A stretch of DNA of 64,000 bases, taken from an uncultured Planctomycetales bacterium (lineage in GTDB: Bacteria; Omnitrophota; Gorgyraeia; Gygaellales; Profunditerraquicolaceae). Where the stretch lies: positions 272,352 through 336,351 of the forward strand of contig CAZYCL010000002.1 in assembly GCA_964645795.1 (NCBI GenBank), given 5' to 3'. Shown here piece after piece: positions 1 through 64,000 of this stretch. The notes beneath the pieces were generated by a model that saw only the letters and a list, made by a program, of their open reading frames with translations, did not search any database and was not told the origin of the DNA. Within the stretch, counting starts at the first letter, position 1. The number at the start of each line of letters is the position of its first letter. Made by a program: the position numbers and the translations under genes.

Positions 1-720
1 GAACTTTTCGGAAATCTTTCTTTGGTCAAGTACTCCTTCTGTTGAAATCTTAAGTTCGTGCGTTTTTACGCGTGTTAGTTTGGGTAGTTTTGTTTGCAGG
101 TCAAGAAGATTGTTTATAAGAAACGCCTGTTCAAAAGGGGTAATGTCCAATGCGGAATATATTAAATCATTTATTGATATCTTTGTGCTTTTGGGAAGCT
201 GAGTTTGAAGTAAAATACGCGCGACCAAATCATTGCATTCTTCTGTTCCTTGAACATTTTTTGCCATAAACTTACGTAGTATTGTATAGAATGCTTCCTT
301 CTGATCTTTGACTTTGGGATACTGTTTATAAAAATTATCCGATACAAACCATATCAGCCGGCGGCCTCTTTCCATTAATCCGGTATATCCGTAAATACCG
401 TCTTCTATTTTTATCAGCCCCATGTCATTTTGTTTCAGTTTTACGACCTGAATTGTTACGATGCCTTTTTGCTTCATATAATTCAGCAACGCGTTTGCGC
501 TCTCCTTGATGCTGCGTCCGGGATTTTGCAGTGTATCTTTTGCAAATGCTTCGAGGTCTTTTTCTTTCTCTGTTTTGGCAAGTACTTCTTGCGCCCCGGA
601 AAGAATGACGCTTCTTGCTGCGCTTGCTATTTTATCTATTATAGTTTTTGCCTTTCTGACATAACTATTCTCAAGCAATTGCCCCACTATCTCATCAACA
701 ATAGCAGCATCAAAGCTGGC
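1..720 (-). other. module of unknown function (C-terminal side; runs off window edge)
   Basis: Verified translation ...NDMGLIKIEDGIYGYTGLMERGRRLIWFVSDNFYKQYPKVKDQKEAFYTILRKFMAKNVQGTEECNDLVARILLQ...; no family recognised. Confidence 0.4.
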
Positions 721-3700
721 TGGCGAGCTGGAGGCGGGATTCGTAATCCGTAAATCGTAATCCGTAATCGGTAATCCTGGCGCCATACCGACTACGGCCT
801 GCGGCCTATGGCCTAAAAACACCGGCGAACATATTTCCTCTGATTCTTGAAGTTTATCCTTAAACCTACAAATAGATTGAGCCAACCGGTGTCCTAAATA
901 ACCAAAGCGCGATTCTTCTCCGCCAATCACTTCTTCAATAATCAAACGGCCCGCAAGATCCGAATAAGAATCTATCCCGTAGCCGCTCCTAAAATCTCCT
1001 TCCTGCCTTTGTAATTTAAAAGATAGCAGATAATCTCCGATATACTCATCAACGTAAAGACCGCCCACTTTAAGCCTCTCGAAGAACGCACGCTGCATAG
1101 GCCTGTTGGCGGTGAAGGCCTTGAAATAAATCAAATCTAATTCATCCGGGAGAAGACTTAAATAAAGAGTGGAACAGGCATCGGCCTGGATGTAGGTAAT
1201 TTTATGTTCTTGCCCGGATTCTCTACCGGAAAACTTAACCTCGTAAGACTGAAAAGGACGTAGTCTCAATGGCTTGACGGAAGAAACGAACATGCCCAAA
1301 CGCTCCAAATCAGCCATAAGAAACGGCTCCACCCCGATCTGATAACCTTCTTGCTCGTAATACAAAACACCCGCGCACTCCTGGCTGCTTCCCATCATGG
1401 GCAAAAATATTCTGTTCTGGAGTTCATCCTTGATAAAACTGCATTTGGCCTGCTCCAAATAATCCCGTTTCATGCGACTGAAGGCATCCTCTCCGACGAA
1501 GAAACCGGAATCACCGTCTTTATCGTAGATAAGATCCTCTTGGCGATAGGCAACTCTGAACGGACGTATATTTATATAGTAAACGGTCTGAAGGTTCGGG
1601 AAGATCTCAAAGATGCGCAAATCCAGTCCGCCCGGGTAAGCAGCGATGCGCGGCTGGCTAAGGATATCAGCCGGCGAGCTGGCCAGCCGAGATTTCAAGG
1701 CTGCCCGTAGCTGTCCCAGTTTTTTCTCAGAAACATCCAAGTAAGGATCATTTAAGATTACCTGTGCTTTCTTAACTGCGCAAAGATCACGTTTCTTTAT
1801 CCCTTTAATGATATCCAGAAAGTAGTCTTCGAAATATTCTTCGATGAGAAGGTGCTCAAAATTAGCAATAATAACCGGGCGGTCCTCATTAAATTCCGCT
1901 ATCCGAAAACTCATTGATCTCTGAGGAATAGCATGCAGAAAATCAATATCGGCATAAACATCTTTTTCAATATCAACCAGAAACCTATCCTTGATTTTCC
2001 GGCCATGCGATAAAGCAAAATGCAAGTGAACCAGCCTGCCGGCGTCATTTTCAGCATCCCTATATAAGGTAGCAATTATCTGTCCTCTTCTGACATTTTG
2101 ACCCCCATCTACAAGTGGAACAACATGCGCATAGGTTGAAAATAATCCGCTTAATCTTTTTCCGTGCTCAATTGATATAAAATAGTTAAACGGCCCATTA
2201 TACTTATAAACTTGAGCGATCACTCCATCTGCTATGGCCCTTACCTTTGTTTCTGCTGGGAGACCCAGCATGATGCTTCCTTCCTTATTAAAATAGGCCG
2301 CCCAGTCGAAAGACGAATCTCGCTCGCCAAATAGGAAATGGCCTGCTGGACCATTCCAACTTACCCATTGCTTGAATCCCGGTATGGATGTTTCATCTAC
2401 GGGAGTCAATACATCCAGATTAGAAGACCATTCCATAGTATCGTAAGATATTGGAACTTTAGCGCTAAATTTGCCTACTCTGTATTCCACCGGTGAGCTA
2501 ACAAGCTCTAATCTTAACGCAGGGCTTCTTTGGGTTTCAATCATGACATTAAGCTCTTTTGATACCAGAAAATTGCCCTTCGCGCTCCTTATCAATTCTA
2601 ATCCTTCGAATAGCTGCTTTAACTGGGACGATTGAACATCAGCGGCGCCATAGTGGTAAGTATAATGCTGTATGTACTCTTGAAAATGAGGCTTGATTGA
2701 AACCGTATCGACAGCAGTAACAGAGGATCCTTTCTCTATATGAACTCGACCGGCAAGATTAACCAAGTACCAAAGAAACATGATCTTTGGATATTGAAGG
2801 CAGAGCCGGTCATCGTCCAGTTTGCGGCTTTCATCGATAATATTGCCATCAGGATATATCTCAAGCATTTTATTTACGTAGTTGACGCATTCCTTATCGC
2901 CCCAAATAGATCCTTGCGCCATAGGCGAACTGGACTTGCAGACATCAAAATAAACGCTTAGAATCCGGTAAGCGCGGTAGAGCTCTTTGGCTTTCCTTTT
3001 CTCCCGTCCATATTCCGCTATTTTATTGATGCAGATCTCTTCCAGCTTTCCTGTTTTGCCGCGATAGAATGAATCTATATCGATGTCCAGAACGCTGATG
3101 CTTTCAGCGATTATTCGGGGTATCTCCCTGGGCAGATTCATCTCATGATCCTTTAGATAGCTATTGAATATGGAATAATACGCGGCCTTGAGTTTTCGTA
3201 TATCCTTTGCATCTTTACTCTTCGCTATTTTTTCCAGGCACATCTCCTGTATAGTCTTCCTGCTGCATATTTCCTGAAGCATTATATCGAGACCGAATTG
3301 CTTAAGATTATTCTGAAGATCTTCCTTATGCTTGAGTTCGGGGTGATCCGAATATATCTGCCGCAATTCATTCTTTTTTGCATTAATCATATTTATTATT
3401 GCCAAGGCGCCCAACAGGATTATGGATGAAAACCACATGAGCGGAACAGCAAAAGCAAGATAACGTAAAACCGGATAAGCAGCAAAGAAAGTCGTATCGG
3501 CAAAAAGCGATATCAAAAATAAAGGCCCCATAACCGGCATAAGTAAGAATTGATAGGCTTCGCTCTCGACAATTGCCGCTGGTTTTGAAGCAAGTATTTT
3601 TACCAACAGTTCTTTTTCTCTCTTATGCGATGCCAAGCTCGATTTTTTGGGATTCAGGCCTTTTGTCGCCGGAGAACTTGCGTTATCTTGCGACAGTAGG

Positions 3701-6700
3701 CTAGCGCGTTTTTTTAGCACTTTGTCTAGATACTCTCGCCCATTTTCGCTTAGAACAAACTGTTTTCCATTGTGGGCCTTGATAAAATCTGCGTTTTCTG
3801 CCCTATCAAACGATTCTTGCCAATGCCGTCTGGAATAATCAACTAGCTCTATCGATGCGCTGTGAAGCGGACGATCGGGCATAGTTCTTGCAACCTCGAA
3901 TAAAGCTTTCCTCAAAATCGACTCTACATTCTGAGGCCCATGAAGCCTAATCTGATTAAGCAGATAATTAATTTGAAATTTTTTCTCCGCATCATTCTTT
4001 AGCGAATATTTTTTGTATAATGGCGGCTCTATCCCGATAATAAAATCCCGCAAGCAGTTCAGCAATTGCCAATCGTCTTCGCAAACTAAATACGGGATCA
4101 TCCCCCAAAATCCTTCAAATACCGGGTTCCCCAAACAAACCGCTATCTTGTCTTCCTTCATGAAACTCTCTACTATCTGGCTTCGCTCCGATATACTGCT
4201 GGTCAACTTTATAGAAGACACCGGGAAATTCCACAAAACTTGCCTTTGCCAGCGCAGCCACTCCTGATTATCAAAAACCATTTTCTTAAATGCGTGGCGC
4301 ACTTCTTCATCTCTATTGCGCTTTAGTTTAAAAGCAGCTCCCTCTAAAGGCTTAAATACATGTATGAAATCAAAATCCGGCAAATCTCGGCGCAAATAAG
4401 TGAGCTCATCGATTTCTTTGCGCATAAACCGCATTAAAGACAAAAATCTGCGTGCAAGAGGGTCGTACATATTGCAGTAAAGCTGCCCTGCGGGAATTAC
4501 GGCGCTAATGAAAGAAACGGCGGCAAGTGAAAGGCCGATTTGGTTTGAAATATTTAATACATTGGACCTCTGTGAATCATCCCAACCAAGTGCTTCATAA
4601 AACGCATTCACCTTCTCAAGCACTTCGAATCCTGAACGACTAAGATTATCCTTACCTAAAATATTGAATATTTGCCGCAACTCATGCTCATCAATGCTTC
4701 TTCCGTCTAGCAGTAATCGCTCTAATCGATTAGCGTCTTTTTTAACTCTCCGTCTCAATGAATTTGCAGCTTTGTACCTCATCCCGGATAAGGGAGAAGA
4801 CCCTAAGAGTACTTTGCGACTTTGATCTTTAAAACTCGCTGGTTTCCTAAAAAATAGGTGTTTTATATCTTCGGTCTGCATGCTCAATTCCCTGATAATC
4901 TTCTTATACTTGGCCCCGTCTATTTGGTCATAAATATTCCTCATCAAAGAAATAATTTTGTTTTTGTCTTTGGAGGCGATTTCCCGCGGATAAGCGATAA
5001 AGAGTCCGGCGATAGTAGGAATGCCCGCTCGATAATTAGGAAGGAATGAAATGCTTTCGTGCCTGCGAGGAAATATATAGAGCCTGTCGGATGAGGAATA
5101 AAGATTGAAGGGTATCATTTTATTTTGCAGAGCTCTGATTAAAGCAAAGGCATGATTGATTCGTTGATTGGGATCGCTGCTTTCAACCACAAAAACTATT
5201 CCCGGGTAGCCTTCTAATTCGCCTACTCTAGTGCACCTATCCACAAAATAAGTTTTCAGCGTTAAGTTTTCAATGGGGAAGCTGCCCTTAAAGAGCTGAA
5301 AATGAAGACTTTCGGGCTTACTGGCCCCGGCACCTTTTTGGTTAAAATACCATTTACTTTGAGTGACTTCGCTTATCAGCGTCGCCAGCATCAAATCTTG
5401 GGCTGTAACCGGCCTATTCTCTTGAGTAAGTTTTAATATGAAATGGAAACTGAGATATGGACATTTATTCTTTAGTATCTGATAGGGCATATTATGGCAT
5501 TTATTAAGATCGTAGATCGGCTCTTCTTCAGGGATAGATTCGGATTGGATTAACCCCGTATTAACTGAATTTTTCTCCATAACTTTTTTTACAAGTAAAG
5601 GTTGCAATTGCACTTCGGCTGCGAAATTTTTGTTTACCTTGACGGTTTTCTTGATAACGCTTTTGCTGTCCCATGATATCAGCCCATTATTTTTAGCTTC
5701 CCTTAAGGCATTTAAGATTACCTGCTTTAGATTTGCTGATTCCAATTTTTTTCTTAGATCGGCCGTTCTCGAAGCTAAAACCGACATATCCGTTCCTTCC
5801 ACCGGCGAACTGGCGATTTTTCTCCTCCGGTACCCTGGCTTACCATAGAAAGCCCACAAGGCATCACGAGGATGCGCATATATATGATTATTGCCTATCT
5901 TGGATTCAATGCGCCCGTCGGTTCTTAAAACGCCGACATGACATAATGTTCCATTATCATTGTAGTAAACGACCAGATCTCCGGGCTTACTTTGAATCTC
6001 GGAGACCACTTCAAAATTACTGTCGATGATATCTGAGATCTCTTTATGGTTGCCTACAAGCTCGGGATAGTAGAATGCCCTCGCGTAGCTCAGGCACTGG
6101 CCGGCAAAAAACTCTTTGCGCATGACAATGGAAAAGCCCGGCCTAGAACCAAGGGCATCTGCATGCTCAATGTTCTTTTGCGAATTAACCGTTGCTGTTT
6201 TCTCATCCGCCGGAGAACTGGAAAGCCCTTTCACAAAACCGATGTCTTGCGCTAAGTGATTGCGGGTGCCAAGCAATATTACCGAATGTTCCGGATATCC
6301 AAGAAACTCCGTTAACACCTCTGCCTTTGGCTTGTTTTCGCTCTTTCTGATCACTGAATTAAGCACTACGGCTATGCCTTTTTGATTTAATGCCGCAGCT
6401 AAATCGCGTTGTTTCTGGAATAGCCATCCGGGCATCTGCACCGCATCAAGGCCGTCAAGTAACCCCTGATTAACCGCGGCTTTCAGCACGTCTTCCCGAG
6501 AGATGGAAGCCCCGATATATTTGACTCCGTATAAGTTACCTTCTTTGATGCGGGCCATAGTATTTATAACCCGGACATCGCGCAATACTTCTTCGGTCGC
6601 CCCATGGATATAAAGCAACTCAAAATTACCGAGGCGCTGAAAGCTTCTTTCTGCCGACCGCATGAGGTTTTGGCAGGTATGGTCTATTTGCGATTTGCCC

Positions 6701-9700
6701 TTATCTACAATGAACTCCTCCCCCCATTTTGTGGCAATGAAAGCCCTTTGTCTTAAATGCGGATATTTGAAAAAGAATTCTCCGATCCGCTTTTCGCTAA
6801 AACCGTAAGCCGCGGCTGTATCCAGCATTATGACCCCGTCTTTGTTAGCCATCCGGCCAAAGACGATGTTCAAATAATCTTCTATCTCTTCGGGTTCAGG
6901 ATAAAAGTAATCCTTATTATCCGCAGGCCACCTGCGGCCGAACCAAATTGTCCCGGCGCCTAAAACGAAAAATTCCAATCCTGTTTTTCCAAAATTCCGG
7001 TAAAGCGATGCCGCCGGAGAGCTGGCAGAGTCATCGGCTGTCGGTAAAGAACCGTTGTTGTATGAATTAATTTTCGCCAGGTCAATACCAATGGGAATAT
7101 TTTTTGGCAAAACGGGGACTTGACTTCTTTTGTCGTTATTAACGATCAAATCCCAGCGGATGTTTGCCTCTCTCATCTGTTGATGTATGGCAATCCACCT
7201 GGAAGCATATTCTGCATGGATCTTTCTAAGAACTTCGGGACTGATGCCTTCTCCATACGGGATTCCATGCTCCGCGAGAAATCTGTCATGAAATGCCGAT
7301 TCTGCGCTATAATCAGAACGTTCAACAAGAACATGAATATCCAATGTAATATCGTGTTCGACGAGCCAGCCCAGCGTGTGGACCCCTTCCACAACGATCA
7401 CCCTAGCGTTCTCTTTAGGCACGTAAGGGGCCAGGGCATTCGGGTCTTCTTCAAGATAGGAATTGATCTTATCCTCGGAAAGACCCAGGACATCGCTCCT
7501 GACAAGCAATTTCGAGAATGTAGTTTTGCCTACCGCCGGATAACCACAAATGCCCACCGCGACCGGGATCTTGCCTTCTTTAAGCTTTTCTTCAATCATT
7601 GTTTTTAATATTCTCAAGCCTTCCACTAATGAAAACGCCTTGAGGGGCCTGTTTTCCGGCGTCACCGGCGAGCTGGACATTATTTTATCGGCGACAACCG
7701 TCCAAAGCGGGTTACCCGAGTGCCTGCCCAATACATCGATCTTGCAGATTTTAAACCCATGCCTTTGGAAATATTTCCCGATCTCTGTTTCTGTATAAAA
7801 TAATTTGCTACGGTCATAATCAAGCTTGATATGCAAATTCAGTGAATCGATAATGTACTGCCTTATTCCTAAAGTTGCGGCCCTGCTGAATTTATTAAAC
7901 AGGTACATTGCCTCCGGGGAATCAACCGGCAGCGAATCAATATTGATTTTTTTCGAGCTTAGGTGGCATCGGAAAAAAGGCAGCAACTTACGATAAGTAT
8001 CTATGCTTATAAGCCAGTTATTCTGCGGGTGTATCATGATATTCACCACCCTGCCAAATGGCCGAAGAATACGGTTCAACTCTTTCCCGGATTTTTCCAA
8101 ATCCGTATAGCACCAGCTGTTTACCGAAAAAGACCCGTTAAAGTAGTCTGAGGGGTAGGGCGTATTCTCTATTAAGGACTTTACATGGATTATCTCTAAC
8201 CCGGCCCCCGCCGGAAGGCTGTCATTGGCTTCCAGGGTATGCATCTCTACCTCAAAGGGAAGGCTATTCTTTAGGCGATAGGCGTAATCGGAATCGCCGC
8301 AGCCTAACTCTACTAACCTAATCTTATATTTACCTTCCATGCTTGGGCTTTCCTGCATGCTGCTGGCGATAAAATGTATTATTTTATTTACCCCGGAATC
8401 GGCATAGCTTTCCCCGGAAGGCTGCTTTTTTTGCTGCTTCCCCCATGCGGACACCTTATCCATTTGCGCATCCACCGGCGAGCTGACCGGGCTGCTTACC
8501 CCTGCTTTTTTATCGCTGCCAAAAAGGGCCACGAATTCTCCGGAAGAAGAATAATAAGAGAGCTTTTTATCGCTTTTTCTCCATATGCCGAAAGAATCTT
8601 CGAATGATTTGATGATATCCGGGTATCTAGCCAGTTCTTTAAGCTGAGGGCCATTTCTTTTTATCGCCTTCTGGACGTCTCTGATATATCTTTGCGCATC
8701 CCCGGCATCAATTTCCAGATATTCGGCTATTTGCTGATAAGTTAAAGCATGGAAGCGTAAGATAAATGCAGCCTTCTTGATATTTCTAAGCCTCTTAACT
8801 TCAGCAAGCCTGTCCCATATCCTTTTACGTATGTAATGATGCTCAAAATCAAGCACAATAGCCCAGAGGCTCTCAATATAATCCCGAGTTTTATTCTCTA
8901 ATAAACGGTTAACCCAATAAAAGCAGTTATTGGAAGACTTTTCCGACGTCCCAAGATATTTCCCGATTTCCTTGTGTGCGATATATCTGAATTCATGAAG
9001 TATGAATATTGCCTTGCCCTTTTCCGATAGCCAGGGGATAGTATTTAACGCATCTCTTACCGCAGATAATTTAGGGTATTTATCCAATGGGGCAGAGAAT
9101 TGAGCTGAATCTCTACCCGCATATTTGATTAATCTTCTGGCACGAAATAACCTAGTTTTAATTGTCGCTACCGGCAGTCTTAACCGCGCTGCAAGCTCTT
9201 TATAAGAGAGGCCCTCAAAATACCTAAGGGTAATTACGCTCTTGTGCATACCTTTTAGATGATCTATCTGTTGACGTAAAATCAAAATTTTATCTATCTC
9301 GTCACCGGGTTCCTCACTGATCTCTTCCTGAATCTCGTCTATATCTTTGTATCTATTTATATATACCTTATTTCTATCGACCCAATTCTTTCTTAACCGG
9401 TCAATTCCCGTATAATAGGCTATCTTATAGAGCCAGGTCTGAAAATTCGCGGCCTGCGGGTTAAATCTATTTCCTTTTTCCCGCGTTAAGGCTATCTTAT
9501 TAAAGACATCCCCAGCCATTTCTTGGATTTCCTGATCAATAAATACCCCGTTAAACCGAATGTGATAATAATTTATAAGCCTGTTCCTGTAGCGGCTGAT
9601 TATTTCATCCATGCCTGCAACTCTTCCTTGATAAAACTTCTCCATGGAAATGGCGTCGATCGACGGGGAAACCGGAGAGCTGGTATTCCTTGTAGCCATA

Positions 9701-12700
9701 TCGCAGCCGACAGGAGAAACGGAAGAAGCTGCTGCTTCCCCCAGATTAACCCTGCCCGGGGCAAGAATACGCCCCAGTTGACTAGCGATATCGGTCAAAC
9801 TTTTGCTAAAAAGAGGAGATTCTTTCTCGAAAGTGGCCCAAAATCCGGAATCTGTCTGCCTTACGGATTGGATGACCCTGCGTAAAATCAGCGCCCCTTC
9901 GGGCAAAGAAGCAAAGCTTCTCAATAAAGTAAATATGAGCTGGTTGCGCCGCAGACAGCCTTCCAGCTCTAAAACATCATCCCAGCCGCTGACGGCTCCG
10001 CTATCCTTCATTTTTTCAAGTAACGATACGGCCGACAGGCAGCGATACGATAAAGGATTAAATAACTGGGCTTCCTTTACAAAGCGGCATAAGTCGCAGG
10101 ATGAATCCTGCTTCAGATGAAAATGGTCTGCCTGATGGATAATCGCGCTTATATCCTTTAGCAAAGAATAATCACCGATAAGATGCAGGCTGTTCATTAA
10201 AAGCATTGTCTCCAGCAGAGCGTCACCTTTGCCGTTAGAGTAAAACATGCGTCTGGCAAGCTGATCAGCTATAGGCTCCCTTTCTGCGTCCCATTTGTTT
10301 GCGGGTTCTTCGGATATATTCAGGCCGTCAAAACTCTTGTCTGCCCTGTCCAACAGGTCAAATGCAAACAACGTGTTTAATAGCTCCCTGCCTCTTAGGA
10401 CGCCATTGTTACCCGGACCGATATAGAACCGTAGCGCCTGAGAAGCCGCTTTTTCGGAGTCTTCTTCATTCACGACAACAGCCGGAACTCCGCCCTGATC
10501 CATATAAACCGCTACTGTTTTCGATGCCCCTTCGCCAAGATGATAAACCAGCTCTTCGATTCCTGTATTAAGAGTTATTCCGTTTTTCTCTGAAACGCGT
10601 ATGCCTTTTATCACCAGGTCCGGACCAAACTCATCCAAAAGCCAAGTCAAAGACGGCAATGATCCTTGGCAGTCAAAAACTAAGGCACCCTTCTTGTATA
10701 CGCGTATGCGCGGGTCCTGGATGACAACCGCTTCCTTGAGCGGTTCTTTGTGGTTTATGTGACGATCCCGGTTAACAGCGGCGCCAGGCTTGATTACTCT
10801 GTCATTGGCAACCCCCTTGTACTGCAGTGCCCAAGCATACTGAAGATCGGGATTTCTTGCCTTTGCGGTGCCGGTCAATCTGCGAGCCCGTACAACTCTA
10901 TTGCCCGTCTTATCATGCCTATTATTGCCTTTCTGGCCTGACTTATTATTTTTCTTGATTTCTGCCCTGATGCGGAGCTTATCTTCCCTGACGCGGAGCT
11001 TCTCTTCTTTAAGCTTTTCCCGCATCTCGTCTTTCGCCTTTCTCTTAAGCCTGGAGGCTGCCTGCGTATAATGCTTTTCAAACCTCCTTAAAACCGCTTG
11101 TTTTTGGATATAGCGAGCTATGCTTTCAACCCTGTAATTTATAAGCTGCTTGGTGGGAATAAGGTATTTTTTAATGCCCGCAGCTTTCAGTATTACGCTT
11201 ACCTCCTTTGCCTTTCTGAGCAAGTTTACCGGATCGGCGTAATGCTTGCCTTCTTGACGGTACTGCTTCGGAAAGGAATTGTAGTCGACGCCGAACTCGA
11301 TCAACCCTTCTATGGCCTGACGAACCTGCAATGCCTTCTTCTCTTCCTGGCGGAGTCTCTGCTGTTTCTTTTTCTTTAAATATTTTATTGCTGCGGCTAC
11401 GGTATGCCTCCTTAGCAAGGTAATGGTAATCTCATTCTTATCCAGATCATACCCCTCTATCCGTTTTTCAAGCTCGTCTCTTTTGCTGCATAAAGCCCAG
11501 GCGGATATATGGTCCTTGAAACAGGATGATACTTTGTCGAAATCTATGGCGTAAACATCCAAAAGCCTCTTTTTTGCGGCCTGCTGCCGGCATAAATCTT
11601 CTTCGATCCTTGCGATAGCCGCTGTGATCATTTTTACATGTGCATGCGCAGAGTACTTTAAAAGCGTATTCGTTGAAACCTTGTAATCACCAAGGCCTTC
11701 CTTCTCCAGCTCCGCCTGTAATCGCACTCTCTTCTCCAGCAGCCCTAGGGGGCTGATATAATACTTGCCGCCTATGCGCCGGTAAAATCCCGGTATAGCG
11801 TAATAATCAATACCGAATTCTTTGAGCGCCCGCACGACAGCGCTGTTATCATTGCCCACCGGTGAACTGATGAAGCAGCCGGGCCTGTGATAAACTTCCA
11901 CTCCGGCAGGCAGGTTCCCATTGATCACTCTCTCTAATTTGCGGAAGGTTAAAGAGACCTGCTGTTCCGGGGCGTTGGTAATGATGACCTGGGCATCGTC
12001 TTTCATCTCAGCCAGGAGCTTATCTTCCAATCTGTATTCCGAAAACGACCCGCTTTTCGTGTATAAAATAAAGTCTGTCTTGCGCAGGCTCACATTTTCG
12101 CCTAAGAAGTCCAGACAAAATATTTCGATCCTGCCGACCAAATTCTCCCAGCCTGCTTCTTGCCTAAGCCGCCGGATGATGGAGTGATTGTCTTCGACCA
12201 GGTCTATGTCACCCTCTAAGCCTACTGCGCGCTTTGCCCCAAAAGCTGCGACCATCGCCAACTCCAGACCTTGACCGCTACCGAGGCTAAATACAGTCTT
12301 TCCGCTGATATCAATAGCGTTAAAAACCCTAAGGAATTGTTCAAAAGCGGTGGCCTTAAAATGTCCGTAGGAGGTGATCTTCCCGGAGCCGCTGGTTAAG
12401 GTCAATTCTTCCGTGCCTAAATAATTATTGGCATAACCGCTATCGCCATAATATTTTCTCAAAGTTGACAATAAGGTCGCCCTTTGGCTGACATATGGAA
12501 AACCCACCGGCGAGCTGGAAAGCCTGGATTGCAATCTGGAAATCCCGCATGCCGCGCCGGCCACTGAACAGGTAAAACCGGCAACGGAAAGAACTATCAA
12601 CAACAGGCCTTTCCGGGCAAAATCACCTGCCCTTGCATCCATTAATGTGCCGTCGGGATTGAACCTATACAGGGCCAGCTCATTCTCCTTTATAACGTTG

Positions 12701-15700
12701 ACGTATCTATCCTCTGTGATACCCACATAAATATAGTTTTCATAAAATGGGTATTCAAACACCAGCTTGAATTCTTCTTCAAGTATAGGCACAAGGATAG
12801 CCCTAAGGAGAGCGTCTTTGGTATAGAATGCGTTGACAACCAAACCGGCTGGCTCCAAACCCTTGGATCTCAGGATTTCCGCCATATTCTTGACCAGCGT
12901 TGATAATTGATCCGCACGCATCCTGCCGCTATCCGCAGTATTAGGGCTGATATGGGCAAGGATCACCGAATTAACCGCCGCATTATTCATGCCTTTCATG
13001 ACCAAGGCAATACATCTATCAAACATGATGCGGTCGGTCTTTATCGCTGTGAGTTCCGGCACTATAAACATCCGGTCTTCTTCCACGAGCCCGCCAATAC
13101 CCCAAGGCCTCTTGTTCTCATCCAAAAGATCGTAACCTTGAGCAAAAACCGGATTAGATAACAATAGTGCATACAGTAATATTACCAGCCGCAAGGCCGC
13201 TTTAAGACCCGGTACCGGAGAACTGGCGCCGGAGTCGACCAGGAATATTTCGGGATTCCTTTCGATGGGGCCTAAAAGCTCATGATAAAGGAGCTCTTGC
13301 TGTTCTATGGGGAATAATTCGAAGAAGTAAGGATTTATTCGGAGAGTCCTGGCATTGATATCGCCTAAGGCGATACCTCCTTTAGTGGAGTGTAAATCGG
13401 TGGTAATAACAAGCGACCTATCGGATATCTGGGGAGGGGCGTGGCCGAAGAATGCCTTAAGCTCTTCCAGCCGTTTGCTTAAGATGCCCTGGTGCTCCTT
13501 GTAAATAAAGCCTTCCGGTCCGGTTATTAAAATAAGGTCGCTGACCGCAGCTTGGGCCAGGAGCCGGTTAATACCATACTTTTCTTCCATATTTTTCTGC
13601 TCTTCAAGCGGTACATAGAGCGGGTGTTCGTTGGCTTTATTAAGACTATTCTTACGCCTGCAGAATAACTCATAGTTGACGTGATTATAACGCACCAGGT
13701 CCCTGATCCCGTTAGGCAGCGGATCGCCAGGCCCGCCTATCAGATAAGATAAGATATTATAGACATCGTCTCTTCCAAAATGAAGGTAGTAATCCACGTT
13801 TTCAAGGTCTTGGACGGACGATTTGTTGCCGAGGACCAGCCGCACAATGGCGGCAATAGGATCATTCTCGTTAACGCTGCCTTCCTCTTCTACAAAACGG
13901 ACAAAAGATAACAGGTCCTCCCATTTTAAGTCCTTGAACGCCTCTGCCGTGCGCAGGTTAAACCAGGATATGTGCCGCATAAGGGCTTCGCTGGAATACT
14001 TATCTGTGTTATTTGCCTGAAGGGAATTAAGATAAAAATCAGTTATCGCCTTCTGGAGCCGGTCAAATGCTTGCTGTTCGGCAAGCTTGAAGAACTCGCA
14101 GTAGAGCTCACTGGCATCGCTTACCGGCAAACACAGCATCTTAACCGCATCAACACCTTGTTGCGATGACTGCAGGACTTGCTTGCCTTTAGCAATGAAA
14201 TCCTTACGCACGTGCTCAAATGCATATACCACCATCCGCGGCTCCAACGGCAAAATAACCTTTAAGCAGTTAGCGCAAGGGCGAAGCGTGACATAAAAAA
14301 TCCCGCCCTTAAAGGGATTGCCGGATAAAGATAGTATCCTTTTAAACAAGGCCACTCCTTCAAAAGAATCAAACAGCTTATCTTTCTGGATTATACGCTC
14401 TAACTGCAGCAGGCCCTCTTTGTATTCGAGGCTATCTTCCGGCCTGACATTTGAGGCGAGCTTATTCAGGATATCAAATACCAGCCTGATCTCTGCGTGG
14501 GAGTGCGTGCCAACGGTGTTGACTTGCGAGCCTGCGTATCGCCCTTCTGAATCATAGAACGAAGCGGCAACGGTTGCCGGCGGGAATGACGTTATTTTAG
14601 ACTTAGCCCAAAGGACCAATGAACGCAGTATCATTATCTGATGTTTATATCCGGGCTGGCCGGTATTCCTGCGGCCCTTAACCGGCGAGCTGAATTTGCG
14701 CATTACTTTTACTGTTGTCGGATGGTGGAACCTGTATCCCCAGTCGATGTCGTCATCGTCGTAAGGGCTCGGGCAGTATTCAAATCTGTAAGAATACGAA
14801 TAATTTCCCGTTATATGGCGATAATCATATGGCCTTAGCGCTTTAGCAAATGCATTCCTATAACCTAACGGCAACCATTCATTATCTACCGTATAACCTT
14901 TTGCCTTTAAAATGGGCGTCATATATTTAGAGTCCAGATTATTTAATAATAAATATTGTCCGGGATCGATGGTATTTTCAAGCGTATCGATATATTCGGA
15001 TAACAGCTTGATATGCTTCTTTTCTACCATTTTTCCGTGCAGATAAGAAAAGGCATATTCAATTAAACCTTTGCATAACACAGTTGCTCTTCCTGTCTTT
15101 ATAAAATCATTTATCAGTCCGGCTAGCGCTTCTTTATCATTGATCTCGGAGTTTGTATACAGGAGAGGTTCTTTCCCGATAGGCTGCCCTACTTCCCTTT
15201 CCATGAAACCAAACATGGCCTTTCCGCCCTCATTGTCCCTATTGAGGTAGGCTGCCGGGGCATACAAGGAAACAAAACCGTCCACTCCCGCCGCCGGATA
15301 GATCACTGTCTGGCGCTCAAATACCCTGCCGAGCCACAAAAGCCTGTATACTGCCCCGGTAAAAGGAATGATCCTTCCAGGATTGCCATCGCGGCTGTCT
15401 CCCAAACGCATTATGCTCATAACTGATTCCAAATCATCGCTTGGAAAAGATTTGCTTTTTTGAATCGGTGAACCGGCTTCGGCGACAAACCTTGTTTTAG
15501 CTTCGCTAACCGCGCGCCTTGGATTAATTACCCTGAAATCATAGCCTGCAAGGATATCAGCGGTCTCCTGTATGATCTTAATCGCCTCATCTTTGGTCAG
15601 GGCGGGATTTACGGCGAACATCTCAAGCAACACGCCCGCCACCTGCGGAGCGGCAAAGCATGTCGCCTGTCTGTAACGCTTCTCTCTCTTGTGCATACCC

Positions 15701-18700
15701 GCACCGGAATACGCAACGGCGGCTATGTCAACGTATGAACCGTAGTTGCTGCAGCCTGTTTTTGTGTATCGACCCGAATCATACTTCACGCTGGCCACGG
15801 ACAAAACAAAATCATAGGCTGCCGGATATACGGGATATCCGTTGTTGCCGTTTCCCGCCGGAGCAACCAAAATCAGCGTATGCGGATATCGGCTGAACAG
15901 CTGCGAAAGGGATTTTTCAAACGAGTAAAAATCGAGGTAAGAACCGAAGTTCATGTTTACGATGAGCTTCTTGCCGCAAGCGAGCTTTTCTTCTATTTCT
16001 TGGAGGGCATCGGAATACTTGATATAACTGATGCGGCGCCCCTTTTTGTTATCCTCTACGTCAATCACGTTTACGCCGGTTTGACCGGTCCAAAGGTACA
16101 ATACACTTAAGGCGATGTCGCTGTGTTTAAGGCCGGCCCTTACGCCAGAGCGGTGATTGCTATCCAAAAGATACGCCTCCCAGCCGCTCCCTGTATCACT
16201 GCCCCGCTCTTGGGGGAATGCTTTTTGAATAGCAAGAAACACCGCTGCGGCAAAGAAGAAACAGAATACCCTGCTTTTAACAATCGGAGAGCTTATGCCG
16301 TGAATGATCACTAAGGCTCCTACCGGGCTGGAGCCGGCATCTTTGAAAAATCCTCCTGAGGGCGATAAACCCCAAGCTGTAAACAACCTCTCTCTTCCCG
16401 GACAACCGTCCTTGCCGCCGCAATCCAGCAAACAGGCCAAACATTTAATCGGAGATTTGGCTATAGTGTCGAGCCCCTCTACATCTGCGTATCTTCTTAA
16501 GCCATTAGCCCGGTCGGGCTTGACACATTTGATGAACCTGCCGTCCGGCAGAAGATAAAGCTTATCTTGATCCTGAGAGACAAACCTGGATTGCTTTATG
16601 AGCCCGCAATCGACAACTAACTGGTCGAAAAGCTGCTGCGCCCTTCCGCATAAATCCAGGATGCGCTTATCGACATGAACGTCGCCTCTCCTGCTAAACT
16701 TGTTGATCAGGCTCACCAAGGCCGCAGGGTCGTCTTTACGCCTGAAGGAGAAAGGCAGCAAAAGTACGTCTACGTAGCGGTAACCTTTGACTAAAGTAAT
16801 TATATCTTCGATGATATCGCGGTAACCACCCAAACCGACCTTGCGCATCCATGCGCTGGGGGCGATGCTGATATTCAGCGTATCCAGTACTCTTATCTGC
16901 AGTAATTTTAATAGAGCGCGCATACCTACGGAATCAGAGGCGAATCCCGAAGTATATAATGTATAGGCGTAGGACTCATTGCCCTTTATCTGCATTATCA
17001 TATCCGCGCAGTCCCTATCGTAAACAAAATCGTAATAATCCCTGAGTATGTCGCTTTTAAGTATATCTATGCCGTATGCGTAAACGCTCAAAACCCAGAC
17101 CCATGGTATAGAATTTATGTTTATAATCGTTGCGGCATCGCAATGGTCGCACTGAGTAGAGCAGCCCCAAACAGGGACTAAAGTGTAATCGTTGACCTTG
17201 GAACTCAAAAAGGTATCTTGCCTTGCCCCTTCCAGCAAAGATACGAAGTATTCTGCCTTTGGATATAGCAGCGCATTCAGGCTGTTTCTGTTTATTAACT
17301 GCCTGCAGCCGGCCACAAACTTAACCCCTGCTTCGGTAAGTGGCGCCTGGTAATGCTCTATCATATTTATTTTTGCGTAAATGGCCCTCTCAAGGAATCC
17401 CCTGAAATCCAAGAACCCGTCCGGACCGCTGATATTGACCACCTTAAGCCCGTGATTGATTGCCGCCAGGTCCCTTATAAATCCCTGGTAATCAAAAAAC
17501 TTCCTGGACCAATCTACTTCTAAAGATGAATAATCCCCTCCCTTCCATCTAATGATTGCTTCCTGCGCCAGGTCTTCGATTAACGGCGAACTGGCGTCTT
17601 CGGATAAAAACAGGCTAAGCGTAAAAGAAAAGAGGTCTTCTTTATCCTGCTGGACGGAGAACGGCAACTCTTCTTCGTCATAAAACAACGGCCTATACTG
17701 GTAAACGATAGCCCTCTCACCGAGACTGCCAAGGTAAAAACCCGCATCAAGAATCTGGGAAAAATCTTCAGCATCAAGCGAGTATACAAAAGCAGTAAAC
17801 TCCCTGAACATGATCTTTGAGCCATCCGGGTAGCTTTCTTTTATGAAGCCGACGGGCGCTGGCTCGCCATGCCCCTGATCGCCATAATAGTAACCGCAGA
17901 TGTAGAACTTGCCTTCTCCGAAGTTTCCGGTCAATTTGTCGAGGAAATCATTCAAATCCTTATCCATATTGGCCACGGGCGAAATAAACAGCTTTATCTC
18001 GCAGGCGCGAAGCAAACCCTCTTCATCCTCCGTAAAACTCACCTCTTTTAATATCCTGTCCACGCGAAAGCGCAATTCTACCGGCGAACTGGCGTCCTTT
18101 GAGACTACCGGCGTGAATCTTGGTTCGCATAAAGGAAGCGTTATTGGCAGGCCGAGCTTGAGGAAATGGCTGTTAAGGAACCTTTTGATATCCGGGTGGT
18201 CCTGTATGGCCTTGATTAACCATACGATTTCAGCTTCCGGGTCAAGCCTCTTGGTATAGGGATAACCCTCTAAGTCTTGAGCAAAAGCCTCATACTCCTC
18301 TTCCGTAACGTAACAAATCTCTGTTCTGCCTTCAAGGTAGAGCGAAAGGCCGTAGATATTCGCGAATATCTCGCTGAACCCCGCTTTCCTTATCGAAGAG
18401 AAGCTTATCAGGATCATATTGAGCTTATCCTCATCCGCATCCAGAAAGACCTTAATTTGTTCAAAGGTCAGGGAAGAATTGAATATGCCGTTCAGGGATA
18501 GCTGGGCATCAAGGAAACCATCGACACTGCGGGTATCTATGTAATTATATTTATACCAGACGTCCTTTATGGGATTATTGTAATCACAGCAGTAATAGAT
18601 AAGGATATCGAAAAACCGAGAAAAAAGCTCTTCATCGCCGCTGTTTAATATCATGGTGAACAGCGAATCTGTCTCTTGGGCAAAAAGATCCCCTTTCTCA

Positions 18701-21700
18701 TGCATCTGGAAATGCTTCGCCTCTAAGGCGTGCACGGCCTCATGCGCAAGGAAGAATGCGCAGTAAGAACTTTCGAAAGAGTATATCGTCTCATCGTCAG
18801 GATCATAGAACGCCGCCAGGATCCCGGTCTTCTTCTCCTCACATAGCTTAACCCAGTCCTTGGCGCCGGAAATCGCCTTGACCTTGATCCCGTTTTGTCT
18901 TAAGACGTCAAGCAAGAGCTGCATAAGCCCGGGCTCAATCTCGATACAGTTTAGCCGGACCTCTTCCTGCGCGAAAGAAATCTGGGCGCTTGCCCCGGAA
19001 GCCGATATGCCGAACATGAATACGGGAAGCAATATAGGTATGAAATTACGGATGAAACTCTTCGGTAAGCTTGCCGGAGAGCTCGATTGCCTGGTATTTA
19101 CGAAACTGTATAAACGCAAGATCCCCGGCGCCTTCATTATGCGCGACTCCACATCATCGCTAAACTCCGGCAAGTTACCGCGCAATAAATGCTGGCTCGC
19201 CAGGTAATCCTGGTAGAGGCTAATAACATTCAACTCTTCTTGCAAGAAATCAATCCGATCAAAATCAATACTGTTGTATAGTTTTTTGCTTAACTCCAAT
19301 ATCCTGGATTGATCCAACCGGCCCTCTTTCTTTTTCCGGAAATAATCCCCGGCCATAACAAAGAAGGCGCCCGTGGCTTCCACCAGCCTCTGCTTCTTAA
19401 GAAATACATCGTAAGGCCCTGTCACAACAGTCCGTTCATGCTCGGGATCAAACTGGTCATAAGAACCGTCAATGCCAAAAAGCCTTTCGCCAGCTTGACT
19501 GCATATAGCCAGCCAGTAATGAATTGAGGCAAGATCATGATCGCGAAGATAATGCAGGCCGAGTATGACCTGACAATAATGACTTTTTGAGGGAATATAC
19601 GAGAGGCCGAACTCATCAAACAAAATGAGCGCCAGCAGCTTGGAGGTTATCTTGCAGTATTTAGTCTTTAGTTCGGGGGCAAGGAGTCTTGCCTCTTCAA
19701 GGGCATTGAAGAAAACCGCAGCGAAATCCTTTGAAGCTATAAAACCGAGCGCCTTTTCAAGACGCGCTACTGAAGCCGGCGAGCTGGATTCAAGGCTCAG
19801 GCGATAATACTTCTGCGCCTCATCAATCCTGCCCGCTGCATTATGGCAGATGCAAAGATTCTTATAAACCTCTCTGCCAAGGTCCGGCCTTAATACTGCT
19901 GCCTTCTCCAAGACCTCTATCGCCTCTTCCGTGCGCTCCAAACATATCAAAGCGCTTCCTAAGTTAAGATGCGCTACGGGGTTTTCTTTATCTATGCCGA
20001 TGATCCTCTCAAAAACAGCCTTTGCTTCCCGGGCAAACCCCTCCCTCACTAGCATTACTCCTATGTTATTCAACACGGGCAAGGAGAACCCGCCGGGAGC
20101 ATCCTGCAGCCGCATATCTTTATAATAAAGGTTCAAGCACGCCTTGGCTGCGGCCTTTCCCCATCCCAACTCTGAAATCAACATAAGCACAAGCTCTGGA
20201 AGCCTGCTTAGCTTGCCCTGTTTAAGAGAAATATAGCTTGGCCCTAAGTGAAAATACTCCCTAATATCCACGCTTAATACCTTACGTAATGACAAGTCTA
20301 CGATATGCAGATAATTACCTGCCTTGATAACCGGGAACACATGGTCTTTAAGGGAAGCTGCCTTGGGATAAAAGCCTAAGAGGGAAAGGATGATATAGGA
20401 GTGCAGGGCGGTTGCGGCGTTATCTTGCTGCCAATCCGCTGCCCTCTCCCTGTCAAAGAGGTCGGAATCACGCAGGATCTCGGAGATCATGCCTGCGGCC
20501 AGGCCTTCTGTCAGGACTGTCCGGATGTTTTCCCGGTATAACAGTCTTCCCTTACGTCTGACCACGCATCCTGGATCGACTATTTTTCGGTTTAACAACT
20601 TTTTAAAGAAAGCGTTGAGCGCTCTGGGACCTGCTTTTGAACGGGCCTCCTGTGCCTGCTTGGAAAGCTTATTCCAATCTACTTTTTCGAATGTTTTAAT
20701 GATCTCTTCGGATAGCTGCACAAGCCTCGACTCGGGGAACCCCAGGCTCATAAGCACTTGCCGTAAATCTAACCTATTAAGCGGTGAGCTTATCGCATCC
20801 GCGCTCTTAACGAAGCTATCGGCCTTATAAATCCTGAAAATATCCGAGAGGTGGTCGCCGGTAAAGTAATTCAGCTCTACCATCTCAGAGCGCCATCCAT
20901 AGGGCAAGTTATTTTGCAGCTTATCCTGCGTCCATAAGCTGGCCGCCTGCGTTATGCCGGCAAGGACAAACGCGCTTGAGTTGTCTTTGGCTACTTCGGG
21001 CAGGCCGGAGAGGATCTTTTTATTGACCCTGAAACCATCTCCCGAGTAGCTGATACAGGCAGATGGAGAAACCTGCTTGCCAGATATGATGGGATTATTG
21101 GCAACCAGCGCATCGAATCTTATGCCCAGGTCCTCTATCGCGTCATAAACATCGCTCTTTAATACCAACCAGCGTCCGGGATAATCAAACCTCTCAAGAT
21201 TGTAAACCGAAGTCTTTACCGCTTCATCGCAGTTATCCAGGCCTATAACGTACCTGGCGCCTGCCTTAAGCAGGGCCATCGTCAATACCCCGCTGCCGCT
21301 GCCGACATCCAGGACTGTCTTATCCATAAAATAACCTGCCCAGCTCTTATGATGCAGTATCAGCCAGAGGAACTTACGGGTAGTAGAGTTAATAGGTATG
21401 CAGACATCCTCCCTTATCCTGACCCACTCTCCCAGCTCCTGCACATAAATACTGCGGTACGGGTTAAGCGGCGAGCTTGAGCGCAGGAGCTGCGAAGAGA
21501 AGTTGACGATGATCTCCCTTGTATCTTCGTCAACATAGTTAGGGATTATTGCCGAAACATCCCTGTTCCACGGACGGTAAACATCGACCGCAAACTCCCA
21601 GGGCCCTTTATTTTCTTTTGCGGGAAGCACGGTTTCTCCGCTCTTGACTGCCAGATCCTGGGCGTCCTGGTCCATGCGGGTGCACTCCGATATGGCAAAG

Positions 21701-24700
21701 CGCACAAACCCCGCGTGGACCTCGCTGTATTTATTAAGGCGGCCGTTCATGATATTCCTGGCAATGTCCAGGTAAAAACTTTTCTCCAGCTTAAGTTTAT
21801 TGATAGATTCAAGATCGAATATCGTTGTCTTTAAAACCATGAACGGCTCGCCCTTAACTTCAAGGAAGTAATACTGCCCGGCAGCCGGAATTTGGCTGTT
21901 TATTGCCTGATCAAGAAGCTTGCCTGCCGTAAGCCCGGACCAGGGAAATATGCGTTCATTCAGGCCCACTGCCTTAAAAACGCAGAAATAAGGGTTTGTG
22001 AAAAACTTGCGCTCTTCTTTGCTTAACAGTTCTTTCTTATTACTGAAACGCACCCTGGCTTGTAATGGCGAGCTGACATTCGGATCAAACATTTTCCTGA
22101 ACCTGCGCAGACCCTTATCCTTCCAGAAATTCTGGGACAAATACCTGCATATTATCGCGTTTAGAACCTGGGACGTATGTTCCGGCCCGTCAACCAGCAC
22201 AGACTTCATGCCTGCTGCCTTGGCCGGATATACGTCGTAATCATAGTTGTTGCCGATACAAAGTATCTCATGCGGCTTTAGCCCCATCATCTCAATACTC
22301 AACTCAAATGCCATAGGAGAAGGCTTAAGCGCATCTTTTAACTCATCCGCAGTAACCAGGAAGTCCAATGACTTGACAAACCCCAGGATCGTTAATATCT
22401 TTCTTGCCTGGTAGCGGTGATTGTTGGTCAGAACTCCCAGCTTTATCCTCCCCTTTAAAAAGCCGAGCTGCCTTTCGATCCCTTTATCTCTTTTTATGTA
22501 TTTACGCAGGTCAATCCTGTTGATTTGCGCCTGTGAAAGCCTGCGGAACTCACGCCGGTCCACCCCCAGCTTAACCCCGGTTTCTTCCAGGGTAAGATGC
22601 CTGTCGCTATCCCACATTGTTTCTCTTATCAATTTTCTTACCACGCGGATTTCTTTGCCCAGCAGACGGGCTATAGTGATACTCCTGGCGTTATAATATG
22701 CGCCTCTTAGCGTATTTAAATTGTTAGAAACCGGGATAGTTGGGTCATAAAGGGTGCCGTCTAAATCGAATATTATCCCTTTGACGCTGCAGTTACCAAG
22801 CGCGCTATAATCAACCGGCGAGCTCAAAGCGGAATTTGATTTATTTTGGCGGAAGCTCATTATTAACCGGAAAAGGCGCTCTATGGGAAAGTCTTCGCTT
22901 AAATCTTCAAGCAGAATATCTATGCCGTGCGGATCAATGCGCCAGGCCCTTGCCAGATCAAAGATGACCTTGTCTTGAAAGCTCTGGGCGCCGAGAAAAC
23001 TGTCTTCATCCTGCTTAAACCTGTTTTCGTTAAGCCAGAGCTTCTCTTGGAGGATCATCCGGAATTTTACCCTCGTTTCGGCCTCTTCCAGGTAGTCCTC
23101 TATTTGCCTGCGCATCTTAGGATGTAAATAATCAAAACCTTTGAGATTGGCGATAGGGCTGTGTTTTAATATCGCTACCGGCTGGCCGCTCCCAAGCGGC
23201 ATCCCCATATAGTAGTATCGGCCCTGGCCCTGGCTGCCTAAAAGCTGGTCCAAAAATACCCTTTTATTCTCATCCAGCTCCACCAGGGGGGTTATCAGGA
23301 TGCTTGCTCCGATCGGATAAGGATAATTATTATTTGAGCGGAAGAAGAGGTTTATCTTTTGAGTAAACTGCTGGGCCGGAGAGCTTGCGCTTTCTTTGCT
23401 GCTTTCACGGATTATTTTAGCCAGATCAAGGGGCCTGGAAGCAAGAGGCACGCCAAAGCTCTGCATTATCATATCAATTGCCGCATCATATGCCCTTGAA
23501 CTATCCGTCGTTATCAGCGCCGCCTTTAATGCTGCCCCTGCCAGCATATTCTGATACACATAATCCTGAGGCGACTCGGTATTAAAGGCCTTTCGCATGA
23601 GACGCTGAAAATAATTGTACCTTTCTTTAAAATACTTAGGCGTAATCTTTTGCGAATACGCACGCAAACCCTTCAGATCCAAGCTGCCTTCGTGGCTGAC
23701 AAAAGCCTCTCCTGCCCTAATGTTGTCGATGTCCAGCGGGTGCAGCCCAAACAGGTTCTCGCGGTTGGGATGAAGGATATTAAAATAGCTTAAAAGCGCT
23801 ATGAGCCCTACTGCCTGATTGCAAAAATCACCGTTTTTCTCATTGACCTTTAAAACGCAGGCGCTCAAGCTATGCCCTTCTTCATGGGCGGCGGTTTCAA
23901 AAACACGCTTAAGCTCCATCCCGACCTTCACGGAAATGATATGGTCCGGGCTTTGCTGAAAGCTTCCTGACCTGAAATAATACGATGGTTCAAGCCAAGA
24001 GATAGCAGCAGAAAAGAAAGCCCCGCCGCGCTTATAAACCTCGGTACGCCACTCTAACCATTGGTCGTGCTCGATGTAACGGCTAAGCAGCCTCTGGACC
24101 GCTTCTCTTGCTTCCGTAATAATCAAATCCTCGCTGTGATTAAGGAAAAGGGAGAGGCGGCTGTTTTTGACAAAGCGATGGATATACACCCATTGCCCGT
24201 TCTTATAAGTTTCGACCACCCTGAATAGATCTTCAAGATCTATCCTTTGCAGCCTTACCCATCTCCTGACCGCCTCAATCTCCAAACAAAGACCCAAGGA
24301 GTCGAATTTTCTGACCTTACCCAGTATCAGCTTATATAAATCCTGCTTAGTCCCAAGATCAGGGGCATCAAATAACTCAATAAGCCTGTTATACAGATGC
24401 GCGGCCCTGCCTTCATTACAGAGCCCAACCGGATTTCTGATTACTAAATACCGGCGTAAATCCTGTTGCTGGATGACATAAACATGCCCGTGGCCGGCAT
24501 AACGCTCCTTTACCCAGGCAACAAATTCTCTTTCTTCCTTATCCGCCTGCGGCTGCCATATGGGCGAGCTGCCCTGCCGCACGCTGCTGCCGATTATCGA
24601 TAGGATCCCGCTAAGCGTTACCGTCTTGCCCAATATAGGGATAGCCTTTAACCAAGCGCGCCTTGATATCTTCCGGCGCAGCTCCTTCTGGGCTGCCTGG

Positions 24701-27700
24701 GAGACATAGCTTAAAATCAGGTCTATTTTCTCTTTATTCAGGATTACCAGCGCTTCATTTTCATTTGCCGCATTCAATACAATAAAGCCCCTGTGTCTAA
24801 GTATCTGCGGGATATCCGCGCCATTGCCTATTACCAATATCTTCCGGGTCCCCCGCGTGCCGACTAAAGCCCCTGATGCTAACGGCGAGCTGGAAAAACC
24901 TTCGATCTGGCTAAACCGCAAGGCAACAAGTTCTCCGGCCTTCTCAACCTTATACTCAAAATGCAGATGAGCCAGCTTTCTGCGGGCGTTCGTCCCGGTC
25001 CTGCCTGATAAACCTATTATCTGCCCTTTTGAAACAATATCTGACGCCTTCACATTGAGGCTGTTTAAATGCGCGTAATAACTATAGCTTGAAAATACGG
25101 GGTTATATATGAGCAGGCCGTTGCCGGCTTTTTCACCGAAGCCGCTACCTGCGCTCCAGGAGCCATTCTCATACTTCCAACAGTCCCCGCAGGATGCGAC
25201 CACCCCGCCGCAAAAAGCGGCTACGGGGGTATTTTCATCGATAAATATGTCGTAGGCTTCGTGGTCGGTGCCCGGACGAAATGACCTTTCTGAGTATTTG
25301 CCGGTATTTTCTGCAAAAAACCAGCTAAATTCTTTTACCGTCCTTCTGACGCACTCCTTGGCCTGGTAATCAAAAAACCCGCTAAAGGCTTCCTGCTGTT
25401 TCTTGCGCCATTGCTGCAAAAAGAGATATTCATGGATATTGCCGAAATCATTGTTTATGAAGTAATCTTTGCCGAAGTAAGAAAGCTTTATCTTAAGCTG
25501 GTTTTCCGCAGAAAATATCTCTTCCTTATCAAAATACGGAAAATCGAAGTGGGTCTCTGCTGCGCTGTCCGACAACCTTATCGGGACAAGCAGGCTTAAG
25601 GATGCCAGGGTAGACTTTATTAAAAATATCCTGCGGCTTACCGGCGAGCTGGAGACGGATGGATAATTGACGTTCTCAAGCCAAGAAAATGCCTTGCCGT
25701 TAATGAAATATATGAGCTTGACCGACTTTACCGGGAATCGCGCCGGGATAATGATCTCTTTCTTATTATAGATACCTACGGCCTCGGCAAAGGCATTGAC
25801 GATCTGCCCTTTCTTATAGACTACCAGCCCTTCGCCCGGATTAGTGATCATGGCGAACGTTAACAACGCCCGGTCGCTCAAAACAGAACTCCACATGTAG
25901 ACGCCTTTATCATCTATCTTGGCGGACAAGGGCATATCGGCAGGCATGTCGTATAATGCGTCCTCCGGAACCACCCAGACAAATTTTATTTTCTTGGACA
26001 ATAACTTTTCCAAAAACTCTCCCTGGATCTCTGCTTTTTCCCATGCGATCTTCTCCTGCGTCCTCTTGTCGCCGGCTAACTCGGGGCCGTTCTTGAAATT
26101 CTTATCGTTAAATTTGCCGTCCGAAGCAAAGATGAAAACAGTGCTGTCCGGGAAATCATCCATAAGCTCGTTTATCGTCTTCAATGCCTTCCAGCCGTAA
26201 GTATATCCGCCCGCAGGCTGCCTGAGCGCTTGCAGGATCCGGTCGAAATCGTATTCTGTTGTGACTTTAGAGTTAAAGAATGTGGCTGCGATGATATTGT
26301 CTCTTTCCCGCATCTTCTCAAGGAGCTCTTCCATATCCGAGAACCAATTCAGGTTGCAAACACTGGAGCTGTTGTCGATGCCAAAGAAGAAATTGCGGCG
26401 GATAGTCTCCATCTGCAGCGGATAGCTAAAGTCTGCGTACGAAACCACCACCCGGACCGAATCGATATCTTTGCGGCCATTGAAGATATCCCCCAAAAAC
26501 AGGGTATCTGGGCGGTGAGGCGTTGATCTTGCCTGCTGCCTGCGAATGACCGCGTCGCCGAAGTCGATAAAGATGGTCCTGTTCTGCTGTGGCATGACGA
26601 CCTGGGCGGGAAGGAAGTTGGATTCCTTGAGGAAAGAAGTAAAGGCATTGCCTATGCCGTCTATTTTGGCGAATTTATAGTGGATCTTGGGGTTCTTTGC
26701 CTCCTGCACGCGCCTGATGATATACTCATCGGCCAGGCTCCTGATATTGCTCTGTTCGGAGTTCTGAGTGGCGAATATCACATGCGTATTTGTCTTCTCA
26801 AGCTTAGCTGTCATCTCTTCAAAAAGCGGCCTTAAATCTTCTATCTCTACTATCGCATTTCCGTCTGAGGCGGTATCCTGCTGGAAATCTCCCGAGGCGC
26901 AGATTATCACCTTCGGAGTAAGCCGGCCGTCATCCATCGCCTGCATGGTATTGATGAGCGACTCTACTATATAGGAAGCGCCGTTTCCTTTCCGGGCGAA
27001 CTTTTCCTGCTTAAAATAATTCCTGGCCGCAGCCATTGAGTAGGAACACGTCTTGGGGTCAGGTTCGGTCACCGTGCCGATCCAAAGGTTGGGCATTTTC
27101 GGATACCTGCCCTGGATATAAGGTATGATCTCGTTTGTAAACTGCCTGGATTGCTCTGCCATGGAACAGGCGCTGGTGCTCCCGGACTCATCGGCTATTA
27201 TGGCGATCCTGGGGGTGACGATCTCCCCGGAGGGGATCAAAGTCACTATGTCATCGGGTTTACGGATCTTGATGATCGTGGGTTCAGAGTGCTGTATCTT
27301 TAAGGCGCCTTGCGCCGCATCGTAATAATATAGAAGGGGGAGGTCAAGCCCGGCCGAAGGATTAATCTTGCTTGTCCCCTGCCCTGCGGCACTGGTTGTA
27401 AACGCCCAAAATGCGCCTGCCAGCAAAACTGACACCGCTGCCTTTATGCGGTTAACCGGCGAACTAATTGAGCCCTGCGCTTGTTCGGCCTCCGGCCTGA
27501 AATTTGAATCAAAGACCCTGGCTGCGATCCGCTCTACGGCTTTATTACGCAGCTCAAGACAGGCGATCCCGCGATCTAATATATCTTTTAAGTGCTCAAG
27601 CCTCTGATCGAGCTTTTGGGCCATAAGGGCAACTCGCTCATCTATGAAATTCTCCAGCCTTATCGCTATCTCATTTTCCAGCGAAGCCAGGTAAGCGCCT

Positions 27701-30700
27701 TCCGGAAAAATTTCGGCCTCTTCAAACAGCCTCATCGCAACCTCGGTATCCTCAAACGCCTCTTTTTGGGTAAGGTTGTTCCTGGTTGTACTGCTGATAA
27801 ACAGGAAATAAAGGATTTTAAACTGCAGGGCAGAATGCAGGAGGAAGAAACCGGCATGGAGGTAGCGCAGATTTCCTTCAGGGTAATAAACGGCGTAACT
27901 GCCGCCTGGGGCTTCAAGGAGTGTGCCGATCTGAAGATACGACTGGCCAGGTTGTGGAGGAGAGCGTCCAGCCAGACGCTTGAGCTCTTCCAGCCCCCGG
28001 CGCATAAGGCCAAAATGCTCCTGACTATAAAAATTTTCCCTTCCGCCAAGCTCTAATCCTCGCATCCTGATATCTGCCAGGATCGCATCCTTGCCGAAGC
28101 GCTCCTGTGTCTTTGCGTACACGCTTGCAGGCACCGGTAAAGGATAAACAACAATAGGAGACGAGCCTGCCTTGGCCTTAGAATAAAACTTGTATTTATC
28201 CAAGACAAGGTCTACCGGCTCAATGGCTTCTTTTAACCTCTTCTCCAGCCCGCTCAACTTGACGCAAGAGGTGACCCAGTCAAAAGAAACTCCTTTCGGA
28301 CGGTGCGCGCTATAGCGGTCGAGGTAAGGAACAATCAATCTTATCTGGAGCAGGCATTTATCGGCGAGGTAGCTTAACCACTTCAAATCCCTGATGAACA
28401 ACTCAAGCTCTTCCGCCCTAGCCTTCTCTAACAGGGCTCTCAGGTCATGGGAACCCTGCGAGGCCCTTAAGACTTCTTTGACCCTTGCGCTTAAAATAGC
28501 AGAGATGTCGGCGTGCATGCCGGAAAGCTTTTCTACGATAACTTTGTTCTTTTTCAGCCCCGAATAGATCTTGGCTGACATTATCCTGATTTTTTCCAGC
28601 TCACTAACGACATCGCCGGAAACCAGCATAATATTTGAGTAAAAAGATTCGAGCCTCGGCTCAAAGCCTCTCTCTCTTAGCATCGCCATCCTGAATTTTT
28701 CTATCGGCGAACTGGCAGTAAAACCTGTACCTGGGTTACGGCGGGCCTCGATCAAGGGCCTGATAAAATCGTCATTAATATCCGGTTGGCAGAATAAGAA
28801 CCTTTCCAGCTCAAAACAGTAAAAACGGTTAATATATCCGTTTAATACCTGTGTCTTCTTGAATAACTTTCGCAGCTTCCGGATGTTCTTTTCGCAATCA
28901 ACTAACAAAATAGGTCTGCGGCCGAGCTTTATATCAAAGGCAATCCCGATAAAGGTAAGGATATTCCTGAATGAAGCCAGGGAGTACACCTTAAACGTTA
29001 ACCTTTTAGAGATAATACGGTCATTTACAAGCTTCTTTTGATAATTCAATATGGCTTCGGTTATTTCAACGCTTTTATCTTCCAAGTCAAACGAAGGCGG
29101 CTGCTGTGCGGAAAATTCCGCTTCCTGGAGCCTGCGCCTGACCGACATGAGCAGTGCTACTTTACGATAATTATAGCCCCACAGCCCGGCAAAGGTTATG
29201 GCGCTGCCGACATGCATGGGTACGAGCGTAAAGAAGAACATCCCAAAAGGTATGCGTAATGCCGGGTACCTTCGATTAAAATAAATAAGTACCCCCAGCC
29301 TTACAAAGCCGGCGAGGAATATCAAGACAAACGCCCCGGCCAGCGTCAAAATCGTCTTCTCGGTAATAGCCGTTTTTAAAATATGGCTGCTGGAAAATAT
29401 CCCGCTAAGAAACGAAAATAGCCCGAAGTACTGGAATGCCACCGAAAATCCCTCTATCGTCAATAATATGCCGGTCAGCTGCCATAATGCCTTGCGTAAT
29501 CTCGCGGAGACGATATTGCTCTCGTGTCCTTGGCCGCCTGCTTGAGCGATTACGGGAGAACTGCCGCGTTTAAGGATGGCGGAGTAAAAATCGACGAACT
29601 TATAAAGCTCTTCTTTCGCGCCCTTCTCCTGGAGCTTTGTCCTCTCTATGAGATCGAAAAACTGTTTTCTTCTTTTTGCGATACGGCCCTCCGGCGTCAG
29701 ATTTTTTCCGTTTTTCGCGCCTTTATCTTTCGTGATTACCGGAGAGCTGCCTGGAACGCCGTCAGTAAGGCGCGGGAAACGCAAGACAAAATCGCCGTTT
29801 TCATTATTTTCATCCATCTTCAACGCGATAGCAACAGGCTCAATGCTAAAACCCCTGACAGCGATTAATCGCGGCAAAGAATCAGTGGGCTTGAACATAT
29901 CCTGAGCCTCCTGCCAGCAATGGTGAAACAGCATGTTGTTGTTGTCCATGCAAATATTATCCAGGCGCAGCCTTATCAGCTCTTTCAGGTAGACGCTGCC
30001 CCCATGAATATCTTTGATGCTGCGGCCACCGCAGGCAAGAGACTGCGATAATGAGGCCTTGGCTGATTCCTGAACGACAGGCTCCGCTATCTCTTCAACC
30101 ATCACCTGGCCTTGCTTAAGTATTGCCAGAGGAACTGCATCAGTTTTGCTAAAGAAGACTCCGAATACGCTATAATTACCCTCTGCTTTGCTGCCAATAG
30201 CCGCGTCTACTATGCCGGCTTCGGTTTTATCGAAGTCGATCCTGGCTTTAAAGATCAATAGTCCGCAGTCTGCGGGAAAAGGCCAGATCCTGGAATGGGG
30301 TGAACGCAGATCAAAACGCATGTTGACGGTCCTGCCGGAAACAATAGCGATATCCGCTTTTGAAACCGGCGAGCTGCCAAAAGAGCGGCGGACTTCAATA
30401 TATCCGTTCTCACCCCATCTGCCGGCCCAACTGCCGCAGGAGCAGACCGTAAACCACCAGGTGCCGGGCTGGTCTGTTTTAAGCTTGGCTTCGAAGAGCT
30501 TTATCCCCTGCGCTTCTCTTACCTTCTCCATCGCAACCAATCTATTCGAACCGCTGAAATTACCGCTGTAAATCTCCGGTAAATTTGTATAAAGCAAAGC
30601 TTTGTCCTCGGCCCCCTTCACCCAGGCCCGGATAACAAACTCTTCTCCAATGCTAACAATCAGCTTTTCGCCCGATGCGACATCGGGCGATGTCTTTATG

Positions 30701-33700
30701 GCCGCTCCGTTGCCTGTCACATTGTTTACAATATGTGATGACAAGGTCAATGACCGGTAAAAACCCGCTGCCCTCTCATCCGCATTATCTATAAGGTCCT
30801 CCACGCTCAAAGGAAGGCTATGCGATGGATCAAGGCCCTGGATGAGACAGAGCAGTATCAGCTTTGCCCCTGAAGACAGTATCCCGTTTACGCTCTTTTC
30901 CATCTCCTGCTGACGGCGCAAGAGGTCGATCTTGATAATTTGGTTGTCGATGGCCCCGCTGCCGCAATATTCGTCGATGATGTAAATATTCTTTTCCAAG
31001 GCATATTTTATGAGCGCATTCCACTGCTCATCTAATACAAACTGCAGGTATCGCCAATAGTCGATGCTATCCTTATAAGTAAAAACCTTTAATAGGCTGC
31101 CTTCATTGACAATACCCTTGTTATAGGCATAGCTGTCGATCCAGCTGCCGTTTGCAGTTAAGAATCTCTTGAAATCCGCCTCCCTTTGGGTGCCCTTACC
31201 CAGATGTTGGAGTTTAAAAACCTTAAATGCCTCCTGGAGAAAGCCTGATTTAAATTCGCCTACCTGTTCGTAATTTACGGTTGTTTGCGGATCGCGCAGC
31301 TCAGGCGCCTTCTCATAGCCCTCAAAGACGAACCCGTTTAAATGCGGATAACTCTGCAAGATTACTTTCATGCCCTGGTCCAGGAGCATACCAGACAATC
31401 CCGCTCCGGCAGCCTCAGGAAGCCCTTTAAGGTCTATAAGCAGGTAATCTCTGGCATATTCGTTTCCTTTTTCTGCGGTCGGTCCGACATACCATAGGTT
31501 TTGTCCGCATAAGGCCAGCCAATCCACAAACTTCCTGGCTATCCCGATATCGCCGATACCGTAATAGCTTATACGGCTCCTCAGGCTATAAATAGGCAGG
31601 CTTACCCCGCATCCGCGTCCGGGCAGCAATTTCTGATTTGCCGGCGAGGAGCATAAGCTGGCTTTCTTCTCCAAGAGTCCGATCATCTTTGAGTAATAGC
31701 GCGGGCCGTGCAGCCATACCGACAGATCGCCGTCTTCGGACTCGAGAGGGAATGTCGATTCCCAGCAGTAGTGCCATAGCTGTCTCCTACTGATGCCGCC
31801 GCGCCTGTTCCAGATATTTGACTCAGTCAGAGAAGCCATTACTTGCGAACAGAACCCCTTAATGGCATTTTGCATAACCGGCCGATATTCGTCTGGTATC
31901 TTTTCCGGCTCCACTGCGTCCACCAATTCAGGTACAAACCTGTTTAAGGTGGTAAATATGATGCGGCGCCTGAAAGCTGCGTTGAAGCTAACACTTTTCA
32001 GGCTCTGTATCCTGTCGGAAAGCTTGATCACAAATGCCCTGGCCGCGCTCATAAGGAAGGCAAAAGCCTCTGCCTGCGAATTATTATTCAGGATGCCGGA
32101 CAGTTTTATTAAAAACAGGGCGTGCCTTAAAGCAATGGCAATACCCCTAAGATTGCGGATCTCCGTTCTTCTGGTTTTGTCTCCCCGGCGGGTAAGAAGG
32201 TCTACGGTATAACCGTCATGCTTGCCGAACTGCTTATAAAAATCTTCAATAGACATATCCTTATTCTCGGGGACATCGTGGCCAAGAGAGCAGATAACGG
32301 TATCGAAATCTTTATCCCCGAAATCCCTGATGCAGGTAAAAGCTACTTCCATAGGATGGCTTATATAAGGGTTTTTTCTATCCTTTCTTGATTCGCTTAT
32401 GTGTTTGGCGCCGATGACATGCATTAACTGACTTATCAAAACTTCCTGATCCTCGGTAACCGATACACCGTAACGGCGGATATCCCGGATGAAATTATGA
32501 TTGATCATGTTTATCAGGTTACCGAAGCGTATCCTGGCGATCCTGCATTCCGGATTGGCCTTGGTCAAAAGGTTAACTATTTGCCCCCCTGTATCATGCT
32601 TCTTGTAAATCGTCTGCGGGATATCAAGCTCTCCGACTATCGTGGTAAACCGATAATCATCCGAATGCCGGAAGGTCAGGAAATTGTTTAACCGTATCTT
32701 CTGCGAGGTCAAAACCCTGGAGATCTTGCGGAATTCGCCGTGCCTGTTGGGTATAGTGAATTCTATGGTCCATAATTTCGTCGCTAGGGCCATCAGTTCT
32801 TTGTCTTCTTCGTCTTTTATGGTATTGAGCCTGGAGGTGATTTTCCGGATTTCTTTCCTGTTATTTATAGATTGGTTTTCCAGGGAAACTCCGATCTTGA
32901 ATATACGCCTGCCCATGGCCTGATCTAGCGTCTTCTCGGCCCAATCAAGATTTCCGTTTTCCGTCGCCTCCAGGATATTGTCTAATTTGCCGCAGCGGAT
33001 GAATCTAGTCATTACAGAGTATTCGGCATAATACCGGTTTTTACCGGTCTTCTCCAAATATGTGCGTTTTGCCCTGGCATATTCAGTTTTCGCTGCGGCA
33101 GGACCGTTATAATCGTAACGCAGGAAATCAAGGCGCGTAGATACGATAAAACTATTAACTGCCGACAATAAATCAAAGGATACCGGCGAAGAAGCAGGGA
33201 GGGTTATTAAGAAGAACTCTTCGCCTCCGACCACAACAAAGTTATCTCCCTTTTTAATACTCTTAAATGCCGACTCTTCTGCGCGGATATTCGAAATGCA
33301 CTTGGCCAGATTGACGCGTCCGCTTTCATCGAGATTAAGCTCGAACAGCTCTCCGAAAATCCTGCTGTTGGCCGGATCGAACGGGTTGGTTATACCGTAA
33401 TCTTGGCGCATCTTCCGGATATATCTCTGGCGGCTTGAAGCAGGAATAACTTGTATGGCTTCCGGATTATCTTGGTTCTTACCTAAATATCGCGCCAAAA
33501 GCTCTTTCTGGCCGCCAAGCTTCTTGACTATCGCAGATGGGATGATTATGCGCTTTTTCTCATCCATGGTCACCGCGTAAGAACCCAGGAATCTAAGCTC
33601 CTCCACCGGCGAACTCATGGGCAATCCTCCAACACCTTCGTCTATATCCAGGTAGTTATCCCAAGTCACAACAAGCGGCGCGCACCATTTCTCTTCCGTT

Positions 33701-36700
33701 ATAAATACCGTATCTTCTGTAATCCGATGATAGGAAACCAGGGACTCGAGCAACTCTTGCTTATCCTGCCGTGACAAAGCAACGTAATTAGCTTTGCCCT
33801 GCCGCAGGAAGGTATTTATAAGCCAAACAGTATCCTTTCTTGCCTTGAATTTCTTAAGTAACCCGAGGAAACTCTTGCTTGTCTTTGCGCTGATGAGGTC
33901 GGTAATCACGGGGAAGGCGGGGTTAGAATCCGGAGAGATAAATGCCCCCTGAAGGAAGAAGGTGCGGTCGGTTGCGGCCTGCGGAGAACCTTTGTTCAGC
34001 CCTGCCTTAGCCAGATAATCTTGGAAGGCGATATTGAACGCTTCGTATTCGGATAATCTGGAGCCCGATTTCCTGGAGAGGTTCCTTTCAATATATAAAT
34101 CCATAAAACCCTGCATGAACAGATTAAGCCTGTTGTAGCCTTCGATAACCTCTTTTACATAAACCATTTTTTCTTTGGCTTCCGGAGTTTTCCCGCTCTT
34201 GATAAGATTGGCGACATAACCTACTTTCTGGCGTAATGAAGCAAGCTCCGGCTCCCGGCAGTATTTGGTTATCCTCTTTGAATTAAGGAACCCGAAGCAT
34301 TTGCCCAAGACAGCAGCGAAATCACCCTTCTCCATCTCCGTAATGATGTTGTTTATCCTGCCTAAAATTTCATCGTATATTTGCCCGGCCTTCTGCCTCA
34401 GGTCCTTTATGCGCCCCTTGTGGATACGCTCATTGCTTCTTGCTGCCTGCAAGCCTCTAACTTTAGCCAAGGCAAGGCTTATGCCGAAGATCGTGCGGCT
34501 TGAGCGGAAATGGCCGATATTATTCAACTCTATGGCAAGGAACAGGGAATCGCTTAACGTTTTATTAGCCTCCAGTTTATCCCCTTTAAGCCTACGCCGG
34601 ATTGAATCAAGCTTTTCGTTCATGGCCTGGACTTCTTCCCGGCTGAACTGCGGCTGCGCTCCCTTGTTTTTCTCCGTTTGACTTAGCTTATTTACCGCTT
34701 CGTCGAGTTTTTTGCCAATACCAATCAGCCCTTCATGCATATCCCTTAGCATATACAGTGTATTGAACCCGCTTTTTATCTGGTGGTCCTGAGACCTGAA
34801 TGCTTTCCGTAAAGACTTATACGGTCTTTTATAGTAAACTTTATAGATCACATGATCTTCTTCGTCCCTAACTTCGATTTTTATGTTCTTTCCTTCCAGC
34901 ACCAAGAACTCGCCGGTTTCTTCATCAAATACTACTCTCGAAGACATATAGCCGCTTGCGCCTTTATCCTTTATCAATGAAATAAGGTCATCGGCCAGGC
35001 GGTTGACCGCCGCTACCATACTGGCATTGGCAGCCGCGATATTATCATCCGCCAACAGCCTTGCTGCCTGCGAAAGCTTATCTTGGGCTTCCCGGAGCAA
35101 AACTGACCCCCGGAAGAAAGGCCGATAAGAAATATACTTGATCATGGCGGCGATATCTTGGATCTTCTTAGAAATCGCGGCTTCTGAGATGTCTTCTGGC
35201 GATACCGATCTTTTCACCATGGTTCTTTTAGCGCCCAGCCATATCAGCACCATGTTTAACCGGGCCACTTTCTCCAGGTAATATTGCAACACCGGCTCAA
35301 TAGAACTAAAAGTCCTCTCGTATGTCTTGGCCGCGGGTTCTTTAACCGGCGAACTAACATTATCTATCTTATCAATCCTTCTCTGGTGCCGCCCTTCATA
35401 CGAGAATTCAGTATTTATGAAAATATCCGCGATTTTTTCCGCTCTTTCTAACGGCACAAACTTTGCACCCAGTGCCAGGATATTCGCGTTATTATGCAGG
35501 CGGGTAAGCTCTGCGGCCACCTCGTTGTAGCAAAGCGCGGCCCTTACTCCTTTGAACCTGTTGGCAGTAATGCTTATTCCTATTCCGGTAGTACATATCA
35601 AGATCCCGAAATCATACTCCCTGCTTAATACGGCGCGGGCAACGCTTTGGCCGTAATCGGGATAATCACAGGAGTCCTTGGAGTACGGGCCTGCGTCCTT
35701 GATACTATGGCCCCGCCCTGATAGATAACGTATCAATCCTTCCTTTAATTCAAATCCGCCGTGGTCAGAGCCAATAATCACGGATTTCCGGGTAAGGGCG
35801 TTCTTGAACATCTCGTATGAATCCTTTAATCCCTGCAAAGAAAGGTCGTTTTCCCGGAAGAAAGCCGAACCGGCAACAAAAATATTCACTCCGGCCTCCT
35901 GTGCCTGCCTTATGGTCTGCGTATTGATGCCGCCATCGATTTGGATCAACCCCTTGTAGCCGTACTTTAGGCGCAACAACCTGATGTTATTAAGGACCTC
36001 CCCCATGAACTTCTGCCCGCCCTTGCCCGGATATACGCTCATTTGTAAAACCATGCCGATATATTCGGAATGCAACCGGATAAACTCTCCGGCAGCATCA
36101 ATGTCCGCATCAGGGTTCAAGGCCAGGCCGGCTATTGCCTTATGTTGATTTATGAATATCAGGCGGCTAAGCAACAACTCCTTATTATCAAACGCTTCCC
36201 AGTGAATGGTGCTGATCCTTGCCCCTTCATTGGTATAGCTTTGGATAAAGGCCTCGGAAGGCTCCATAACCATTTTGTGTACATCAATCAAAGAGCCTTC
36301 AGGTAGCCCGGAAATAATACTCCTTAAGAGCCGAGGCGTTAATTCTCTCACGGTGTCTTTTGCGCCTGGCTGGACTATTTTTGAGCCTTTCCCGCCGTTG
36401 CTGTCGATAACGTCAAAATGAACAATAACGGGAATATCCTGACCGTGCCCGATCCGGACCGCCTCTTGTGCCTTAGCAATCCTTAATTCAGAAGGGACGT
36501 TTAAAATGGACGGGGCAAGGATATACCTGGAGCTTTCGCCTCTTGTCGTTACCAGGCTGGCAACCGCAGAGCTGGTTCTTTCGCTAACCATCCTCTCCAG
36601 GATGCTGTTTATCTCACTGGGATACTGCGATACACCGTCAATAATGAAATAAACCAGGAAATCCTCCATGTTGCTGTTACCGGCGTACTTCTTCGCTATG

Positions 36701-39700
36701 ATATCTCCGATTTTTGCCCGATTTTTGCTATCCGGATCATTTAACAGGGTATGCAAATTATTACTTAAGGGTTCGGCGTTAAGCTCTGTATTTTCCTGCG
36801 CTTCAATCGCAGGGTTACGCCTATCGCAAGCAAGGTTTGTTTTGCGATTCATAGCTGCCATATGTTCTAAAAGATCATTAACCTCCGCTGGGAAATTTGA
36901 TGAACCGTCAATTATGAAATTTACCAGCAGCTCTTCGGTATCTATGCCGTGAGCGTACATCCGGGCTATGATATGAGCGGTTCTTGCCCTTGAGCGCTTG
37001 TCCATACTGTTGAGCAGGCTCAACAACACATTCTTTGTAGTCTTGACCGCAAACATCCTGTCCCTGGGGCTTTGCAGGCTCAGATGCGCAAACGCATCCA
37101 GGAAATTAACCATCTTATCACTTATCGTTTTCCGGTCAGCTATCTCTTCGTAGAAAAACTGAAAATTGTTTTCAAAGCTGTGTCGATATATCTGACAGGC
37201 GATTTTCAGAGCGGACTTTGCTCTTCGTCTCTTAAAGTTGAGCAGGGTGTTTAAGAATTTATCGTCCATATCGTAGGCAAAATATTCGTATACCCGGTTA
37301 GATACGGGGCTTGAAATAAATGCCATCTCCAGGGCAATACGCCTGACTATCTGGTCGCGCTTTGATTCCCCATCAACGCTGACTACCTTAACCCCGCGTG
37401 ATGCCAATGCCTGCTTTTGCGGCAGGGAGAAACTTCTGAAGTTATACAACCTTTCGGTCAAATAATCGAAAGAAATGTACGCGTCCCCTTTTTCGTAGAT
37501 CTTCCTGCTATAACGGTTCAAAATATTACCCTCTTCCAGATCGACAAAGAACGCGCTCTCAAGCCTGAAATCTGAATTCTTCATTATTTTATAGAAGGTA
37601 TCGATCTCTTCTTGACTGGAAGGAGAAAGCCCTATGAGAAGCCCTTTCTTTACTTTCAACTGCCGCAGAGAAGACTGAAGATATATGGCGCAAAAAGTAT
37701 TGATGCTAATATAGTAATTCCGGGAATCCCTATCTCTTTCTGAGCGTATATGTTCATAAACTAACTTGGGCAGAGAAACAAAGCTCCAGCCCGTGGCCTC
37801 GGCAACCATATTGCAGATCGCCATTCTTCCGGAGAACTCCGGGATGAATATTACGCAATAAGGCTTGCCATGACCCTGGACAGGTGAGGCTGACTGCCTG
37901 CCTTGCGCGCGCATCAGGCAGCCGAGAGGGGAGCTTGAAGCTAGCGAACTCCCAAATACGATATAATTCCTGCTTATTTCCACCTCCAACTCGCTTAACT
38001 CTCCAAGCCCCCAGTCCTCATCGGTCTCGATATTACATAAGATGTTACCGGTCAGCGCAAAGCCGATCTCATCGAGCATTCTCTGATAGCCTTCGGGGAG
38101 CAGGCTTTCCTTTCTCTTAATTTCGTCTATGGTGCGTCCGAGGATCACCAGGTATCCGTCCTTCTTGAGGAATTTGGCCGCTGCCTCCAGCAGCCTCCTG
38201 CAATCCGCTTCCTCGAAGAATAACAAAAGGTTGCCTATGGTAACTATATCGAAGTGCTCAAGAGCGGAATATGCTTCTTTGAAGCTGTACTCCAAAGAAA
38301 GGACATCCGAATTAAGCAGCCGCAGCTTCTGCCCTGGCTGCATACAGGCATCCAGCCTTTCGCTTGTCCATTCAAGCATCCCCCGGGATATATCCACTCC
38401 CGTGACCTCTGAGGCTCCGTATTTGAAAGCGAATTCGGCTATCATCCCGTTCCCGATAGCCAGATCCAGGATCTTCGCACCTCTCGTGATTCCCATCGGT
38501 ATGGCTTTCTTAAATATAAGCTCTGCTGCCTCCCGTACCTTATCTTTTGTGCCCAGGTCATACTTTCTTTGCGCGGCATAATTATCATATTTTGCCTTCA
38601 GCGCCTCAGTGGCCCAGTCATAATCCCCCAAGCCCATGCGTAAAACACCTGACTTAATGATCTCTACCCCCAGCGGATCATGGATTTCTTTAACCGGGCT
38701 TGAGCCGGCGCCTCTTTTGCTCCTGATATAATCCCTCCAAAAATGCCAGCCCTGCGAAGGAAGCATGTTATAGTTCAGCAAACCCTTTATCAACTGCGGC
38801 GCAAGATCGCTAAACTGCCTATATTTATGGCCTAATTCGAAGGACATGCTTATGAAATCGCAGTCAAAACCTACCTCCTTGGACACGTACTCCTCGATAG
38901 CCGCGGCAAAATCTTCATCGCTTGCGGAGAACATCTTTGCTTTTGAGGTATTCAAAATCTTGAACGCAGAATCGCATTTTTCCAATATCTTATCCGGGTT
39001 TTCAATCGGCAAGAACCCGGCGAATGGCCGGTTGCGCAATTTCCAGCCTTCAATCTTGGAATCAAGATAGCTCTGCCTGTAGAAATTCGCTATTAAAGGC
39101 AGGCTGAAAAATATATTAGTATCCTCGTATTCGATCTTGCTTTTCCTTGAAATCACGGGCCACTTAAGGGGATCTACCTCTTCATCCGTAAGCCTGCTAA
39201 AAGCCCTGGCAACTGATAAAAATGACATTCTGTGAAGCTTCGAGGATATTTCATTTTTCGAAGAAGCAAAAACACCGCTTATCTGGCTTCCCATTACGTA
39301 AAACCTTTGGGCTATCGTATCGACCAAATTTTGCTGCTGCTTAATGTCAAAGATATTCCTGCCTGCGCCATAGTCATAAACGCCTATCTCGAACAAGCCG
39401 CAGATCACCTGAATAAGTATTGATTGCTTAAGCAGGTATTTTTCATCCAGAAGCTGGTCCAGGGATATTTCAACGATCTTATCAAAGAACTCCGACTTTA
39501 GAGGCTTCTCGATAAAGAAATCTACCGCCTCCAACTCCTTGCCGATGAACTTCAGCTCGACACTGGAACACATAATGACCTGGCAATTGAAATCTTTCTT
39601 GGCTATCTTGGCCAGGGCCAAACCGTCTATCTTGGCGAGCCTGACATTAGTAACAAGTATGGACTCCGGATGCTCGCTTATGATCTGCCTGGCCTCTTCC

Positions 39701-42700
39701 CCGTTAGACGCCTCAATAACCATTAAGTAAGGATATTTCCTTCCCAGGATATTACGTACTAAAAGGCGCGAGTAAAAATCGTCATCGGCAATGACCAGCT
39801 TGGGCTTAAATGCCGCATCAAGCGGCGAACTGGAACTGCCCTCGGCGGCCTTCAGTCTCTGCTGATAACCTTCTTCGATCTCCCAGACGATGTCCAATAA
39901 ATAAGGCTTCCTGGCTACGAGGTTGACATTGAAATCTGCGAAATACTGTCGGTCGTGTCCCTCAAAGTCGTAATAAGGATGCATAAAAGCCCTGAACCAC
40001 ACCGCCGCTAACGCCTGCAGCTGCAGGGAATGATAACGCTCCATCTGGATATTCTTGAAAGCCTTATACCCCAGCCGGCCGTGGGCCTTAAAATACCTCT
40101 GCGCTGCCGTCTCAAGCATAAAGAGCTTCTCAAAAAGCAGCTCCCGCGCCTTTTCAGGCCAGACTTTATAAAGCTTATTCCACCTTTCCAGGAAATACGG
40201 GTTTACGATGATCTCATAGACATCTTCTTTCTTGCCTTTTAACAGGTGGACGTAGAGCATGTGAAAGGCATGATGAACATAAGGTCTGCGTTTGTAATCG
40301 AAATGGATACGGGGGGTCGGGATGCGCACCGGTGTATATACCTCAGCGGATATCCGAATCCACTCTTTGTTTTGCTCAACATAAGATTGCCCCGTTGGGC
40401 TCGATTCATAAAAGCGCAGAAAATCGCTTACTACCTGCAGGAAGGCAGAGCTATAATGTCTGGAGCTTGACTTAAAATGCGGATACAGCTTGCGCAAATA
40501 AGCCCTCTGCTCTCCTGTTATATACCTCCTGCGCGCGATCACGGGCGAGCTCAGGCTTGTGCTAGGGTCGATTATCTCCGGGGTCAGGAGGCTTGACTTA
40601 TTGTCCCATTCGCTGAACAAGCTTACCTTAATATATATCTCGCCAATGGGCAGGTCCAGCTGGCGCCTCATTGACAAAAGCAGGGATTCGAACTTCCCGG
40701 TATCGGAAAATACCGGGCGCGTAGTCTCTTCGAATATAACAAACCCGGCTTTTCTTAAAAGCTCTTCGAGGTGGCCGGTTGTCCTTCTGCACGCCGAAGC
40801 AGCCTTATCAACGTGGAAATCATGGTCCACCCTTTTTACCAGAAAATCCCTGCATCCTTTCAAGAGGGCTATAGCACATGATATATTCACCAGCATAAGG
40901 CCAAAGCCGCGCCGCCGCTGGAAGCTGCTGATCTCTATGCCGACATGCTCGTTTCCCGTATAGACACTGTCATCGGCAATAGCCGTCTTCGCTGCCGCGT
41001 CAATGAAGAAATACCTGAACCCTATGCGCCTGCCGCGGGAGTACAACTGAAGCAGGATATTCTCCCGGCCTTCAGCAGCCAAATATGAAGACAAGGTTAT
41101 CGAGAACTGCTCATCATGCAGCTTAATAGAGACTCTTCCTGTTGATATCAAATATCCGGCTATAAGCTCGGTTGTGTTTACGGGAGAAGATGCCTCGTGA
41201 TCTTCCTTCCACCAGACGCCTTTTTCCTTAAGCTCTCTCTCCGAAAGCACCTCGCCTTTCCTGCCGATAACACGGTTGGGCATACTCAAACGCACGCTCT
41301 TTATGATAAGCGCACCTTCTTTTTCCGGGTCCTTGCCGAATATCCTGGGGCACCCTTGCCTAAGCTGCAGGATCTTTTCACCAAGCTCATTATCATGCTC
41401 GGCAAGCTGCGGCATATAGGTGATCGCTGAGGTAAGAAGCTTTAGGAGCTCCATGAACCCGAGCTTGCCGTGATCAAAGAAGTACTGATTGAATTTGTAG
41501 CGGGCGCCCAGCGCAGGGTCAATCTCCAAGAGCTTTCTGAATAATAGCGACTTGTCGGTGATAGTATTGCCTCTTACTTCTTTACAATCGGAAAGCCTGA
41601 ACTGATCCGATACCGCGATATTAACGTAGCCGCGCATTACTTTCTTGATCGTCCTGCGCTCATCTTTGATGTTTATCTTTTCCAGCATCCTGTCGGCTGT
41701 CTCCAGCAACAGTTCGCGTAAATACGGAGGCCTTTTAAAAGGAAGGTAGCCGGACAAAAGGATGATAATACTGCCCTTGGCTTCGTTAAGGCAATACTTC
41801 TGCCAGGCCGGCAATTCTCTGTCAGGCTTTATATCGGCGGCATATAAAGCGAGGTTGTCGGATTTAATGCCCTCGATGCTCCTGAACCCGAAAACAGAGG
41901 CGACATTATGTTTGACTGCCGAAATAACCGTGCTGTAAAACAGGCGCCTGGCCTCTTCCCGCGCGTCCGGACCGACGCTTAACTTATTATCCAGCTTCTT
42001 CCTTCTGTCCGGGCCCAAGGCTTCGCAGCCCTCCCACCATACCCCATTCTCCACAACTTCCTTGTCTCCAAAAGCGTACTCGGCATCAGGCTTATTTTCG
42101 TTCCTGATAACATACTGCTTCTTGGCTACCTTGGAAATAGACGCTGCCTTTATTTTGCTCAGGGGTTTTTTATGCAGCCACTTGGCCGCTCGGATATGGT
42201 TGGCTTTCTGGACAGTAACCAATAACTCGCTTTTTCCCGCAACCAATAGCTGTACCGCCTTGCGGCCGTATAACTCGCCTAAAAGGGTGTCGTAGCCGTT
42301 GGAGGGCAGGCCTCTTAGGATATACCCCAATATGGAAAGGCGCACATTCTTCATTACCTCGCTTTGAGTCCCGTATCTTAAATCTGTCCCGAAGTAATGC
42401 GGATACCTATGCCTTATCTGCTTGTATAAAAGCGCTATGTCCTTATCAAAACCGGAAAGGCTGGGCAGATAACGTAGGGCCAAAGACAGGTACTCGGATA
42501 TGCCGGAAAGTTTAGGATTGCCGTGCGGATCCCTCTGCCCCTTGGAATGGAACTCCTTATCAAGGAAAGGAACTATTTTTAAGAAGTCGTAAAAAAGCGT
42601 ATTCTCGGATTCTCTGTGCGCAGGGCTAAAATCTTTAAAGTTATACCCTTCTGACATGGCTATGCTCAGATACCCGTTATAGAATATAAACTCCAGAGCG

Positions 42701-45700
42701 TGCGTAAGGACGCTCTTAAAGGATGCGCCTCTTTCCGGCAGCAGTATGAACGAAGACCCGCCGATGCCTTGAGCAGCCAGATAAGTGATCCAGCCGGCAT
42801 CCCTGCCCATGAACTCTAATACCTGGATGAATTGATTGTACTGGGCCAGTTGGTGCGCGCGCATATAGAGCCTTCTGGCCTCGGCAGCTGCGGTATTTGC
42901 GCCTAATGGCTCGGCAATAAAATCGTAATCTATTGTCTTCGGTATGGCGATTGTGGGAATGCCGCACTTTGCCAACTCGCCGGCCTGTTTGGAATGGTCG
43001 TCTCCTCCGATGAATATGACGCCTTTAAATAATCGGCAGTTCTCCAGAATATTGGCTTTTTTATCGCTGAACTTTGCGCGGGAAGAACCTATATGGATAC
43101 TCGGCATGCCTTTTAGCCTGGAGATGCCTCGCTCATCGACGATCACCAGGTAATCCACGAACTTATCAGGATTGGCTCCTAGTCCGTCAAAGCCGTCAAG
43201 GACTCCCAGCACGGTGAAGCCTAGCCTCTCTGCCTCCCTGACTACGCCATAAAAGGCGGTATTAGGCCCGGCGCAATCCCCTCCGCTCATAGAGAAGAGA
43301 ATGGTCTTTCTCGGGTCGATGCCGTGCCGCCTCAAGAAAGAACGCAGCCTTCTGTCAACCGGCGAGCTGCTTTTATTCCTCAGCCTAAGCGTAAGCTCGA
43401 TCCTTGAACCGATACTTCTGGACTCCGTTGGAATATATTTTCTGGCCTGCTGCAAACATACAAAAACATCCTGTTTGATATCCAGATAGCGCCGGTTTTC
43501 GCGACAATCTTTTTGGGGTAGATAATCCTCTACCAAACTCAATATTCCCCTGGTAAATTTCAATATCTCATCCAGCGTCTTTTCGGCTGAGCCTGCTTTT
43601 GTCCAACTTCTTCTGTCCAGATTAATAACATAGGTATCCGCGCTTGCCGGACGGCGGATTAAGCTTATTTCCACTAACTTATCCGTATAGCCCTCTTCTG
43701 CCTTGAAATAAAAGATGGTCTGTTTGGACAGGGTTGGCTGCACAGCAACAGGTTTTAAAGAAAGGGTTAAGCGGGCAGGCGACCCTTTCTCATTAAAGGA
43801 ATAAATGGTCTTCTCGAACCGGAAAACGTGCGGATATGTTTCTATACGGCTGGATAATTTGCGGTTATTCTCGATCATGAATGACCATAAACCTTTTACG
43901 GTATCTGCAAAGAATGCTTTTTCGGCAAGCGGCGAACTGGAAGCAAAGATAAACTCCTTCCGGGAACTATCCAGGCTTTTGCGCAGCTCAAACTCAAGGA
44001 TTATGCCTGCCTGCTCTTTGGATATCCCCAAATCATGCGCGACCAGCTCTTCGGCATCATAGCCGTCTATTCCTATGCAATTAAGCACTAAAATCTTAGC
44101 CGCGGGTATGCTCAGTTTACCATATTTAACCATTAAGGCCGCGACCGTAAGTTTGGCATACTTAAGCTTTAATTCCCAGTAAGCGTCCAGGTTATAACGC
44201 GACCTATAGATTTGCAGTCTACCAATCGCCTCCGGCATATTGATCTTTCCAGTTATGAACTTCCCGTAAATATCACCTACTAGGGGTATTCCATCCGCGG
44301 AAAAATCTATGATTTCAGCCTTCCTAGCCGCCGTAAGCGGCATATTGCCTGCCTGCTTAATCATAGTAAAAAGGCTGGCGAACATCTCTGCCGTATTACG
44401 GAAGCTGTCTATGAACCGGTCAAAGATCGCCTGCATTGCTTTTGCGATCACGAATTCAGGCTTTCCTGCCATATTTAGGCAATTGCGCACGCTCTTATAG
44501 GCCTGGGCCGCATTATAATTATTCGGCTCGGACAAATAATCGAAAAGTTTTCCGGCTGCCTCGGCAGTAATAGAGTGCCTGTCTCTCATGAACTCGGCCA
44601 GATGGACCGCCGCGGATATGCTGTAGAAAAATGACTTGTTGCCGGTACTTTGGTTCTGGTCAGCCTGGATAAGCCTTATTATCGTAGATATCCTATCTTC
44701 TTTGTCGCTTATAAAATCTTTTATCGCTCTTGCTTCTTGTTCGTTAAGCCCGAATTGAACGCTTATGGTATCAACAATCATATCTCTTCTGTTGCTGTTA
44801 ATCACCGGCGAACAAACACCTGGCTGTCTTGGGAAGTCTTTAGTGAATTTATATAAACGCAAAAGCAAAAGCAGTCTTGCGGCTTTCCCGCTTATAGCCC
44901 TATCCTTTGATCTTGCGGCTTCAGCCAAGTAATCAATGGCCTCAGAAACTTTATACCCTAACTTCAATATTTCATTGCCAAACTCGGTGGGTTTAACCAT
45001 AAGCAAAGCATTAATGATCTCTACCGCGTGAATATAGGGATAAAAAGCTGCCCCCTTGGCCAGGGCGAAACCTTTAAGGTACTCGCGTAAAGGCCTTAGC
45101 CAGCGGCTGTCAAAATTCGCGGCGTTAAAGCTGACAGACTCATAATCCAGCTTAATGCGCTGGCCATCTGCATCGCAGCGAAGGCGTAGCCCTTCGCTTG
45201 AAACATGAAAAGCATCATCCAATGCCTCCAGCACGGAATCGCCGTTAAAACCTTCAAATTTTATCCCGGTCTGAGGATCTTTATCATCCAGTGTCGGATC
45301 AGAAACCGTCCTCATCAGCCCATCCTGGTTATGTACGATCACCGGAGTGCCAAGGGCCATGAATTCAAGATTGGTTATCCCACCCGGTTCACCTTCCTCG
45401 CCTCCGGAAGCCATAATTAGCCAGCTGGTCCCCAGGAGCAGAGCCCTGAAAACACCGAATTCTCGCACCTGGTCAAGGAAGCTGTTGCGGTAGTAAAACT
45501 GTCCTTTGAAATCAGGGTTGTTTTTTATCCTTTGAAGCTCTTGGTTAAAATAGGCGCCGTGCGGCCCGGGCTCGCAAGGTCCTATAATAACAACTTGGAT
45601 GCGCTTGTCGCGGCGCATGAATGTCTCAAGTACCGTTTCCCAGCGGCCGATAGAAACGTTATATTTATATTCAAGCAGGAGCCCGAATCCTTTTTGTCTT

Positions 45701-48700
45701 GAGATCCGGTGTAATGAGGTAAATATATAATGGCAGTGTGTTTCACTGTCAGGCGCTAACCCCAGCGTTTCCTGAAGAGTCGCCTTGGAGCCAAAGCGAG
45801 CCTTAATAAATACTTCCCGGAAAAGCTTCAGCCTCTCCCCCAAAGAATATATCTCATATATGCTTTTCTTTAAAAACAGCACTCTCTTCTGCAGCTCTGC
45901 TGCCCGCAATCCGTTCTGAATTCCGATGAACCTGCCCTCATTATGAAGACGGTGATACACAGGACCGTAACGGAAGATATGCCCCTCTCTTAAAATTCGG
46001 TCGCGGATACCAATGCTGGGCGTGAAGACCGCGTCCGAGCAGTTTATCGCCATGTATAAAGGAGAGATTTCGCCTGATTCGGAGTCTTTAAGAAGGTATT
46101 TCTGATGCCAGGGATCAAAACCCGCGACCCTGACAAAATAATCTTCTTTTTCCACGTCGTTTGATTCATTTATATTCAGGTTGTATCCGGGATGAGGATT
46201 GTGGAGAACGCAAACAATGCCAGTATTGTTGAAATGTTCGTCATTTCTTAGCTCGGAATATATCTTGAGGAATCCCGGAGTAAGGAAGGTAGGCCATTCG
46301 TTTAGCTGTATGATGGAAGGATAGATATTAAGAGCCCGCATCGCCTTGAGCGCCCCCAAAGAAAACAGGTGCGCCCTTCTTAGCTTGTCTTCAACGCTAT
46401 ATCCTCCGTAAGGGGTATCGCAATAGAACATATTTTCCAGATATATAAGATTTACCTTGCCGTGCCTGGCAACGGCTAAAGGAACATGCTGGGCATTGCC
46501 ATACGAAACAGGCTTGCCTCTTGTAAAGCCTTCGGGCAAATCTATATATACCTTATAATTTACAAAGCGCGGGCGGTAATGCTCGAATATGGTATTACGG
46601 TTGAATTCATAAAGCAGGTTTATGAGCCAGACGTCAAAGCCGTAATCGGCCAGGGCCTCGGTAAAATCATTGATGTAAGTATTTACTCCGCCCTTCGGAC
46701 CGCTGTAGCGAGATTCTGGGGAAACAATGGCTATAGTCCCGAAGGTCTTGGCAAGCAACACTTGGAAGGCTGCCTTTCGCGTTTCGGCCGCCGGCATATA
46801 CATTCTACTTACGGCTAATCTTGCCAATAGATACTCGGCCCTTTTCTGCAGCTCCGGCCTGGCCTCAATAATGTCCTTGAAGATACTAGACAAATTCCCG
46901 ATGCTAAAATTGCTTTTGGACTCTGCCAGGCGGGAAGCCTTTCTGAAAAAGAAAGCAAACTTCAAGCTTGCCCTCAGCCCCTTCTTTTCAAGTACGGATA
47001 TCAACGCTTTAGCCGCATAATTACTCTTGAGTCGATCGGACTTGCTGTAATTATTGTATTGCGTTAGAGATTCTTCAAACTTCTCTCCCTGGAAAAACCG
47101 GCCTGCGCTTAACTTGCAACGCTTCGGAAAGCCGACAAAATCCAAGAACGCCTGCTCCAAACGAAAACGCCTCTGCCCTAAGCCGTTCTCTAGGGGGGAA
47201 GAAACATGCTTAATAGCCCGGATAGCTAACCCTATTGCCTCCCTCACCGCCTTGCGTTTATCATATTGGTATTCTGTAAGAGAAGGCATGGCGGGCTCTC
47301 CAATATGTATTAGCGCATCGATAGCGATGTCTCTGAGATGCCGAGGCTCTTGAAAACCTGAATATGCGTATCCCAGTGCCGCATCAGCTAAAGCGATTAA
47401 AACAGCCATTACCCCGGCTGCCCCTCCGATTCGCCCTAAAACATATATCCTTCTACTCAAAGAAAGCATGCCGGATTTAGCCTCTTGCCAGTCTCCAGGA
47501 GTCAAGAGCCTTAAAGGCAAAGGCGAACTAACAAATGGATTGGTCAATTCGACTTCATTAACCCGCAATTTTATTTCCCCGGATGAAGATCTAGGTGTCC
47601 AATCTATAAATATTTCCCTGCCTATAATTGTTTCTTCATCACCAAACTTTATGCCTATCTCTATTCTTTGCTCTATGAGCTCCCACATTCTTGGGTCATG
47701 TTCAATATGACGGCTATCATGATTTACTATACTGACTTTAATGATAATGTTATGTGGTGTTGCGCGTACCTGAAAAATCTTGCATATTTCTTCTAACTGA
47801 GCTGAATTAAAAAGTTCGGAAGCTGGAACAGAATAGCCGGCTTTGATCCAGGGTGTACGGGTATTATTTTTTAGCGGAAAAACGTATTTGTAATGGCCGC
47901 GGTTGGAGCCGTAATAAATATTCGCTCGTTTTTCGCGATATTTCCGGAGAATTTTTACTTTTTCCCGACCGATAGAATCAAGTCTTTCTATCTTTTCTTT
48001 GTCGATTTCTGCATAATACTCGTGAAACCTTTTCCTTACTTCATTCAAGAAAATTTCGGTAATCCGCTTGTTGCTTCCTTCATTTCCTAAATTACCCACT
48101 AACAACATGATATCCTGGAAATCATAGTAATGCACGCTATCCATATAATCAGCATAATCAGCAAATTTAATATAACCTCTTTTGTATAACCAAGATAGCG
48201 AACGCATGACTATCTTGATATCGCAGTCATATAAATCTACAATTCTTTTCCGGGCACTTTTAGCGATCTTGCTAAATTTATACGTAACCGGGGAACTGAT
48301 TACGATTTTTTCTTTAGCGTCGGGATTTTCGGTAAGCGCTTTCGTTTCGTGGTAATAGAATACGCAGCTAATAAGCAGTGACGAGTTCGGGGTTGTCAGC
48401 GAGGTCGGAATTGACTTTGGAGCGGATAGAATAGGCGAGTTCATTGGTAAGCTCAAGCCAGGAGCCAGCCAAGGACCTGCCCTTAACCGAACCATTCTGG
48501 CCGATAAAGAAGCTGAATTCGCAAGACCAATCAGAATACCTTGCATAAACGAAGATACCTTCTTCAGTGCAAAGGAAACGGGTGAATGAAAAATCGGACA
48601 GCTTAAACATAAGCCCTCCTTTTGTTCTGTTTCCAATTCTAGCCTCATGGGCAAACTGCTCTGTTTTCCTTCTATTGGCGAGCCTGTAAATTTTCTGATA

Positions 48701-51700
48701 TTTTCAAATAACTCATTTCTAGCAGTGTTTGCGTTTTCATCCAATCCGCCAAGAAGCCTAGGCCAATCCCAAGAGGAATCAATATGCTCCCATTCTCTTT
48801 CTCCTAAAACTTTTATTATCCTATTCTTATAGAACCACTCTTTCCAATTCTCCTTGATTGTTTTGGTAAATTCATCAGCTAGTATGAACATATCCCCGCC
48901 TTGAAAGTAAGCATGTTTATCTTTTTCATATTCAATTCTACATAATTTTCTTACAGCTAAATCCATAAATTCAGAACGAGGAAGCTCTAAATCGTAATCT
49001 AACCCTAAATGTTTAAATACCGAAATTAAATCTTTTCCTATCCAATCAGGCTCTATTTCATTATCCATTTCATACGGATTTTCAAAAGATTTCCACTGCG
49101 TGTAAGACAAGCTAAAGTACCTATGAATTAAAGGTAGACTGTAACCCAATAACTTACCAATATGGATGCCCCCTAGATAAACACGTGCAACTGCCTCTTG
49201 AGCTAACTTTTGCCCCCTATAGGCTTCATTTATCCATAATCCGCAAGAGCACAGACTTGCGCCATATGGACTAACTACAACGGACACACTACCCAAGCGT
49301 GCTTCATTTTTACTATACAGTGTTAATCCTAACCAAAGTAAATCATTGGCTCGCTTTAAGAAATTCCATTTTTCTTTTATCTCATGGCTGTAAATAATTA
49401 CGGGTGAAGACTGTTCTGATATCTTTAAGTACGCCAAGTCTGCATCTGTGCCCCTGCCGGTATGAGAATTGGATTCATGCAGCTTGATTGACGATCCGGA
49501 TTTCAAGACAAGGCGGATATTGACGTGCGGCTCACGCTCACTTATTGGATCCATTCCTGTATTATTGCGCCAGATGAATACTGCGATATGAAGAGGCAAT
49601 GATTTCTGATGGGAGACTATTTCAGCGATATTATCTACCTGTTCTTTTGAAAAATACTGCTTAATTGTCCCTTCCTGATTGTATTTTTCATCCCAACCAT
49701 GTCCACCGCATCTTTCATGGTTTTCTGTGACCTTAATTTTGACTTTTAAATAAGGGGTGTAACCGGTTAATCCCAAGTTCACTAAGGCCTTCCTTGCTTT
49801 TTCCCGCACTGGTCCAGCGCAGTCAATACGCTCATCAACTTCCGTAACGAACTCACCCGGTGAAGAATGGTGATCTCCATAATCGTAGTTAGTAACCGTC
49901 CCCACCCTCACTTTAAGCTGGGTTAGTCCTTTAAGGATCAACAGCAGGATATCAAAATATGGCCCGCGGTATTTCTTCTTTAGCTCTAAGACGATTTCGT
50001 CTATTGCCTTACAGACGTTGGTAAAACCTGTTTCATCCAGCTTATAGGTCTTACCCCAGGAATGGATTTCTTCAACAACTTTATAGTCCTGGGACATATT
50101 AAGAAGCCTTGTGTATAATTCAGAGTTACGTTCAAGCGGTGAGCTGGAAAAGTTAGAATTACCAAAAAATTGTCTTATTATCTCATTGTATCTATATGCG
50201 TCTACTCCAACACAAGATACCTCTTCAATCATTTCTCTCTCTGTAGCATCTTCATATATTTTTAATGATTCCGCTTCCGTCTTGCCTTCCTGCTGGACAA
50301 ATAAAATCTCACCCGAAACCTCTAAATATGCTACTCCTGTGCCAAATTTGCTAGGCCCCTGGAATCTACGTGGATATATATATATACTGTAATTTGGTTT
50401 ATGATAAGTAAAGACTAAATTATATGGCTGGTTCAATTTGTGTAATATAGTCGCCAGTTTCAAGATTTGTAGTTGCAGATTTTTAGCATCTTCACTTACT
50501 AGAACAACAGTCCTTAATAACCAATTAGGCAGATCCCAAACAGAAACATTATTGATTTCGCCAATAAGCTTACTGTTAGTTGCGGATTCTATTTCAACCG
50601 GCATATATGTATCCGGATAATCCAGGGCCTGCAGGTGCAAGTGGTTGACTGAAGCGAAAGCTCCTACGCTGTTATAAGTGACCTTGTAACTACCTCGCCC
50701 AACCATATTCAGCATGCCTAACGAAACAGATGCTGCTTGAGAAATAAAATATTGATTATGTTCGTTAGATCTTTCCGGAGTAATAAGAATGTGGCCTCTC
50801 AAAAAAGGACTCACATTAACAACGATATCGGTTTCAATGTCTACAATCTTGATTCCTTGTACAATAATTTCGCTTTCATTTACTTTATTGAAATTAAATT
50901 TACTTTTGTCAAACGGCTGATACAACGAGCTGGTATCCATCTGTACGGGTCTCTTCCCAGATCTTTTAGGGTTAAACATAGCCTTGAGTCTGCCTGCTGT
51001 TTTTCTTCTAAGCTCTGATAAGTCATACTTGAATATTTTTCCAGTAGCAAATTTATAATCCCATGAGCCTATTATCGCTTCGTAGAAATTAATTTTTCCT
51101 TCATTAACCAAGGCAGCTAACTCGTAGGGCGTGGTTTCTTGGTAATTTATTTTTCTATCAAGCGGCGAGCTGACATCACCATATTGGGATTCGGCAAGAT
51201 CAATAAGTATTTTAAAGTTAAAAAAGTTTGAGTATTGGGATAGGGTGTTCCTGAAGAAGCTGGTTCCTATATCTATATGGGGCTGGTATTGGAATGCGGA
51301 TAGGGGGCTTGAGAAAACATTCTGTTTTCTTGCCCATATGTAAAATAAAGTAGATAACTCAGGATTTGGCCAGAATATATCCCTCCACACCTCTATAATC
51401 TTTTTAACGGAAGAGAATCTATCCCTAGGCAGATCTTTCCCTATAAGCCTATTTACTCTCGCTCTAATGTCATTAAACATCTCATCGGGTTTTCTGAGTG
51501 CTTTTAAGACTATTCTTCTCGGAGTGCCCAGGCTAAAGGCCAACCACATGACATCATTAAGATTCTCTTCCAAGAAGTCTCTTTCGTTTCCTTTTATACT
51601 TTCAATAAAGAAACCTGACTTCTCTACCATTTCCTTCAAACTATTGCAATCAAAATGATAATGGTGCTCACCGTCACGGAAGTTGACTTCATTCCAACGG

Positions 51701-54700
51701 GTAAAGGCAGAAGCGGTAATTAAAGAAGATACATTGGGGACGGCGGCAATAAGCAATGTCCCTCCGGGAACTAAAATATCATAAATATTCTTTAACACGC
51801 TGACTGGATCAGGCAAATGTTCGATAGTAGCAACTAAAGTGATGATATCAATATTTTTCAATGGCAAGCTGTCGATATCAAGAGGAAGCACGCCACGTTT
51901 AACCTGCAGGCCATGTTTAAGTGCATTATTAACGGATTGTCTTGAAGGCTCTACACCGGCTAAATTCTCTAGCGGCCAACCATACTCTTTGTTTAGCGCT
52001 AAAAGCAAGTCGCCGTTAGCGGTACCAACATCTAACAAAACGCGCTGCTTATAATCATTTCCGTATTCTTTGACTGCCCAATTGTAAATAATCCTACCTA
52101 TCTGTATGGCTTTTTCGTAAGAAGGGGCTTTTAGATTCAATCCGCATGTTTTCTGTGTTCCATATCTTGCGAAATATTTATCTCTGGTGACCACCTGAGG
52201 ATTATTAAAAACAAGCCCGCATTTAGTGCAATGGACTATTCGCGAAGGCCCGATAATAATCCTGACTTCATTATCTGAGCTTCCGCAATTATTACATTTA
52301 ACACAACGCCATTCACTTACCAGAGAAGGCAATACCCAATCAAAATGCGTGATTCGTTGTTTTATTGTTCGGATAAACATATCTTCGGGATAATAAAACA
52401 TAACGCCGTCAATTGCCGCCACAATCTCGGGATAATGCATTATCCCCACTTTTTTATTACGCGGGAAAAGATCAACGCTCAACTCACTCAAAGCAATAGT
52501 TCGTATATTTCTATCGTTTATACGCATGCCTTCTGTTACTTTTTTTACAATCTCTTCCTGACATTTATCAAACGAGGCAACTATAGGCCACATTTTTGTT
52601 GTTGATATGGAAGACAATATTTGTTTCTTCGATGGATTGCCAGAAATAAATGAGAGATATCTATTCTTACCCAACCACTTAACTAGAGACTTGTTCCATT
52701 TACATTTAAAATAAAACTCCTGAAGCCATGAGTAGTTAATCACAACATATGCCTCTTCGCAGGAATGAGGATTAATTTTAATCTTTATTGGAATAAAAAC
52801 GATATCCTGGAAGCTATCCCGTAAATTGCTATATCTACGGTAATCCTGTGTTTTCCTATTATGATCGATAAACAGAGCTTGATGTTCTGAATATATTGGA
52901 GAACTATTCTTTACTATCTTAGAGCTAGAATTGACCAGGGAACCTGCAGGTGAAGAGATCATCAGCAGGCTATTCTCAACTATCTTCTGGCTCATGGCAA
53001 AGAAGGCTTTAATAGAGAATAATTTGGCACACACGAGGGCGCCGTATTTAGCAGTTATGAGGCTAGATCTGGACAATTTGTTTTGAAGCGGTGAGCTTAT
53101 CTTTGACTCGATCTTATTCTTAAGTTGAGCTAAATCCTGTTTATCTTTCTCCGCTTCCTGACTGAGCTTGGTTAACTCCCGTTGTTTGATGATGAATTGA
53201 CGGCCTAGTTCGGCCCTGGCATTCTGTAGCTCTGTTAAATAAGCACGTGCCGCTTCCAGCCTTTTCTTACTTGATTCTAAGGATATTCTTTGTTCTTTTA
53301 AGCCGGCTTCCAGTATTATGGTGATGCTATTTCTGGATTCTTTTTTGACCTGGACATAGCCTTCTTCTATCTCTTTTACATCCTTGGATATCTTGTTATA
53401 AATGGTCTCTTCGTCCCTGAAGGCCTTGCTTGCGGACTCAAGCTTGGGATCTTTGGTTATAAGTTGTTCATTGAGCTTTTCGACTTCGCTTGTTAGATCA
53501 GCTACCTTTGTATCCTTATCCTTTAAGGACTGCTCCAGTTCCTCTATCCTTTTAGCTATCTTTATTGCCTCAATCTTGACCCTATGCTCAGAGATTGCCT
53601 TTTCAATTATATTGGCTATTGCCTCTTTGCTCTGGGATTTGACATCGTTATAGTAGGATTCAAGTTCGGAAAGGGTTTGGATGATTTGGTCTATGGACTC
53701 ATATTTTGTCTTTACTGGAGAGGAGATACCTCTGGGTGACGATTGTTCTGATATTTCCAGACAACTTAAATCTACCTCTTTTCCTGTGCCGGTGCCAAGG
53801 CTGGATTCATGTAGCTTGACTTCCTGGCCGGATTCCAGGACAAGGTGGATGCCCACTTTAGGCTTATCTTCACGGATAGGATCTAATCCTGTGTTATGAC
53901 GCCAGATGGAAACAGCGATATATTGAATCGGGGACTTCTGTCTGGAGATTATCTTAGTAAGCTTATTTATTTGCGGCTTTGAGAAGTATTTCCTGGCATT
54001 CCCTGTAAAGCTATGTTTATCATCCCATTCATGGCCACCGCATCTCTCCTGGCGCTCTATAATGCCTATTCTTGTCTCTATGAAGTCGTGCGGCTTGAGA
54101 CGACGTATTACCGGAGAACTAAGCGCGCCCTCCAACCATACGCTTGTCTTAAACTGTCTAGCCTGCCCTGGCTTTAGCGCTATAAGGTTAGAGCCTTTGA
54201 TGCGTTTACTTGCCAGATTGAACATGTCTACCGATGATGTCTGCGGCTCGATACAGATAGTTTCCAGCTTATCGTGCGGCACGTAGAAGACGATGTTCCT
54301 GAATATACCTTCAGCTTCCATCTTAATGCGCAGCAATGTTTCGGGAGAGAATATGCCGCAGGCATAGTTCTTGGAGGAGCAGCGGCGTAGAAATACTTCG
54401 TCATATTGGTTATCAACGGTAATCTCTCCAAGCCTGCGGCTTCTCCTGAAATCGTACCTGTCGTTGACACGCAGCAATTCCCCGGAAGGGAAGTTATTGA
54501 AAGACTCCCAGCGCTTCTTGGCGGGGATCATCACAGAGGCGTTCTCCCGCGATGTGCCCTTATTGAATAGCACGTTAAACCAGTAATGCAGGCAATAGGC
54601 AATGGGCATTTCATGGTCGCTGCAGTTTGTGGCCTCCGCGTATGTGGCCCACCGAGCCTCTTCTAAGGCATGGGTGATTTTTAAGACAAACCCCTGATAG

Positions 54701-57700
54701 AGCTCGGGTATAAGAAGGTAATCTGCTGAATGGAACTCTCCTGATATGGATATACCGCGGCCGTTTTTGGTAAATACGACGTTTTTAAAAGGCAGGTGGC
54801 GGACTAATCCGTGGCGCACACTGGTCTCATCATTCTTGCTTATCAGCTTTGCATCGATCAGTTCCTGACTAAGGAGCTTGGCCAACCAAACTTTCCCTGT
54901 TGAATCTATCCATGTCAACTCACCGTTATCGTTTAGTCTGATACGGTTGGCAAAGGGGAACAATACCGGTGCGCCGCCTTTTTCATAGATCAAGTTGTAC
55001 TCCTTGACCTTATCTTTTACAAAATATCCGATAGCATTAAAACCCTGGTTAACATTGACGATCAGGCGGCTGCCCGAGCGCTCATCAACTATCTGCCAGA
55101 TGCCTTCCCTTATCTGTGAGAATGCTTCTACAGGCGAACTGATCACTGGTTCTAATATTTTTAATGCCTCTTCGGCGCTGTCAACTACCTGGAGCAGATC
55201 GCCATCGCGGGGCTTGATCAGTTGGGTTCCCGGATACCCAAGCATGGCTTTTACCATAGCGTCCTTGACCGGCTGCCAAAATCCCTTTTCAACCAAGATG
55301 ACTGGACGAGCCGCGATCTTACCGGTCTGAATAACAGGGATATTATCAAAAAGGCGGTTGAATGTCTTTATCCTGCCCGGCAAAAATACAAATGCCAGCG
55401 AATTTTCCGTAAGTAGGACATGATGGTTGGATATATGGGTGGTAACGATGCGGTTTTCCTCTTGAGCAATATCCCCCCTCTTCTTCTCTGCCAGAGTGGC
55501 CAAGAGCATGTCTTTGTTATCTCCGGCTGCGTCCTCTAAGACTCTTTTTAAATACCGGTTGGCAGTTCCTGAACGCACCGAAACTCCTTTGGATAATAAT
55601 GAGGCGGTTAGGCGCTTTACGATCGTTGCCTCTTCGATGTGTATAAAGTCCGACTGGCCTATAATCGTGACGCTGGCCGGCCATTTACTAAGCTTTAGCA
55701 GACAGAATTCAAGGTCTCTGTTCGCATCTTTTAGGGTTTCTGGAGTATCTTTTATTATCTTGCGGGGAGCACAAAGTAAATGGACCATGGCTTCATCTAT
55801 TGAATCGGTAATCAATGGCTGAGATTCTATTTGCTCCTTCCAGCCGCGCTTCTGCCAGGCTTCATAAAGCGTATCAATAATGGGGCGCCAGAAAAAGCTT
55901 CCTATTAATACCACCGGTATATGCCTGAACCAGGCCTCAAAAAACTCATCCATGGTGCCGAATCCGCCCGGGAAGACCCCTATGCCCAGACAGTTATCAT
56001 AAAGACCCATTTTTCTGAGGACGAAATGGCTGAGTTCATAGTTATCTTCGACGAAATCAGAAGTCCTTTGCTCAAAAGGAAGCTTTATCCTTATCCCCTG
56101 AGTGGCATTCATGATCGTTTTTGCATATGCTGATTTCTTCCTTGCTTCAACATATCCCCTTAGGACCTCCTCCATTGTTGAGGGCCCCGCGCCTGAGCGG
56201 ATGGGGTAACCCGCGCTAAATACGGCCGCTCCGAACTCCCGGGCTTTGGCGCAGATCGCATCATCAACCGGTATCCTGGCGCTGCCAAAAGAGGCGAACG
56301 CCGCCGGCCAACGCGCGTGGATCTCTGAAATAAGCCGTCTTTCGTTCTGAAGCTGCGCAACAAGCTCAAAAACCGGCTCTGAAAACAAAGGGGCGCTTAA
56401 GCCTGAGCTTGCCTCTTGCTTAGAATCAATTGCAACAAGACACCCGAAATAATTGGGGACTCCGGATGCCAAAAACGAATAATCGAACCTTCCGGTTTTA
56501 ACCGGCGAACAGGAGGAATCAATAAGCTTTCTGATTTCTTCCTGTTCGGCCTCCGTAAAAAATTTAATTATTTCAGGATACAAATCTAAAGCTTGTCTAA
56601 AATATTTTACCGCCACATCTTTTTCGCCTAATACAAAATAGCAATGGCCGATACTCCATAAAAGAAGATAATCTGGATTCAGGCCGATAGCTATTTTATA
56701 CTCATAAATGGCCTCCTGGTATCTGCCCTGATTGGCTAAAAGGGCGCCCATGTTGCTATGCGCGTAGACATTATTAAAATCAATGCTGAGGGCTATTTGA
56801 AATTCCACAATTGCCTCTTCGTATCTACCCAGGTTAGCCAAGGCAAGTCCGAGATTATTGTGTGCGTTAGAATTATTGTGATCAAGGCGGACAGCTTTTT
56901 GATATTCTTCAACTGCCTCTTGATAGCTGCCCTGGCTAGCTAAAGCAAATCCAAGATTATAATGCGCTTCGGCATAATCGGGCTTAAGATCAATGATTTT
57001 TTCAAATTCGGTAGCTGCCTCTGAGAATCTATTTAGATTGATTAAAAGTAGCCCGAGGCCAAAATATGCCTCTACAAGATACCCATTGATGCTGGTGGCC
57101 GCTTTATATTCGACAATTGCTTCCTCGTATCTGCCCAAATTAGCCAAGGCAAGTCCGAGATTATTGTGTGCTTCGGCATTATCAGGATTAAGACGGACTG
57201 CTTTTTCATATTCGGTAAGGGCTTCTGTAACCTTTTCAATATCAAACAAGGTATTCCCAAGGTTATTATGTATGGTAGAAGTGCAGCCGGTTGTACTAGT
57301 TTCATTTATATAGTAGAAAACTGAATTAAGGACCGCCGTCTTATCTGATTCTGCCAGGCTGTCTAACTGCGTCCCGCTCTGGCTAAAGGCATATTTCTCT
57401 TTCCTATAATCCATATTCCTATATTCTCGCTTCAGTATTAAATACTTCCCTCCTTCATTTGTGTGGAAATCTGCGAAATCTCCTATTATAAAGTTAGTAA
57501 AATCGAGTAGCAAGATTGAATTATTACCGAACGGCACAAGCGCAAAACTATGCCCTGGCGCAGTAGCATGTATAGGATTAAGCTTAAGCAAACTAAGTAA
57601 AATATAGGCCAATTGAGAAACAGCTGTGTGGGTATACAGTATTTCTTTATCAGAAACGCTATTGTAAGTATTTTTATCGACTAGGCTGGACACCAGGAGT

Positions 57701-60700
57701 TTTATGAGCGTTTTGGGCGACTTGGGATTAACATAGCCTAAGCTTCTGAATTTCTTTATTAATTCAAACAGTTTTCCTTTTAATTTCTCATCGTTCCCTG
57801 ATTCCTTTATGGCGGATAATTCTTGCCTTGCCTCGTCAAAACCTATTTCGCCAAGAAAAGCATCCAGCTCTCTTGAAAGCACAGGAAGACAATCTTGGGG
57901 ATAGCCTAAGCTTGAAAGAAACAATGAGGATTCCGCTATCGAAGGTTTATTGTCTATCGGAGAGCTCCCCTCGGCCTTATCCATATCTTGCAGGAACTCA
58001 TCACAGAGGCTGATTACCTGATTTGCGGTGTATTCGTCGGTGTATTTTTTAGCCGTTTCCCTGGTTTCCTCAACATAGGCCCTGGCTTCATCAAAGCGGC
58101 GAAATGCGGTCAAGCATGAGCATTTTGTAATCTTGGCCATGATCCATCTGGCAGTTTCAGCCGGATACATCGGCCCAAATCTATCAAAGAACTCAAGCGA
58201 CCTTTCTGCGTATTTAAGGGCCTTGCGAGGATGGCCTAAATTCGCCATGGCAACAGCAATTCCCGCTCGGCACGAAGCGACAAATCCTGGCTTATCAAAA
58301 GGTTCTTTTTCAGGCAAGGATTCGGCCATCATTATCGCTCTTTTTAATAACTGGATTGACTTTCCCGGATTACTTTCCTTCTCCAATGCATTGTGCCCGC
58401 TTTGGAACGAAACAAGGGCATCTAATACCCGCTTTTCCACGCTACCGATAGGGCTGCTGATGCTACCATTGGCGCTTTCCAGGAAGTTGTCGCCGCGTTT
58501 CTTCGCTTTCCCGGACGAAAGAGGCACTATGATGCTGACTTTGGAACGGTTATCAATATCGTCGAACCTTAAAACTATGTCTGCCCTTGCCGCGGGGTCA
58601 TTTGTCATTATATGCCTTTCAAGGCCGGGCTTATATATCCTGTAATGCAACCTGCGGATATCCTGCGGCATTCTCCCCGCTATCTTCGTATCTCTCTCCA
58701 TCTTTACTTTCAATGATTCCTGGAAGCTTATCCCCAGGTAAATTGAAAGATCGGCGGGTATATCCACAATCCCCTTATCTGATATATAGAATCCCGAATA
58801 TATGAATATGGTTCCGGGCGTGATCACAAGCTGCTTATCTTCTGCAAAAAATCCTCCCGTCGTAACATCGTAAAGATTCCCCAAAATAATGGTCCCTTCG
58901 TAAGTGTTCAATATATTCTGAAAGTCATTCCTAAGCCTGTCCCAATCGTGCCATTTTAACAGGTGGGGTAAAAATCTGCCGGTTGTCATCTTCATGAAAA
59001 TCCCTGCCTCTTTGTTCCTTTTTACTCTGGGGAAATGATACCAATCTTCATTTATTTCAATTACACTCCTTCCCTTTTCAGATAATTTCCTTTTAAGAAC
59101 ATTAACCAAGTAGGTTTTGCCGGCGCCTTGTATTCCTTCGATAGTGACCCAATACTGTCCTTTTTTCTTATCTCGCCCTTCGCCGATCTCCTTCAGCACC
59201 ATATTAACAAATTTATTATAGGTGGTTCTCTTGGAACTGGCCTTCAAATATGCGTCATTATTTATTGGGAAAATATTGTGGCTTTTCTTGAGTTCGCGGC
59301 AAATGATCTTCTTAAGCCGGATTATTTTATCGGTATTAACCGATATGTCGGAAAGCTCCTGCAGTTCTTTTAGGGTGTGCCCGTCAAAACCTAAGCCTTC
59401 TATCGTTTTCCTGCTGTCTCTTACCGGGATGCTCACCGGTATCTGCATTTTCTCAAGCGTCGCCAGGATAGTAAAAACCGATTTTCCTTCAAAAACCCTA
59501 TCCTTTATCGGAAACAGGGTATCGTTCTTATAATTGACCAGAACGGAGTTGACCACGAATCCTCTCTCGCCTTCGAAGCTGCAGCTTCCTTCAATATAAG
59601 AATCGATTATGCTCCAGCCGCGCGGGATTACCATATCCTGACCGTTAAGCTCGATAACAACATTCTTCAACCTCACATTTTCTCCGAAGATAACCCTGCC
59701 CCTGCCTTTGATGATCACCCGATCAAGGAACGAAGACGCACCGTTATGCAGGAATACCCGCGAACCCTTACTTATCTTGTTTTTATCCGTTCGCACGGTC
59801 TCTCTAAGCCTGCACAGGGCTTCCGGAAGCCTTCCTTCATCCCTGAAAGATTTCTGGGATGCACCCTTTATATACGTGACTTTATTTGTATTTTGTCCAA
59901 GGCGTCTAACCGCTATTTTTCTCATGGAAATCCAATCGTCTTCACTGACTAATCCAAGCTTTGCCTTCGGCCTGTACAGCACCCATTCCGCTTCGCTCAT
60001 AAATGTGCTTTGAAATAGAGAAAAGAACATGTCTGCCGGGAAGTTGATAAAGCGTTCGCCCGAAGTCATAGCCCTGGATTTAAATTCGGATATCAAGGAT
60101 CTGATGAAATCTTTGTTCCATGCAGTAAAATAATGCAGACAGTAGAGGCGGCTATCCGAAATTACATCCATATATTTCTTGGCCAGCGACCTGTTTGGCT
60201 TTGCCAATAAGAGCTTGGCCTCTTTATTCCCGTCTAAAGCGAGAAATACCTTTCTGCTGAGGTATTTACCGCTTACCGGCACAATAGGCGCAATCAATAT
60301 CCTTTCACCGGGCAAATCATTTAACGGACTTCCGTTTAACATGGTCATATTTTCTGTGGAGAACATAATATCGCTGGCCGCGATAATAAGATTGCCGCTG
60401 CCGTATCCGGGAAGCTGAAGCATGAATGTCCCCGTGCGCAATAAAACCTCATGCAACCTTACCCTCTGTTCCGAATACGGTATCAGGCCTTCATAAATAT
60501 AGTTCAGGGTCAAGGGCATGTTCCTTATCTTCCTGCCACCGTCTGCGATCATTATTGTGGGGCTTTTGTAAAACTCCTCCCGCAGGGCCAATATGGCTTT
60601 ATCTACGGCGTTAAACGTGCTCGGCATGTCGTTAGAGAACTTGTCTATGTCTTCTTCAACGATCAGGATAAACCGTATATTACCGTTGTAAAGCTTGGAT

Positions 60701-63700
60701 ATCTCCATTAGCTTCCTTATATATACCGTCACCGCGTAAGGACTGAAATCTTTGATATTAATGATGGCGTTAAGCTTGAACAGGCCCCTGTCCACCAAAG
60801 CCTCAAACGTATCCTGCAGCTTCTTTCTGTCGCGTATGGTTTTAACCGAGAAACTCGTCCCTCTCTTGAATTTCCTCTGCCAGTTATTATCAATATCTCT
60901 CTTATACCCGGCATCCGTCGATTCTATAAGGTAAACGTTACTGCAGACCGCACGCAGGCGGTTGAATTTCTCCGCGTCAATGGAAAACAATGTTAATTTA
61001 CCGAGGGTGGGTTTCAGGTTCATAAAGACCGCCTCGGCTCCTGTATCGATAAGCTTTTCTCCTGATTCAATATCGGTTGCCATGCCTATTCTTAATATCT
61101 CCGGCTGCATATTTTTAACGATACCGAGGAATGCCGGAGAATCATCCAAGACAGCTGCCTCCTCAGGGGCAAAACCGCTTTCCTTAACGATCTTTAGCAG
61201 GTTCTTTGCTTTGTTTATCTCTATTTCTTTCTCTCTTCTCTGCTCTTTTGTCAACGCATAAGAATTAATGAAATATGACTTGATCCTGCTTCTGATAAAC
61301 TGACGCTTAAAGAATCCGGTCTCAAGGGCTGTATTGACATAAAAAAGAGTCTCGGGATTAAGGGCCTTGACGATATGCAGGAACCCCCGGGTATGAGGAT
61401 TAATGAATTCCAGAAGATTGATTTTTTCGAAATCAGCCGCCCTTAGTTTTTCAAACTGCCTGTAATACTTATCAATAAGAACCTCGGGGTCGATGCCGGT
61501 AAACAGCCCGTCCGCATTTGCCAGGCGTATCCCATCAAGAATGGTAAAGTATGTAGCCCTGCCGGGGAAATACTTAAAATATAGCCTCTCGCCTTCATCC
61601 CTGAAATGGTCTCCGGATTCCGGATAACCAGTATTGATGCCATTCCTTATCCTCCAATATACGGTCGCCGTAGCCCGGGCATAATAGCGAGGAGTATCGG
61701 CGATAACATTATCGAAATCAAAGACGAGGAGTTTTATACCGCGGCGCGAAATATTTCCAACGGCTACGACAGCATCGTAATCACGCTCATCCATGGCTTT
61801 TCTTAGAACTATTTTTGACTTTTCCTTTTCAAGAAACTCAATCTTGTCTTCAACCAATGAAATTAGTTCGGCGTCCCTACTCGGATCAAGCCCGCACTTC
61901 ATTCTTAATACATAATTAACGCCCATGTTTTTTCGCAAGCCTGTAATTATCTTCGCCGTTCGGTCATTCGTGTTATCGTAAAGGATGGCTGCCGCTATCC
62001 CCAAAGAATAGGCATCAGGATTCCTACCGTTTTCCATGATCAACTTTGCAGGCCCTACCAGACGATCAAAGCTCTTAAGTTTTTTCTCGGGATCACGCCC
62101 GACCCTGGAGATCTCATCAAGTATATGCTGGTCTAAAAAGATCTCAATAAGCGAATTGATGCAGATGTCATAATTTTCCCATTTCCCCATAAAGCCCCTT
62201 AGCTCTTCCCCTGCCAACCGGACCACTTTATATATCTCAAAGTCGCTGACCGCCTCATTAATGTAGCGGTATCCTTTTAAATAGCCTAAATACGCGGCAA
62301 TGGCGTGCAGTCCGTTATAGACAAACAGCTTCCTCTGCTTGAGTTCTGCAAGATTATCAACCGGGATTATCTTGCGCATATATTTAAAATCAGGCTTTAA
62401 CGCTTTCCGGTCAACAAATAACGATTGTTCAACGCTCACCTGGATCATTAAAGGCTCATATTCCGCTGCGTTGGGCAATACATTGGTGGCTATACTAAAG
62501 GTCGTGGTTTCCGCTATATTGAGAAGGTCTTTGGCGAGGTTGTAAACCTGCGCAGACATATTCTTAAACACTTCGTTTCTTACCTGGTGCTCGGTGTGCA
62601 TTTTGTTCGAGACGACGATTACACTCACCGGTTCTTTAAGGCCTTGCTCCAGGCGTTTTATCATCAATCTGGCAACCAAAGCCGAAGCGTCTTTTAAAGC
62701 CGTGTCAGGCAGGGCAAAAAATATCGTATTAATACTAAATATATCATTTACTATCGATTCTTCGTCTGACCTGTCGAATATCCGGAAATTGCCTATCTCC
62801 TGCCTCTTCAGCCCTTTCTCAGGAGCATAAATATTTACTGCATATTCTTTCTGCCTCCTTAGAGCTGCGGTCAGTTCAGTATTCTTGTCCACAAACATCA
62901 TCCCGTATCCGTTGTCGTCCAGGATGGAGCCGATAAGGCCCCGGCCGACCCTGCCTGCCCCGATGACAATCGCGCTTCGGCTGATGGACTGGCTAATCCG
63001 GAAAACCTTACGGAGTATCCTGCATGCTAGCGCGCCTGGGTGCAGAGTAACCGCTTTCTTTCTGCTTAAAAAATTATTTGAGATTGGAGAGGCGGATTCC
63101 TGCTTGGCGGCGTTATCTACCCTGTCCCGTTCTGCCTCCTGCGCTTTTTCTTCGTCTTCGATCTTCTTCAATCTCCTCTCGATCGCTAATGGATAAACAT
63201 TTAACGCGTAGCGCTTCTCCATGGCTGCGGCGGTGACCTTTTCCTGGGCAGCCAGATAAGAGGCAAGCATCAGTTTCTTCCATTTATCCTGCTCCTGGTA
63301 ATAAAGCCTTGAGATAGTTCTAAATATGACTAAAAGCTCAACCGGACCCTTGAGATAAAAAGCTTCGTGGTCGGCTATTAAATTTTCGTCAGTTTCGTGA
63401 ACAAATGGCCCGAACAGAAATCCGTTGCCTTCGCCTGTTTGTTCGTTATAAGGATTAATAAGCTCTTTTGGACCGGCTCCGTTAAGGCCTATGGTCACAC
63501 CGAAGTTAAGGGCAGTTCTTTGACCGGATGTTCCGCAAGCCTCATCAAAATCCCTGGGGACCTCTGCGCAGACGTCAGAGCCGATGGCCTGCATTTTAAG
63601 CAGCTTGATATCAGAATTAGGGACATAAACAAACTTTCCTCGTAACTCTTCCGTCTGGCTCCAACGTTGGAACTCTTCTACCCAATCTTTCATATACTCC

Positions 63701-64000
63701 GGACCGCCGACAACCACCTGCATACCAAGCCCGTTGACCATATCCCTGCCGGCAAAAATGGCCTCCATCACCCCATCAGCAATATTTTTAAGATTCCAGA
63801 GGTTCAAATTATATTCATAATCAAAATTCTTGATATCCCGCAGCCATAATGCAAAAAGCTGCCCTCTGGTGAAGGTGGCATCCCTTTCGGCGCACATTAT
63901 ATGGACTAAAAATCTTAACATAGGATGCTGGCTCTTGTATTCGACTATTCTCCTAACCAGCCATACTGTAGGCTTATTAAAATCTAGCTTTATCCCCGTT
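1..64000 (-). CDS. single giant multi-module ORF, partial at both window edges (>21,300 codons); mosaic of unrelated enzyme, regulator and structural modules joined in frame by SSP[VLAI] junction motifs
   Basis: Minus-strand frame with codon first base at plus coordinate 3k+1. Hand translation of about 3 kb in scattered stretches (1-1700, 5880-6120, 6780-6900, 7440-7800, 8280-8340, 9180-9460, 14220-14700, 15620-15680, 29930-30000, 35700-36300, 39760-39840 and others) shows no stop. All 57 located motif copies fall in this same frame. The ORF track has no minus ORF in this frame, as expected if the ORF has no stop inside the window. Confidence 0.8.
721..732 (-). repeat. SSP junction motif (PASSSPAS)
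   Basis: Plus-strand tggcgagctgga; minus-strand tcc agc tcg cca; in frame. Confidence 0.7.
744..777. repeat. imperfect heptanucleotide tandem repeat (cgtaatc-like, about 5 units) inside coding sequence
   Basis: Plus-strand tcgtaatccgtaaatcgtaatccgtaatcggtaatcc; encodes GLPITDYDLRITNP on the minus strand. Confidence 0.5.
1672..1680 (-). repeat. SSP junction motif (LASSPADI)
   Basis: Plus-strand ccggcgagctgg; in frame. Confidence 0.7.
1900..2350 (-). other. M23 (LytM-type) peptidase domain, C-terminal part of a membrane-anchored module (1681-3669)
   Basis: Translation of 1998-2100: QNVRRGQIIATLYRDAENDAGRLVHLHFALSHG (the G..G....HLHF signature of M23). Hydrophobic transmembrane stretch upstream at 3400-3560 (AYPVLRYLAFAVPLMWFSSI). 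Confidence 0.65.
3400..3560 (-). other. transmembrane helices, N-terminal part of the M23 module
   Basis: Verified translation AYPVLRYLAFAVPLMWFSSI plus neighbouring hydrophobic residues. Confidence 0.45.
3670..3678 (-). repeat. SSP junction motif (NASSPAT)
   Basis: Plus-strand ccggagaactt; in frame. Confidence 0.65.
5803..5811 (-). repeat. SSP junction motif (IASSPVE)
   Basis: Plus-strand accggcgaactgg; in frame. Confidence 0.7.
5812..6210 (-). other. CHAP/NlpC-P60-like cysteine amidase module (about 133 aa)
   Basis: KEFFAGQCLSYARAFYYPE (Cys) ... KPGDLVVYYNDNGTLCHVGVLRTDGRIESKIGNNHI (His), arranged like CHAP. Confidence 0.5.
6211..6219 (-). repeat. SSP junction motif (LSSSPAD)
   Basis: Plus-strand gccggagaactgg; in frame. 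Confidence 0.7.
6220..7014 (-). other. aldo/keto reductase (AKR) module
   Basis: Junction SASSPAASLYRNFGKTGLEFFVLGAGTIWFG matches the AKR N-terminal signature. Verified DGVIMLDTAAAYGFSEKRIG (DTAxxYG) and PEPEEIEDYLNIVFGRMANK. Confidence 0.75.
7015..7023 (-). repeat. SSP junction motif (SASSPAA), 3 aa before the AKR N-terminal motif
   Basis: Plus-strand gccggagagctgg; in frame. Confidence 0.7.
7024..7665 (-). other. P-loop NTPase, uridine kinase/phosphoribulokinase-like module
   Basis: Verified Walker A: AVGICGYPAVGKTTFSKLLVRSDVLGLSEDKINSYLEEDP, followed by VIVVEGVH. Confidence 0.7.
7666..7674 (-). repeat. SSP junction motif (MSSSPVT)
   Basis: Plus-strand accggcgagctgg; junction read through without a stop. 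Confidence 0.75.
7675..8475 (-). other. class I SAM-dependent methyltransferase module
   Basis: Verified motif I: MEGKYKIRLVELGCGDSDYA (8281-8340). No stop between the end of this module and the next junction (...NPLWTVVADKIMSSSPV). Confidence 0.7.
8476..8493 (-). repeat. double junction motif (SPVSSPVD)
   Basis: Plus-strand accggcgagctgaccgg; in frame. Confidence 0.65.
8700..9660 (-). other. ECF-type sigma-70 factor module (regions 2 and 4)
   Basis: Region 2.2: PQAANFQTWLYKIAYYTGI (9401-9460). Region 4 helix-turn-helix: SVITLRYFEGLSYKELAARL (9181-9240). Confidence 0.7.
9673..9681 (-). repeat. SSP junction motif (NTSSPVS)
   Basis: Plus-strand accggagagctgg. Confidence 0.7.
10870..11450 (-). 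other. K/R/E-rich low-complexity coiled-coil-like segment with 21-nt tandem duplication
   Basis: KLRIRAEIKKNNKSGQKGNN verified. Plus-strand tandem units ctgatgcggagcttatcttcc / ctgacgcggagcttctcttc at 10958-11010. Confidence 0.4.
11860..11868 (-). repeat. SSP junction motif (FISSPVG)
   Basis: Plus-strand accggtgaactga. Confidence 0.65.
11869..12507 (-). other. class I SAM-dependent methyltransferase module
   Basis: Verified motif I: KTVFSLGSGQGLELAMVAAF (12241-12300). Confidence 0.65.
12508..12516 (-). repeat. SSP junction motif (LSSSPVG)
   Basis: Plus-strand accggcgagctgg. Confidence 0.7.
13216..13224 (-). repeat. SSP junction motif (GASSPVP)
   Basis: Plus-strand accggagaactgg. Confidence 0.7.
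14200..14520 (-). other. cytidine/deoxycytidylate-deaminase-fold (CDA) zinc-binding domain
   Basis: Verified VNTVGTHSHAEIRLVFDILNK (H-A-E) and PCANCLKVILPLE (PCxxC). Confidence 0.6.
14683..14691 (-). repeat. SSP junction motif (KFSSPVK)
   Basis: Plus-strand accggcgagctga; flanks translated with no stop. Confidence 0.75.
14692..16284 (-). other. subtilase (S8)-like module with Cys in the nucleophile position
   Basis: Verified KRYRQATCFAAPQVAGVLLE (15621-15680); canonical S8 motif is GTSxAAPxVAG, here T-C replaces T-S. Confidence 0.5.
16285..16293 (-). repeat. SSP junction motif (GISSPIV)
   Basis: Plus-strand atcggagagctt. Confidence 0.6.
16324..16332 (-). repeat. SSP junction motif, diverged codons (AGSSPVG)
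   Basis: Plus-strand accgggctgga (tcc agc ccg). Confidence 0.5.
16333..17583 (-). other. module with radical-SAM-like CxxxCxxC cysteine triad near its N-terminus
   Basis: Verified KVNDYTLVPVWGCSTQCDHC (about 17140-17200). Confidence 0.4.
17584..17592 (-). repeat. SSP junction motif (DASSPLI)
   Basis: Plus-strand acggcgaactgg. Confidence 0.65.
18082..18090 (-). repeat. SSP junction motif (DASSPVE)
   Basis: Plus-strand accggcgaactgg. Confidence 0.7.
18091..19074 (-). other. HExxH zinc-metallopeptidase-like module
   Basis: Verified SFESSYCAFFLAHEAVHALE (18721-18780). Confidence 0.45.
19075..19086 (-). repeat. SSP junction motif (QSSSPAS)
   Basis: Plus-strand gccggagagctcga. Confidence 0.65.
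19777..19785 (-). repeat. SSP junction motif (ESSSPAS)
   Basis: Plus-strand gccggcgagctgg. Confidence 0.7.
19786..20781 (-). other. TPR-repeat module
   Basis: Verified GFAREAKAVFERIIGIDKENPVAHLNL; further TPR-like units follow. Confidence 0.55.
20782..20790 (-). repeat. SSP junction motif (AISSPLN)
   Basis: Plus-strand agcggtgagctt. Confidence 0.65.
20791..21468 (-). other. class I SAM-dependent methyltransferase module (HemK/PrmA-like)
   Basis: Verified SWAGYFMDKTVLDVGSGSGVLT (21281-21345). Confidence 0.6.
21469..21477 (-). repeat. SSP junction motif (RSSSPLN)
   Basis: Plus-strand agcggcgagctt. Confidence 0.65.
22066..22074 (-). repeat. SSP junction motif (NVSSPLQ)
   Basis: Plus-strand atggcgagctga. 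Confidence 0.6.
22075..22815 (-). other. HAD-superfamily hydrolase module
   Basis: Junction ALSSPVDYSALGNCSVKGIIFDLDGTLYDP verified (DxDGT motif I about 15 aa after the junction). Confidence 0.7.
22816..22824 (-). repeat. SSP junction motif (ALSSPVD), about 15 aa before the HAD DxDGT
   Basis: Plus-strand accggcgagctc. Confidence 0.7.
23377..23385 (-). repeat. SSP junction motif (SASSPAQ)
   Basis: Plus-strand gccggagagctt. Confidence 0.65.
23386..24561 (-). other. second HExxH metallopeptidase-like module
   Basis: Verified MELKRVFETAAHEEGHSLSACVLKVNEKNGDFC (23821-23920). Confidence 0.45.
24562..24570 (-). repeat. SSP junction motif (QGSSPIW)
   Basis: Plus-strand tgggcgagctg. Confidence 0.6.
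24883..24891 (-). repeat. SSP junction motif (FSSSPLA)
   Basis: Plus-strand acggcgagctgg. Confidence 0.65.
24892..25641 (-). other. second M23 peptidase module
   Basis: Verified IVSKGQIIGLSGRTGTNARRKLAHLH(FE) (24961-25040). Confidence 0.65.
25642..25650 (-). repeat. SSP junction motif (RSSSPVS)
   Basis: Plus-strand accggcgagctgg. Confidence 0.7.
25651..27456 (-). other. module with two von Willebrand factor A (VWA) domains
   Basis: MIDAS-like DxSxS motifs verified: FFGIDNSSS (about 26362-26385) and VTPRIAIIADESGSTSACSMAEQ (about 27160-27230). Confidence 0.55.
27457..27465 (-). repeat. SSP junction motif (SISSPVN)
   Basis: Plus-strand accggcgaacta. Confidence 0.65.
28705..28713 (-). repeat. 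SSP junction motif (TASSPIE)
   Basis: Plus-strand atcggcgaactgg. Confidence 0.65.
28714..29553 (-). other. polytopic membrane-protein-like module
   Basis: Verified AGAFVLIFLAGFVRLGVLIY (29281-29340), flanked by further hydrophobic stretches. Confidence 0.4.
29554..29562 (-). repeat. SSP junction motif (RGSSPVI)
   Basis: Plus-strand acgggagaactg. Confidence 0.65.
29740..29748 (-). repeat. SSP junction motif (PGSSPVI)
   Basis: Plus-strand accggagagctg. Confidence 0.7.
30367..30375 (-). repeat. SSP junction motif (FGSSPVS)
   Basis: Plus-strand accggcgagctg. Confidence 0.7.
30376..31641 (-). other. glycoside hydrolase family 77 (4-alpha-glucanotransferase)-like N-terminal module
   Basis: Junction LCSSPA...SYYGIGDIGIARKFVDWLALCGQNLWYVGPTA; verified GIGDIGIARKFVDWLALCGQ (31501-31560), which resembles the amylomaltase N-terminus. 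Confidence 0.5.
31642..31650 (-). repeat. SSP junction motif, diverged first Ser codon (LCSSPAN), before the GH77-like N-terminus
   Basis: Plus-strand gccggcgagga. Confidence 0.55.
32250..32500 (-). other. HD-domain phosphohydrolase resembling the RelA/SpoT (p)ppGpp-hydrolase signature
   Basis: Verified ISESRKDRKNPYISHPMEVAFTCIRDFGDKDFDTVICSLGHDV (H...HD). Confidence 0.6.
33607..33615 (-). repeat. SSP junction motif (PMSSPVE)
   Basis: Plus-strand accggcgaactc. Confidence 0.65.
35347..35355 (-). repeat. SSP junction motif (NVSSPVK)
   Basis: Plus-strand accggcgaacta. Confidence 0.65.
35360..35790 (-). other. rpiB: ribose-5-phosphate isomerase B (RpiB/LacAB) domain (C-terminal half of the same module)
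   Basis: Verified ALTRKSVIIGSDHGGFELKEGLIRYLSGRGHSI (35701-35800). Confidence 0.7.
35990..36540 (-). other. rpe: ribulose-phosphate 3-epimerase domain (N-terminal half of a two-enzyme module)
   Basis: Verified EGSLIDVHKMVMEPSEAFIQ. Upstream YILAPSILN sits about 15 aa after the variant junction TSSAV (36565-36573). Confidence 0.7.
36565..36573 (-). repeat. variant junction motif S-S-A-V (RTSSAVA), about 15 aa before the Rpe N-terminus
   Basis: Plus-strand accgcagagctgg. Confidence 0.5.
36660..37010 (-). repeat. internal tandem duplication of an about 70-aa unit (FLVYFIIDGVSQYPSEINSILERM / LLVNFIIDGSSNFPAEVNDLLEHM), with an 11-mer tandem repeat at 36706-36727
   Basis: Parallel peptide units read from minus-strand translation; ccgatttttgc x2 on the plus strand. 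Confidence 0.4.
37882..37893 (-). repeat. variant junction motif S-A-S-P-V (QSASPVQ)
   Basis: Plus-strand caggtgaggctga. Confidence 0.45.
37894..38694 (-). other. class I SAM-dependent methyltransferase module
   Basis: Verified LIFKKAIPMGITRGAKILDLAIGNGMI (38441-38520), about 60 aa after junction AGSSPVK (38695-38703). Confidence 0.65.
38695..38703 (-). repeat. SSP junction motif, diverged codons (AGSSPVK)
   Basis: Plus-strand accgggcttga. Confidence 0.5.
39430..39822 (-). other. CheY-like response-regulator receiver (REC) domain at module N-terminus
   Basis: Verified GSSSSPLDAAFKPKLVIADDDFYSRLL (39761-39840). The receiver domain begins 7 residues after the junction. Confidence 0.7.
39823..39837 (-). 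repeat. SSP junction motif (GSSSSPLD), 7 aa before the receiver domain
   Basis: Plus-strand agcggcgaactggaact; verified in frame. Confidence 0.75.
40543..40551 (-). repeat. SSP junction motif (SLSSPVI)
   Basis: Plus-strand acgggcgagctc. Confidence 0.65.
41182..41190 (-). repeat. SSP junction motif (EASSPVN)
   Basis: Plus-strand acgggagaaga. Confidence 0.55.
43360..43368 (-). repeat. SSP junction motif (KSSSPVD)
   Basis: Plus-strand accggcgagctg. Confidence 0.7.
43930..43938 (-). repeat. SSP junction motif (ASSSPLA)
   Basis: Plus-strand agcggcgaactgg. Confidence 0.7.
44806..44814 (-). repeat. variant junction motif C-S-P-V (GVCSPVI)
   Basis: Plus-strand accggcgaacaa. Confidence 0.5.
47521..47529 (-). 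repeat. SSP junction motif (FVSSPLP)
   Basis: Plus-strand aaaggcgaacta. Confidence 0.6.
48289..48297 (-). repeat. SSP junction motif (VISSPVT)
   Basis: Plus-strand accggggaactga. Confidence 0.65.
49402..49410 (-). repeat. SSP junction motif, diverged codons (EQSSPVI), end of paralog module A
   Basis: Plus-strand acgggtgaagactg. Confidence 0.5.
49411..49780 (-). other. paralogous about 120-aa module A (ERCGGHGWDEK ... IAVFIWRNNTG ... KLHESNSHTGRG ... ISEQSSPV)
   Basis: Clear nucleotide and peptide similarity to 53743-54111 (ggattcatgcagcttgattgacgatccggatttcaagacaaggcggatattgac versus ggattcatgtagcttgacttcctggccggattccaggacaaggtggatgcccac). Confidence 0.5.
50137..50145 (-). repeat. SSP junction motif (FSSSPLE)
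   Basis: Plus-strand agcggtgagctgg. Confidence 0.7.
51163..51171 (-). repeat. SSP junction motif (DVSSPLD)
   Basis: Plus-strand agcggcgagctga. Confidence 0.7.
51172..53088 (-). other. class I SAM methyltransferase-containing module
   Basis: Verified NDYKQRVLLDVGTANGDLL (about 52003-52058). Confidence 0.5.
53089..53097 (-). repeat. SSP junction motif (KISSPLQ)
   Basis: Plus-strand agcggtgagctta. Confidence 0.65.
53098..53715 (-). other. coiled-coil module
   Basis: Verified VKIEAIKIAKRIEELEQSLK; E/K/L-rich heptad periodicity around it. Confidence 0.45.
53716..53742 (-). repeat. tandem junction motifs (SEQSSPRGISSPV), end of paralog module B
   Basis: Plus-strand tactggagaggagatacctctgggtgacga. 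Confidence 0.55.
53743..54111 (-). other. paralogous about 120-aa module B (copy of 49411-49780), followed by tandem SSP motifs
   Basis: See copy A. Ends in ISEQSSPRGISSPV. Confidence 0.5.
54112..54120 (-). repeat. SSP junction motif (ALSSPVI)
   Basis: Plus-strand accggagaacta. Confidence 0.65.
55132..55140 (-). repeat. SSP junction motif (VISSPVE)
   Basis: Plus-strand acaggcgaactga. Confidence 0.6.
55850..56300 (-). other. LOG-family (lysine-decarboxylase-like/TIGR00730) Rossmann domain
   Basis: Verified [23 protein letters not shown] (PGGxGTxxE) at 55921-55990. Confidence 0.55.
56503..56511 (-). repeat. variant junction motif C-S-P-V (SSCSPVK)
   Basis: Plus-strand accggcgaacagg. Confidence 0.5.
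56560..57310 (-). other. TPR-repeat array with near-identical nucleotide repeat units
   Basis: Verified YKIAIGLNPDYLLLWSIGHC. Units repeated at 56821-56870 and 57131-57180 (tagccaaggcaagtccgagattattgtgtgc). Confidence 0.65.
57958..57966 (-). repeat. SSP junction motif (EGSSPID)
   Basis: Plus-strand atcggagagctc. Confidence 0.65.
58450..58458 (-). repeat. SSP junction motif, diverged codons (SISSPIG)
   Basis: Plus-strand atagggctgctga. Confidence 0.5.
58950..59200 (-). other. P-loop kinase (thymidylate/deoxynucleoside-kinase-like Walker A) in the long motif-free C-terminal region
   Basis: Verified GQYWVTIEGIQGAGKTYLVN (59101-59160). Confidence 0.5.
62880..62975 (-). other. NAD(P)-binding Rossmann GxGxxG motif
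   Basis: Verified IVIGAGRVGRGLIGSIL (62921-62970). Confidence 0.5.
63085..63096 (-). repeat. variant junction motif S-A-S-P-I (ESASPIS)
   Basis: Plus-strand ttggagaggcgga. Confidence 0.45.

Follow-up and report, generated by a model that had tools for sequence, protein, structure and literature searches.

The window analysed here, i.e. the whole stretch of 64,000 nucleotides, can be regarded with high confidence as coming from the interior of a genuine giant gene of an Omnitrophota bacterium, one of at least 64 kb that belongs to the "Archaeovorin" / "multi-enzyme metabolic" class. The encoded chain is built of ~70 modules with a median length of ~240 aa, many of which match complete free-standing proteins end to end, and a short Ser-Ser-Pro (SSP) motif marks the module boundaries. 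The giant open reading frame (ORF) itself does not represent a new type of giant, being one more member of a class with thousands; the new element is the joining of protein-sized modules by a motif that looks like a cutting mark. Taken as a whole, the best explanation combines the giant gene and the boundary motif with cleavage of the product at the junctions, and a probability of about one half is given to it.

An uninterrupted frame and its relatives

The minus-strand frame whose codons lie on plus positions 3k+1 to 3k+3 contains no stop in 21,333 codons (0 TAA, 0 TAG, 0 TGA), while the remaining five frames of the window hold 772-1,594 stops each, with a longest open stretch of 188 codons. 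The original prediction of a single stop-free minus-strand frame across the whole 64 kb is thus borne out: the check proposed with it, translation of the frame in which plus positions 721-723 form a codon, was expected to give no stops and gave none, and the ORF (1..63999, minus strand) runs off both edges as had been claimed, with neither start nor stop in the window and its N-terminal side at the right edge. The fragment exceeds the >20 kb (>10 kaa) of uninterrupted frame by which giant ORFs are defined. Its base periodicity is of the coding type, codon position 1 being A/G-rich and position 2 A/T-rich, and GC3 varies between modules from 0.34 to 0.65. Reassignment of stop codons was considered and rejected, all three being abundant in the other frames and missing from the frame of the giant ORF only; a repetitive protein was rejected too, as self-comparison of the 21,333 aa gives only four weak paralogue pairs. 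Embedded RNA genes were likewise dismissed, with no tRNA genes or Rfam matches in the 64-kb window, which is also free of Ns.

An assembly or sequencing artefact, such as a chimeric contig or collapsed frameshifts, has a probability close to nil. The heterogeneous GC3 along the window and the probable frameshift that splits the giant ORF of a related JGI contig (L053) might point that way, but chimeric joins would not keep one frame stop-free across 21,333 codons, the window has no long DNA repeats able to seed such a join (its DNA repeats are limited to a 102-nt TPR periodicity), and the same architecture is found in independently assembled contigs.

Marker genes are absent from the window. 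Of the relatives found, a contig of a Candidatus Omnitrophota MAG (L001, from MAG JBAZJY01) stands nearest; it is stop-free over 19,394 nt, carries 23 SSP motifs and contains HEAT repeats. The next-best matches come from Planctomycetota (35-38% identity), and further long mosaic matches are named Candidatus Omnitrophica. A query of 2,833 aa matched only Planctomycetota starch-synthase-like proteins of 1,821-1,858 aa, a 2,500-aa query gave no match at E <= 1e-8, and no near-identical relative was found in single-protein scans of genome and metagenome contigs or in an alignment scan of metagenome contigs. The SSP motif is seen again in L001 and L053, two further giant-gene fragments that are independent of the window. 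It is absent from the closest relatives of the phosphofructokinase (PFK) module (P0016-P0020) and from several other long mosaics; other giants have a different recurrent motif, RSELR or RAE[KR]R (RAERR), or none. The R-x-x-[K/R]-R-like motif of P0013, P0014 and P0060 can be likened to dibasic convertase sites.

The Ser-Ser-Pro motif as a module boundary

In the giant ORF, SSP is present in 67 copies, whereas 200 shuffles gave 4.4 on average and never more than 13. The original prediction had reported 57 copies of a recurrent motif, all in the frame of the giant ORF; the motif is real and the frame correct, and only the number has to be raised. It was taken there as a marker of frame, and the question of its nature was not raised. 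The junction consensus is [S/I/A/G/V]-S-S-P-[V/L/A/I], the next residue being V, L, I, A or M in 64 of the 67 copies. Each copy occupies 9 nt on the minus strand within 721..58458, with the consensus AGY TCG CCG followed by GTN/CTN/GCN/ATH. The low coordinates, from the N-terminal side onwards, are 58450, 57958, 55132, 54112, 53734, 53716, 53089, 52948, 52897, 51304, 51163, 50137, 49858, 49402, 48289, 47521, 47194, 43930, 43360, 41182, 40543, 40396, 39823, 38695, 37927, 37306, 35347, 33607, 33184, 31642, 30367, 29740, 29554, 28705, 28156, 27457, 25642, 24883, 24562, 23377, 22816, 22066, 21469, 20782, 19777, 19075, 18082, 17584, 16324, 16285, 14683, 13216, 12508, 11860, 9673, 8488, 8476, 7666, 7015, 6211, 5803, 4792, 3670, 2923, 2491, 1672 and 721.

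The position of the motif relative to known domains identifies it as a boundary. None of the 67 copies falls inside a Pfam or NCBIfam domain (4,131 domain residues), where 13 were expected (P = 5e-7). Full-length family models (PFK, CheY-like receiver, MraZ, HAD, ECF sigma, GH77, AKR, DUF3856) open 4-19 aa downstream of the motif, aligning from profile positions 1-6, and the end of the RpiB domain coincides exactly with an SSP. The PFK domain of L001 is matched from profile position 1, 3 aa downstream of SSP, and in P0020 a Met is aligned with the Val that follows the motif. The stretch homologous to other giants has its start no more than 6 aa from the junction at aa 6881, and its end lies within about 25 aa of that at aa 7604. 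SSP bounds units common to the window and other giants, in which the order of the shared modules differs.

The modules comprise glycogen and sugar-phosphate enzymes, methyltransferases, HAD phosphatases, secreted M23 peptidases, an ECF sigma factor, a MraZ-like protein and a response regulator. All of them lie on the minus strand and are described from the N-terminal side. The first 1,850 aa (58450..63999), which have no strict SSP, contain an apparent alpha-glucan-phosphorylase-like C-terminal part, suggested purely by the visual similarity of aa 1-200 to P0010, a mannitol dehydrogenase (aa 343-685) and further unannotated sequence; a degenerate junction, ASPI, is located at aa 303. A DUF3856/TPR module of 164 aa, a TPR array and two LOG (Lysine_decarbox) domains follow (55132..58449), and then an aldose 1-epimerase module (54112..55131), in which 6 aa lie between the end of the domain and the next SSP. 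Domain matches and relatives define a GT5 + GT1 starch/glycogen-synthase-like module of 1,088 aa (43930..47193), with 66-70% identity to the L001 module and 35-38% to Planctomycetota proteins of 1,838 aa. The PFK module of 726 aa (41182..43359) is kept as a whole unit in other giants. In the response-regulator module (38695..39822) the receiver domain begins 9 aa after SSP, and the pair of ribulose-phosphate 3-epimerase (RPE) and RpiB (35347..37305) includes an RpiB above the NCBIfam equivalog cut-off. MraZ models align from position 2-3, 4 aa after SSP, with a module of 141 aa (33184..33606) and a score far below the cut-off. An HD_4 module, common to L001 at 25% identity, precedes a GH77 4-alpha-glucanotransferase-like one (30367..33183).

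Two adjoining modules (24883..27456) each have an export signal right after SSP: the first, starting at aa 12182, is Sec-like, and the second, starting at aa 12787, has the Tat-type motif VSRRIFLIK and carries an M23 peptidase. In the HAD phosphatase module of 250 aa (22066..22815) the domain is matched from profile position 1, 10 aa downstream of SSP. A series of modules (12508..19074), with N-terminal signal peptides that start at aa 14976, 15906 and 16929, includes an internal S8 subtilase-like module behind a signal peptide (plus coordinates 14683-16284), with the catalytic Ser replaced by Cys. The ECF sigma-70 factor (8488..9672) takes up the first 183 aa of its module, from 4 aa after SSP to about 10 aa before a degenerate junction, SAPL; its GC3 is low (0.42). 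The aldo/keto reductase domain (module 6211..7014) begins 18 aa after SSP at profile position 3, and a second M23 peptidase module is found at 1672..2490. The domain set of the window thus comprises PF08323, PF00534, at least four methyltransferase modules, PF02446 (GH77), PF01551 twice and PF00082, next to TPR arrays, PFK, RpiB, RPE, aldose epimerase, HAD and HD. A Kyte-Doolittle scan of the 21,333 aa gave only 6-12 strongly hydrophobic segments, several of them signal-peptide-like. Most module matches are far below family cut-offs, so some modules may be devoid of canonical activities.

The motif is also distinctive in its codons. In three lineages AGY, TCG and CCG account for 70-78%, 46-52% and 57-67% of its synonymous choices, versus 36-40%, 8-12% and 31-37% elsewhere in the ORF. 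This strong preference, the differing order in which giants share their modules and the change of GC3 from module to module would suit a motif acting mainly at the DNA level, where AGCTCGCCG(G) would be the joint of a process, based on microhomology or site-specific recombination, that captures gene cassettes and shuffles them into the giant ORF, and the translated SSP would merely be tolerated or secondarily fixed. As the principal explanation this is improbable. Synonymous codons vary (TCN encodes the first Ser in about a quarter of the copies, and other synonymous codons occur too), yet S-S-P is kept in frame in 67 of 67, which points to selection on the peptide; the residue after Pro is limited by chemistry (V/L/A/I) and not by sequence; orf1 of L053 keeps the peptide motif with little codon bias; and neither the other frames nor the other strand show an excess of the pattern, AGYTCNCCN having 49 in-frame copies as against 3 in other minus-strand frames and 5 on the plus strand. 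A DNA-level role is nevertheless compatible with a protein-level one and does not exclude it.

Proposed cleavage at the junctions and its alternatives

The gene is proposed to encode a polyprotein with a lineage-specific processing site at SSP, and for the cleavage step, which is predicted from sequence, the odds are put at slightly under even. The junction would be the recognition site of a putative site-specific endopeptidase releasing the modules as separate proteins in fixed stoichiometry. The cut would perhaps be made after Pro, leaving V, L, A or I in place of the former initiator Met, and released modules with Sec or Tat signals would be exported individually. The AGY-UCG-CCG encoding, with its rare Ser codon, may in addition slow ribosomes at module ends.

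Several observations favour cleavage. Five modules open with export signals 0-2 aa after SSP, including the Tat-type SRRIFLIK and AxA-type ends, two of these modules being adjacent, and such signals adjoining SSP are hard to reconcile with one uncleaved chain. The same direction is indicated by the embedding of an ECF sigma factor and a MraZ-like protein in a chain of >2 MDa, by the different punctuation of other giants (RSELR or RAE[KR]R) and by tandem junctions with 1-17 aa spacers, which are present in all three SSP-type genes (the window, L001 and L053). On the other side, the lack of SSP in P0016-P0020 means that giants can exist without it, which counts against the cleavage reading, and a signal read at the protein level only would not predict the codon bias within the motif. 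Cutting directly before Leu gives N-degron-type termini in bacteria with ClpS; since Leu directly follows SSP at 22% of the sites in the window and 43% in L001, cleavage would create such termini where ClpS is present, which disfavours it as well.

No active processing-protease candidate was found among the window modules. The S8-like module was rejected in this role because of its Ser to Cys replacement and the missing His motif. M23 peptidases cut peptidoglycan bridges. The DPPIV_N/PD40 match of L001 was rejected as a post-proline peptidase, as it consists of a beta-propeller only and has no S9 catalytic domain; with its N-terminal signal this module is more likely TolB-like.

The literature default would be that the product stays one uncleaved membrane-associated multi-enzyme scaffold, with SSP[VLAI] as a hinge or boundary element, a modification site (O-glycosylation or phosphorylation of the Ser before Pro) and/or a pause site allowing each module to fold before the next emerges. 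In published work such proteins are seen as giant entities anchored in the membrane, pausing would agree with the rare codons favoured at the motif, relatives devoid of the motif still keep their modules fused, and a candidate protease was not found. Nevertheless such a scaffold is considered rather unlikely, as a hinge needs neither an invariant tripeptide nor a restricted next residue, and a sigma factor and a MraZ-like protein can hardly be seen working while tethered in a multi-MDa chain. Tat exports folded substrates via an N-terminal signal, and consecutive modules with N-terminal Sec or Tat signals cannot all reach the periplasm in one chain.

Separate synthesis of the modules, by internal initiation at the junctions or by RNA processing, with the long frame being incidental, is very improbable. 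At first sight the V, L and I that follow the motif are reminiscent of GTG, TTG and ATT starts, but only ~10 of the 67 post-SSP codons are usual start codons (GTG 8, TTG 1, ATG 1), next to 13 GTA and 10 GCN. Shine-Dalgarno-like motifs precede 11 of the 67 junctions against 12.3 expected, and this lack of enrichment, together with the few start codons, argues that internal initiation is not how modules arise. RNA processing is not suggested by any Rfam match in the window, and nothing else would hold 64 kb stop-free.

The cleavage reading, if extended to other lineages, would make the mosaic giants bacterial mega-polyproteins with lineage-specific "punctuation codes", SSP[VLAI] here and R-[AS]-E-x-R elsewhere, read by dedicated endopeptidases. 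This generalization from sequence patterns is tentative, with the odds somewhat against it. If it were true, dozens of ordinary-sized enzymes, regulators and exported proteins would arise from one translation product, a large share of the proteome would come from one gene in fixed stoichiometry, and the AGY-TCG-CCG bias could also mark the cassette-capture mechanism that builds these genes. The motif also has practical value: a boundary element that differs in other lineages gives exact predicted cut sites, a reasoned basis for dividing giants into units for structure prediction and annotation, and a handle for protease discovery by phylogenetic profiling. Moreover, such a gene can include regulators (ECF sigma factor, MraZ-like protein, response regulator) and enzymes of central metabolism (RpiB, PFK).

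Comparison with known giants and polyproteins

Giant ORFs are common in Omnitrophota. ORFs >20 kb were reported in 77 of 116 Velamenicoccia genomes (Seymour 2023, PMC10066038), 46 genes >90 kb encode up to 85,804 aa (West-Roberts et al. 2023, bioRxiv 10.1101/2023.11.21.568195) and 348 proteins of at least 30 kaa reach 147,155 aa (Nielsen & Lui 2026, bioRxiv 10.64898/2026.06.07.730766). The gene had been described as "among the largest known" and of "completely different enzyme-mosaic content"; neither description can be kept, as at least 21,333 aa is within the published range and the content is the published "Archaeovorin" / "multi-enzyme metabolic cluster" repertoire. It is the junction motif that matters more than the ORF, since whether such a product is a single multi-MDa protein or is cut into pieces is a stated open problem: the fate of these proteins after synthesis was called "still unclear" (PMC11573180), and the cleavage points of Archaeovorin-type giants were stated to be unknown (West-Roberts et al. 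2023, bioRxiv 10.1101/2023.11.21.568195).

The Archaeovorin type (Velamenicoccus archaeovorus LiM, 39,678 aa) shares with the window a single giant ORF, a probable affiliation with Omnitrophota and highly divergent domains, and its typical domains (GT5, GT1, methyltransferases/SAM methylases, glycosyl hydrolases, peptidases, TPR, sugar-phosphate enzymes) are all found here. Proteins of this type exceed 30,000 aa (gene >90 kb), and the frame in the window, cut by both edges, accounts for at least 21,333 aa. HEAT repeats are the most frequent Archaeovorin domain and NUDIX hydrolases are also characteristic (West-Roberts 2023, bioRxiv 10.1101/2023.11.21.568195); neither gave a match at E <= 1e-3 in the 21,333 aa of the window, a fragment of the whole gene. 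Further features are a divergent SecA_DEAD, a C39 or S8 peptidase at the N-terminus, close to a signal peptide, and numerous transmembrane helices (West-Roberts 2023). SecA_DEAD and C39 had no match in the window, the N-terminus of the gene lying outside it, and by the Kyte-Doolittle scan this fragment has few strongly hydrophobic segments. No cleavage points are given in the Archaeovorin paper, whereas a candidate junction motif is defined here.

The "multi-enzyme metabolic cluster" class of Gorgyraeia (Nielsen & Lui 2026) resembles the window in that many Pfam families tile the chain with none dominant, PF08323, PF00534, PF00072, PF08241, HAD and HD being common to both, and in combining near-unique sequences with a conserved type of architecture. 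That catalogue makes no mention of motifs, linkers or cleavage and regards the long proteins as anchored in the membrane. Repetitive giant adhesins (Chlorobium chlorochromatii, RTX/Bap-type) and NRPS/PKS megasynthases are alike only in their very long bacterial ORFs; domain searches of the window found no condensation or KS domains and no adhesin repeats, and tandem repeats are absent.

Viral polyproteins (picornavirus 3C and potyvirus NIa sites) and eukaryotic substrates of proprotein convertases offer an analogy, not a homology: in both, mature proteins within one ORF are split by a short motif that varies between lineages, and the motif of P0013, P0014 and P0060 resembles furin/kexin sites. 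In contrast to viral polyproteins, the window gene is bacterial and chromosomal and 10-100 times longer. The separation of folded units by a conserved short motif, which is characteristic of polyproteins, is seen in the 67 SSP[VLAI] junctions of the window and again in L001 and L053.

A single open frame and its modules

The original prediction that one stop-free frame spans the 64 kb of the minus strand and leaves the window at both edges was confirmed by six-frame translation. Within this frame (codons on plus positions 3k+1 to 3k+3, where plus 721-723 form a codon) none of the 21,333 codons is TAA, TAG or TGA, the zero count that had been predicted, whereas each of the five remaining frames contains 772-1,594 stops and stays open for 188 codons at the longest. 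Since a stop is met there about once per 13-27 codons, chance origin of the frame is impossible. The base composition by codon position is of the coding type, in agreement with the periodicity proposed as a check; the sequence is free of N, and the true start and stop of the giant ORF both lie beyond the window edges. A chimeric assembly would not be expected to stay in a single frame throughout and is very improbable. No tRNA, tmRNA or Rfam family at gathering score was found in the window, and no DNA repeat is longer than the 102-nt period seen in a TPR array. The ORF is real and modular, with the recurrent Ser-Ser-Pro (SSP) motif marking its joints.

Pfam and NCBIfam scans over the full translation revealed a mosaic of units mostly unrelated to one another, all on the minus strand (residues are numbered from the right, N-terminal edge). 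Matches were obtained for a mannitol dehydrogenase, a DUF3856/TPR unit, a TPR array with two LOG domains, an aldose 1-epimerase, at least four SAM methyltransferases, a GT5+GT1 starch-synthase-like unit, a phosphofructokinase (PFK) unit of 726 aa with junctions at aa 6881 and 7604, a CheY-like response-regulator receiver (38695-39822), ribulose-phosphate 3-epimerase with RpiB, an MraZ-like unit (33184-33606; weak, 26 bits), an HD domain, a GH77 4-alpha-glucanotransferase-like unit, two M23 peptidases, a HAD phosphatase, an S8 subtilase-like unit (14683-16284, aa 15906-16439), an ECF sigma factor (8488-9672), an aldo/keto reductase (AKR) and DUF4922. The matches are mostly far under the curated family cut-offs, the exceptions being RpiB (175 bits, cut-off 139) and the ECF sigma superfamily model (83 bits, cut-off 43), and Pfam leaves some four fifths of the chain unmatched. 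Three of the embedded units are regulators: the ECF sigma factor, the MraZ-like unit and the CheY-like receiver.

Self-comparison of the product yielded four weak paralogue pairs and no more, so it is not a repeat protein. The sole clear internal duplicate consists of two modules of about 125 aa, 52% identical (aa 3297-3422, 53734-54111; aa 4715-4866, 49402-49857), with the shared terminus ...ISEQ-SSP. Modules range in GC3 from 0.34 to 0.65 (chi-square 424, 59 df), which suggests that they differ in age or origin. Low-GC3 blocks lie at about 48289-52896 (aa 3702-5493), in the TPR array (55900-57700), in the ECF sigma module (8488-9672) and in the C-terminal modules (1-5802), and their shifts fall at or close to SSP junctions.

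The SSP motif as a module boundary

The product contains 67 SSP copies; shuffled sequences have 4.4 on average and never more than 13. The following residue is V (31), L (15), A (10), I (7) or M (1) in 64 copies, the preceding one is S, I, A, G or V in 54, and the remaining flanks show no conservation. Spacing (median 242 aa, mean 292 aa) approximates the size of an ordinary bacterial protein. A few degenerate copies occur (CSPV, ASPV/ASPI, SAPL); at the place of the CSPV at aa 6396, the end of a common GT5 module, a true SSP is found in L001 (JBAZJY010000004.1), a contig of a 'Candidatus Omnitrophota bacterium' MAG.

Not one SSP falls within the 4,131 domain-matched residues, where 13 were expected (P = 5e-7). 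Domains begin shortly after the motif and near the start of their profiles: the receiver 9 aa after it (profile position 2), MraZ 4 aa (2-3), HAD 10 aa (1), ECF sigma 4 aa (6), GH77 14 aa (1), AKR 18 aa (3), DUF3856 7 aa (6) and PFK 19 aa (2). For families matched by their C-terminal part alone, the distance between SSP and the match corresponds to the absent profile length (aldose epimerase 99 vs 79, S8 97 vs 107, DUF7689 74 vs 59). At the other end, the RpiB match runs to profile position 142 of 143 and SSP is the next three residues; the ECF sigma domain ends about 10 aa ahead of the degenerate SAPL at aa 18302.

The same arrangement is found in L001, which has one stop-free frame over the 19,394 nt examined, no SSP within domains, and a PFK domain starting 3 aa past SSP at profile position 1 (SSP-VIKRIGILTGGG). 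The window and L001 have four segments in common; in either genome every one of them lies between junctions, and they do not follow in the same order. When the PFK module was searched exhaustively with HMMER, fragments of other long mosaics were recovered, 54-62% identical across all 726 aa, in which similarity begins within 6 aa of the aa 6881 junction and stops about 25 aa or less from that at aa 7604; otherwise these mosaics share with the window one weak methyltransferase match only. What the giants have in common as units are the SSP-to-SSP modules. In P0020, a PFK-module relative lacking SSP, Met aa 357 aligns with the post-SSP Val of window aa 6881 (KPR-M-NRRLQSFLRRH vs SSP-V-DRRLRSFLRRH), an alignment that would fit a PFK module formerly encoded as a separate gene.

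Three SSP-type genes were compared, the third being that of L053 (JGI 3300037067, Ga0378408_0004253), and SSP density is alike in all (3.1-5.4 per 1,000 aa). L053 presents two giant ORFs in different frames with a 64-nt overlap at 16556-16619, most likely a frameshift, from sequencing error or real, within one SSP-type gene occupying all 26.6 kb examined of the 27.7-kb contig. Tandem junctions with spacers of 1-17 residues were seen in all SSP-type genes, in the window at aa 3420-3428, 3682-3701, 8689-8706, 15890-15905 and 18502-18508, and in L001 at aa 3147-3155, 3279-3296, 3697-3705 and 4095-4114. The spacers could be released mini-peptides or leftovers of lost modules; L(x0-2)GC[LR]xRGxF-like sequences are shared by several of them, or by post-SSP module starts, in both the window and L001.

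Motif codons are strongly biased relative to the rest of the ORF: AGY for the first serine (76% vs 38%, Fisher P 1e-9), TCG for the second (46% vs 12%, 3e-11) and CCG for proline (67% vs 35%, 5e-7). The bias recurs in L001 and L053 orf2 and is hardly present in L053 orf1; it does not come from common ancestry of the sites, the three genes being too diverged. Either there is selection on the motif RNA or DNA itself, as a recognition sequence or as a rare codon on which the ribosome pauses where a module ends, or a template keeps generating the junctions. This synonymous bias speaks for a role mainly at the DNA level, a reading that is nevertheless quite improbable, as S-S-P is intact in 67 of 67 copies although the other family of serine codons is used in about a quarter of them. 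Selection thus certainly acts on the peptide, and this is compatible with selection on the nucleotides.

Predicted processing at the junctions

The giant product may be a polyprotein with the SSP joints as its predicted cleavage sites, a tentative reading to which a probability of roughly 45% is given. An invariant tripeptide and a chemically restricted next residue amid unconserved linkers are characteristic of a recognition site and not of a flexible hinge, which weakens the rival reading, in which the scaffold stays uncleaved and SSP serves as a hinge, a pause site or a site of modification. Hydropathy and visual inspection also placed predicted export signals 0-2 residues past SSP in five modules. 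Two are neighbours within 24883-27456: a Sec-type signal at aa 12182 (NRIK-AAVSVLLAGAFWAFTTSA) and, at aa 12787, VSRRIFLIK, which fits the Tat consensus S-R-R-x-F-L-K and precedes an M23 peptidase. The others are at aa 14976 (18082-19074, ending ASA|Q), aa 15906 (14683-16284) and aa 16929 (12508-13215, ending VFA|Q). In an uncleaved single chain, consecutive Sec/Tat signals would lead to alternating topology, and a Tat substrate inside a chain of >2 MDa is implausible. These signals argue for cleavage, as do the sigma factor and MraZ-like DNA-binding protein, which are unlikely to be active if tethered; the uncleaved scaffold is considered unlikely.

Cleavage is also favoured by the similarity of an alternative motif of other lineages to dibasic proprotein-convertase sites. 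It replaces SSP in three further long mosaic proteins, P0013, P0014 and P0060. RSELR occurs eight times in P0014 (0.02 expected), R[AS]E[KRL]R about 22 times in P0013 (RAERR 6, RAEKR 4, RAELR 4) and RSEVR four times in P0060, where 0.01-0.03 is expected per exact 5-mer, with copies 65 to 1,700 aa apart. Motifs of their own may exist in P0011 (TFRT[SI]SEPS) and P0010 (KPxSPDMxKxKE). No SSP was found in the closest PFK-module relatives (P0016-P0020), and this together with the other motif in P0013, P0014 and P0060 makes short-motif punctuation seem lineage-specific; in the GT5-module homologues from Planctomycetota, SSP occurs once at most.

Against cleavage stand the absence of the motif from close relatives, Leu as the new N-terminus at many sites, and the state of the S8-like module. 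The latter aligns to the C-terminal half of subtilisins only, carries Cys at the catalytic Ser position (ATCFAAPQVAG vs GTSMATPHVAG) and has no recognisable His motif, and is therefore probably a pseudo-protease. Internal initiation at junctions was rejected: SD-like motifs number 11 (12.3 expected), and a usual start codon follows SSP in only about 10 of 67 copies.

Place among the giant genes of Omnitrophota

In a scan by alignment against one genome per GTDB species, L001 was the best match, far above the rest, its GT5 module being 66-70% identical to that of the window; 51 Planctomycetota loci (L002-L052) followed at 33-38%. These loci and P0001-P0008, the nearest non-Omnitrophota relatives of the module, belong to a conserved 'glycogen/starch synthase' family of about 1,840 aa from Phycisphaerae, Anaerohalosphaeraceae and Pirellulales, of which the C-terminal ~800 aa alone match and the N-terminal ~1,000 aa are missing from the window. 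No near-identical contig was found among genome and metagenome contigs with single window proteins as queries.

The phylum is known for its giant ORFs; of 116 Velamenicoccia genomes, 77 have ORFs exceeding 20 kb (PMC10066038). Forty-six genes >90 kb, encoding up to 85,804 aa, have been split into 'Archaeovorins' and Dockerin-type proteins (10.1101/2023.11.21.568195), and 3,650 proteins of 10 kaa or more, the longest of 147,155 aa, were catalogued in a subsequent survey (10.64898/2026.06.07.730766). The junction motif is not mentioned in these two preprints, and 'polyprotein' together with Omnitrophota was not found in a literature search. West-Roberts et al. were kept from splitting the giants by missing cleavage-point information (10.1101/2023.11.21.568195), and the post-synthesis fate of huge proteins was called unclear in a PLoS Comput Biol survey (PMC11573180). 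The gene had been thought a rival to the Omnitrophota giants with a completely different enzyme mosaic; it belongs within them as a further representative of a known class, its domain repertoire being that of the published 'multi-enzyme metabolic cluster' (PF08323, PF00534, PF00072, PF08241, HAD, HD; 10.64898/2026.06.07.730766). This type of ORF is already known; what is new is the junction code, an observation on such giants that can be tested.

Follow-up and report, generated by a model that had tools for sequence, protein, structure and literature searches.

Ser-Ser-Pro motifs at the unit boundaries of a giant bacterial multi-enzyme protein: candidate processing sites

The 64,000-nucleotide stretch of DNA analyzed here (the window) is spanned by a single open reading frame, in which the short peptide SSP[VLAI] marks the boundaries between most units of a giant protein. 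We estimate at roughly 55% the probability that the protein is a bacterial polyprotein and that these copies serve as its endoproteolytic processing sites, specific to the lineage. We infer cleavage from the location of the motif at unit boundaries, the signal peptides that directly follow it and the lineage-specific motifs found in related reading frames, which make processing the best of the three roles proposed in a preliminary description of this DNA (processing site, recombination or fusion scar, recoding or pausing signal).

The reading frame and its recurring motif

The frame (minus strand, frame offset 1) runs to 21,333 codons with no stop across the entire window; the remaining five frames hold 772-1,594 stops each. 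It is a mosaic of enzyme-sized units unrelated to one another, with Pfam/NCBIfam matches to glucan phosphorylase C-terminus, MtlD, HAD, uridine kinase, DUF3856, TPR, LOG, aldose epimerase, methyltransferases, GT5/GT1, PFK, response regulator, Rpe, RpiB, MraZ, ACT, HD, GH77, M23 (twice), an S8-like peptidase, ECF sigma, AKR and CHAP. The gene resembles the giant multi-enzyme reading frames of Omnitrophota. The kind of gene is already known, which the preliminary description did not recognize, but that description was right about the recurring junction signature, of which our literature search found no account.

The coding frame contains 63 copies of SSP[VLAI] and 67 of SSP in all (Table 1). For SSP[VLAI], 500 amino-acid shuffles of the frame gave a mean of 1.39 copies and a maximum of 6, and the five non-coding frames hold 0-6, confirming that the recurrence reported earlier is matched neither by shuffled sequence nor by other frames. 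SSP is also the most over-represented tripeptide of the protein, at 15.5 times expectation, and the string AGYTCNCCG is almost confined to the coding frame, with 39 occurrences there as against one in the remaining frames of the same strand and three on the opposite strand. The previous figure of at least 57 copies was an undercount. Canonical copies extend from 718-729 to 58447-58458, and the upper end of the range first given (63,096) corresponds to a SASPI variant. The spacing was slightly overstated: gaps run from 4 to 1,088 codons, the median is 254 codons (~0.76 kb, a little below the 0.9 kb first given) and the maximum 3.3 kb, not 4.6 kb. One-step variants are few, about 6-8 (CSPV three times, SSAV), CSP[VLAI] being present in 3 copies vs ~0.2 expected; the CSPV at residue 2497 (TGT TCG CCG) is one nucleotide away from AGT TCG CCG.

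Table 1. The reading frame, the SSP copies and their variants in the window (aa, residue of the frame as numbered in the window)
Feature	Position	Strand	aa	Remarks
Single open reading frame	1..64000	-		enzyme-unit mosaic; runs off both window ends
SASPI variant	63082..63096	-	302	between glucan-phosphorylase C-terminus and MtlD
SSPI	58447..58458	-	1848	AGC AGC CCT ATC; between uridine-kinase unit and DUF3856; topmost SSP[VLAI]
SSPI	57955..57966	-	2012	AGC TCT CCG ATA
CSPV variant	56500..56511	-	2497	between TPR array and LOG
SSPV	55129..55140	-	2954	
SSPV	54109..54120	-	3294	Aldose_epim end (HMM 298/299) 7 aa before
SSPR	53731..53742	-	3420	non-canonical fourth residue; close pair with 3426
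SSPV	53713..53724	-	3426	TCC TCT CCA GTA
SSPL	53086..53097	-	3635	
SSPA	52945..52956	-	3682	
SSPI	52894..52905	-	3699	
SSPL	51301..51312	-	4230	TCA AGC CCC CTA
SSPL	51160..51171	-	4277	
SSPL	50134..50145	-	4619	
SSPG	49855..49866	-	4712	non-canonical fourth residue
SSPV	49399..49410	-	4864	
SSPV	48286..48297	-	5235	
SSPL	47518..47529	-	5491	then RR-containing hydrophobic signal-like segment within 26 aa
SSPL	47191..47202	-	5600	
CSPV variant	44803..44814	-	6396	
SSPL	43927..43938	-	6688	
SSPV	43357..43368	-	6878	PFK (HMM position 2) 22 aa on; aligns with P0001 SSPV 1448
SSPV	41179..41190	-	7604	
SSPV	40540..40551	-	7817	
SSPT	40393..40404	-	7866	non-canonical fourth residue
SSPL	39820..39831	-	8057	Response_reg (HMM position 2) 12 aa on
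SSPV	38692..38703	-	8433	opens methyltransferase unit homologous to P0001 1183-1456
SSPL	37924..37935	-	8689	closes methyltransferase unit; P0001 equivalent SSPV
SASPV variant	37879..37893	-	8703	14 aa past SSPL 8689
SSPV	37303..37314	-	8896	
SSAV, decayed copy	36562..36573	-	9143	AGC TCT GCG; opens Rpe-unit homology block
SSPV	35344..35355	-	9549	RpiB end (HMM 138/138) 3 aa before; predicted coil
SSPV	33604..33615	-	10129	MraZ (HMM position 2) 8 aa on
SSPV	33181..33192	-	10270	
SSPA	31639..31650	-	10784	GH77 (HMM position 1) 17 aa on
SSPV	30364..30375	-	11209	
SSPV	29737..29748	-	11418	
SSPV	29551..29562	-	11480	
SSPI	28702..28713	-	11763	
SSPI	28153..28164	-	11946	
SSPV	27454..27465	-	12179	Sec-type signal-peptide-like segment 3 aa on
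SSPV	25639..25650	-	12784	directly then SRRIFLIK and hydrophobic stretch, then M23 peptidase
SSPL	24880..24891	-	13037	M23 end 18 aa before
SSPI	24559..24570	-	13144	
SSPA	23374..23385	-	13539	
SSPV	22813..22824	-	13726	HAD (HMM position 1) 13 aa on
SSPL	22063..22074	-	13976	closes HAD unit
SSPL	21466..21477	-	14175	
SSPL	20779..20790	-	14404	
SSPA	19774..19785	-	14739	TPR array end 2 aa before
SSPA	19072..19083	-	14973	then signal-peptide-like segment with end ASA|Q
SSPV	18079..18090	-	15304	
SSPL	17581..17592	-	15470	
SSPV	16321..16332	-	15890	TCC AGC CCG GTA
SSPI	16282..16293	-	15903	then signal-peptide-like segment and S8-like unit
SSPV	14680..14691	-	16437	
SSPV	13213..13224	-	16926	then signal-peptide-like segment with end VFA|QG
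SSPV	12505..12516	-	17162	
SSPV	11857..11868	-	17378	
SSPV	9670..9681	-	18107	
Tandem SSPV-SSPV	8473..8496	-	18502, 18506	
SSPV	7663..7674	-	18776	
SSPA	7012..7023	-	18993	Aldo_ket_red (HMM position 3) 21 aa on
SSPA	6208..6219	-	19261	
SSPV	5800..5811	-	19397	CHAP-like region 9 aa before
SSPL	4789..4800	-	19734	
SSPA	3667..3678	-	20108	
SSPM	2920..2931	-	20357	sole copy with Met next
SSPV	2488..2499	-	20501	
SSPA	1669..1680	-	20774	
CSPV variant	820..831	-	21057	
SSPA	718..729	-	21091	lowest SSP[VLAI]

Unit boundaries in the window and in related proteins

None of the 67 SSP copies lies inside a Pfam envelope, where 13.7 would be expected from envelopes covering 20% of the protein (p = 2e-7). 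The PFK, Response_reg, MraZ, GH77, HAD, AKR and DUF3856 domains start at HMM position 1-8, 8-22 aa past a copy, and the ends of RpiB, Aldose_epim, TPR, M23 and CHAP fall 2-18 aa upstream of one. The motif lies only between units, and its first description as an in-frame junction signal between protein-sized units was right. Nine of the 26 strongly hydrophobic segments start no more than 30 aa after a copy (8.9% expected, p = 3e-4). Among these are Sec-like signals that terminate in an AxA-type sequence, as well as the SRRIFLIK segment, which had no match to the Tat HMM and is Tat-like by eye only. Some junctions carry no motif, namely those of the first 1,847 aa and Rpe-RpiB in the window and PTA-AckA in P0023, a related protein described below.

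The nearest relatives come from Omnitrophota MAGs and metagenome contigs, and two of them have the SSP motif at aligned unit boundaries. Homology blocks shared with P0011 (from a Candidatus Omnitrophota MAG) and P0001 (from an unclassified JGI metagenome contig) begin or stop at the motif, the units themselves being only 26-50% identical; the counterpart of the window's SSAV is an intact SSPV in P0011 (aa 1215). The order of units is not conserved between genomes, and every long HMMER match covers one unit. The type of junction motif is lineage-specific, with SSP[VLAI], [SP]LDNGG and RSELR found at the same kind of boundary. Two of the proteins compared were retrieved because individual enzyme units in them are homologous. 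In P0023 the LMWPc, L-PSP, PTA+AckA, RpiB and HAD units are flanked on both sides by [SP]LDNGG, and in P0013 the methyltransferase, Rpe, GH77, GDE_C and LOG units are flanked likewise by RSELR. After RpiB, the position of SSPV 9549 is taken by LDNGG in P0023 and by SSPL 89 in P0011. Such motifs are not obligatory, since in the related giant frame L025 SSP is present just 5 times and no other junction motif stands out strongly. Tandem pairs also occur elsewhere (SSPVVSSPV in P0001, SSPQSSPL in L025).

Codon signature

The first Ser is encoded by AGY in 50/63 copies and the second by TCN in 57/63. The combination AGY-TCN is found in 48/63 copies vs 20/101 other Ser-Ser dipeptides of the same frame (Fisher p = 1e-12), which bears out the claim of a non-random serine codon-family signature; it recurs in 5/7 copies of P0001 and 4/5 of P0011. 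In RSELR, the codon families of Leu and the final Arg are likewise correlated (7 TTR-AGR, 7 CTN-CGN, one of these with His/CAT last, and 2 mixed; p = 0.01). Third positions vary among copies while the amino acids are kept, as had been stated, yet with a bias: TCG makes up 30/63 in the motif vs 12% in the background and CCG 44/63 vs 35%, the codon before the motif is enriched for C at its third base, and Val is hardly ever encoded by GTC. The preferred third bases are not the same between genomes, and descent does not fully explain the bias. In 15 copies other combinations of serine codon families are used (e.g., TCA AGC CCC) and SSP is still encoded. Since the peptide persists although its codons change synonymously and even switch serine family, it is the protein that is under selection. 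The copies show no similarity past ~15 nt or 4-5 codons.

Possible roles of the motif

The motif might be a recombination adaptor or fusion scar, that is, a site of unit insertion, exchange or fusion comparable to a cassette-capture junction and tolerated as a linker with no proteolytic role. The codon signature and third-base bias suggest copying from a master sequence, and the breaks in homology, the shuffled unit order, the lineage-specific identity of the motif and its tandem copies all fit such a site. A neutral scar would however decay, whereas the peptide survives synonymous change and alternative codon families and is kept at aligned junctions between units as diverged as those above; moreover, similarity is confined to the motif, and neither inverted repeats nor structures like those of site-specific systems were found there. 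Common descent, which is supported only as the source of the codon signature, is therefore not the whole story, and we regard a scar as rather unlikely to be the full account, even if it is compatible with processing and can be the origin of the copies.

A less probable alternative is that the protein stays intact and the motif serves as a modification site (O-glycosylation or phosphorylation of Ser-Pro), a point at which a chaperone or secretion factor docks, or a preferred hinge. In an AF2 model, SSPV lies 2 aa past the last RpiB helix in a coil (pLDDT 50-70) exposed between folded parts, Ser, Lys, Gly, Asp and Glu abound in the motif flanks, and published models of Omnitrophota giant proteins describe a coat that is anchored in the membrane and has many transmembrane helices. 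Yet neither RSELR nor LDNGG has any chemical relation to SSP, making a common modification chemistry unlikely, four exact residues are conserved, unlike in ordinary hinges, and the signal-peptide-like segments that begin 2-6 aa past the motif are best understood as new N-termini.

A translational event at each junction, in which nascent peptide and specific tRNAs would cause a pause, a skipped peptide bond (viral 2A-like) or release and restart, appears very unlikely. The preference for AGY, TCG and CCG could reflect tRNA identity, and for a message of >64 kb it would make sense to set units free while they are being translated. Nevertheless, RNA at the flanks is not more structured than at control positions of the frame, conservation ends with the motif, the 15 copies with other codons do not fit, and lineage-specific motifs would demand a separate ribosomal mechanism per lineage; the recoding or pausing role once proposed thus finds no support. 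To our knowledge, skipping and arrest peptides are longer and unlike SSPV. An RNA-level signal (an RNase cleavage site or an internal start region, with units translated separately) is the least probable of all, for although the nucleotide consensus C-AGC-TCG-CCG-GT exceeds what codon usage predicts, information peaks at the first two bases of the codons and drops at the third, no Shine-Dalgarno-like element is present, the fourth codon of the 67 SSP copies is in 10 cases ATG (1), GTG (8) or TTG (1) and in the rest GTA, GTT, CTT or GCN, and the frame is never broken.

Processing would place the cut at or near the motif, possibly elsewhere than at Pro|Val. On the side of processing, C39 peptidases cut after Gly-Gly, and domains of this family are described as usual in these giant proteins. 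Against it, no C39 domain was found in the window, where the only peptidases are the two M23 units and the S8-like one, in which Cys replaces the catalytic Ser, and all look exported. Most endopeptidases disfavor Pro at P1, and a cut at SSP|L would leave Leu at the N-terminus in the 15 copies that have it as fourth residue, a residue that is destabilizing there by the bacterial N-end rule. The junctions devoid of the motif and the case of L025 weigh against processing as well. In the literature that we searched on these giant proteins, the cleavage points are stated as unknown.

In sum, the window is an internal 64-kb piece of an Omnitrophota-type giant multi-enzyme gene in which 60 or more units, each the size of a protein, share one frame, and SSP[V/L/A/I] is the junction between them. 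The units comprise sugar-phosphate enzymes, methyltransferases, glycosyl transferases and hydrolases, peptidases, regulators and a large number of orphans. In the processing model that we favor, junction copies may have spread as units were duplicated and exchanged at their junctions, and this copying would account for both the AGY-TCN combination and the bias at third positions, strict selection for Ser presumably blocking any switch between the two serine codon families. A lineage-specific endopeptidase would recognize the motif and cut the polyprotein into separate proteins during or after translation, which in several of the released proteins would bring an export signal to the N-terminus.

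The open frame and its recurrent motif

The minus strand at frame offset 1 reads through 21,333 codons without a stop and is open at both window ends, and the ORF listing of the window was empty because the ORF runs off both ends; the remaining five frames hold 772-1,594 stops each. Pfam and NCBIfam scans of the translation uncovered a mosaic of domains unrelated to one another, together with long stretches matching nothing. The matches comprise an alpha-glucan phosphorylase C-terminus, mannitol-1-phosphate dehydrogenase, HAD phosphatases and uridine kinase; DUF3856, TPR arrays, LOG, aldose 1-epimerase and several SAM methyltransferases (at least five methyltransferase regions in the window); starch synthase GT5/GT1, phosphofructokinase (PFK), a response-regulator receiver, ribulose-phosphate 3-epimerase (Rpe) and RpiB; MraZ, ACT, HD, GH77, two M23 peptidases and an S8-like peptidase; and an ECF sigma factor, an aldo-keto reductase (AKR) and a CHAP-like region. 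No C39, SecA-DEAD or NUDIX domain was matched within the window, and the gene ends lie outside it. The peptidase-type units (two M23, the CHAP-like region and the Cys-variant S8-like unit) all appear to be exported, and from its residues the S8-like unit is possibly a thiol-subtilase and a candidate processing enzyme.

In the coding frame the tetrapeptide SSP[VLAI] is present 63 times (SSP alone 67 times); amino-acid shuffles average 1.39 copies with at most 6, and the five non-coding frames have 0-6, which excludes chance or composition as its source. The preliminary description had proposed just this comparison for its recurring in-frame motif, and the density indeed lies far above both controls; its "at least 57" copies holds as a minimum but is an undercount. 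SSP is the most over-represented tripeptide of the ORF, at 15.5 times expectation. Copies are spaced by a median of 254 codons (range 4 to 1,088), so that the earlier estimate of about 0.9 kb was slightly too long, and the upper limit of 63096 given then belongs to a variant, not to a canonical copy.

The first serine is encoded by AGY in 50 of the 63 copies and the second by TCN in 57. The combined AGY-TCN signature, also claimed at the outset, was confirmed in 48/63 copies; among the 101 Ser-Ser pairs found elsewhere in the ORF it occurs 20 times (p = 1e-12). The motif makes excess use of TCG and CCG and is preferentially preceded by a codon ending in C, and GTC is avoided at Val. The AGY-TCN share is 14/23 among the N-terminal copies (aa <9000) and 34/40 among the C-terminal ones (aa >9000); this difference and the low-GC region listed in the table hint at ORF parts of different age.

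Positions of individual features in the window and of junctions aligned with related proteins
Feature	Window (nt)	Translation (aa)	Observation
S8-like unit	14683-16284	15906-16439	behind a signal-peptide-like segment; DTG motif present; ATCFAAPQVAG where subtilases have GTSMAxP, giving Cys in place of the catalytic Ser
Stretch without canonical motif	58459-63999	1-1847	four or more enzymes (phosphorylase C-terminus, MtlD, HAD, uridine kinase)
SASPI variant	63082-63096		the only motif-like sequence between phosphorylase and MtlD
Low-GC region	48001-52000		GC falls to 0.39; no Pfam matches
Close/tandem copies	8473-8496		4-17 residues apart
Close/tandem copies	16282-16332		4-17 residues apart
Close/tandem copies	52894-52956		4-17 residues apart
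Close/tandem copies	53713-53742		4-17 residues apart
Paralogous unit 1	53734-54111	3297-3422	ends in ...ISEQSSP
Paralogous unit 2	49402-49857	4715-4866	ends in ...ISEQSSP
Junction shared with P0001		6878 (SSPV)	P0001 SSPV 1448; ahead of PFK; BLASTP
Junction shared with P0001		8433	P0001 1183; methyltransferase units, both ending at an SSP copy; BLASTP
Junction shared with P0011		9549 (SSPV)	P0011 SSPL 89; BLASTP
Junction shared with P0011		9143 (decayed SSAV)	P0011 SSPV 1215
Export-signal-like segment after motif			VSRRIFLIKSTLASLSLL
Export-signal-like segment after motif			ASLPKSFIRNFIPILLPVFMFGISASGASAQ
Export-signal-like segment after motif			IVKSRVFCFFFAAAVFLA
Export-signal-like segment after motif			VPGLKAALRLVILLYALLLSNPVFAQG

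Placement of the motif between units

The relation to domain boundaries expected in the preliminary description was found: Pfam envelopes make up 20% of the protein and would be expected to contain 13.7 of the 67 SSP copies, yet they contain none (p = 2e-7). PFK, Response_reg, MraZ, GH77, HAD, AKR and DUF3856 start at HMM position 1-8, 8-22 residues past a copy, and RpiB (138/138), Aldose_epim (298/299), TPR, M23 and CHAP end at their last HMM positions, 2-18 residues ahead of one. An AlphaFold2 model of aa 9385-9640, built with an alignment of 39 RpiB homologues, gave pLDDT >97 for RpiB, with its final helix stopping 2 residues ahead of SSPV; the motif itself sits in a 13-residue coil (pLDDT 50-70), after which a helical next unit begins.

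Strongly hydrophobic segments start within 30 residues past a copy in 9 of 26 cases, against 8.9% expected (p = 3e-4). Judged by sequence, several of them look like N-terminal export signals in which the residue after SSP occupies the place of the initiator Met, e.g. VNRIKAAVSVLLAGAFWAFTTSAAG. The SRRIFLIK segment, which reads as Tat-like by eye only, did not match the Tat signal HMM.

Compared with one another, the units are mostly unrelated, and the motif is therefore not part of a repeated module. The sole close paralogous pair (52% identity over 117 aa) probably had its motif duplicated along with the unit. Close or tandem copies, which are likewise seen in two of the related sequences described below (SSPVVSSPV in P0001 and SSPQSSPL in L025), may be what is left of lost units, or may represent short spacer peptides.

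Relatives and their junction motifs

Word-indexed protein searches with the orphan region, the RpiB piece and the methyltransferase unit as queries gave no matches, which we treated as a limit of the tool. An exhaustive HMMER search with aa 8420-9600 retrieved relatives at ~50% identity, and also matched ordinary RpiB proteins (E = 1e-40). A single-protein scan of genome contigs found no relative, and a four-sequence alignment search found only two Omnitrophota loci in genomes and one giant ORF in metagenomes. The long HMMER matches are pieces of other ORFs, large or giant, each covering one query unit only. Among the relatives, P0002 (locus L005) comes from a MAG titled Candidatus Omnitrophota bacterium.

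Two of these relatives carry xSSP[VIL] at their unit junctions, namely P0001 (2,587 aa, from an unclassified JGI metagenome contig) and P0011 (1,361 aa, locus L006, from a Candidatus Omnitrophota MAG). The BLASTP homology blocks that they share with the window begin or end at the motif. The aligned units are only 26-50% identical, the unit order differs across genomes, and AGY-TCN is used in 5/7 copies of P0001 and 4/5 of P0011.

Other relatives have motifs of their own. P0023 (4,704 aa, locus L003, NCBI MAG GCA_028717025.1) contains nine copies of [SP/F]LDNGG bracketing LMWPc, L-PSP, PTA+AckA, RpiB and HAD units, and P0013, a complete 5,879-aa gene (L002:10001-27640), contains 16 copies of RSELR bracketing methyltransferase, Rpe, GH77, GDE_C and LOG units. 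In both proteins the motif sits exactly between Pfam-defined units. The homologous RpiB units of the window ("...RRIDKIDNV-SSPV") and of P0023 ("...RRIEKIDDNTS-LDNGG") end at a common junction with differing motifs. The LDNGG codons are non-random (Asn is AAC in 6/9 and the second Gly GGA in 7/9), and in RSELR the codon families of Leu and the final Arg are correlated, with 7 TTR-AGR, 7 CTN-CGN (including one copy whose final residue is His/CAT) and 2 mixed (p = 0.01).

L025 (Ga0265297_10000019, 653687-674415), a 20.7 kb giant-ORF stretch without a stop in a 714-kb contig, shares an Rpe unit with the window at 45% identity; its SSP copies number only five, 4/5 of them encoded TCN-TCN, and no strong junction motif was found in its open frame. 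None was found either in several multi-enzyme relatives of 1-5 kaa, so junction motifs are common but not obligatory in such ORFs. In a further relative (L026:608-20606, and also L027), separate genes in tandem encode multi-enzyme proteins of 3,332 aa, 2,122 aa and at least 1,117 aa (an observation made on P0003, P0004, P0008, P0009 and P0012). The first two tandem proteins have a conserved signal/anchor start (...TFVALDI[AS][WY]A.P) and terminate with ...LAAA directly before the stop, and several other matches end in SAA or AAA; these endings resemble the C-terminus of the ssrA tag.

A predicted polyprotein and its alternatives

The information in the motif is concentrated in codon positions 1 and 2 and falls to background beyond about -3 to +12 nt. 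In fifteen copies SSP is encoded with a different pairing of serine codons (e.g. TCA AGC CCC, TCT TCA CCT), and one-step variants are few (three CSPV, all TGT TCG CCG, and one SSAV). The flanks, whose alignment the preliminary description had proposed, are no more alike than control positions, and their RNA folding energies equal those of the controls. Selection thus operates at the level of the peptide, the codon signature forming a secondary layer.

A ribosomal skipping or pausing signal, one of the roles first suggested, gains no support, as neither the flanks nor RNA structure give anything in its favour and the folding energies reject an RNA-structure stimulator; 2A/StopGo peptides carry a C-terminal D(V/I)ExNPG|P within ~18-30 aa, whereas here 4-5 residues unlike NPGP are conserved. 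The chemically unrelated alternative motifs of other lineages speak against an uncleaved tag for modification or docking. The proposal of a fusion or recombination scar survives in part: as a pure scar it is contradicted by the peptide conservation, and an extended repeat or mobile-element scar by flank identity at control level, although copying of junctions is still invoked for the codon signature. Nor do integron arrays offer a parallel, since attC sites are imperfect inverted repeats of ~60-140 bp while nothing is conserved here beyond ~15 nt, no excess flank structure is seen and the units form one continuous frame. RNA processing or internal start sites are contradicted by the variable third positions and by ATG following the motif in only 1/67 copies.

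The observations fit a reading in which the motifs are recognition sites of lineage-specific endopeptidases that would release separate proteins from a polyprotein. This reading is favoured because a short, strictly conserved peptide sits exactly at unit boundaries, in an exposed coil in the AlphaFold2 model; because the export signals would become N-terminal once cut; and because the same junctions carry different motifs by lineage, one ending in Gly-Gly. C39 domains cut after Gly-Gly. It is also favoured by published work that finds C39 and S8 peptidase domains usual in such giant proteins. The "Archaeovorin"-type giant multi-enzyme ORFs described from Omnitrophota (West-Roberts et al. 2023, bioRxiv 10.1101/2023.11.21.568195) and the "multi-enzyme metabolic" giants (bioRxiv 10.64898/2026.06.07.730766) are both proposed to undergo C39 or S8 cleavage, at points stated as unknown, and neither paper describes a junction motif.

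The window resembles these giants in its open frame of at least 64 kb, its many hydrophobic segments, its divergent, largely orphan sequence, its mixture of glycosyl transferases, glycoside hydrolases, methyltransferases, peptidases and sugar-phosphate enzymes, and its nearest relatives, which include Candidatus Omnitrophota MAGs. Of the domain types sought for this comparison, the window has GT5/GT1, at least five methyltransferase regions, GH77, two M23 and an S8-like unit, and NUDIX was not found in it. Of the N-terminal C39/S8 and SecA-DEAD-like domains of the giants, one S8-like unit was matched in the window, and the gene N-terminus lies outside it. Double-glycine C39 leaders have Gly-Gly at -2/-1 of the scissile bond, and only the P0023 motif ends in Gly-Gly, with the next unit 4-5 residues on, as such cleavage would give; the window motif is SSP[VLAI], so its protease, if any, would be of another kind than C39. 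Pro at P1 and Leu at P1' would be awkward, and the scissile bond may therefore lie before or within SSP.

Features expected of a polyprotein are seen here, namely several independent units (full-length domain matches bounded by the motif, the units being mutually unrelated) and a conserved short junction site (63 copies, 0 in domains, kept at the aligned P0001 and P0011 junctions). MARTX toxins, which carry about 3-5 effectors plus a cysteine protease domain of their own that cuts after Leu, and viral polyproteins of about 2-7 kaa likewise combine several independent modules in one ORF, short linker sites for a cognate protease (putative in the window) and lineage-dependent site specificity; the window differs in having at least 60 housekeeping-type enzyme units and a protease and cleavage that are only predicted. 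Cyanobactin PatE-type RiPP precursors also have repeated short protease-recognition sequences that are better conserved than their cassettes, including at the nucleotide level, but those cassettes are peptides of 6-8 residues, compared with whole enzymes of 100-1,000 residues in the window.

We ascribe the AGY-TCN signature to junctions being copied as units were duplicated and exchanged, strict selection on Ser then blocking switches between the AGY and TCN families; such a barrier is known from serine codon evolution. Copying does not fully account for the third-base bias that remains (TCG, CCG) or for the C ahead of the motif. On a broader model, which we consider rather unlikely, the giant Omnitrophota ORFs would be operon-replacing polyproteins with one translation start and dozens of cytoplasmic and exported proteins released at lineage-specific motifs, each motif doubling as a crossover point for cassette gain, loss and shuffling between giant genes; a site with both roles would explain the peptide conservation together with the codon-family signature.

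Omnitrophota commonly carry giant ORFs of 20-147 thousand codons, and the literature asks whether these make one huge protein or are cut into many. The gene type is already known; what appears new is the junction motif, read from sequence as marking a protease-processed polyprotein within that class. A recurrent, selected and lineage-specific motif provides candidate cut points for giant ORFs and a rule for dividing them into units for annotation and structure prediction, and makes the question of one protein or many directly testable by proteomics, through termini at the motif. Unit shuffling at the motif would suggest modular gene building and, if cleavage is true, the number of units in this bacterial polyprotein would far exceed that in MARTX toxins or viral polyproteins.

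Follow-up and report, generated by a model that had tools for sequence, protein, structure and literature searches.

A single reading frame spans the window

The window, by which we mean the whole stretch of 64,000 nucleotides analyzed here, is occupied from end to end by one frame:

1..64000, minus strand, single uninterrupted reading frame of 21,333 codons, open at both window ends

This frame contains 0 stops, against 772 to 1594 in the other five, and the read-through is therefore real: the 64-kb window lies wholly within a giant bacterial gene. The initial annotation, which named no strand, had reported stop-free passage between modules at 6220-39837; this was borne out and extends across the whole window, and every peptide that it quoted was located on the minus strand (the read-through peptide NPLWTVVADKIMSSSPVTPENRP from residue 18764 onward). 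Residue i corresponds to window positions 64000-3i..64002-3i of the minus strand. The domains and units recognized in the translation are the following (all on the minus strand; residues in brackets):

63181..63999 (1-273), alpha-glucan phosphorylase-like unit, C-terminal part, 49% identical to P0009 661-965 and P0008 645-918
61945..62973 (343-685), Mannitol_dh + Mannitol_dh_C
61135..61737 (755-955), HAD hydrolase
58537..59160 (1614-1821), uridine-kinase-like P-loop kinase
58057..58422 (1860-1981), DUF3856/TPR-like domain, filling unit 1851-2011
56572..57282 (2240-2476), TPR array
55795..56139 (2621-2735), LOG / Lysine_decarbox
54139..54834 (3056-3287), aldose 1-epimerase
51601..52044 (3986-4133), SAM methyltransferase, Methyltransf_23
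45208..46734 (5756-6264), glycogen/starch-synthase-like GT5+GT1, within unit 5603-6398
41191..43359 (6881-7603), PFK-like unit
39490..39795 (8069-8170), response-regulator receiver
38155..38472 (8510-8615), SAM methyltransferase, Methyltransf_25
35857..36294 (9236-9381), ribulose-phosphate 3-epimerase (Rpe)
35365..35781 (9407-9545), RpiB, profile 1-138 of 138
33304..33591 (10137-10232), MraZ-like
31975..32769 (10411-10675), ACT + HD_4
30976..31599 (10801-11008), GH77 4-alpha-glucanotransferase
24943..25266 (12912-13019), Peptidase M23
22192..22785 (13739-13936), HAD hydrolase, 10 aa past a delimiter
20980..21324 (14226-14340), PrmA/MTS-type methyltransferase
19789..20052 (14650-14737), TPR, 1 aa ahead of a delimiter
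15559..15993 (16003-16147), subtilase (S8)-like half-domain, Cys at the catalytic Ser position (ATCFAAPQVAG)
14221..14331 (16557-16593), cytidine/dCMP deaminase zinc motif, weak
9133..9471 (18177-18289), ECF sigma-70 regions 2 and 4
8044..8310 (18564-18652), SAM methyltransferase, weak
7447..7557 (18815-18851), P-loop kinase (AAA_18, weak)
6352..6960 (19014-19216), aldo/keto reductase (AKR)
5812..6105 (19299-19396), CHAP/DUF7689 (weak)
5293..5520 (19494-19569), DUF4922
2002..2274 (20576-20666), Peptidase M23

A short motif recurs between units

The motif [uncharged]-S-S-P-[V/L/A/I] occurs 64 times in the window translation. SSP was counted 67 times where 4.3 are expected (p about 1e-54) and SSPV 31 times where 0.24 are expected; at the DNA level, the pattern AGYTCNCCGGT is present 20 times against 0.08 expected, and all 20 occurrences are on the minus strand and in frame. 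The observation made in the initial annotation is confirmed, and is larger than it stated. Median unit length between motifs is about 245 aa, and many units have their start or their end no more than 20 residues from a motif. Copies are nearly absent from residues 1-1847 and are missing at some junctions, mannitol dehydrogenase and HAD sharing one inter-motif unit, and Rpe and RpiB another. Codon preference at the delimiters is position-specific. The delimiters are (all minus strand):

58447..58458, ISSPI (1848-1851)
57955..57966, GSSPI (2012-2015)
55129..55140, ISSPV (2954-2957)
54109..54120, LSSPV (3294-3297)
53713..53724, ISSPV (3426-3429)
53086..53097, ISSPL (3635-3638)
52945..52956, ISSPA (3682-3685)
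52894..52905, NSSPI (3699-3702)
51301..51312, FSSPL (4230-4233)
51160..51171, VSSPL (4277-4280)
50134..50145, SSSPL (4619-4622)
49399..49410, QSSPV (4864-4867)
48286..48297, ISSPV (5235-5238)
47518..47529, VSSPL (5491-5494)
47191..47202, VSSPL (5600-5603)
43927..43938, SSSPL (6688-6691)
43357..43368, SSSPV (6878-6881)
41179..41190, ASSPV (7604-7607)
40540..40551, LSSPV (7817-7820)
39820..39831, SSSPL (8057-8060)
38692..38703, GSSPV (8433-8436)
37924..37935, SSSPL (8689-8692)
37303..37314, ISSPV (8896-8899)
35344..35355, VSSPV (9549-9552)
33604..33615, MSSPV (10129-10132)
33181..33192, ASSPV (10270-10273)
31639..31650, CSSPA (10784-10787)
30364..30375, GSSPV (11209-11212)
29737..29748, GSSPV (11418-11421)
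29551..29562, GSSPV (11480-11483)
28702..28713, ASSPI (11763-11766)
28153..28164, GSSPI (11946-11949)
27454..27465, ISSPV (12179-12182)
25639..25650, SSSPV (12784-12787)
24880..24891, SSSPL (13037-13040)
24559..24570, GSSPI (13144-13147)
23374..23385, ASSPA (13539-13542)
22813..22824, LSSPV (13726-13729)
22063..22074, VSSPL (13976-13979)
21466..21477, SSSPL (14175-14178)
20779..20790, ISSPL (14404-14407)
19774..19785, SSSPA (14739-14742)
19072..19083, SSSPA (14973-14976)
18079..18090, ASSPV (15304-15307)
17581..17592, ASSPL (15470-15473)
16321..16332, GSSPV (15890-15893)
16282..16293, ISSPI (15903-15906)
14680..14691, FSSPV (16437-16440)
13213..13224, ASSPV (16926-16929)
12505..12516, SSSPV (17162-17165)
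11857..11868, ISSPV (17378-17381)
9670..9681, TSSPV (18107-18110)
8485..8496, VSSPV (18502-18505), first of a doubled pair
8473..8484, VSSPV (18506-18509), second of the pair
7663..7674, SSSPV (18776-18779)
7012..7023, ASSPA (18993-18996)
6208..6219, SSSPA (19261-19264)
5800..5811, ASSPV (19397-19400)
4789..4800, GSSPL (19734-19737)
3667..3678, ASSPA (20108-20111)
2920..2931, SSSPM (20357-20360)
2488..2499, VSSPV (20501-20504)
1669..1680, ASSPA (20774-20777)
718..729, SSSPA (21091-21094)

Variant and decayed copies were also found, three of them being possible chance matches or degenerate delimiters (all minus strand):

63082..63093, variant SASPI (303-306)
60322..60333, NGSPL (1223-1226), possible chance match or degenerate delimiter
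56500..56511, variant SCSPV (2497-2500), its TGT one base from AGT
48673..48684, TGSPI (5106-5109), possible chance match or degenerate delimiter
44803..44814, variant VCSPV (6396-6399)
43774..43785, KGSPA (6739-6742), possible chance match or degenerate delimiter
37879..37890, variant SASPV (8704-8707)
15463..15474, variant AGSPI (16176-16179)
820..831, variant ICSPV (21057-21060)
36562..36573, decayed SSAV (9143-9146), 17 aa ahead of the Rpe unit; AGC TCT GCG GTT, one base from SSPV

Many domain limits lie close to delimiters

Domains spanning the motif, which the initial annotation had named as an observation that would speak against it, were looked for and none was found: of the 73 motif copies, none falls within any of the 35 Pfam best-stretch envelopes (21.5% of the sequence), an outcome whose chance under random placement is 2e-8. 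About half of the inter-motif units had no family match. Counted from the motif ahead of it, the domain starts after 5 aa in MraZ, 9 in the receiver and DUF3856, 10 in HAD, 14 in GH77, 18 in AKR and 19 in PFK; the gap between domain end and next motif is 0 aa for the CHAP-like domain, 1 for TPR, 3 for RpiB and 6 for aldose epimerase. The Walker A of the P-loop kinase, placed earlier about 35 aa past a motif, was measured at 36 aa, and methyltransferase motif I, placed at about 50-60 aa, at 48-74 aa. The quoted junctions begin at residues 18990 (AKR, SASSPAAS-LYRNFGKTG), 8054 (receiver, SSSSPLDAAFKPK-LVIADDD), 13726 (HAD, SSPVDYSALGNCSVKG-IIFDLDGTL) and 9143 (Rpe, SSAVASLVTTRGESSRY-ILAPSIL, with a delimiter one base off SSPV). 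Four unit starts in the window have signal-peptide-like N-termini (minus strand):

27364..27456 (12182-12212), VNRIKAAVSVLLAGAFWAFTTSAAGQG, adjoining a delimiter
18970..19074 (14976-15010), ASLPKSFIRNFIPILLPVFMFGISASGASAQ, adjoining a delimiter
16204..16284 (15906-15932), IVKSRVFCFFFAAAVFLAIQKAFPQ, of the S8-like unit
13129..13215 (16929-16957), VPGLKAALRLVILLYALLLSNPVFAQ, adjoining a delimiter

Relatives carry other delimiters at the same junctions

Homologues of the units occur on their own or in another protein context, and the similarity to them begins and ends at the motifs. That of the PFK unit to P0001 and P0002 runs from delimiter to delimiter, ASSPV (7604-7607) aligning with their IAPPV. 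The GT5 unit matches P0017, which is 779 aa long, and is bracketed by delimiters in 14 relatives; these delimiters are lineage-specific (RSExR, GARLA, DGG, SSPV). The same glycogen-synthase-like unit is flanked by different marks in different lineages, and the motif is therefore punctuation with a function, under selection chiefly at the protein level.

What the gene may encode

The initial annotation proposed that ordinary genes had their stop and start signals replaced by a common linker, giving a bacterial proteome encoded as a single polyprotein. Its view of the units holds: they behave as independent protein-sized entities joined by a common short in-frame linker, with homology limits at the motifs and, in some of them, signal-peptide-like N-termini of their own. 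A whole proteome, however, is an overstatement, as the content is a biased set of glycogen and sugar-phosphate enzymes, methyltransferases, HAD hydrolases, TPR proteins, peptidoglycan peptidases and a few regulators; a ribosomal or replication core is absent from the unit content of the window. Nor were vestigial starts seen: Met lies within 15 aa past the motif in 12 cases, against 14.6 at random positions.

Dozens of protein-sized units, among them enzymes, regulators and secreted proteins, joined by a Ser-Ser-Pro-Val/Leu mark, together with the other marks found at the same junctions in relatives, point to a polyprotein, which, judging from sequence, is probably cut into separate proteins. 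The best explanation would be that a processing endopeptidase recognizes the delimiter as its site, and on that basis the product of the giant gene would be a polyprotein. The gene matches giant "multi-enzyme" ORFs already published from Omnitrophota, a phylum in which giant genes with such domain content are known (bioRxiv 10.1101/2023.11.21.568195; 10.64898/2026.06.07.730766); in the literature examined, their cleavage points are given as unknown. The kind of gene is therefore not new; its organization by delimiters is apparently undescribed, and is testable. One class of relatives, with RSExR and GARLA delimiters, shares a conserved N-terminal head with an Ere/ChaN/TraB/Tiki hydrolase fold, and this head is a candidate protease.

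A single open frame spans the window

The minus strand of the window carries a reading frame without any stop in 21,333 codons, whereas the other five frames have 772-1594 stops each. The frame covers the entire window and stays open past both of its ends; the stretch of at least 64 kb is thus an internal piece of a giant gene. Residues are numbered along this frame, residue i corresponding to window positions 64000-3i..64002-3i. The initial annotation had placed whole-protein modules between motif copies at 6220-39837. The peptides it quoted are present, but on the minus strand, and the read-through it described is real; its extent was too narrow. Since the stop-free frame runs through the entire window, the subject is a gene of at least 64 kb and not only the interval 6220-39837.

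That such a long frame is an illusion of assembly or annotation, or the product of a reassigned stop codon, is scarcely credible given these stop counts. The same is true in view of the family matches, which number more than 30 in the window and all lie in the stop-free frame, of the window's lack of tandem repeats of substantial size and of low-complexity structure, and of the comparable genes published from many independent assemblies. No Rfam family, tRNA or rRNA was found in the window. The first window unit shares 49% identity with the unit found downstream of the N-terminal head of two related proteins from database searches (P0008 and P0009); the gene may therefore start about 2 kb (about 660 codons) beyond position 64000.

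A short peptide punctuates the frame

What appears to be new in this gene is a delimiter system. Protein-sized units are bordered by a short peptide that is the same throughout a gene and specific to a lineage, and such peptides were found well beyond the window. In the window frame, SSP was found 67 times for 4.3 occurrences expected from composition, and SSPV 31 times for 0.24 expected. In 64 copies, SSP is followed by V, L, A, I or M. In nine more copies, A, C or G replaces the first Ser; several of these are one base off the consensus, and a decayed copy, SSAV, sits ahead of the Rpe unit. At position -1, S, I, A, G or V predominate and a charged residue is seen in none of the 64 copies, for a background of 26%; Pro is followed by Ala or a hydrophobic residue. 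Apart from these positions, no conserved residue was found over the ten residues that flank the delimiter on each side. At the DNA level, the pattern AGYTCNCCGGT is present in 20 copies, all on the minus strand and in frame, for 0.08 expected, and no nucleotide conservation was detected around the window delimiters past about 12 nt.

Some delimiters are doubled or close to one another (window positions 8473-8496, 16282-16332, 37879-37935, 52894-52956 and 53713-53742), and enclose 'empty' units of 4-17 aa, for example VSSPVSSPV, SSPRGISSPV and SSPVGALVIIHGISSPI. Closely spaced delimiters may be the scars of lost units, or tandem sites.

Units between delimiters resemble whole proteins

When the frame is cut at the 73 copies, strict and variant, 74 units result, whose median length is about 245 aa. 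Their content was recognized by Pfam and NCBIfam scans of the window translation. The units and regions referred to by position are the following:

9133-9471, minus strand: ECF sigma factor, with a second region-4 match
15559-15993, minus strand (residues 16003-16147): S8-like unit
33304-33591, minus strand: MraZ-like unit
49411-50133, minus strand (residues 4622-4866): unit of a paralogous pair
53725-54108, minus strand (residues 3297-3428): its paralogue
58459-63999, minus strand (residues 1-1847): region almost free of delimiters
residues 5603-6398, minus strand: GT5 unit, glycogen-synthase-like
residues 6881-7603, minus strand: PFK unit

Sugar and glycogen metabolism is represented by an alpha-glucan phosphorylase fragment, mannitol dehydrogenase, aldose 1-epimerase and a glycogen-synthase-like GT5+GT1 enzyme, as well as by a PFK-like enzyme, Rpe, RpiB and GH77. 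Enzymes acting on small molecules include three HAD hydrolases, P-loop kinases, LOG, an aldo/keto reductase (AKR) and a deaminase motif, to which about five SAM methyltransferases are added. Regulation and signalling account for a receiver domain, MraZ, ACT+HD and an ECF sigma factor (regions 2 and 4), while peptidases and cell-wall hydrolases comprise two M23 domains, an S8-like half-domain and a CHAP-like domain. TPR arrays and DUF4922 complete the set, and about half of the units have no family match in Pfam or NCBIfam.

The delimiters respect the borders of these domains. None of the copies falls inside the 35 domain envelopes, which make up 21.5% of the sequence (p = 2e-8). Domains begin shortly after a delimiter (MraZ at +5 aa, receiver at +9, HAD at +10, GH77 at +14, AKR at +18 and PFK at +19) and end shortly before the next (TPR at -1 aa, RpiB at -3, with profile positions 1-138 of 138 aligned, and aldose epimerase at -6). 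Domains that span the motif had been named in the initial annotation as evidence against its own modular reading; no Pfam domain does so, and the reading survives. Its view that a common in-frame linker joins ordinary genes holds in essence. To speak of a proteome in one polyprotein was an overstatement, and this class of gene had itself already been published. Junctions without a delimiter also exist (MDH/HAD and Rpe/RpiB). The region 58459-63999 is almost free of delimiters, yet it holds at least four enzyme-like units.

Only four paralogous pairs were found among the 74 units. The two units at 49411-50133 and 53725-54108 share 52% identity over 117 aa and the motif (H/Q)ERCGGH.WD.K; neither has a family match, and both end with ...ISEQSSPV. 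The third-position GC content (GC3) of the units ranges from 0.31 to 0.65 (chi-square 456 on 65 df) and jumps at delimiters, which points to a mosaic origin or to differences in age between units. For instance, GC3 is 0.51 for residues 1851-2014, 0.38 for residues 2015-2499 and 0.52 for residues 2500-2956; it is 0.31-0.46 over residues 3702-5493 and reaches 0.65 over residues 12182-12786. An AlphaFold model of residues 6878-7816, across a delimiter, had a mean pLDDT of 49 and was too poor to show the linker. We also considered vestigial starts after delimiters, and rejected them for want of Met enrichment: Met was counted 12 times within 15 aa after delimiters, versus 14.6 at random positions. 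There is therefore no hint of internal initiation.

Relatives carry the same architecture with other motifs

A word-indexed search of 5.8 billion proteins with a 4,963-aa window query returned no close relative, only the unrelated TPR/SPINDLY proteins P0005 and P0006, and generic PFK patterns derived from the PFK-unit alignment retrieved ordinary PFK genes only from the genome collection. Relatives were found for individual units. The PFK unit is 53-54% identical to two proteins of 1,430-1,634 aa from other metagenomes (P0001 and P0002), the second of which is encoded by a complete gene in an ordinary neighbourhood (locus L001). Homology begins exactly at one delimiter and stops just before the next, where P0001 and P0002 have IAPPVQN and the window has ASSPVNT.

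Residues 5491-6690, which hold the GT5 unit and its neighbours, were searched exhaustively with HMMER against 1.84 billion representatives, and 221 relatives came out, many of them multi-unit proteins of 2-7.6 kAA. Every large relative has its own over-represented short motif. GARLA occurs nine times in P0021 for 0.04 expected, and RSELR 7-8 times in P0018, P0045, P0076 and P0108 for about 0.01 expected. Other dialects are RSEMR, RSEVR, RSEAR, RSEIR, RAEVR and GFGA, together with DGG in P0035 and P0041, and SSPV in P0056. Dialects are carried by P0012, P0018, P0021, P0027, P0035, P0041, P0045, P0076, P0085, P0107, P0108 and P0130, and by the loci L086-L150. Sixteen relatives were examined for the position of the GT5 unit, and 14 of them have a copy of the local motif on each side of it and no copy within. 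From one copy to the other there are 680-1,060 aa in ten of these relatives and 1,460-1,860 aa in the remaining four; the window unit has 796 aa. The clearest bracket is that of P0012, where homology extends from 79 to 854 between delimiters at 62 and 869. P0017, a protein of 779 aa with a Met start, matches the GT5 unit nearly end to end, and P0108 (2,863 aa) is the product of a complete gene in an ordinary neighbourhood (L083).

The bracketing by local motifs thus places orthologous units between delimiters that are non-homologous and gene-specific. The R-[S/A]-E-x-R delimiter is not in the window, which uses x-S-S-P-[VLAI]; it is the architecture that is shared, not the motif. Judged from these alignments, SSP[VLAI] is one lineage-specific dialect of a general punctuation system. 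The different motifs that flank orthologous units in each lineage indicate that bacteria have a class of punctuated multi-protein precursors that is widespread and has no name yet.

Conservation of the peptide and of its codons

Near-matches to AGCTCGCCGG in the window frame carry 20, 20 and 5 mismatches at synonymous positions versus 0-4 at non-synonymous ones, and 45 of these 53 in-frame near-matches still encode SSP. In L082, an independent locus of the SSP type, SSP is found 44 times for about 2.3 expected, and is mostly encoded by TCC-AGC-CCN, the reverse of the window's AGY-TCG-CCG. The nine RSELR copies of P0108 likewise use varied codons, including AGC/TCN, CGN/AGR and CTN/TTR switches. 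The synonymous mismatches, L082 and the P0108 codons together show that selection on the delimiter acts mainly at the level of the peptide.

A codon preference exists in addition. In the window, the first Ser is encoded by AGY in 51 of 64 copies (background 38%, p = 2e-11), the second Ser by TCG in 31 of 64 (background 12%, p = 2e-12) and Pro by CCG in 44 of 64 (background 35%), which gives the consensus C|AGY|TCG|CCG|G. At 193 RSExR sites from 29 independent metagenome loci (within L084-L163), the consensus is CGC|TCC|GAR|RTG|CGG and the two Arg positions favour different codons; no sequence conservation was seen at these sites past about 12 nt. A purely proteolytic role does not predict a position-specific bias of this kind, which may result from concerted evolution or recombination between delimiters, or from a translational effect. 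An RNA hairpin at RSExR sites, an idea that came from the C/G preference at positions -1, 2, 11 and 14, was rejected, as pairing was as under independence (122 versus 116.5 and 107 versus 99.5) with no covariation.

The L082 sequence (1-26063) comes from ENA ERZ25039459 contig_38025, of 348 kb, and contains four large consecutive ORFs in different frames whose ends overlap, probably as a consequence of frameshift errors in a long-read assembly. It also contains a 60-nt tandem repeat, TSARSASSPIISWENI, in seven copies, which carries the delimiter.

Export-signal-like sequences follow delimiters

Four units, among them the S8-like unit, open directly after a delimiter with a sequence that resembles a Sec signal peptide, for example SSPA|SLPKSFIRNFIPILLPVFMFGISASGASAQ. 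A simple hydropathy scan detected 12 strongly hydrophobic segments in the window, and 15 with a slightly shorter scan window; several of these are signal-peptide-like and placed right after delimiters. Four of the 15 start within 25 aa after a delimiter, for 8.6% expected (p = 0.03), and the same holds for 11 of 72 hydrophobic segments in the RSExR class, for 5.8% expected (p = 0.003). At locus L086, signals of the lipoprotein type directly follow RSEAR at three delimiters, around ORF residues 867, 2213 and 2850, and end at the lipobox Cys as ...LAGLAGC, ...AGVIGC and ...LGALGC.

Comparison with known systems

Giant genes, from 20 kb to over 400 kb in size, have proved to be common in Omnitrophota. 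'Archaeovorin'-type giant ORFs were described by West-Roberts et al. 2023 (bioRxiv 10.1101/2023.11.21.568195), and a 'multi-enzyme metabolic' class in a later preprint (bioRxiv 10.64898/2026.06.07.730766). The window gene matches the 'multi-enzyme' type in size and domain repertoire. Like these ORFs it is one ORF of tens of kb (at least 64 kb, for a criterion of >20-30 kb), has GT5, GT1, SAM methyltransferases, TPR, HAD, receiver, sugar-phosphate enzymes and S8 or other peptidases, and is poorly conserved in sequence between genomes. It differs in that SecA-DEAD/preprotein-binding and NUDIX domains were not found in the window's 21,333 residues, although they could lie outside, and in that its hydrophobic segments, as judged by the simple hydropathy scan, seem few. 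As for the window gene, cleavage into smaller products has already been proposed for the published ORFs: West-Roberts et al. put it forward as a hypothesis, discussed C39 or S8 domains, and stated that the cleavage points were unknown (10.1101/2023.11.21.568195). The 2026 preprint describes single membrane-anchored chains in which hydrophobic helices are membrane anchors, and its text makes no mention of cleavage (10.64898/2026.06.07.730766). It includes a closely related pair, of 122 and 99 kAA, at 58.6% identity. Neither of the two Omnitrophota papers reports a junction motif; the words 'polyprotein' and 'linker' are absent from both, and 'motif' appears only in one cited title. A full-text search of the literature for the delimiter strings returned nothing relevant.

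In viral polyproteins (picornavirus, potyvirus, nidovirus), many proteins are encoded in one frame and a junction consensus is read by the cognate protease; this consensus is uniform within a genome, depends on the lineage and follows the specificity of the protease. The window and its relatives show the same pattern of a short junction consensus, uniform per gene and lineage-specific. In contrast to viral polyproteins, the window gene is cellular and 5-10 times longer or more, and its modules are metabolic or regulatory rather than replicative. MARTX toxins are very large proteins with exchangeable effector modules that are freed by proteolysis in linkers, and whose content varies by recombination (PMC6254334). 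The likeness lies in the array of unrelated modules within one very large bacterial protein, and one MARTX effector, RRSP, has the TIKI fold, as in the head domain of the window's relatives. MARTX proteins have features of their own, namely an InsP6-activated cysteine protease domain, RTX repeats, type I secretion and a size of 3.5-5.3 kAA; Pfam detected none of the corresponding families in the window (InsP6-dependent CPD, RTX/glycine-rich repeats, type I secretion signal), which has no tandem repeats either. The window modules also differ in being mostly housekeeping-type enzymes, in dozens, with a defined delimiter motif. MARTX toxins and viral polyproteins are, on these comparisons, the nearest functional analogues, and the window gene has the architecture of a polyprotein.

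The nuclear polyproteins of Euglena and dinoflagellates (LHC, RuBisCO small subunit, PCP) consist of tandem proteins separated by a short linker that is cut by a specific protease. They are eukaryotic and repeat the same protein, unlike the window units, which are unrelated except for the four paralogous pairs. Integron cassette arrays resemble the window in their unrelated gene-sized cassettes, recurring site, fast content turnover and mosaic composition. However, an attC site is an imperfect inverted repeat of 60-140 bp lying between one gene and the next, as opposed to about 12 nt, in frame and within one ORF, and conservation of the window delimiter is chiefly that of a peptide. No attC-type imperfect inverted repeat was found between units, and the delimiter is surrounded by no nucleotide information past its approximately 12 nt.

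Proposed processing of a giant precursor and alternative explanations

The most likely function of the delimiter, in a reading based on sequence and held with middling confidence, would be proteolytic processing of a giant precursor. A dedicated endopeptidase would recognize the delimiter and cut the precursor, which would thus be a polyprotein, into individual proteins. Units with a signal peptide or a lipoprotein peptide would be exported singly after release, and enzymes and regulators would remain where released. Delimiter and protease specificity would co-evolve, as in viral polyproteins.

The published reading is that of an uncleaved single chain, forming a membrane-anchored scaffold or 'coat'. 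On such a reading, the delimiter would be a hinge, a modification site (for example on Ser-Pro) or a docking site, and hydrophobic segments would be TM anchors with cytoplasmic and external units alternating. The published reading invokes many TM helices, a signal peptide plus TM topology and an extracellular coat, and agrees with the N-terminal signal peptides on the heads of the window's relatives and with the 12 strongly hydrophobic segments of the window. We nevertheless think it unlikely, while giving it some weight. Indeed, a passive hinge needs no fixed sequence of 4-5 residues, nor does it give a reason why chemically unrelated but gene-uniform peptides (SSPV, APPV, DGG, RSExR, GARLA) should be swapped at orthologous junctions, and no single modification chemistry could suit all of these motifs. 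The lipobox-type signals placed directly after delimiters fit best with a free N-terminus, and it is hard to imagine a sigma factor and MraZ working when tethered in a chain of more than 21,000 residues. The ECF sigma factor at 9133-9471 and the MraZ-like unit at 33304-33591 are also difficult to square with an extracellular coat that stays uncleaved. Should the function instead reside in the 11-15 nt or so under the delimiter, the peptide being a by-product, these nucleotides could be a microhomology or recombination site for the in-frame capture, loss and shuffling of gene-sized cassettes, or a signal in mRNA or translation (pausing, or release of the peptide without a stop codon). Such a primary role of the nucleic acid would account for the synonymous-site preferences of the window (C|AGY|TCG|CCG|G) and of the 193 RSExR sites with their two differing Arg codons, for the GC3 heterogeneity, for the 'empty' units between doubled delimiters and for the published divergence of giant genes in pairwise comparisons between genomes. 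It is improbable, all the same, given that near-matches to the DNA consensus vary synonymously with the peptide kept, that L082 mostly uses TCC-AGC-CCN for the same SSP[VILA] peptide, and that RSELR in P0108 uses many synonymous codons. Moreover, conservation ends at about 12 nt, the possible hairpin shows no covariation and there is no Rfam match, start codons are not enriched after delimiters, and four residues are far below the needs of nascent-chain release signals such as 2A peptides.

It is very improbable, finally, that the gene is a functionless fusion relic, in which stops and starts were lost and the shared motif is a low-complexity Ser/Pro linker favoured by composition. Ser/Pro-rich linkers are frequent between protein domains, and the units do look like whole genes, signal peptides included. 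However, one exact tetrapeptide is in 15-fold to >100-fold excess, charged residues are excluded at position -1, the independent locus L082 has the same motif with different codons, and the gene-specific motifs of relatives differ widely in composition. Taken together, these four points argue for selection on the sequence itself, and a functionless relic is disfavoured.

If proteolytic processing is correct, cutting at delimiters would be a cellular counterpart of viral polyprotein expression, and the delimiters would provide a cleavage map of Omnitrophota giant proteins, in which many predicted 'transmembrane helices' would turn out to be signal peptides. With the delimiter, exact termini can be predicted for dozens of products in each gene, and giant proteins can be divided by a simple rule before structure prediction or annotation. 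The delimiter also suggests that internal 'TM helices' are export signals of single units, and that marker domains duplicated within giant genes belong to separate proteins. The codon preference at delimiters could mean a second role, in the in-frame shuffling of modules or in translation. More tentatively, and with somewhat less confidence than in processing as such, we propose that some bacteria may express large sets of ordinary proteins, among them enzymes, a sigma factor, and lipoproteins and secreted proteins equipped with export signals, as 'operons within one reading frame', with short lineage-specific delimiters cut by a co-evolving protease, which could be the TIKI-fold head in one class and maybe C39 or S8 domains in others.

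Candidate proteases and common tails

Ten relatives with R-[S/A]-E-x-R or GARLA delimiters share a conserved head of about 400 aa, located behind the N-terminal signal peptide. In the alignment of relatives (residues 45-440 in P0108; L083 10001-18592), its invariant residues are D-A-H, E-G and G-G-F-H. Searches of Pfam, NCBIfam and PDB sequences with the head domains gave no match, and one head type was placed by structure comparison alone: an AlphaFold model from a six-sequence alignment (pLDDT 82.7, pTM 0.76) had EreC, Bcr135 and ChaN as top ranks in Foldseek. The DAH..EG..GGFH head is accordingly modelled as having the fold of the TIKI superfamily (Ere/ChaN/TraB/Tiki). Active members of this superfamily include the endopeptidases Tiki and RRSP and the Ere esterases, with a conserved His-Glu pair (PMC6254334). 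When metagenomes were scanned with the head pattern, at least 600 stretches matched, and 336 were confirmed among the matches listed. Of 53 head-bearing ORFs of at least 1,200 aa among the matches listed, about half have strongly enriched R-[S/A]-E-x-R, and two others have GFGA. We infer from the model that the TIKI-fold head is a candidate protease for cutting RSExR and GARLA delimiters; the signal peptide on the heads of relatives is awkward for the processing of cytoplasmic units. A second head type, HIGLG..IIYID, is found in P0008, P0009 and P0011, and has no match in Pfam, NCBIfam or PDB sequences. The head of the window's own gene, beyond position 64000, may be of another type than IQDAH..EG..GGFH.

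No protease of matching specificity was found among the window domains, where protease-like content consists of the atypical S8-like half-domain, the two M23 and the one CHAP-like domain, M23 and CHAP being cell-wall hydrolases. The S8-like unit (15559-15993) aligns to subtilisin in its C-terminal half only, has no recognizable N-terminal half, and has Cys at the position of the catalytic Ser (ATCFAAPQVAG versus GTSMATPHVAG); it has its own signal-peptide-like start. With a C-terminal half only and Cys for Ser, it was not supported as the processing protease. The C39 'double-glycine' peptidase was not found in the fragments of the DGG-type relatives P0035 and P0041, and a connection between the DGG delimiter and the C39 domain of West-Roberts et al. 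is a lead only.

At the other extremity, 34 of about 154 relatives end with ...[A/S]-A-COOH (AA in 22, SA in 12) after an amphipathic stretch, for example P0001, P0002, P0009, P0011, P0017, P0045, P0085 and P0108; most others are truncated where their contigs stop. The ending resembles a common tail signal, or an ssrA-like 'AA' end. One class of punctuated precursors has the TIKI-fold head, as modelled, and the [A/S]-A C-terminal tail in common.

Follow-up and report, generated by a model that had tools for sequence, protein, structure and literature searches.

In Omnitrophota, giant ORFs with 10,000 to 147,000 codons are a common feature, and it is explicitly asked whether their products work as a single molecule or are cleaved into smaller pieces (10.1101/2023.11.21.568195; 10.64898/2026.06.07.730766). 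The closest descriptions are the 'Archaeovorin' type of West-Roberts et al. (2023; bioRxiv 10.1101/2023.11.21.568195) and the 'multi-enzyme metabolic' class of Nielsen & Lui (2026; bioRxiv 10.64898/2026.06.07.730766). Cleavage points are stated to be unknown in the former study, and in both papers cytoplasmic enzymes are implausibly placed extracellularly. The words 'sigma', 'SSPV' and 'polyprotein' have 0 matches in the two papers, which mention neither a sigma domain nor an inter-module motif, and our literature searches found no paper that reads Omnitrophota giants, or other bacterial giants, as polyproteins. The MARTX toxins of Vibrio (PMC6315884) resemble the protein described here in being one large polypeptide with an array of autonomous modules, whose repertoires are reshuffled by recombination. 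In MARTX the inter-module regions are processed and effectors are freed, whereas in our giant cleavage is predicted from sequence. MARTX toxins are also smaller (3,500-5,200 aa), carry 3-5 effectors and an InsP6-activated cysteine protease domain in cis, and act in the eukaryotic cytosol; the present giant has at least 60 housekeeping-type modules and a different motif, and neither a protease of this kind nor a delivery apparatus was found in the window.

The window, the whole 64,000-nucleotide stretch of DNA that was analysed, is traversed by one reading frame. On the minus strand (offset 1) there are 0 stop codons over 21,333 codons, compared with 772-1,594 stops in each of the remaining five frames. 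The frame is open at both window ends, so that the ORF is at least 21,333 codons long, which bears out the protein of more than 21,000 aa described in the initial annotation. Because it has neither end inside the window, it is missing from the list of open reading frames. The visible part is a chain of about 60 protein-sized modules separated by a conserved Ser-Ser-Pro-(Val/Leu/Ala/Ile). Median junction spacing is 254 aa and the mean module is 310 aa, the size of ordinary proteins. The modules include mannitol dehydrogenase, aldose epimerase, GT5/GT1, PFK, Rpe+RpiB, GH77, LOG, methyltransferases, a pseudo-receiver, MraZ, HD_4, M23 (twice), HAD, a PrmA-like protein, a radical-SAM-like protein, an S8-like protein, an ECF sigma factor and an aldo-keto reductase (AKR). 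Exported and cytoplasmic enzyme types are intermixed along the chain. Several units are complete and autonomous within this one product, in that whole-profile matches are bounded by junctions and one unit is free-standing in other genomes. In several multi-domain stretches, such as Rpe+RpiB and the first 1,847 aa, consecutive domains are not separated by a junction.

This composition places the ORF close to the Archaeovorin and multi-enzyme giants. It shares with them a single very long ORF and the domain set of GT5, GT1, methyltransferases, glycoside hydrolase, peptidases (S8 among them), HAD, receiver, radical SAM or radical-SAM-like domains, TPR/HEAT and sugar-phosphate enzymes. The nearest relatives are Omnitrophota proteins, and an Omnitrophota or Omnitrophica label is carried by the nearest multi-module relatives and by 10/14 probe loci. 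Unlike those giants, the 64-kb piece contains no SecA family or SecA_DEAD domain by Pfam and only 6 TM-like segments along 21,333 aa in place of numerous TM helices; either feature could lie beyond the window.

The junction tetrapeptide is far too frequent for chance. SSP occurs 67 times in the giant frame (4.3 expected), and 63 of these are SSP[VLAI] (about 2.6 expected), SSPV alone accounting for 31 against 0.24 expected; the highest count for any 4-mer across 200 shuffles was 9. The other five frames hold 0-6 copies each. None of the 63 sites falls inside a Pfam domain, where 11.4 would be expected (P = 3e-6), and 8/26 domains begin (profile positions 1-8) no more than 24 aa after a site (P = 3e-4), namely PFK, HAD, GH77, MraZ, the receiver, AKR, DUF3856 and sigma. 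The motif lies 8-24 residues ahead of these whole-protein domain starts, and a site follows the end of RpiB, aldose epimerase, TPR and M23 by 2-18 aa. It stands in short linkers, often in tandem copies. Signal-peptide-like or Tat-like segments begin 3-5 aa past junctions in the M23 and S8-like modules, which are expected exports, and in others as well.

Several features place the constraint at the level of the peptide. Both Ser positions are retained through switches between the AGY and TCN codon families (TCN makes up about 20% of the codons for the first Ser, and AGC about 10% of those for the second), position 4 keeps its aliphatic class via GTN, CTN, TTR, ATH and GCN, and the flanking sequence is not conserved. 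The motif's DNA form AGYTCKCCGG occurs 24 times in phase, 1 time out of phase and 1 time on the other strand. There is codon preference as well. TCG is used at the second Ser in 31/66, 15/20 and 9/12 cases in three genomes against a background of 10-14%, and CCG is favoured for the motif Pro, being 38% of Pro codons in the window and hence not rare.

Into this chain a complete, non-degenerate ECF-type sigma factor is built, as our analysis confirms (Table 1). Its core is encoded at window positions 9112-9666 on the minus strand. The NCBIfam model TIGR02937 (sigma70-ECF; cutoff 42.9 bits) matches aa 18130-18291 with 80 bits and covers positions 4-162 of its 165, and a profile that we built from 61 free-standing ECFs (195 positions) matches aa 18115-18293 with 133.6 bits over positions 9-182. 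Pfam gives Sigma70_r4_2 at 77 bits (cutoff 25.7), Sigma70_r4 at 48 bits and Sigma70_ECF at 22.8 bits (cutoff 21.1); Sigma70_r2 by itself reaches 17 bits, under its cutoff of 24. The match begins 9 residues past the start of SSPV with our own profile and 24 residues past it with TIGR02937. The sigma sequence can be aligned over its whole length with AlgU, SigW and RpoE, FQTWLYKIAYYTGIDRLRK matching region 2 of all three, and regions 2.2/2.3 and 4.2 are kept.

The predicted structure agrees. In the AlphaFold (AF2) model sigma2 has a pLDDT of 72-86 and sigma4 of 63-86, while the SSP of the upstream junction is below 50; Foldseek against the PDB returns ECF sigmas as all of its top matches, with SigW, AlgU and RpoE the best, and the modelled sigma4 superposes on DNA-bound RpoE region 4 (2h27) at 1.2 A rmsd with 41-42% identity. 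The initial annotation had placed an ECF sigma factor mid-chain with regions 2.2 and 4 intact, and had named degeneracy of region 2 or of the helix-turn-helix as grounds for rejection. Both of its peptides lie in the giant frame (FQTWLYKIAYYTGI at window 9444-9403 and LRYFEGLSYKELAARL at 9228-9181), the domain search it proposed returns the TIGR02937 and Sigma70_r4_2 matches above, and neither region is degenerate in the alignment with AlgU, SigW and RpoE or in the superposition on 2h27.

Table 1. Coordinates of the giant ORF and of the modules and junctions discussed.
Feature	Window position (nt)	Junctions or residues	Strand	Basis and remarks
Giant ORF, internal piece	1..64000		-	0 stops; all Pfam domains in this frame; 63 S-S-P-[VLAI] junctions
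Sigma unit between junctions	8473-9681	aa 18106-18508	-	SSPV upstream, SSPV-SSPV downstream
Upstream junction SSPV	9670..9681	aa 18106-18109	-	Directly precedes sigma module
Sigma domain 2 (regions 2.1-2.4), contains FQTWLYKIAYYTGIDRLRK	9382..9666		-	TIGR02937; AlgU/SigW/RpoE alignment; AF2; Foldseek
Sigma2-sigma4 linker, acidic, disordered, without sigma3	9289..9381		-	AF2 pLDDT 32-37, module residues 101-131
Sigma domain 4 (helix-turn-helix for -35 element), contains LRYFEGLSYKELAARLRLPVATIKTRLFRARRLI	9112..9288		-	Sigma70_r4_2, Sigma70_r4; 2h27 superposition
C-terminal extension, 205 aa, same module	8497..9111		-	Two further sigma4-like helix-turn-helix repeats
Downstream tandem junction SSPV-SSPV	8473..8496	aa 18501-18508	-	Closes sigma module
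Subtilase (S8)-like module	14692..16293		-	Peptidase_S8; hydrophobic signal-peptide-like segment 3 aa after junction
Radical-SAM-like module (CX3CX2C, WGCSTQCDHC)	16321..17592	SSPL aa 15469 to SSPV aa 15889	-	Cross-genome junction probe
'CheY-like receiver' module	38692..39831	SSPL aa 8056 to SSPV aa 8432	-	Pfam Response_reg, then about 260 aa without family match

The module has the architecture of an ECF factor, with sigma2, a sigma4 bearing a helix-turn-helix, no region 1.1 and no sigma3; ECF profiles match just sigma2 and sigma4, which are joined by a short disordered linker of 30 aa. A typical ECF sigma is a free-standing protein of about 170-250 aa encoded beside an anti-sigma gene, and this one is embedded in the giant ORF. 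No anti-sigma family was found by Pfam in the adjoining modules, the downstream one being a methyltransferase and the upstream one a 729-aa module without significant match. At 395 aa the module exceeds a plain ECF sigma by two extra sigma4-like repeats (aa about 18319-18370 and 18400-18448). The extension alone matches Pfam Sigma70_r4_2 in 2 stretches at 35 bits (cutoff 25.7) and gives weak sigma4 matches with our own profile; its AF2 model is helical, at a confidence too low for interpretation. In the ECF41 and ECF42 groups the sigma2-sigma4 core is likewise followed by a fused C-terminal domain, SnoaL-like or TPR. The sigma factor described here shares with them a C-terminal extension and the lack of an adjacent anti-sigma gene, and differs in that its extension consists of sigma4-like repeats.

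Each of the 150 best-scoring relatives of the sigma part in the database stands alone as a protein of 150-300 aa, and a word-indexed search with the module yielded nothing but free-standing ECFs about 226 aa long, with 26-32% identity. No second giant with a sigma module was found among 1.84 billion representative proteins or in about 55,000 aa of giant frames, an exhaustive HMMER search with 1,200 aa around sigma found no orthologous sigma module in any giant, and the module as query had no match among genome contigs and metagenome contigs. Two long HMMER matches, P0007 and P0008, turned out to be ordinary proteins with several methyltransferases; their similarity is to the downstream module, and they lack the junction motif. 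As no other sampled giant carries a sigma module, its function has no backing from conservation. The module is a low-GC block, its GC below that of neighbouring modules, with GC3 changepoints 13-15 codons from its junctions, one of them at aa 18488, within 13 codons of SSPV-SSPV.

The CheY-like receiver reported elsewhere in the ORF is present as a domain, its phospho-acceptor being replaced. Pfam Response_reg matches aa 8068-8169 at 41.9 bits (cutoff 30.2) over profile positions 2-104 of 111, starting 12 aa past its junction. D12/D13, K109 and a Ser at the T87 equivalent are kept, and CheY D57 aligns with Asn (LVTNVRLA vs VISDWNMP, in a pairwise alignment only). The premise that sigma factors and receivers act as free soluble proteins, on which alone the initial annotation had based the idea of release, was too strong for receivers, which are usually fused to other domains.

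The sole candidate for a processing protease within the window, the S8-like module, looks atypical. Peptidase_S8 matches at 33.7 bits over part of the profile (108-273/288). In an alignment with thermitase, GTSMATPHVAG corresponds to ATCFAAPQVAG, with Cys in place of the nucleophile Ser; the oxyanion Asn is retained and the Asp32 and His64 motifs are not recognisable, which weakens the module as an obvious processing enzyme. The two M23 domains are peptidoglycan-type peptidases. No other endopeptidase family was found in the window by Pfam, and a search of its TPR-crowded N-terminal part did not reveal a second protease either.

The motif extends beyond this genome. Giant ORFs from at least 5 other Omnitrophota lineages show a 15- to 30-fold excess of the same tetrapeptide or a variant (ASPL, ASSP[AV]), with observed and expected counts of 20 vs 1.0 (P0159), 6 vs 0.06 (P0157, ASPL), 15 vs 0.8 (L003), 45 vs 1.35 (L006), 20 vs 1.0 (L010) and 19 vs 1.05 (L013). 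In L006 no Pfam families were found at all, so that domain boundaries were compared in L010, where the end of HATPase_c is at 2628, a junction at 2630 and the start of HAD at 2662. The motif is not universal, since the related giants L005, L011, L016 and P0158 show no enrichment. Ordinary genes rule out a general quirk of the proteome: 42 ORFs taken from these loci, with 13,694 aa, hold 3 sites where 2.4 are expected. ASSP[AV] is common to two giants of one MAG and ASPL to two ORFs of L002, and such genome-specific flavour is the pattern that a trans-acting reader would produce.

The radical-SAM-like module with its CX3CX2C signature provides a natural experiment. It is 36-40% identical to its counterpart in P0157-P0159 and in L007, L009 and P0161-P0166 it is a gene of its own, 530-563 aa long, with a stop codon 9-11 aa after 'GGF'. 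In seven giants the junction motif stands 2-21 aa after the same 'GGF', and in three giants it lies directly ahead of the start of homology. The junction motif coincides with the termini of free-standing orthologues, and the joints persist even as modules are exchanged from one giant to another.

We propose, with a probability of about 0.5, that this multi-enzyme giant ORF of an Omnitrophota-like bacterium is built as a polyprotein and that its sigma factor is released by cleavage at the junctions. In exposed linkers the tetrapeptide would be recognised by an endopeptidase and the chain cut co- or post-translationally. Units with a signal peptide at their new N-terminus (the M23 peptidase and the S8-like module) would then be exported, while cytoplasmic units (sugar-phosphate enzymes, methyltransferases and the sigma factor) would be kept inside. 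The freed sigma factor, of about 45 kDa, could bind core RNA polymerase. The open frame, the intact sigma factor, the modular build and the motif with its recurrence in other genomes are seen directly in the sequences; that the motif is a cleavage site, which bond is cut and by which protease, and that the released module works as a sigma factor, we infer. Proteolytic release, which the initial annotation had suggested, was a reasonable idea and is more plausible now because the motif flanks sigma and about 60 modules, avoids domains, matches orthologue termini and recurs elsewhere; cleavage itself stays a prediction, with no convincing protease found. A single intact chain is hard to reconcile with the mixture of exported and cytoplasmic enzymes, the 6 TM-like segments and the signal peptides after junctions. 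On functional grounds, the strongest case that at least some units have to be freed from the chain in order to work is made by the complete sigma factor.

Precedents exist for parts of this model. Viral polyproteins, such as those cut by picornavirus 3C and potyvirus NIa, hold many complete proteins in one chain with a short cleavage motif at every junction, and the flavour of the motif co-varies with the genome's protease. The present giant shares the many complete proteins and the defined short motif, and differs in being cellular and two orders of magnitude larger. Ser-Ser-Pro-aliphatic also resembles the classical X-X-Pro-aliphatic substrates of subtilisin- or elastase-type serine proteases, unlike viral sites. 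For sigma factors, pro-sigmaE and pro-sigmaK of Bacillus subtilis are inactive until endoproteolysis removes flanking sequence. Those are group 3 sigmas with an N-terminal pro-peptide of just 20-30 aa, whereas the present factor is of the ECF type and has thousands of flanking residues on both sides.

One alternative, unlikely in our judgement and still deserving serious weight, is that the chain stays uncut. The tetrapeptide would then serve as a translational pause at module borders for co-translational folding, or for modification (such as Ser phosphorylation or glycosylation) or docking, and sigma would be an idle passenger or would act while tethered, perhaps by keeping RNA polymerase or DNA close to a membrane-anchored scaffold. 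The TCG preference at the second Ser suits a pause signal better than cleavage; indeed, the conserved TCG/CCG preference is not predicted by a pure protease-site model. A competent protease was not found within the window, published work views giants as membrane-anchored multi-domain proteins, and the receiver and S8-like module look catalytically degenerate, such that some modules may be relics. A pause, however, needs rare codons and not a fixed peptide, CCG is not rare here, Ser is kept across codon families and position 4 keeps its physico-chemical class. Signal peptides 3 aa after junctions, enzymes of mixed compartments and so few TM-like segments likewise fit an uncut chain poorly. Sigma docks core RNA polymerase via both of its domains, which a tether of about 18,000 residues on one side and at least 2,800 on the other would probably hinder sterically. 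Distinctly less probable still is that the tetrapeptide has no role in the protein and records, in translation, a joint made in the DNA, namely a recombination core or scar at which cassettes enter in frame and are shuffled among giant genes. The preferred form AGY-TCG-CCG-GTN, the joints that stay while modules shuffle between giants, GC3 jumps that are bigger at junctions than at other positions (p = 0.0013) and the low-GC sigma block with its nearby changepoints would all suit such a joint, and the 2026 preprint (10.64898/2026.06.07.730766) includes 'integrative-element passenger genes' among its hypotheses. Against it, the TCN codons at the first Ser and the AGC codons at the second need multiple substitutions with the residue still Ser, position 4 changes in first and second bases only among V, L, A and I, and flavours such as ASPL and ASSPA differ in DNA with the peptide pattern kept; a neutral scar would be expected to decay at non-synonymous sites too. 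The codon-family switches and the aliphatic position 4 thus rule out a purely DNA-level motif as sole explanation. A DNA joint may account for the origin of the joints, and would be compatible with later use as cleavage sites.

A further idea, which we regard as very improbable, is that the sigma factor serves as an effector and not as a housekeeping regulator. Once released, it would enter the cells of bacterial prey or of a host and take over their RNA polymerase in the manner of sigma factors encoded by phages. The literature ties Omnitrophota giants to predation or episymbiosis, and the module is compositionally foreign and unique among sampled giants. [quoted passage not shown] Hardly credible at all is an artefact of assembly or annotation, given the stop-free frame that holds all Pfam matches and the giants of similar build in independent assemblies. 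Modules made from internal translation starts can be rejected: Met is no more frequent after junctions (1.4-1.6%) than overall (1.7%), a Shine-Dalgarno-like sequence with ATG lies within 30 codons at 6/63 junctions compared with 5.6% of random positions, and no Shine-Dalgarno-like sequence was seen ahead of the Met in MEKFYQ.

Returning to the polyprotein model, we are a little more hesitant, at somewhat under even odds, to extend it to the family: some Omnitrophota giants may be true cellular polyproteins, cut by a genome-specific endopeptidase at [S/A]-S-P-[V/L/A/I], with cassettes such as the low-GC sigma module added or swapped at these joints. The junction motif provides the first concrete candidate cut sites for such giant proteins, open to proteomics and mutagenesis, and its recurrence across genomes allows giants to be split rationally into units for structure prediction and annotation. 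The contrast of motif-positive with motif-negative giants is in turn a handle for finding the protease. If the polyprotein reading is true, dozens to hundreds of complete proteins per chain, a sizeable share of the proteome, would be co-expressed without operons, among them metabolic enzymes, regulators and exported hydrolases that bring their own signal peptides, and a transcription factor would be made in fixed stoichiometry with its companions. If sigma is released, transcription control would be wired to the synthesis of the giant protein itself.

An ECF sigma factor is embedded mid-chain in the giant ORF, as the initial annotation had claimed, and profiles, alignment, model and fold matches agree on this. 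NCBIfam TIGR02937 (sigma70-ECF) matches the module with 80 bits (cutoff 42.9) over profile positions 4-162 of 165, and a custom profile built from 61 free-standing ECF sigmas covers aa 18115-18293 with 133.6 bits (positions 9-182 of 195). Pfam returns Sigma70_r4_2 (77 bits), Sigma70_r4 (48 bits) and Sigma70_ECF (22.8 bits), with Sigma70_r2 alone staying below cutoff on the module (17 bits vs 24). The peptides FQTWLYKIAYYTGI of region 2.2 and LRYFEGLSYKELAARL of region 4 are both present in the open frame. The module aligns with AlgU, SigW and RpoE over its full length and keeps the diagnostic stretches FxTWLYxIA...R in region 2 and LRxFEGLSYxEIA...TVKxRLFRAR in region 4; the regions are intact, with neither region 2 nor the HTH degenerate on alignment. 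AlphaFold, working from a shallow alignment, gives pLDDT values of 72-86 for sigma2 and 63-86 for sigma4, joined by a disordered linker of 30 residues. The top Foldseek matches in the PDB are all ECF sigmas, and the sigma4 model superimposes at 1.2 Å on region 4 of RpoE with -35 DNA bound.

The sigma unit comprises 395 aa between SSPV (aa 18106) and a tandem SSPVSSPV (aa 18501-18508), with '...TSSPVSPS...' on one flank and '...VSSPVSSPVD...' on the other. It runs sigma2, linker, sigma4 and a 205-aa extension; searched alone, the extension scores 35 bits in two stretches against Pfam's profile of sigma region 4, above threshold. No signal peptide was found in the module, and inspection of the window sequence revealed no Shine-Dalgarno sequence before its first Met.

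The surrounding frame (minus strand, offset 1) has zero stop codons in 21,333 codons by direct translation, vs 772-1,594 in each of the remaining five frames; an ORF listing of the window contained nothing long because frames crossing the window ends were left out of it. This single frame carries every Pfam match along its 21,333 aa, mostly to families usually found as separate cytoplasmic or exported proteins. Sugar and carbohydrate enzymes include mannitol dehydrogenase, aldose 1-epimerase, starch-synthase GT5, GT1, phosphofructokinase, ribulose-phosphate epimerase with RpiB, GH77 and aldo-keto reductase. Alongside them are LOG, several SAM methyltransferases, a HAD hydrolase, a PrmA-like methyltransferase and a RelA/SpoT-type HD domain, the regulators MraZ, receiver and sigma factor, and two M23 and one subtilase-like peptidase domains. 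The giant ORF belongs to a known class of Omnitrophota giant ORFs, and its domains fit the class called 'Archaeovorin' or 'multi-enzyme metabolic'. Omnitrophota ORFs of at least 10 kaa number 3,650, and orthologous giants among them include a pair with 58.6% identity. Among 5.8 billion database proteins, the multi-module ones closest to the giant ORF are long Candidatus Omnitrophota proteins. Receiver domains in Omnitrophota giants are already on record; no mention of the sigma-factor unit or of the tetrapeptide described next turned up in the searchable literature.

Between its protein-sized modules the chain repeats the tetrapeptide S-S-P-[V/L/A/I], far in excess of composition (see the table of counts); across 200 shuffles, the maximum for any 4-mer was 9 copies. 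The coding frame holds 63 copies and each of the five others 0-6. Both Ser positions alternate between AGY and TCN codon families, and position 4 uses GTN, CTN, TTR, ATH and GCN, codons united by their aliphatic residues and not by a nucleotide class, so the constraint is at the level of the peptide. Of the flanking positions only -1 is conserved, being small or aliphatic. A codon preference nevertheless accompanies the motif in three genomes: TCG encodes the second Ser at 31/66, 15/20 and 9/12 sites vs a 10-14% background, while Pro favours CCG and the first Ser favours AGY.

Observed and expected junction-motif counts
Frame	Motif	Observed	Expected
Giant ORF (expected from composition)	SSPV	31	0.24
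Giant ORF	SSPL	15	0.44
Giant ORF	SSPA	10	0.31
Giant ORF	SSPI	7	0.33
Giant ORF	SSP + any residue	67	4.3
P0159, long relative (6,528 aa, ENA metagenome)		20	1.0
P0157, long relative (2,869 aa, NCBI MAG)	ASPL	6	0.06
L003 giant frame		15	0.8
L006 giant frame		45	1.35
L010 giant frame (same MAG as L013)	ASSP[AV] flavour	20	1.0
L013 giant frame	ASSP[AV] flavour	19	1.05
Ordinary genes of the same loci (n=42, 13,694 aa)		3	2.4

The motif respects domain boundaries. None of the 63 sites falls inside a Pfam domain, vs 11.4 expected from domains occupying 18% of the ORF (P = 3e-6), and 8 of 26 domains start, at profile positions 1-8, within 24 residues past a site (P = 3e-4). Such starts lie 8 residues past a junction for MraZ, 12 for DUF3856 and for the receiver (past SSPL), 13 for HAD, 17 for GH77, 22 for PFK and AKR, and 24 (TIGR02937) or 9 (custom profile) for sigma. 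A site follows the end of RpiB by 4 residues, that of aldose epimerase by 7, that of a TPR array by 2 and that of M23 by 18. Neighbouring sites are on average 310 aa apart (median 254 aa), the length of an ordinary protein. Signal-peptide-like segments start 3-5 residues past several sites: SSPV-SRRIFLIKSTLASLSLLVP ahead of an M23 peptidase, SSPI-VKSRVFCFFFAAAVFLAI ahead of the S8-like domain and SSPV-PGLKAALRLVILLYALLLSNPVFAQG at a further junction. The first of these, directly past its junction, resembles a twin-arginine signal peptide. No junction separates ribulose-phosphate 3-epimerase from RpiB within their common module, and a single ASPI site is all that occurs in the first 1,847 aa (mannitol dehydrogenase, weak HAD, P-loop); the motif is thus absent from some domain boundaries.

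Positions of features
Feature	Sequence	Position (strand)	aa
Sigma module	window	8473-9681 (-)	18106-18508
Region 2.2 peptide	window	9444-9403	
Region 4 peptide	window	9228-9181	
Example motif sites	window	9670-9681, 8473-8496, 16321-16332, 17581-17592 (-)	
Subtilase-like module	window	14692-16293 (-)	
Junction ahead of M23	window	25639-25650 (-)	12783
Epimerase/RpiB module	window	35356-37314 (-)	8895-9548
Receiver module	window	38692-39831 (-)	
Low-GC3 module run	window	~47500-53700 (-)	~3425-5490
Motif-dense frame	L006	2-13024	
Gene order 3' of giant	L001	19616-20957	
Gene order 3' of giant	L002	14268-17271	

A radical-SAM-like module common to the window and its long relatives P0157, P0158 and P0159 served as a probe of GTDB genomes and retrieved 14 loci, mostly from Omnitrophota. 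Several giant frames are enriched in the motif, and the ordinary genes of the same loci carry it at chance level. Four more ASPL sites lie in the ORF next to P0157 on the same contig. Junctions often cluster, with several copies 10-60 aa apart and protein-sized intervals between clusters, and in L010 a junction at 2630 sits between the end of HATPase_c (2628) and the start of HAD (2662). Motif flavour is genome-specific, with ASSP[AV] in L010 and L013 (one MAG, GWA2_41_15 Hainich-Omni-XXI) and ASPL in both large, adjacent ORFs of L002. The L006 frame packs its 45 motifs into 4,341 aa, many 10-60 aa apart, with zero Pfam families at E <= 1e-4; it is almost wholly made of unannotated short units or spacers. 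On the unrelated contigs L001 and L002, the giant's stop codon is followed by a common order: a HEAT-repeat region or protein, a small ORF, then PilZ-domain genes. No motif sites occur in P0158 or in the multi-methyltransferase proteins P0007 and P0008, which serve as negative controls. In the giant frames of L005, L011, L016 and P0158, which also contain the probe module, neither this nor any other tetrapeptide is enriched.

The probe module also exists as a stop-bounded separate gene in L007 (543 aa) and L009 (551 aa) and as six more free-standing database proteins (530-563 aa). These proteins terminate 9-11 residues past a conserved '...GLSxxGGF', and in seven giants a junction motif stands 2-21 residues past the equivalent GGF: SSPV in the window and L004, SSPL in L006 and L010, SSPI in L013, ASPL in P0157 and SSPM in L003. 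In three (window, L006, L008) a motif also directly precedes the first homologous residue. The modules that follow vary between giants. The motif thus marks positions where independent genes have termini, and units are shuffled between giants with their joints kept. The free-standing CX3CX2C proteins (P0161-P0166, L007, L009) carry N-terminal signal peptides and, about 35 residues in and past that peptide, a conserved, junction-like x-L-S-P-[A/I]; a radical-SAM-type cysteine motif in a secreted protein is odd in itself.

The sigma module itself looks like a lineage-specific cassette and was probably acquired, since its composition changes near its junctions and the frames of other giants, about 55,000 aa in all, contain no sigma match. 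Its GC of 0.404 and GC3 of 0.42 lie below those of the upstream (0.477 and 0.517) and downstream (0.452 and 0.552) modules, and a two-changepoint model of GC3 fits best with breaks at aa 18121 and 18488, 15 and 13 codons off the junctions. Across the whole ORF, GC3 jumps by 0.083 at junctions vs 0.064 at random positions (p = 0.0013). When 1.84 billion representative proteins were searched exhaustively with HMMER, the sigma part matched only free-standing ECFs of 150-300 aa, at 74 bits or less. Elsewhere a run of modules has a GC3 of 0.34-0.46 vs about 0.52-0.64 for the remainder of the ORF; taken with the low-GC sigma module and the final ~2,000 aa, this run suggests that the ORF is a mosaic in composition, its cassettes differing in origin.

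The CheY-like receiver, also reported from the sequence initially, is a real domain (41.9 bits) that keeps the acidic pair, Ser/Thr and Lys of CheY in pairwise alignment, but it has Asn at the phospho-acceptor Asp57 position and is best called a pseudo-receiver on these residues. Past the receiver domain, the ~260 aa left in its module have no Pfam match.

A short, exposed, peptide-level signal exactly between autonomous units is reminiscent of polyprotein cleavage sites, and we put the probability that the chain is cut at the junctions at about 0.5. The most economical reading of the tetrapeptide is that a trans-acting factor would recognize it, one that would be genome-specific because motif flavours differ by genome. 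Units with a signal peptide at the new N-terminus would then be exported, and units without one, sigma included, would remain in the cytoplasm. With Pro at P2 and an aliphatic P1, the site would look like a classical subtilisin or elastase substrate; a cut after the Pro is an equally open alternative. Pro-sigmaE and pro-sigmaK are precedents for a proteolytically activated sigma. The giant ORF is also similar to viral polyproteins, and its closest likeness in working may be the MARTX toxins, whose inter-effector regions are processed to release arrayed modules (PMC6315884).

Proteolytic release of the modules, as argued in the initial annotation, is supported in part and strengthened by the motif, yet the protease candidate is atypical. 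The sole subtilase-like module in the window, which begins with a signal-peptide-like segment, keeps the oxyanion Asn but has Cys for the catalytic Ser (ATCFAAPQVAG vs GTSMATPHVAG) and no recognisable Asp32 or His64 motif. Other candidate proteases would be C39 and S8 domains at the N-terminus of the complete ORF. The tetrapeptide is also absent from some giants, and a simple protease site does not explain the conserved TCG/CCG/AGY preference, which may stem from a pause in translation, or from joints that share descent or underwent gene conversion as cassettes were shuffled. Internal translation starts at the modules are unsupported, with neither Met nor SD+ATG enriched past sites.

Both giant-gene studies noted a topology paradox, in that cytoplasmic enzymes are predicted to be extracellular (10.1101/2023.11.21.568195; 10.64898/2026.06.07.730766). 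The motif makes it directly testable whether giants are cut, and where, and the giants of L005, L011, L016 and P0158 are natural negative controls in any search for its reader. Cleavage at the junctions, if true, would resolve the topology paradox.

Follow-up and report, generated by a model that had tools for sequence, protein, structure and literature searches.

Ser-Ser-Pro joints between gene-sized modules of a giant Omnitrophota open reading frame, and peptidase-like modules that look like its cargo

The window, by which we mean the whole 64,000-nucleotide stretch of DNA analysed, lies wholly within a giant gene (>64 kb) of an Omnitrophota bacterium and is part of a 'multi-enzyme' ORF. The gene fuses at least about 70 modules of gene-like size in frame, each corresponding to one whole ordinary protein. 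Exactly at the module boundaries sits a short Ser-Ser-Pro-aliphatic (SSP) joint, which has the behaviour of a recognition site read at the protein level. We consider it somewhat better than an even bet (probability about 0.55) that one polypeptide is cut at or near the joints by a joint-recognising endopeptidase, with the peptidase-like modules as cargo.

A chain of complete proteins in one reading frame

The giant ORF described in the initial annotation is real. It spans 1..63999 on the minus strand, a single unbroken frame of 21,333 codons that extends past both ends of the window. Read from window position 63999, this frame has no stop (0 / 21,333 codons), against about 770 to 1,590 in each of the other five frames. 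A Pfam search of the window placed unrelated housekeeping domains all in this single minus-strand frame. The nearest relatives of the ORF are Candidatus Omnitrophota contigs.

The chain includes an ECF-type sigma factor, a receiver domain, PFK, Rpe/RpiB and HAD, together with an MraZ-like match (20.4 bits) under the Pfam cut-off of 23. The ECF-type sigma-70 module m55 (8488..9672, minus strand; region 4 at aa 18240-18289) would have to be a free protein in order to work. The response-regulator receiver module m23 (38695..39822, minus strand) starts 8 residues past a joint. The earlier view of the ORF as a chain of complete, unrelated proteins, sigma factor and receiver among them, is borne out, and there are no stops, SD-like sites or ATGs at the joints. 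Another Omnitrophota contig, L007, encodes PFK, receiver and Rpe in the order seen in the window, each as a normal gene of its own. Module order varies among relatives: RpiB and HAD are adjacent in P0017 and 4,000 residues apart in the window ORF, and module 27, found downstream of RpiB in the window ORF, has its L001 homologue upstream of Rpe.

The ORF resembles the 'multi-enzyme metabolic cluster' class of giant ORFs from Omnitrophota (Velamenicoccia/Gorgyraeia; West-Roberts et al. 2023, 10.1101/2023.11.21.568195) in its continuous frame of >20,000 codons, its Omnitrophota relatives and its low annotated-domain density (16%). It also shares that class's Pfam repertoire, namely starch synthase GT5, GT1, receiver, methyltransferases, HAD, HD, glycolytic enzymes and peptidases. 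The papers on Omnitrophota giant ORFs (that study; Nielsen and Lui 2026, 10.64898/2026.06.07.730766; Seymour et al. 2023, PMC10066038) cover domains, repeats and membrane topology, and state that the cleavage points are unknown. They contain no mention of a recurrent joint motif or of modules as whole proteins, and a literature search found no paper containing both 'Omnitrophota' and 'polyprotein'.

The SSP joint marks module boundaries

The S-S-P-V/A site pointed out earlier is much too frequent for chance. The ORF contains 64 copies of SSP[VLIAM], where 1.43 are expected from shuffles (highest of 1000 shuffles, 7); the motif is found in the ORF frame only and has a gene-like median spacing of 251 aa. 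Although Pfam domains cover 16% of ORF residues, none of the 67 joints falls within one (P = 8e-6). The DUF3856, PFK, receiver, GH77, HAD and AKR domains start 8-18 residues past a joint, RpiB ends 3 residues ahead of one, and joints are followed immediately by natural protein N-termini, one of them a Tat-like signal. Position +2 of the joint is depleted of Leu/Phe/Trp/Tyr (3 vs 13.9 expected). Tandem joints such as SSPVSSPV and mini-modules of 4-17 residues are present, and some boundaries have no joint (the direct Rpe-RpiB fusion; mannitol dehydrogenase to a HAD-like module).

The interval that the initial annotation singled out for its peptidases (14692-25641, ORF residues 12787-16436) is bounded exactly by the joints at aa 12784 and aa 16437. 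It opens with SSPV at aa 12784-12787 (25639..25650, minus strand) and closes with SSPV at aa 16437-16440 (14680..14691, minus strand). Within it, thirteen further SSP[VLIA] joints (16282..24891, minus strand; aa 13037, 13144, 13539, 13726, 13976, 14175, 14404, 14739, 14973, 15304, 15470, 15890 and 15903) mark off HAD, methyltransferase, TPR and unannotated modules.

In the low-GC part of the window, and also in the relative L125, each of the two Ser positions draws on both Ser codon families, which indicates selection on the amino acids. The window joints also show a nucleotide-level preference, C|AGY TCG CCG G, that pure protein-level selection leaves unexplained: 58% of joints have C as the wobble base just before them (26% overall), TCG reaches 46% vs 12%, AGY 76% vs 39% and CCG 67% vs 35%. 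An out-of-frame stop overlapping the +1 codon is present in 31 of the 67 joints (46%; 21.2 expected, p = 0.005).

Relatives carry different joints at homologous places. RpiB ends in RRIDKIDNV-SSPV in the window ORF and in RRIEKIDDNT-SLDNGG in P0017, and the joint ahead of HAD is likewise SSPV in the former and SLDNGG in the latter, while P0021 uses an SSS[S/P/A]-aliphatic joint 13 times. These differences point to lineage-specific protein-level recognition, most simply to polyprotein protease sites. The close relatives L127 and P0014 have decayed joints (ISPR, TLPV, AEPV) at homologous boundaries; together with the jointless boundaries of the window, these indicate that fusion without a joint is tolerated.

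Peptidase-like modules of the chain

The subtilase-like module proposed earlier is m50 (14683..16284, minus strand), which combines an N-terminal hydrophobic anchor with a compact S8-like domain (aa 16008-16147; 15559-15978, minus strand) and, distinct from it, a C-terminal domain at module residues 303-531. Its assignment holds at family level (Pfam 33.7 bits, cut-off 21.8), but the domain is a compact form, with the match limited to profile positions 108-273 of 288, and has Cys for the catalytic Ser. YLLDSNHRSG (16144-16173) contains the putative Asp and His, only 3 residues apart, and PAGNGNN (15841-15861) the putative Asn. Where the catalytic Ser would be expected there is Cys16114 (codon TGC, 15658-15660); Ser is kept in the relatives of this domain and Cys is found only in the window ORF. 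The best NCBIfam name for the module is mycosin (43.4 bits against a family cut-off of 278.75), and its PatA/PatG match is negligible (13.6 bits). Like mycosin-like, membrane-anchored S8 subtilases, m50 has a predicted membrane anchor and extracytoplasmic catalytic domain; unlike them, it has an almost deleted Asp-His segment and a Cys nucleophile, and scores far below the cut-off. The compact S8 type also occurs in the Omnitrophota giant ORFs P0021, where it sits between two hydrophobic segments, and P0040, which has the module and no joint motif. The standalone protein P0024, also a relative, carries at its N terminus a signal with a lipobox-like Cys; hydrophobic segments follow at the C terminus.

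Both M23 modules of the initial annotation are confirmed by Pfam. Module m37 (24883..25641, minus strand) combines a Tat-like signal, SRRIFLIK (25615-25638), with an M23a peptidase domain (aa 12912-13019; 24943-25266, minus strand; 55.3 bits, cut-off 28.7) that carries the zinc motifs HEAYD (25249-25263) and HLH (within 24952-24972); its NCBIfam matches to peptidoglycan metallopeptidases are all under their cut-offs. Module m65 (1672..2490, minus strand) has an M23b domain (aa 20576-20666; 2002-2274, minus strand; 42.3 bits) and no signal peptide. HLH is present in it, a search for HxxxD found none, and it may be a degenerate LytM-type domain. The CHAP-like amidase placed at 5812-6210 corresponds to m60 (5803..6210, minus strand; 136 aa, no signal peptide), a CHAP/NlpC-P60-like papain-fold candidate. 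Its GQC (6082-6102) and CHVGV (5926-5946) motifs supply a papain-type Cys/His pair, but its CHAP score of 21.2 bits (E 4e-4) is below the cut-off of 26; DUF7689 matches at 25 bits (cut-off 22.6). Pgp3, MepM and ShyA/C are the closest NCBIfam names of the M23/CHAP-type modules. M23 and CHAP are peptidoglycan-hydrolase families, whose targets are peptidoglycan cross-links and not proteins. Compared with known M23/LytM and CHAP/NlpC-P60 hydrolases, M23a shares the HxxxD and HxH zinc motifs and an export signal and the CHAP-like module the Cys and His motifs; M23b differs in lacking HxxxD, the CHAP-like module in its sub-threshold match, and all of them in being embedded in a giant ORF instead of forming separate genes.

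Two HExxH segments reported earlier are present close to where they had been placed, but neither module has a Pfam, NCBIfam or PDB family match. Module m39 (23377..24561, minus strand) has HEEGH at 23872-23886 and no signal peptide. Module m46 (18082..19074, minus strand) has a signal peptide, then HEAVHALEAKH (HExxH at 18730-18744), with His at motif positions 1, 5 and 11. Single-sequence AlphaFold models of m39 (pLDDT 34.9) and m46 (pLDDT 37.7) are too low for use; that of m46 places strand-strand-helix before the motif helix. Two HExxH in 21,333 aa, against 0.46 expected, are not significant alone. From its motif and signal, m46 may be a candidate secreted zincin.

In the M23a, HEAVH (m46) and S8-like (m50) modules, the joint is followed at once by a signal or Tat-like sequence. 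These modules are therefore predicted to act on the far side of the membrane, remote from the joints of the sigma factor and the receiver. In the signal-bearing pairs m36/m37 and m50/m52 (two modules apart), a crude hydropathy-based topology places no transmembrane segment between the members, so both cannot be oriented as signal peptides in one uncut chain. Homologues of the peptidase modules in the retrieved related giant ORFs were found only for the S8-like module. A search across the 21,333 residues for a cytoplasmic protease of matching specificity found none. With their export signals, cell-wall families, Ser-to-Cys change in the S8-like domain and lack of conservation among relatives, the peptidase modules look like cargo; the suggestion that they are the processing enzymes is not supported.

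Possible uses of the joint

The published interpretation of giant ORFs is of intact, membrane-anchored proteins with many transmembrane helices, and the chain could likewise remain one giant multi-enzyme protein in which SSP-aliphatic is a standard linker or gene-fusion scar. Ser/Pro-rich linkers are common, and the jointless fusions and decayed joints agree with this. We think it rather unlikely, because a linker or scar would not stay four specific residues through changes of codon family, nor be swapped for a fixed SLDNGG at homologous boundaries of another lineage. The Tat/Sec signals after joints and the consecutive signal-bearing modules also misfit one uncut chain, and the sigma factor, the receiver and the sub-threshold MraZ-like protein are hard to picture working while tethered in >21,000 residues. 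If the chain is cut, an encoded peptidase module could do it, as the initial annotation had supposed; the best candidate would be the S8-like module, possibly with its Cys as nucleophile. Viral 3C proteases have a Cys nucleophile on a serine-protease fold, and S8 and elastase-type enzymes take small-small-Pro-aliphatic substrates (AAPV/AAPL/AAPF), a textbook preference that SSP[VLIA] fits, as the Gly-Gly joint of P0017 would fit C39 peptidases. The S8-like score above the cut-off, the retained putative Asp, His and oxyanion Asn, the same compact type in P0021 (SSS-type joint) and P0040, and a CHAP-like module with a papain-type pair and no signal peptide all favour such self-processing, as does the description of S8 or C39 domains in giant ORFs by West-Roberts et al. 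2023, who put forward self-cleavage. We regard it as unlikely all the same. The S8-like domain follows an N-in hydrophobic anchor, and the P0024 and P0021 layouts also predict an extracytoplasmic location; the Ser-to-Cys change is confined to the window ORF, and the 3-residue Asp-His spacing is abnormal. P0021 was retrieved with an S8 query, so its co-occurrence of S8 and joint is biased, and P0040 has the one and not the other. The M23 and CHAP families, for their part, act on peptidoglycan cross-links.

The nucleotide preferences exceed what the amino acids need, and this, with the excess of out-of-frame stops, would fit punctuation at the level of RNA or ribosome, in which a 12-nt core (C-AGY-TCG-CCG-GT) directs mRNA cutting, stop-and-go or a frameshift to the out-of-frame stop. 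Against it, L125 and the window's low-GC part keep Ser-Ser-Pro with mixed codons and no preceding C, and more than half of the joints have no such stop. A search of the joints for SD-like sites, ATGs and special RNA structure found none, Rfam gave no family match, the +1 codons (GTA, GTT, CTT, GCN and others) are not start codons, and just 3-4 residues are conserved, unlike 2A-type skipping peptides; we consider this very improbable. The same uniformity of most window joints could reflect a DNA-level recombination site or microhomology for in-frame insertion, loss and shuffling of modules, which could coexist with cleavage. Boundaries that coincide with joints where module order differs (RpiB/HAD, the module-27 homologue), the tandem joints and the mini-modules agree with this. 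As the joint's main role it seems highly improbable to us: a 12-nt site alone explains neither amino-acid conservation through codon-family changes nor the exclusive use of one frame, and no recombinase is seen in the window.

Under the favoured reading of cleavage at the joints, translation most likely yields a single polypeptide, and we infer that a joint-recognising endopeptidase cuts it at the joints or just beside them. Our guess is that the cut would follow the aliphatic residue (P4-P1, S-S-P-aliphatic). No such enzyme was recognised among the modules seen in the window, and it may sit elsewhere in the ORF or genome. The M23a (Tat/Sec-exported, zinc motifs intact), HEAVH and membrane-anchored S8-like modules would most likely work outside the cytoplasm on cell-wall or prey material, and M23b and the CHAP-like module are also of cell-wall-hydrolase types. 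Published proteomics of giant ORFs covers the expression of a giant ORF and no more. Viewing the joints as candidate cleavage points seems to be new; the idea of self-processing is not, as cleavage of giant proteins by their S8 or C39 domains has already been proposed (West-Roberts et al. 2023, 10.1101/2023.11.21.568195).

Viral polyproteins (picornavirus 3C at Q|G; flavivirus NS3 with host signal peptidase; coronavirus PLpro at LxGG) likewise hold many mature proteins per ORF, with internal signal sequences and short junction motifs that vary by lineage, including a Gly-Gly type, here in P0017. The giant ORF differs in belonging to a cellular genome, with housekeeping metabolism and regulators as cargo in about 70 or more modules, and in having no cognate cytoplasmic protease recognised among the window modules and a cleavage that is deduced. 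Multi-core RiPP precursors (cyanobactin PatE with PatA/PatG; double-glycine leaders with C39) also flank their units with repeated short recognition sequences, and release them by S8 enzymes, some of which cleave on the C-terminal side of Pro, or by C39 after Gly-Gly. RiPP units are peptides of 6-10 residues, whereas those of the giant ORF are whole folded enzymes.

The frame and its modules

The minus-strand frame that begins at window position 63999 runs through 21,333 codons without a stop and is open at both ends; the remaining five frames contain about 770 to 1,590 stops each. Because the coding frame lacks a stop and runs off both ends, a Table-11 ORF listing shows no ORF of more than 170 aa within the window. 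Residue i of this ORF lies at window position 63999-3(i-1) downwards.

A Pfam scan of the entire frame found more than 20 distinct families, including GT5, GT1, Response_reg, Methyltransf_11, HAD_2 and HD. Central metabolism is represented by mannitol dehydrogenase, a LOG-family domain, aldose epimerase, a GT5 + GT1 starch synthase, PFK, ribulose-phosphate epimerase, RpiB (full length, profile positions 1-138 of 138), GH77 and aldo-keto reductase (AKR). The regulators are a receiver domain, an MraZ-like match (20.4 bits, under the cut-off of 23) and an ECF-type sigma-70 region 4. TPR blocks, several SAM methyltransferases, a HAD hydrolase and an HD match (24.0 bits, slightly under the cut-off of 27.2) are also present, and the peptidases comprise two M23 domains and one S8 domain.

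The closest relatives of the window are Candidatus Omnitrophota contigs. L001, a locus whose entire 4,085-nt contig is open in a single frame, shares 67% identity across the epimerase, and P0012 to P0014, annotated as partial proteins of Omnitrophota MAGs, share 53-56% across the PFK module. With an Omnitrophota giant multi-enzyme ORF defined as >10,000 uninterrupted codons tiled by many Pfam families, the window ORF belongs to this class by length, family count and relatives. Its domain repertoire is the same as that of the published 'multi-enzyme metabolic cluster' Omnitrophota giant proteins.

A short motif separates complete proteins

No tripeptide of the ORF is more over-represented than SSP, which occurs 67 times (15.5-fold enriched). 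In 64 cases the next residue is V, L, I, A or M, compared to 1.43 cases when residues are shuffled (at most 7 in 1000 shuffles) and 0-7 in the remaining five frames. This Ser-Ser-Pro-aliphatic motif, hereafter the joint, recurs at a median spacing of 251 residues (interquartile range 186-381); examples lie at window positions 25639-25650 and 14680-14691. Variant joints are CSPV, at aa 2497, 6396 and 21057, and SSAV, at aa 9143. None of 67 joints, the three CSPV variants included, falls within a Pfam domain, with such domains covering 16.1% of residues (P = 8e-6). The domain starts (profile positions 1-3) of DUF3856, PFK, receiver, GH77, HAD and AKR lie 8-18 residues downstream of a joint, and RpiB ends three residues ahead of a joint. 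Because joints lie outside Pfam domains and domain starts and ends lie close to them, the modules are whole proteins. The joint stands in place of the usual stop codon, spacer and start codon, and the ORF has the makeup of a polyprotein, that is, several complete proteins in one ORF with a conserved junction motif.

Leu, Phe, Trp and Tyr are depleted two residues after the Pro, at position +2 (3 vs 13.9 expected). This would fit a cut after the aliphatic residue that leaves a new N-terminus without destabilising residues, and could equally be explained by the ancestral composition of second residues.

The epimerase module (35347-36573, aa 9143-9551) opens with the variant SSAV, where its L001 homologue has SSPV, and its boundary with RpiB is a direct fusion with no joint (...ALTRK-SVIIGSDHGG...). 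Tandem joints or mini-modules of 4-17 residues are found at window positions 8476-8496, 16282-16332, 52897-52956 and 53716-53742; examples are SSPVSSPV, SSPRGISSPV and SSPVGALVIIHGISSPI. These could be leftovers of deleted modules or duplicated joints.

Joints differ between lineages

Comparison of joints among relatives is the most informative result. The Omnitrophota protein P0017 (GCA_028717025.1, JAQUOR010000019.1; 4,704 aa, one open frame in a 14,113-nt locus) carries [S/P]-[L/F]-D-N-G-G nine times, in varied codons, and is not enriched in SSP. The RpiB and HAD modules of the window have homologues in P0017, and there the SLDNGG-type motif flanks them precisely where the window has SSPV. 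At the RpiB end, P0017 reads ...RRIEKIDDNT-SLDNGG-NKRRLIVLDLDETLY and the window reads ...RRIDKIDNV-SSPV-KEPAAK. The N-termini of RpiB and HAD in P0017 begin directly behind its Gly-Gly joint.

In another Candidatus Omnitrophota protein, P0021 (MCF7892147.1, 6,428 aa), a third joint type, SSS[S/P/A]-aliphatic, recurs 13 times with the spacing of genes, and the SSP[VL] of the window is also used by P0013 (locus L125) and L001. No motif is enriched in L127 (JBAZQR010000001.1; 8,437 codons, open) or P0014 (2,093 codons), both 54-56% identical to the window over the PFK module. At their PFK-module boundaries these two have ISPR, TLPV and AEPV where the window has SSPV, and by sequence these look like decayed SSPV. 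Across the relatives, module order varies and boundaries remain at joints. In L007 (JBAZOA010000075.1, Candidatus Omnitrophota), PFK, two receivers and the epimerase are ordinary stand-alone genes, each with its own ATG and stop codon, and they follow one another as the matching window modules do. This arrangement hints that the giant ORF arose when neighbouring genes of one orientation fused in frame, or that the change went the other way.

The joint at the amino-acid and nucleotide levels

Over most of the window the joint DNA is strikingly uniform, C|AGY TCG CCG GTN. In the low-GC part (aa 3300-5650), the first Ser is TCN seven times and AGY six times, and both Ser and Pro codons at the joints are mixed. 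L125 uses both codon families at both Ser positions and does not retain the preceding C. A position weight matrix (PWM) of the DNA motif placed 74 of its top 110 matches in the ORF frame, including three CSPV and one SSAV, and its matches elsewhere were weak. A pure nucleotide motif was rejected, the strongest matches being almost confined to the ORF frame. The mixed Ser codons in the low-GC part and L125, together with the in-frame matches, point to selection on the amino acids of the joint.

Internal translation starts at joints were also rejected: SD-like sites are not enriched (16% vs 29% in controls), there is no nearby ATG, and RNA folding is not distinctive. An Rfam search of the window found no RNA element. 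Out-of-frame stops overlap the codon directly after the Pro (+1) at 31 of 67 joints, compared to 21.2 expected (p = 0.005). Examples are CCG GTA A, GTG A and CTT GA, and these stops may survive from an ancestral arrangement in which stop and start codons overlapped. Frameshifting onto hidden stops was rejected as a general mechanism, as the enrichment is modest and more than half of the joints have no such stop.

Peptidase modules

The initial annotation of the interval 14692-25641 (ORF residues 12787-16436) had proposed several peptidase modules of the giant ORF, some of them outside this interval, as candidate self-processing enzymes, with a speculative link to S-S-P-V/A. Its two M23/LytM peptidases are borne out. 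M23a (module m37, aa 12912-13019) and M23b (module m65, aa 20576-20666) score 55.3 and 42.3 bits, both above the Pfam cut-off of 28.7, and both contain HLH. M23a has both zinc motifs, HEAYD (HxxxD) and HLH (HxH), and thus looks active by sequence; M23b shows HLH and no HxxxD, and may therefore be a degenerate LytM domain. M23b is also without a signal peptide. NCBIfam names for the two are peptidoglycan endopeptidases of the Pgp3, MepM, ShyA/C and EnvC/NlpD type, and every score is far under its family cut-off. Directly behind its joint, m37 starts V-SRRIFLIK-STLASLSLLV, in which we take SRRIFLIK to read like a twin-arginine signal (presumed consensus S/T-R-R-x-F-L-K); the NCBIfam search matched no Tat model to this module. 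No homologues of m37-m39 were found at E <= 1e-3 in an index of 5.8-billion proteins.

The subtilase-like module (m50) is recognizable as S8 by its Pfam score (aa 16008-16147; 33.7 bits vs a cut-off of 21.8), over profile positions 108-273 of 288 only. Aligned with seven S8 proteins, it does not show the Asp-His-Ser triad in the usual order and spacing. Cys16114 (TGC) occupies the position of the catalytic Ser (QATCFAAP vs GTSFA[AS]P), and the putative Asp and His are merely 3 residues apart (LLDSNHRSG); the oxyanion Asn is kept (AGNGN). An exhaustive HMMER search placed the module in a compact S8 subgroup also present in the Omnitrophota giant ORFs P0021 and P0040 and in the small membrane proteins P0024 and P0028, all four of which, unlike the window module, retain Ser (GTS). 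At its N-terminus m50 has a strongly hydrophobic segment with Lys and Arg ahead of it, and P0024 has a lipoprotein-type signal as read from its sequence. The S8-like module is likely extracytoplasmic, as predicted from these sequences. Its C-terminal half (m50 residues 303-531) is a separate domain that P0020 and P0023 also have. In P0021, the compact S8-like module has an intact Ser and is flanked by two hydrophobic segments.

The remaining candidates stand at the level of motifs. The CHAP-like amidase (module m60) contains GQC and CHVGV, judged by eye, and scores 21.2 bits against a Pfam cut-off of 26 (E 4e-4). Pfam returned this sub-threshold CHAP match and a DUF7689 match and no more, and there was no match in PDB or NCBIfam. 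The two HExxH segments are HEEGH (m39, aa 13372) and HEAVHALEAKH (m46, aa 15086), the latter with His at motif positions 1, 5 and 11 and located after a signal peptide. Neither module matched Pfam, NCBIfam or PDB, and single-sequence AlphaFold2 models had pLDDT values of 34.9 and 37.7, too low for a fold search.

HExxH behind hydrophobic residues is enriched across all giant ORFs examined (9 observed vs about 1.5 expected). Apart from the two window sites, HExxH is found at aa 1081 of L001, aa 7224 and 8020 of L127, aa 1074 of P0014, aa 750 of P0015, aa 2383 of P0016 and aa 3219 of P0017. Those of L001 and P0016 lie in hydrophobic helices, like site-2 proteases. One HExxH protease family common to giant ORFs was rejected, since the segments have no detectable homology despite the enrichment. 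The conserved HE[IL]GA...H module of L127 and P0014 has no counterpart within the window.

Possible processing of the chain

We favor, with a probability of about 55%, a polyprotein cut at the joints by a protease outside the listed modules, with the peptidase modules as cargo. The joint is read as a protease site because it is fixed, selected as amino acids, present only between complete proteins and swapped in another lineage; by analogy, such a motif has the look of viral-polyprotein protease sites. A chain that is never cleaved is unlikely. Published proteomics indicate that a giant ORF is expressed, and nothing further. Against an intact chain, signals lie directly behind joints in m36, m37 (Tat-like), m46, m50 and m52, and hydropathy, a crude method, shows no transmembrane segment between the paired signals of m36/m37 (adjacent) or m50/m52 (with m51 between). 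Both members of a pair therefore cannot be N-in within one uncut chain. As read from sequence, the export signals and pair topology favor modules that become physically separate. The remaining probability is divided between punctuation at the RNA or ribosome level and a cassette site in the DNA; the uniform joint DNA would suit either, while the lack of SD, ATG, distinctive folding or an Rfam match, and the modest excess of out-of-frame stops, argue against punctuation in the RNA.

As for the enzyme that would cut a polyprotein at the joints, signal peptidase I has the specificity AxA. With Ile and Val frequent at -1 and Pro close to the scissile bond, it was judged unlikely as the joint protease. 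A-A-P-V/L/F peptides are classical substrates of subtilisins and elastases, and the S-S-P-aliphatic of the window resembles them. The x-G-G joint resembles C39 and deubiquitinase-type sites, which by analogy suggests a site of this type in P0017. Omnitrophota giant ORFs have been reported to carry S8 or C39 domains (West-Roberts et al. 2023, bioRxiv 10.1101/2023.11.21.568195). Such domains have been reported in the N-terminal region of giant ORFs. Because of these substrate likenesses and reported domains, the idea of self-processing stays alive in general form. The joint is SS[P/S]-aliphatic in the window's lineage and xLDNGG in another, and these types may have their partners among the S8 and C39 domains of giant ORFs. 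Self-processing by an encoded module is nevertheless quite unlikely in the window. The listed modules are poor candidates because they are exported or of cell-wall type, the S8-like one has Cys for Ser, and they are poorly conserved: other than the S8-like module, none is conserved among the relatives found. A search of the window for a cognate protease found only exported or degenerate peptidase modules. The listed modules are instead most likely cargo, by their sequences directed at cell wall or prey.

A broader proposal, which we put at somewhat below even odds, is that some Omnitrophota express dozens of ordinary proteins, housekeeping, regulatory and exported, as a virus-like polyprotein, with a dedicated protease cutting lineage-specific joints. 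If so, this would be a bacterial counterpart to viral polyprotein expression, a strategy not otherwise known in cellular organisms at such scale.

Relation to published giant ORFs

Omnitrophota giant multi-enzyme ORFs and a self-cleavage hypothesis for them are already published, and missing information on cleavage points blocked further analysis (West-Roberts et al. 2023, bioRxiv 10.1101/2023.11.21.568195). The literature examined on Omnitrophota giant ORFs makes no mention of a joint motif, and a literature search returned no paper pairing Omnitrophota with 'polyprotein'. For these reasons, the joints, their differences between lineages and the view of the ORF as whole proteins strung together appear to be new. 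Whether Omnitrophota giant proteins act as a single chain or as cut pieces is explicitly an open question, which the joints make directly testable by supplying exact candidate cleavage points, 67 in the window alone, with other lineages having their own motifs. They suggest that it is better to regard 'giant proteins' as normal proteins strung together. If this is true, giant ORFs could be split in silico for structure prediction, and predictions of localization and function would change, for instance for glycolytic enzymes predicted to be extracellular. The narrower practical message is that the listed peptidase modules are most likely cargo and that the processing enzyme is still to be sought.

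Other features of the window

Metagenome scans with the glycogen-synthase module gave no match, and those with an Rpe alignment gave distant ordinary Rpe genes and nothing else. All 2-kb bins show a negative GC skew on the plus strand, and the minus coding strand is uniformly G-rich across the 64 kb. At 48000-54000 (aa about 3300-5650), G+C is 0.39-0.41 compared to about 0.47, with more Leu at +1; this part of the ORF may differ from the rest in age or origin. Module m27 (33607-35346, aa 9552-10131), 580 residues long and without a Pfam match, is conserved in P0016 (E 1e-81), L001 and P0019, which makes it the most widely shared of the unannotated modules in this comparison, present in three other Omnitrophota giant ORFs.
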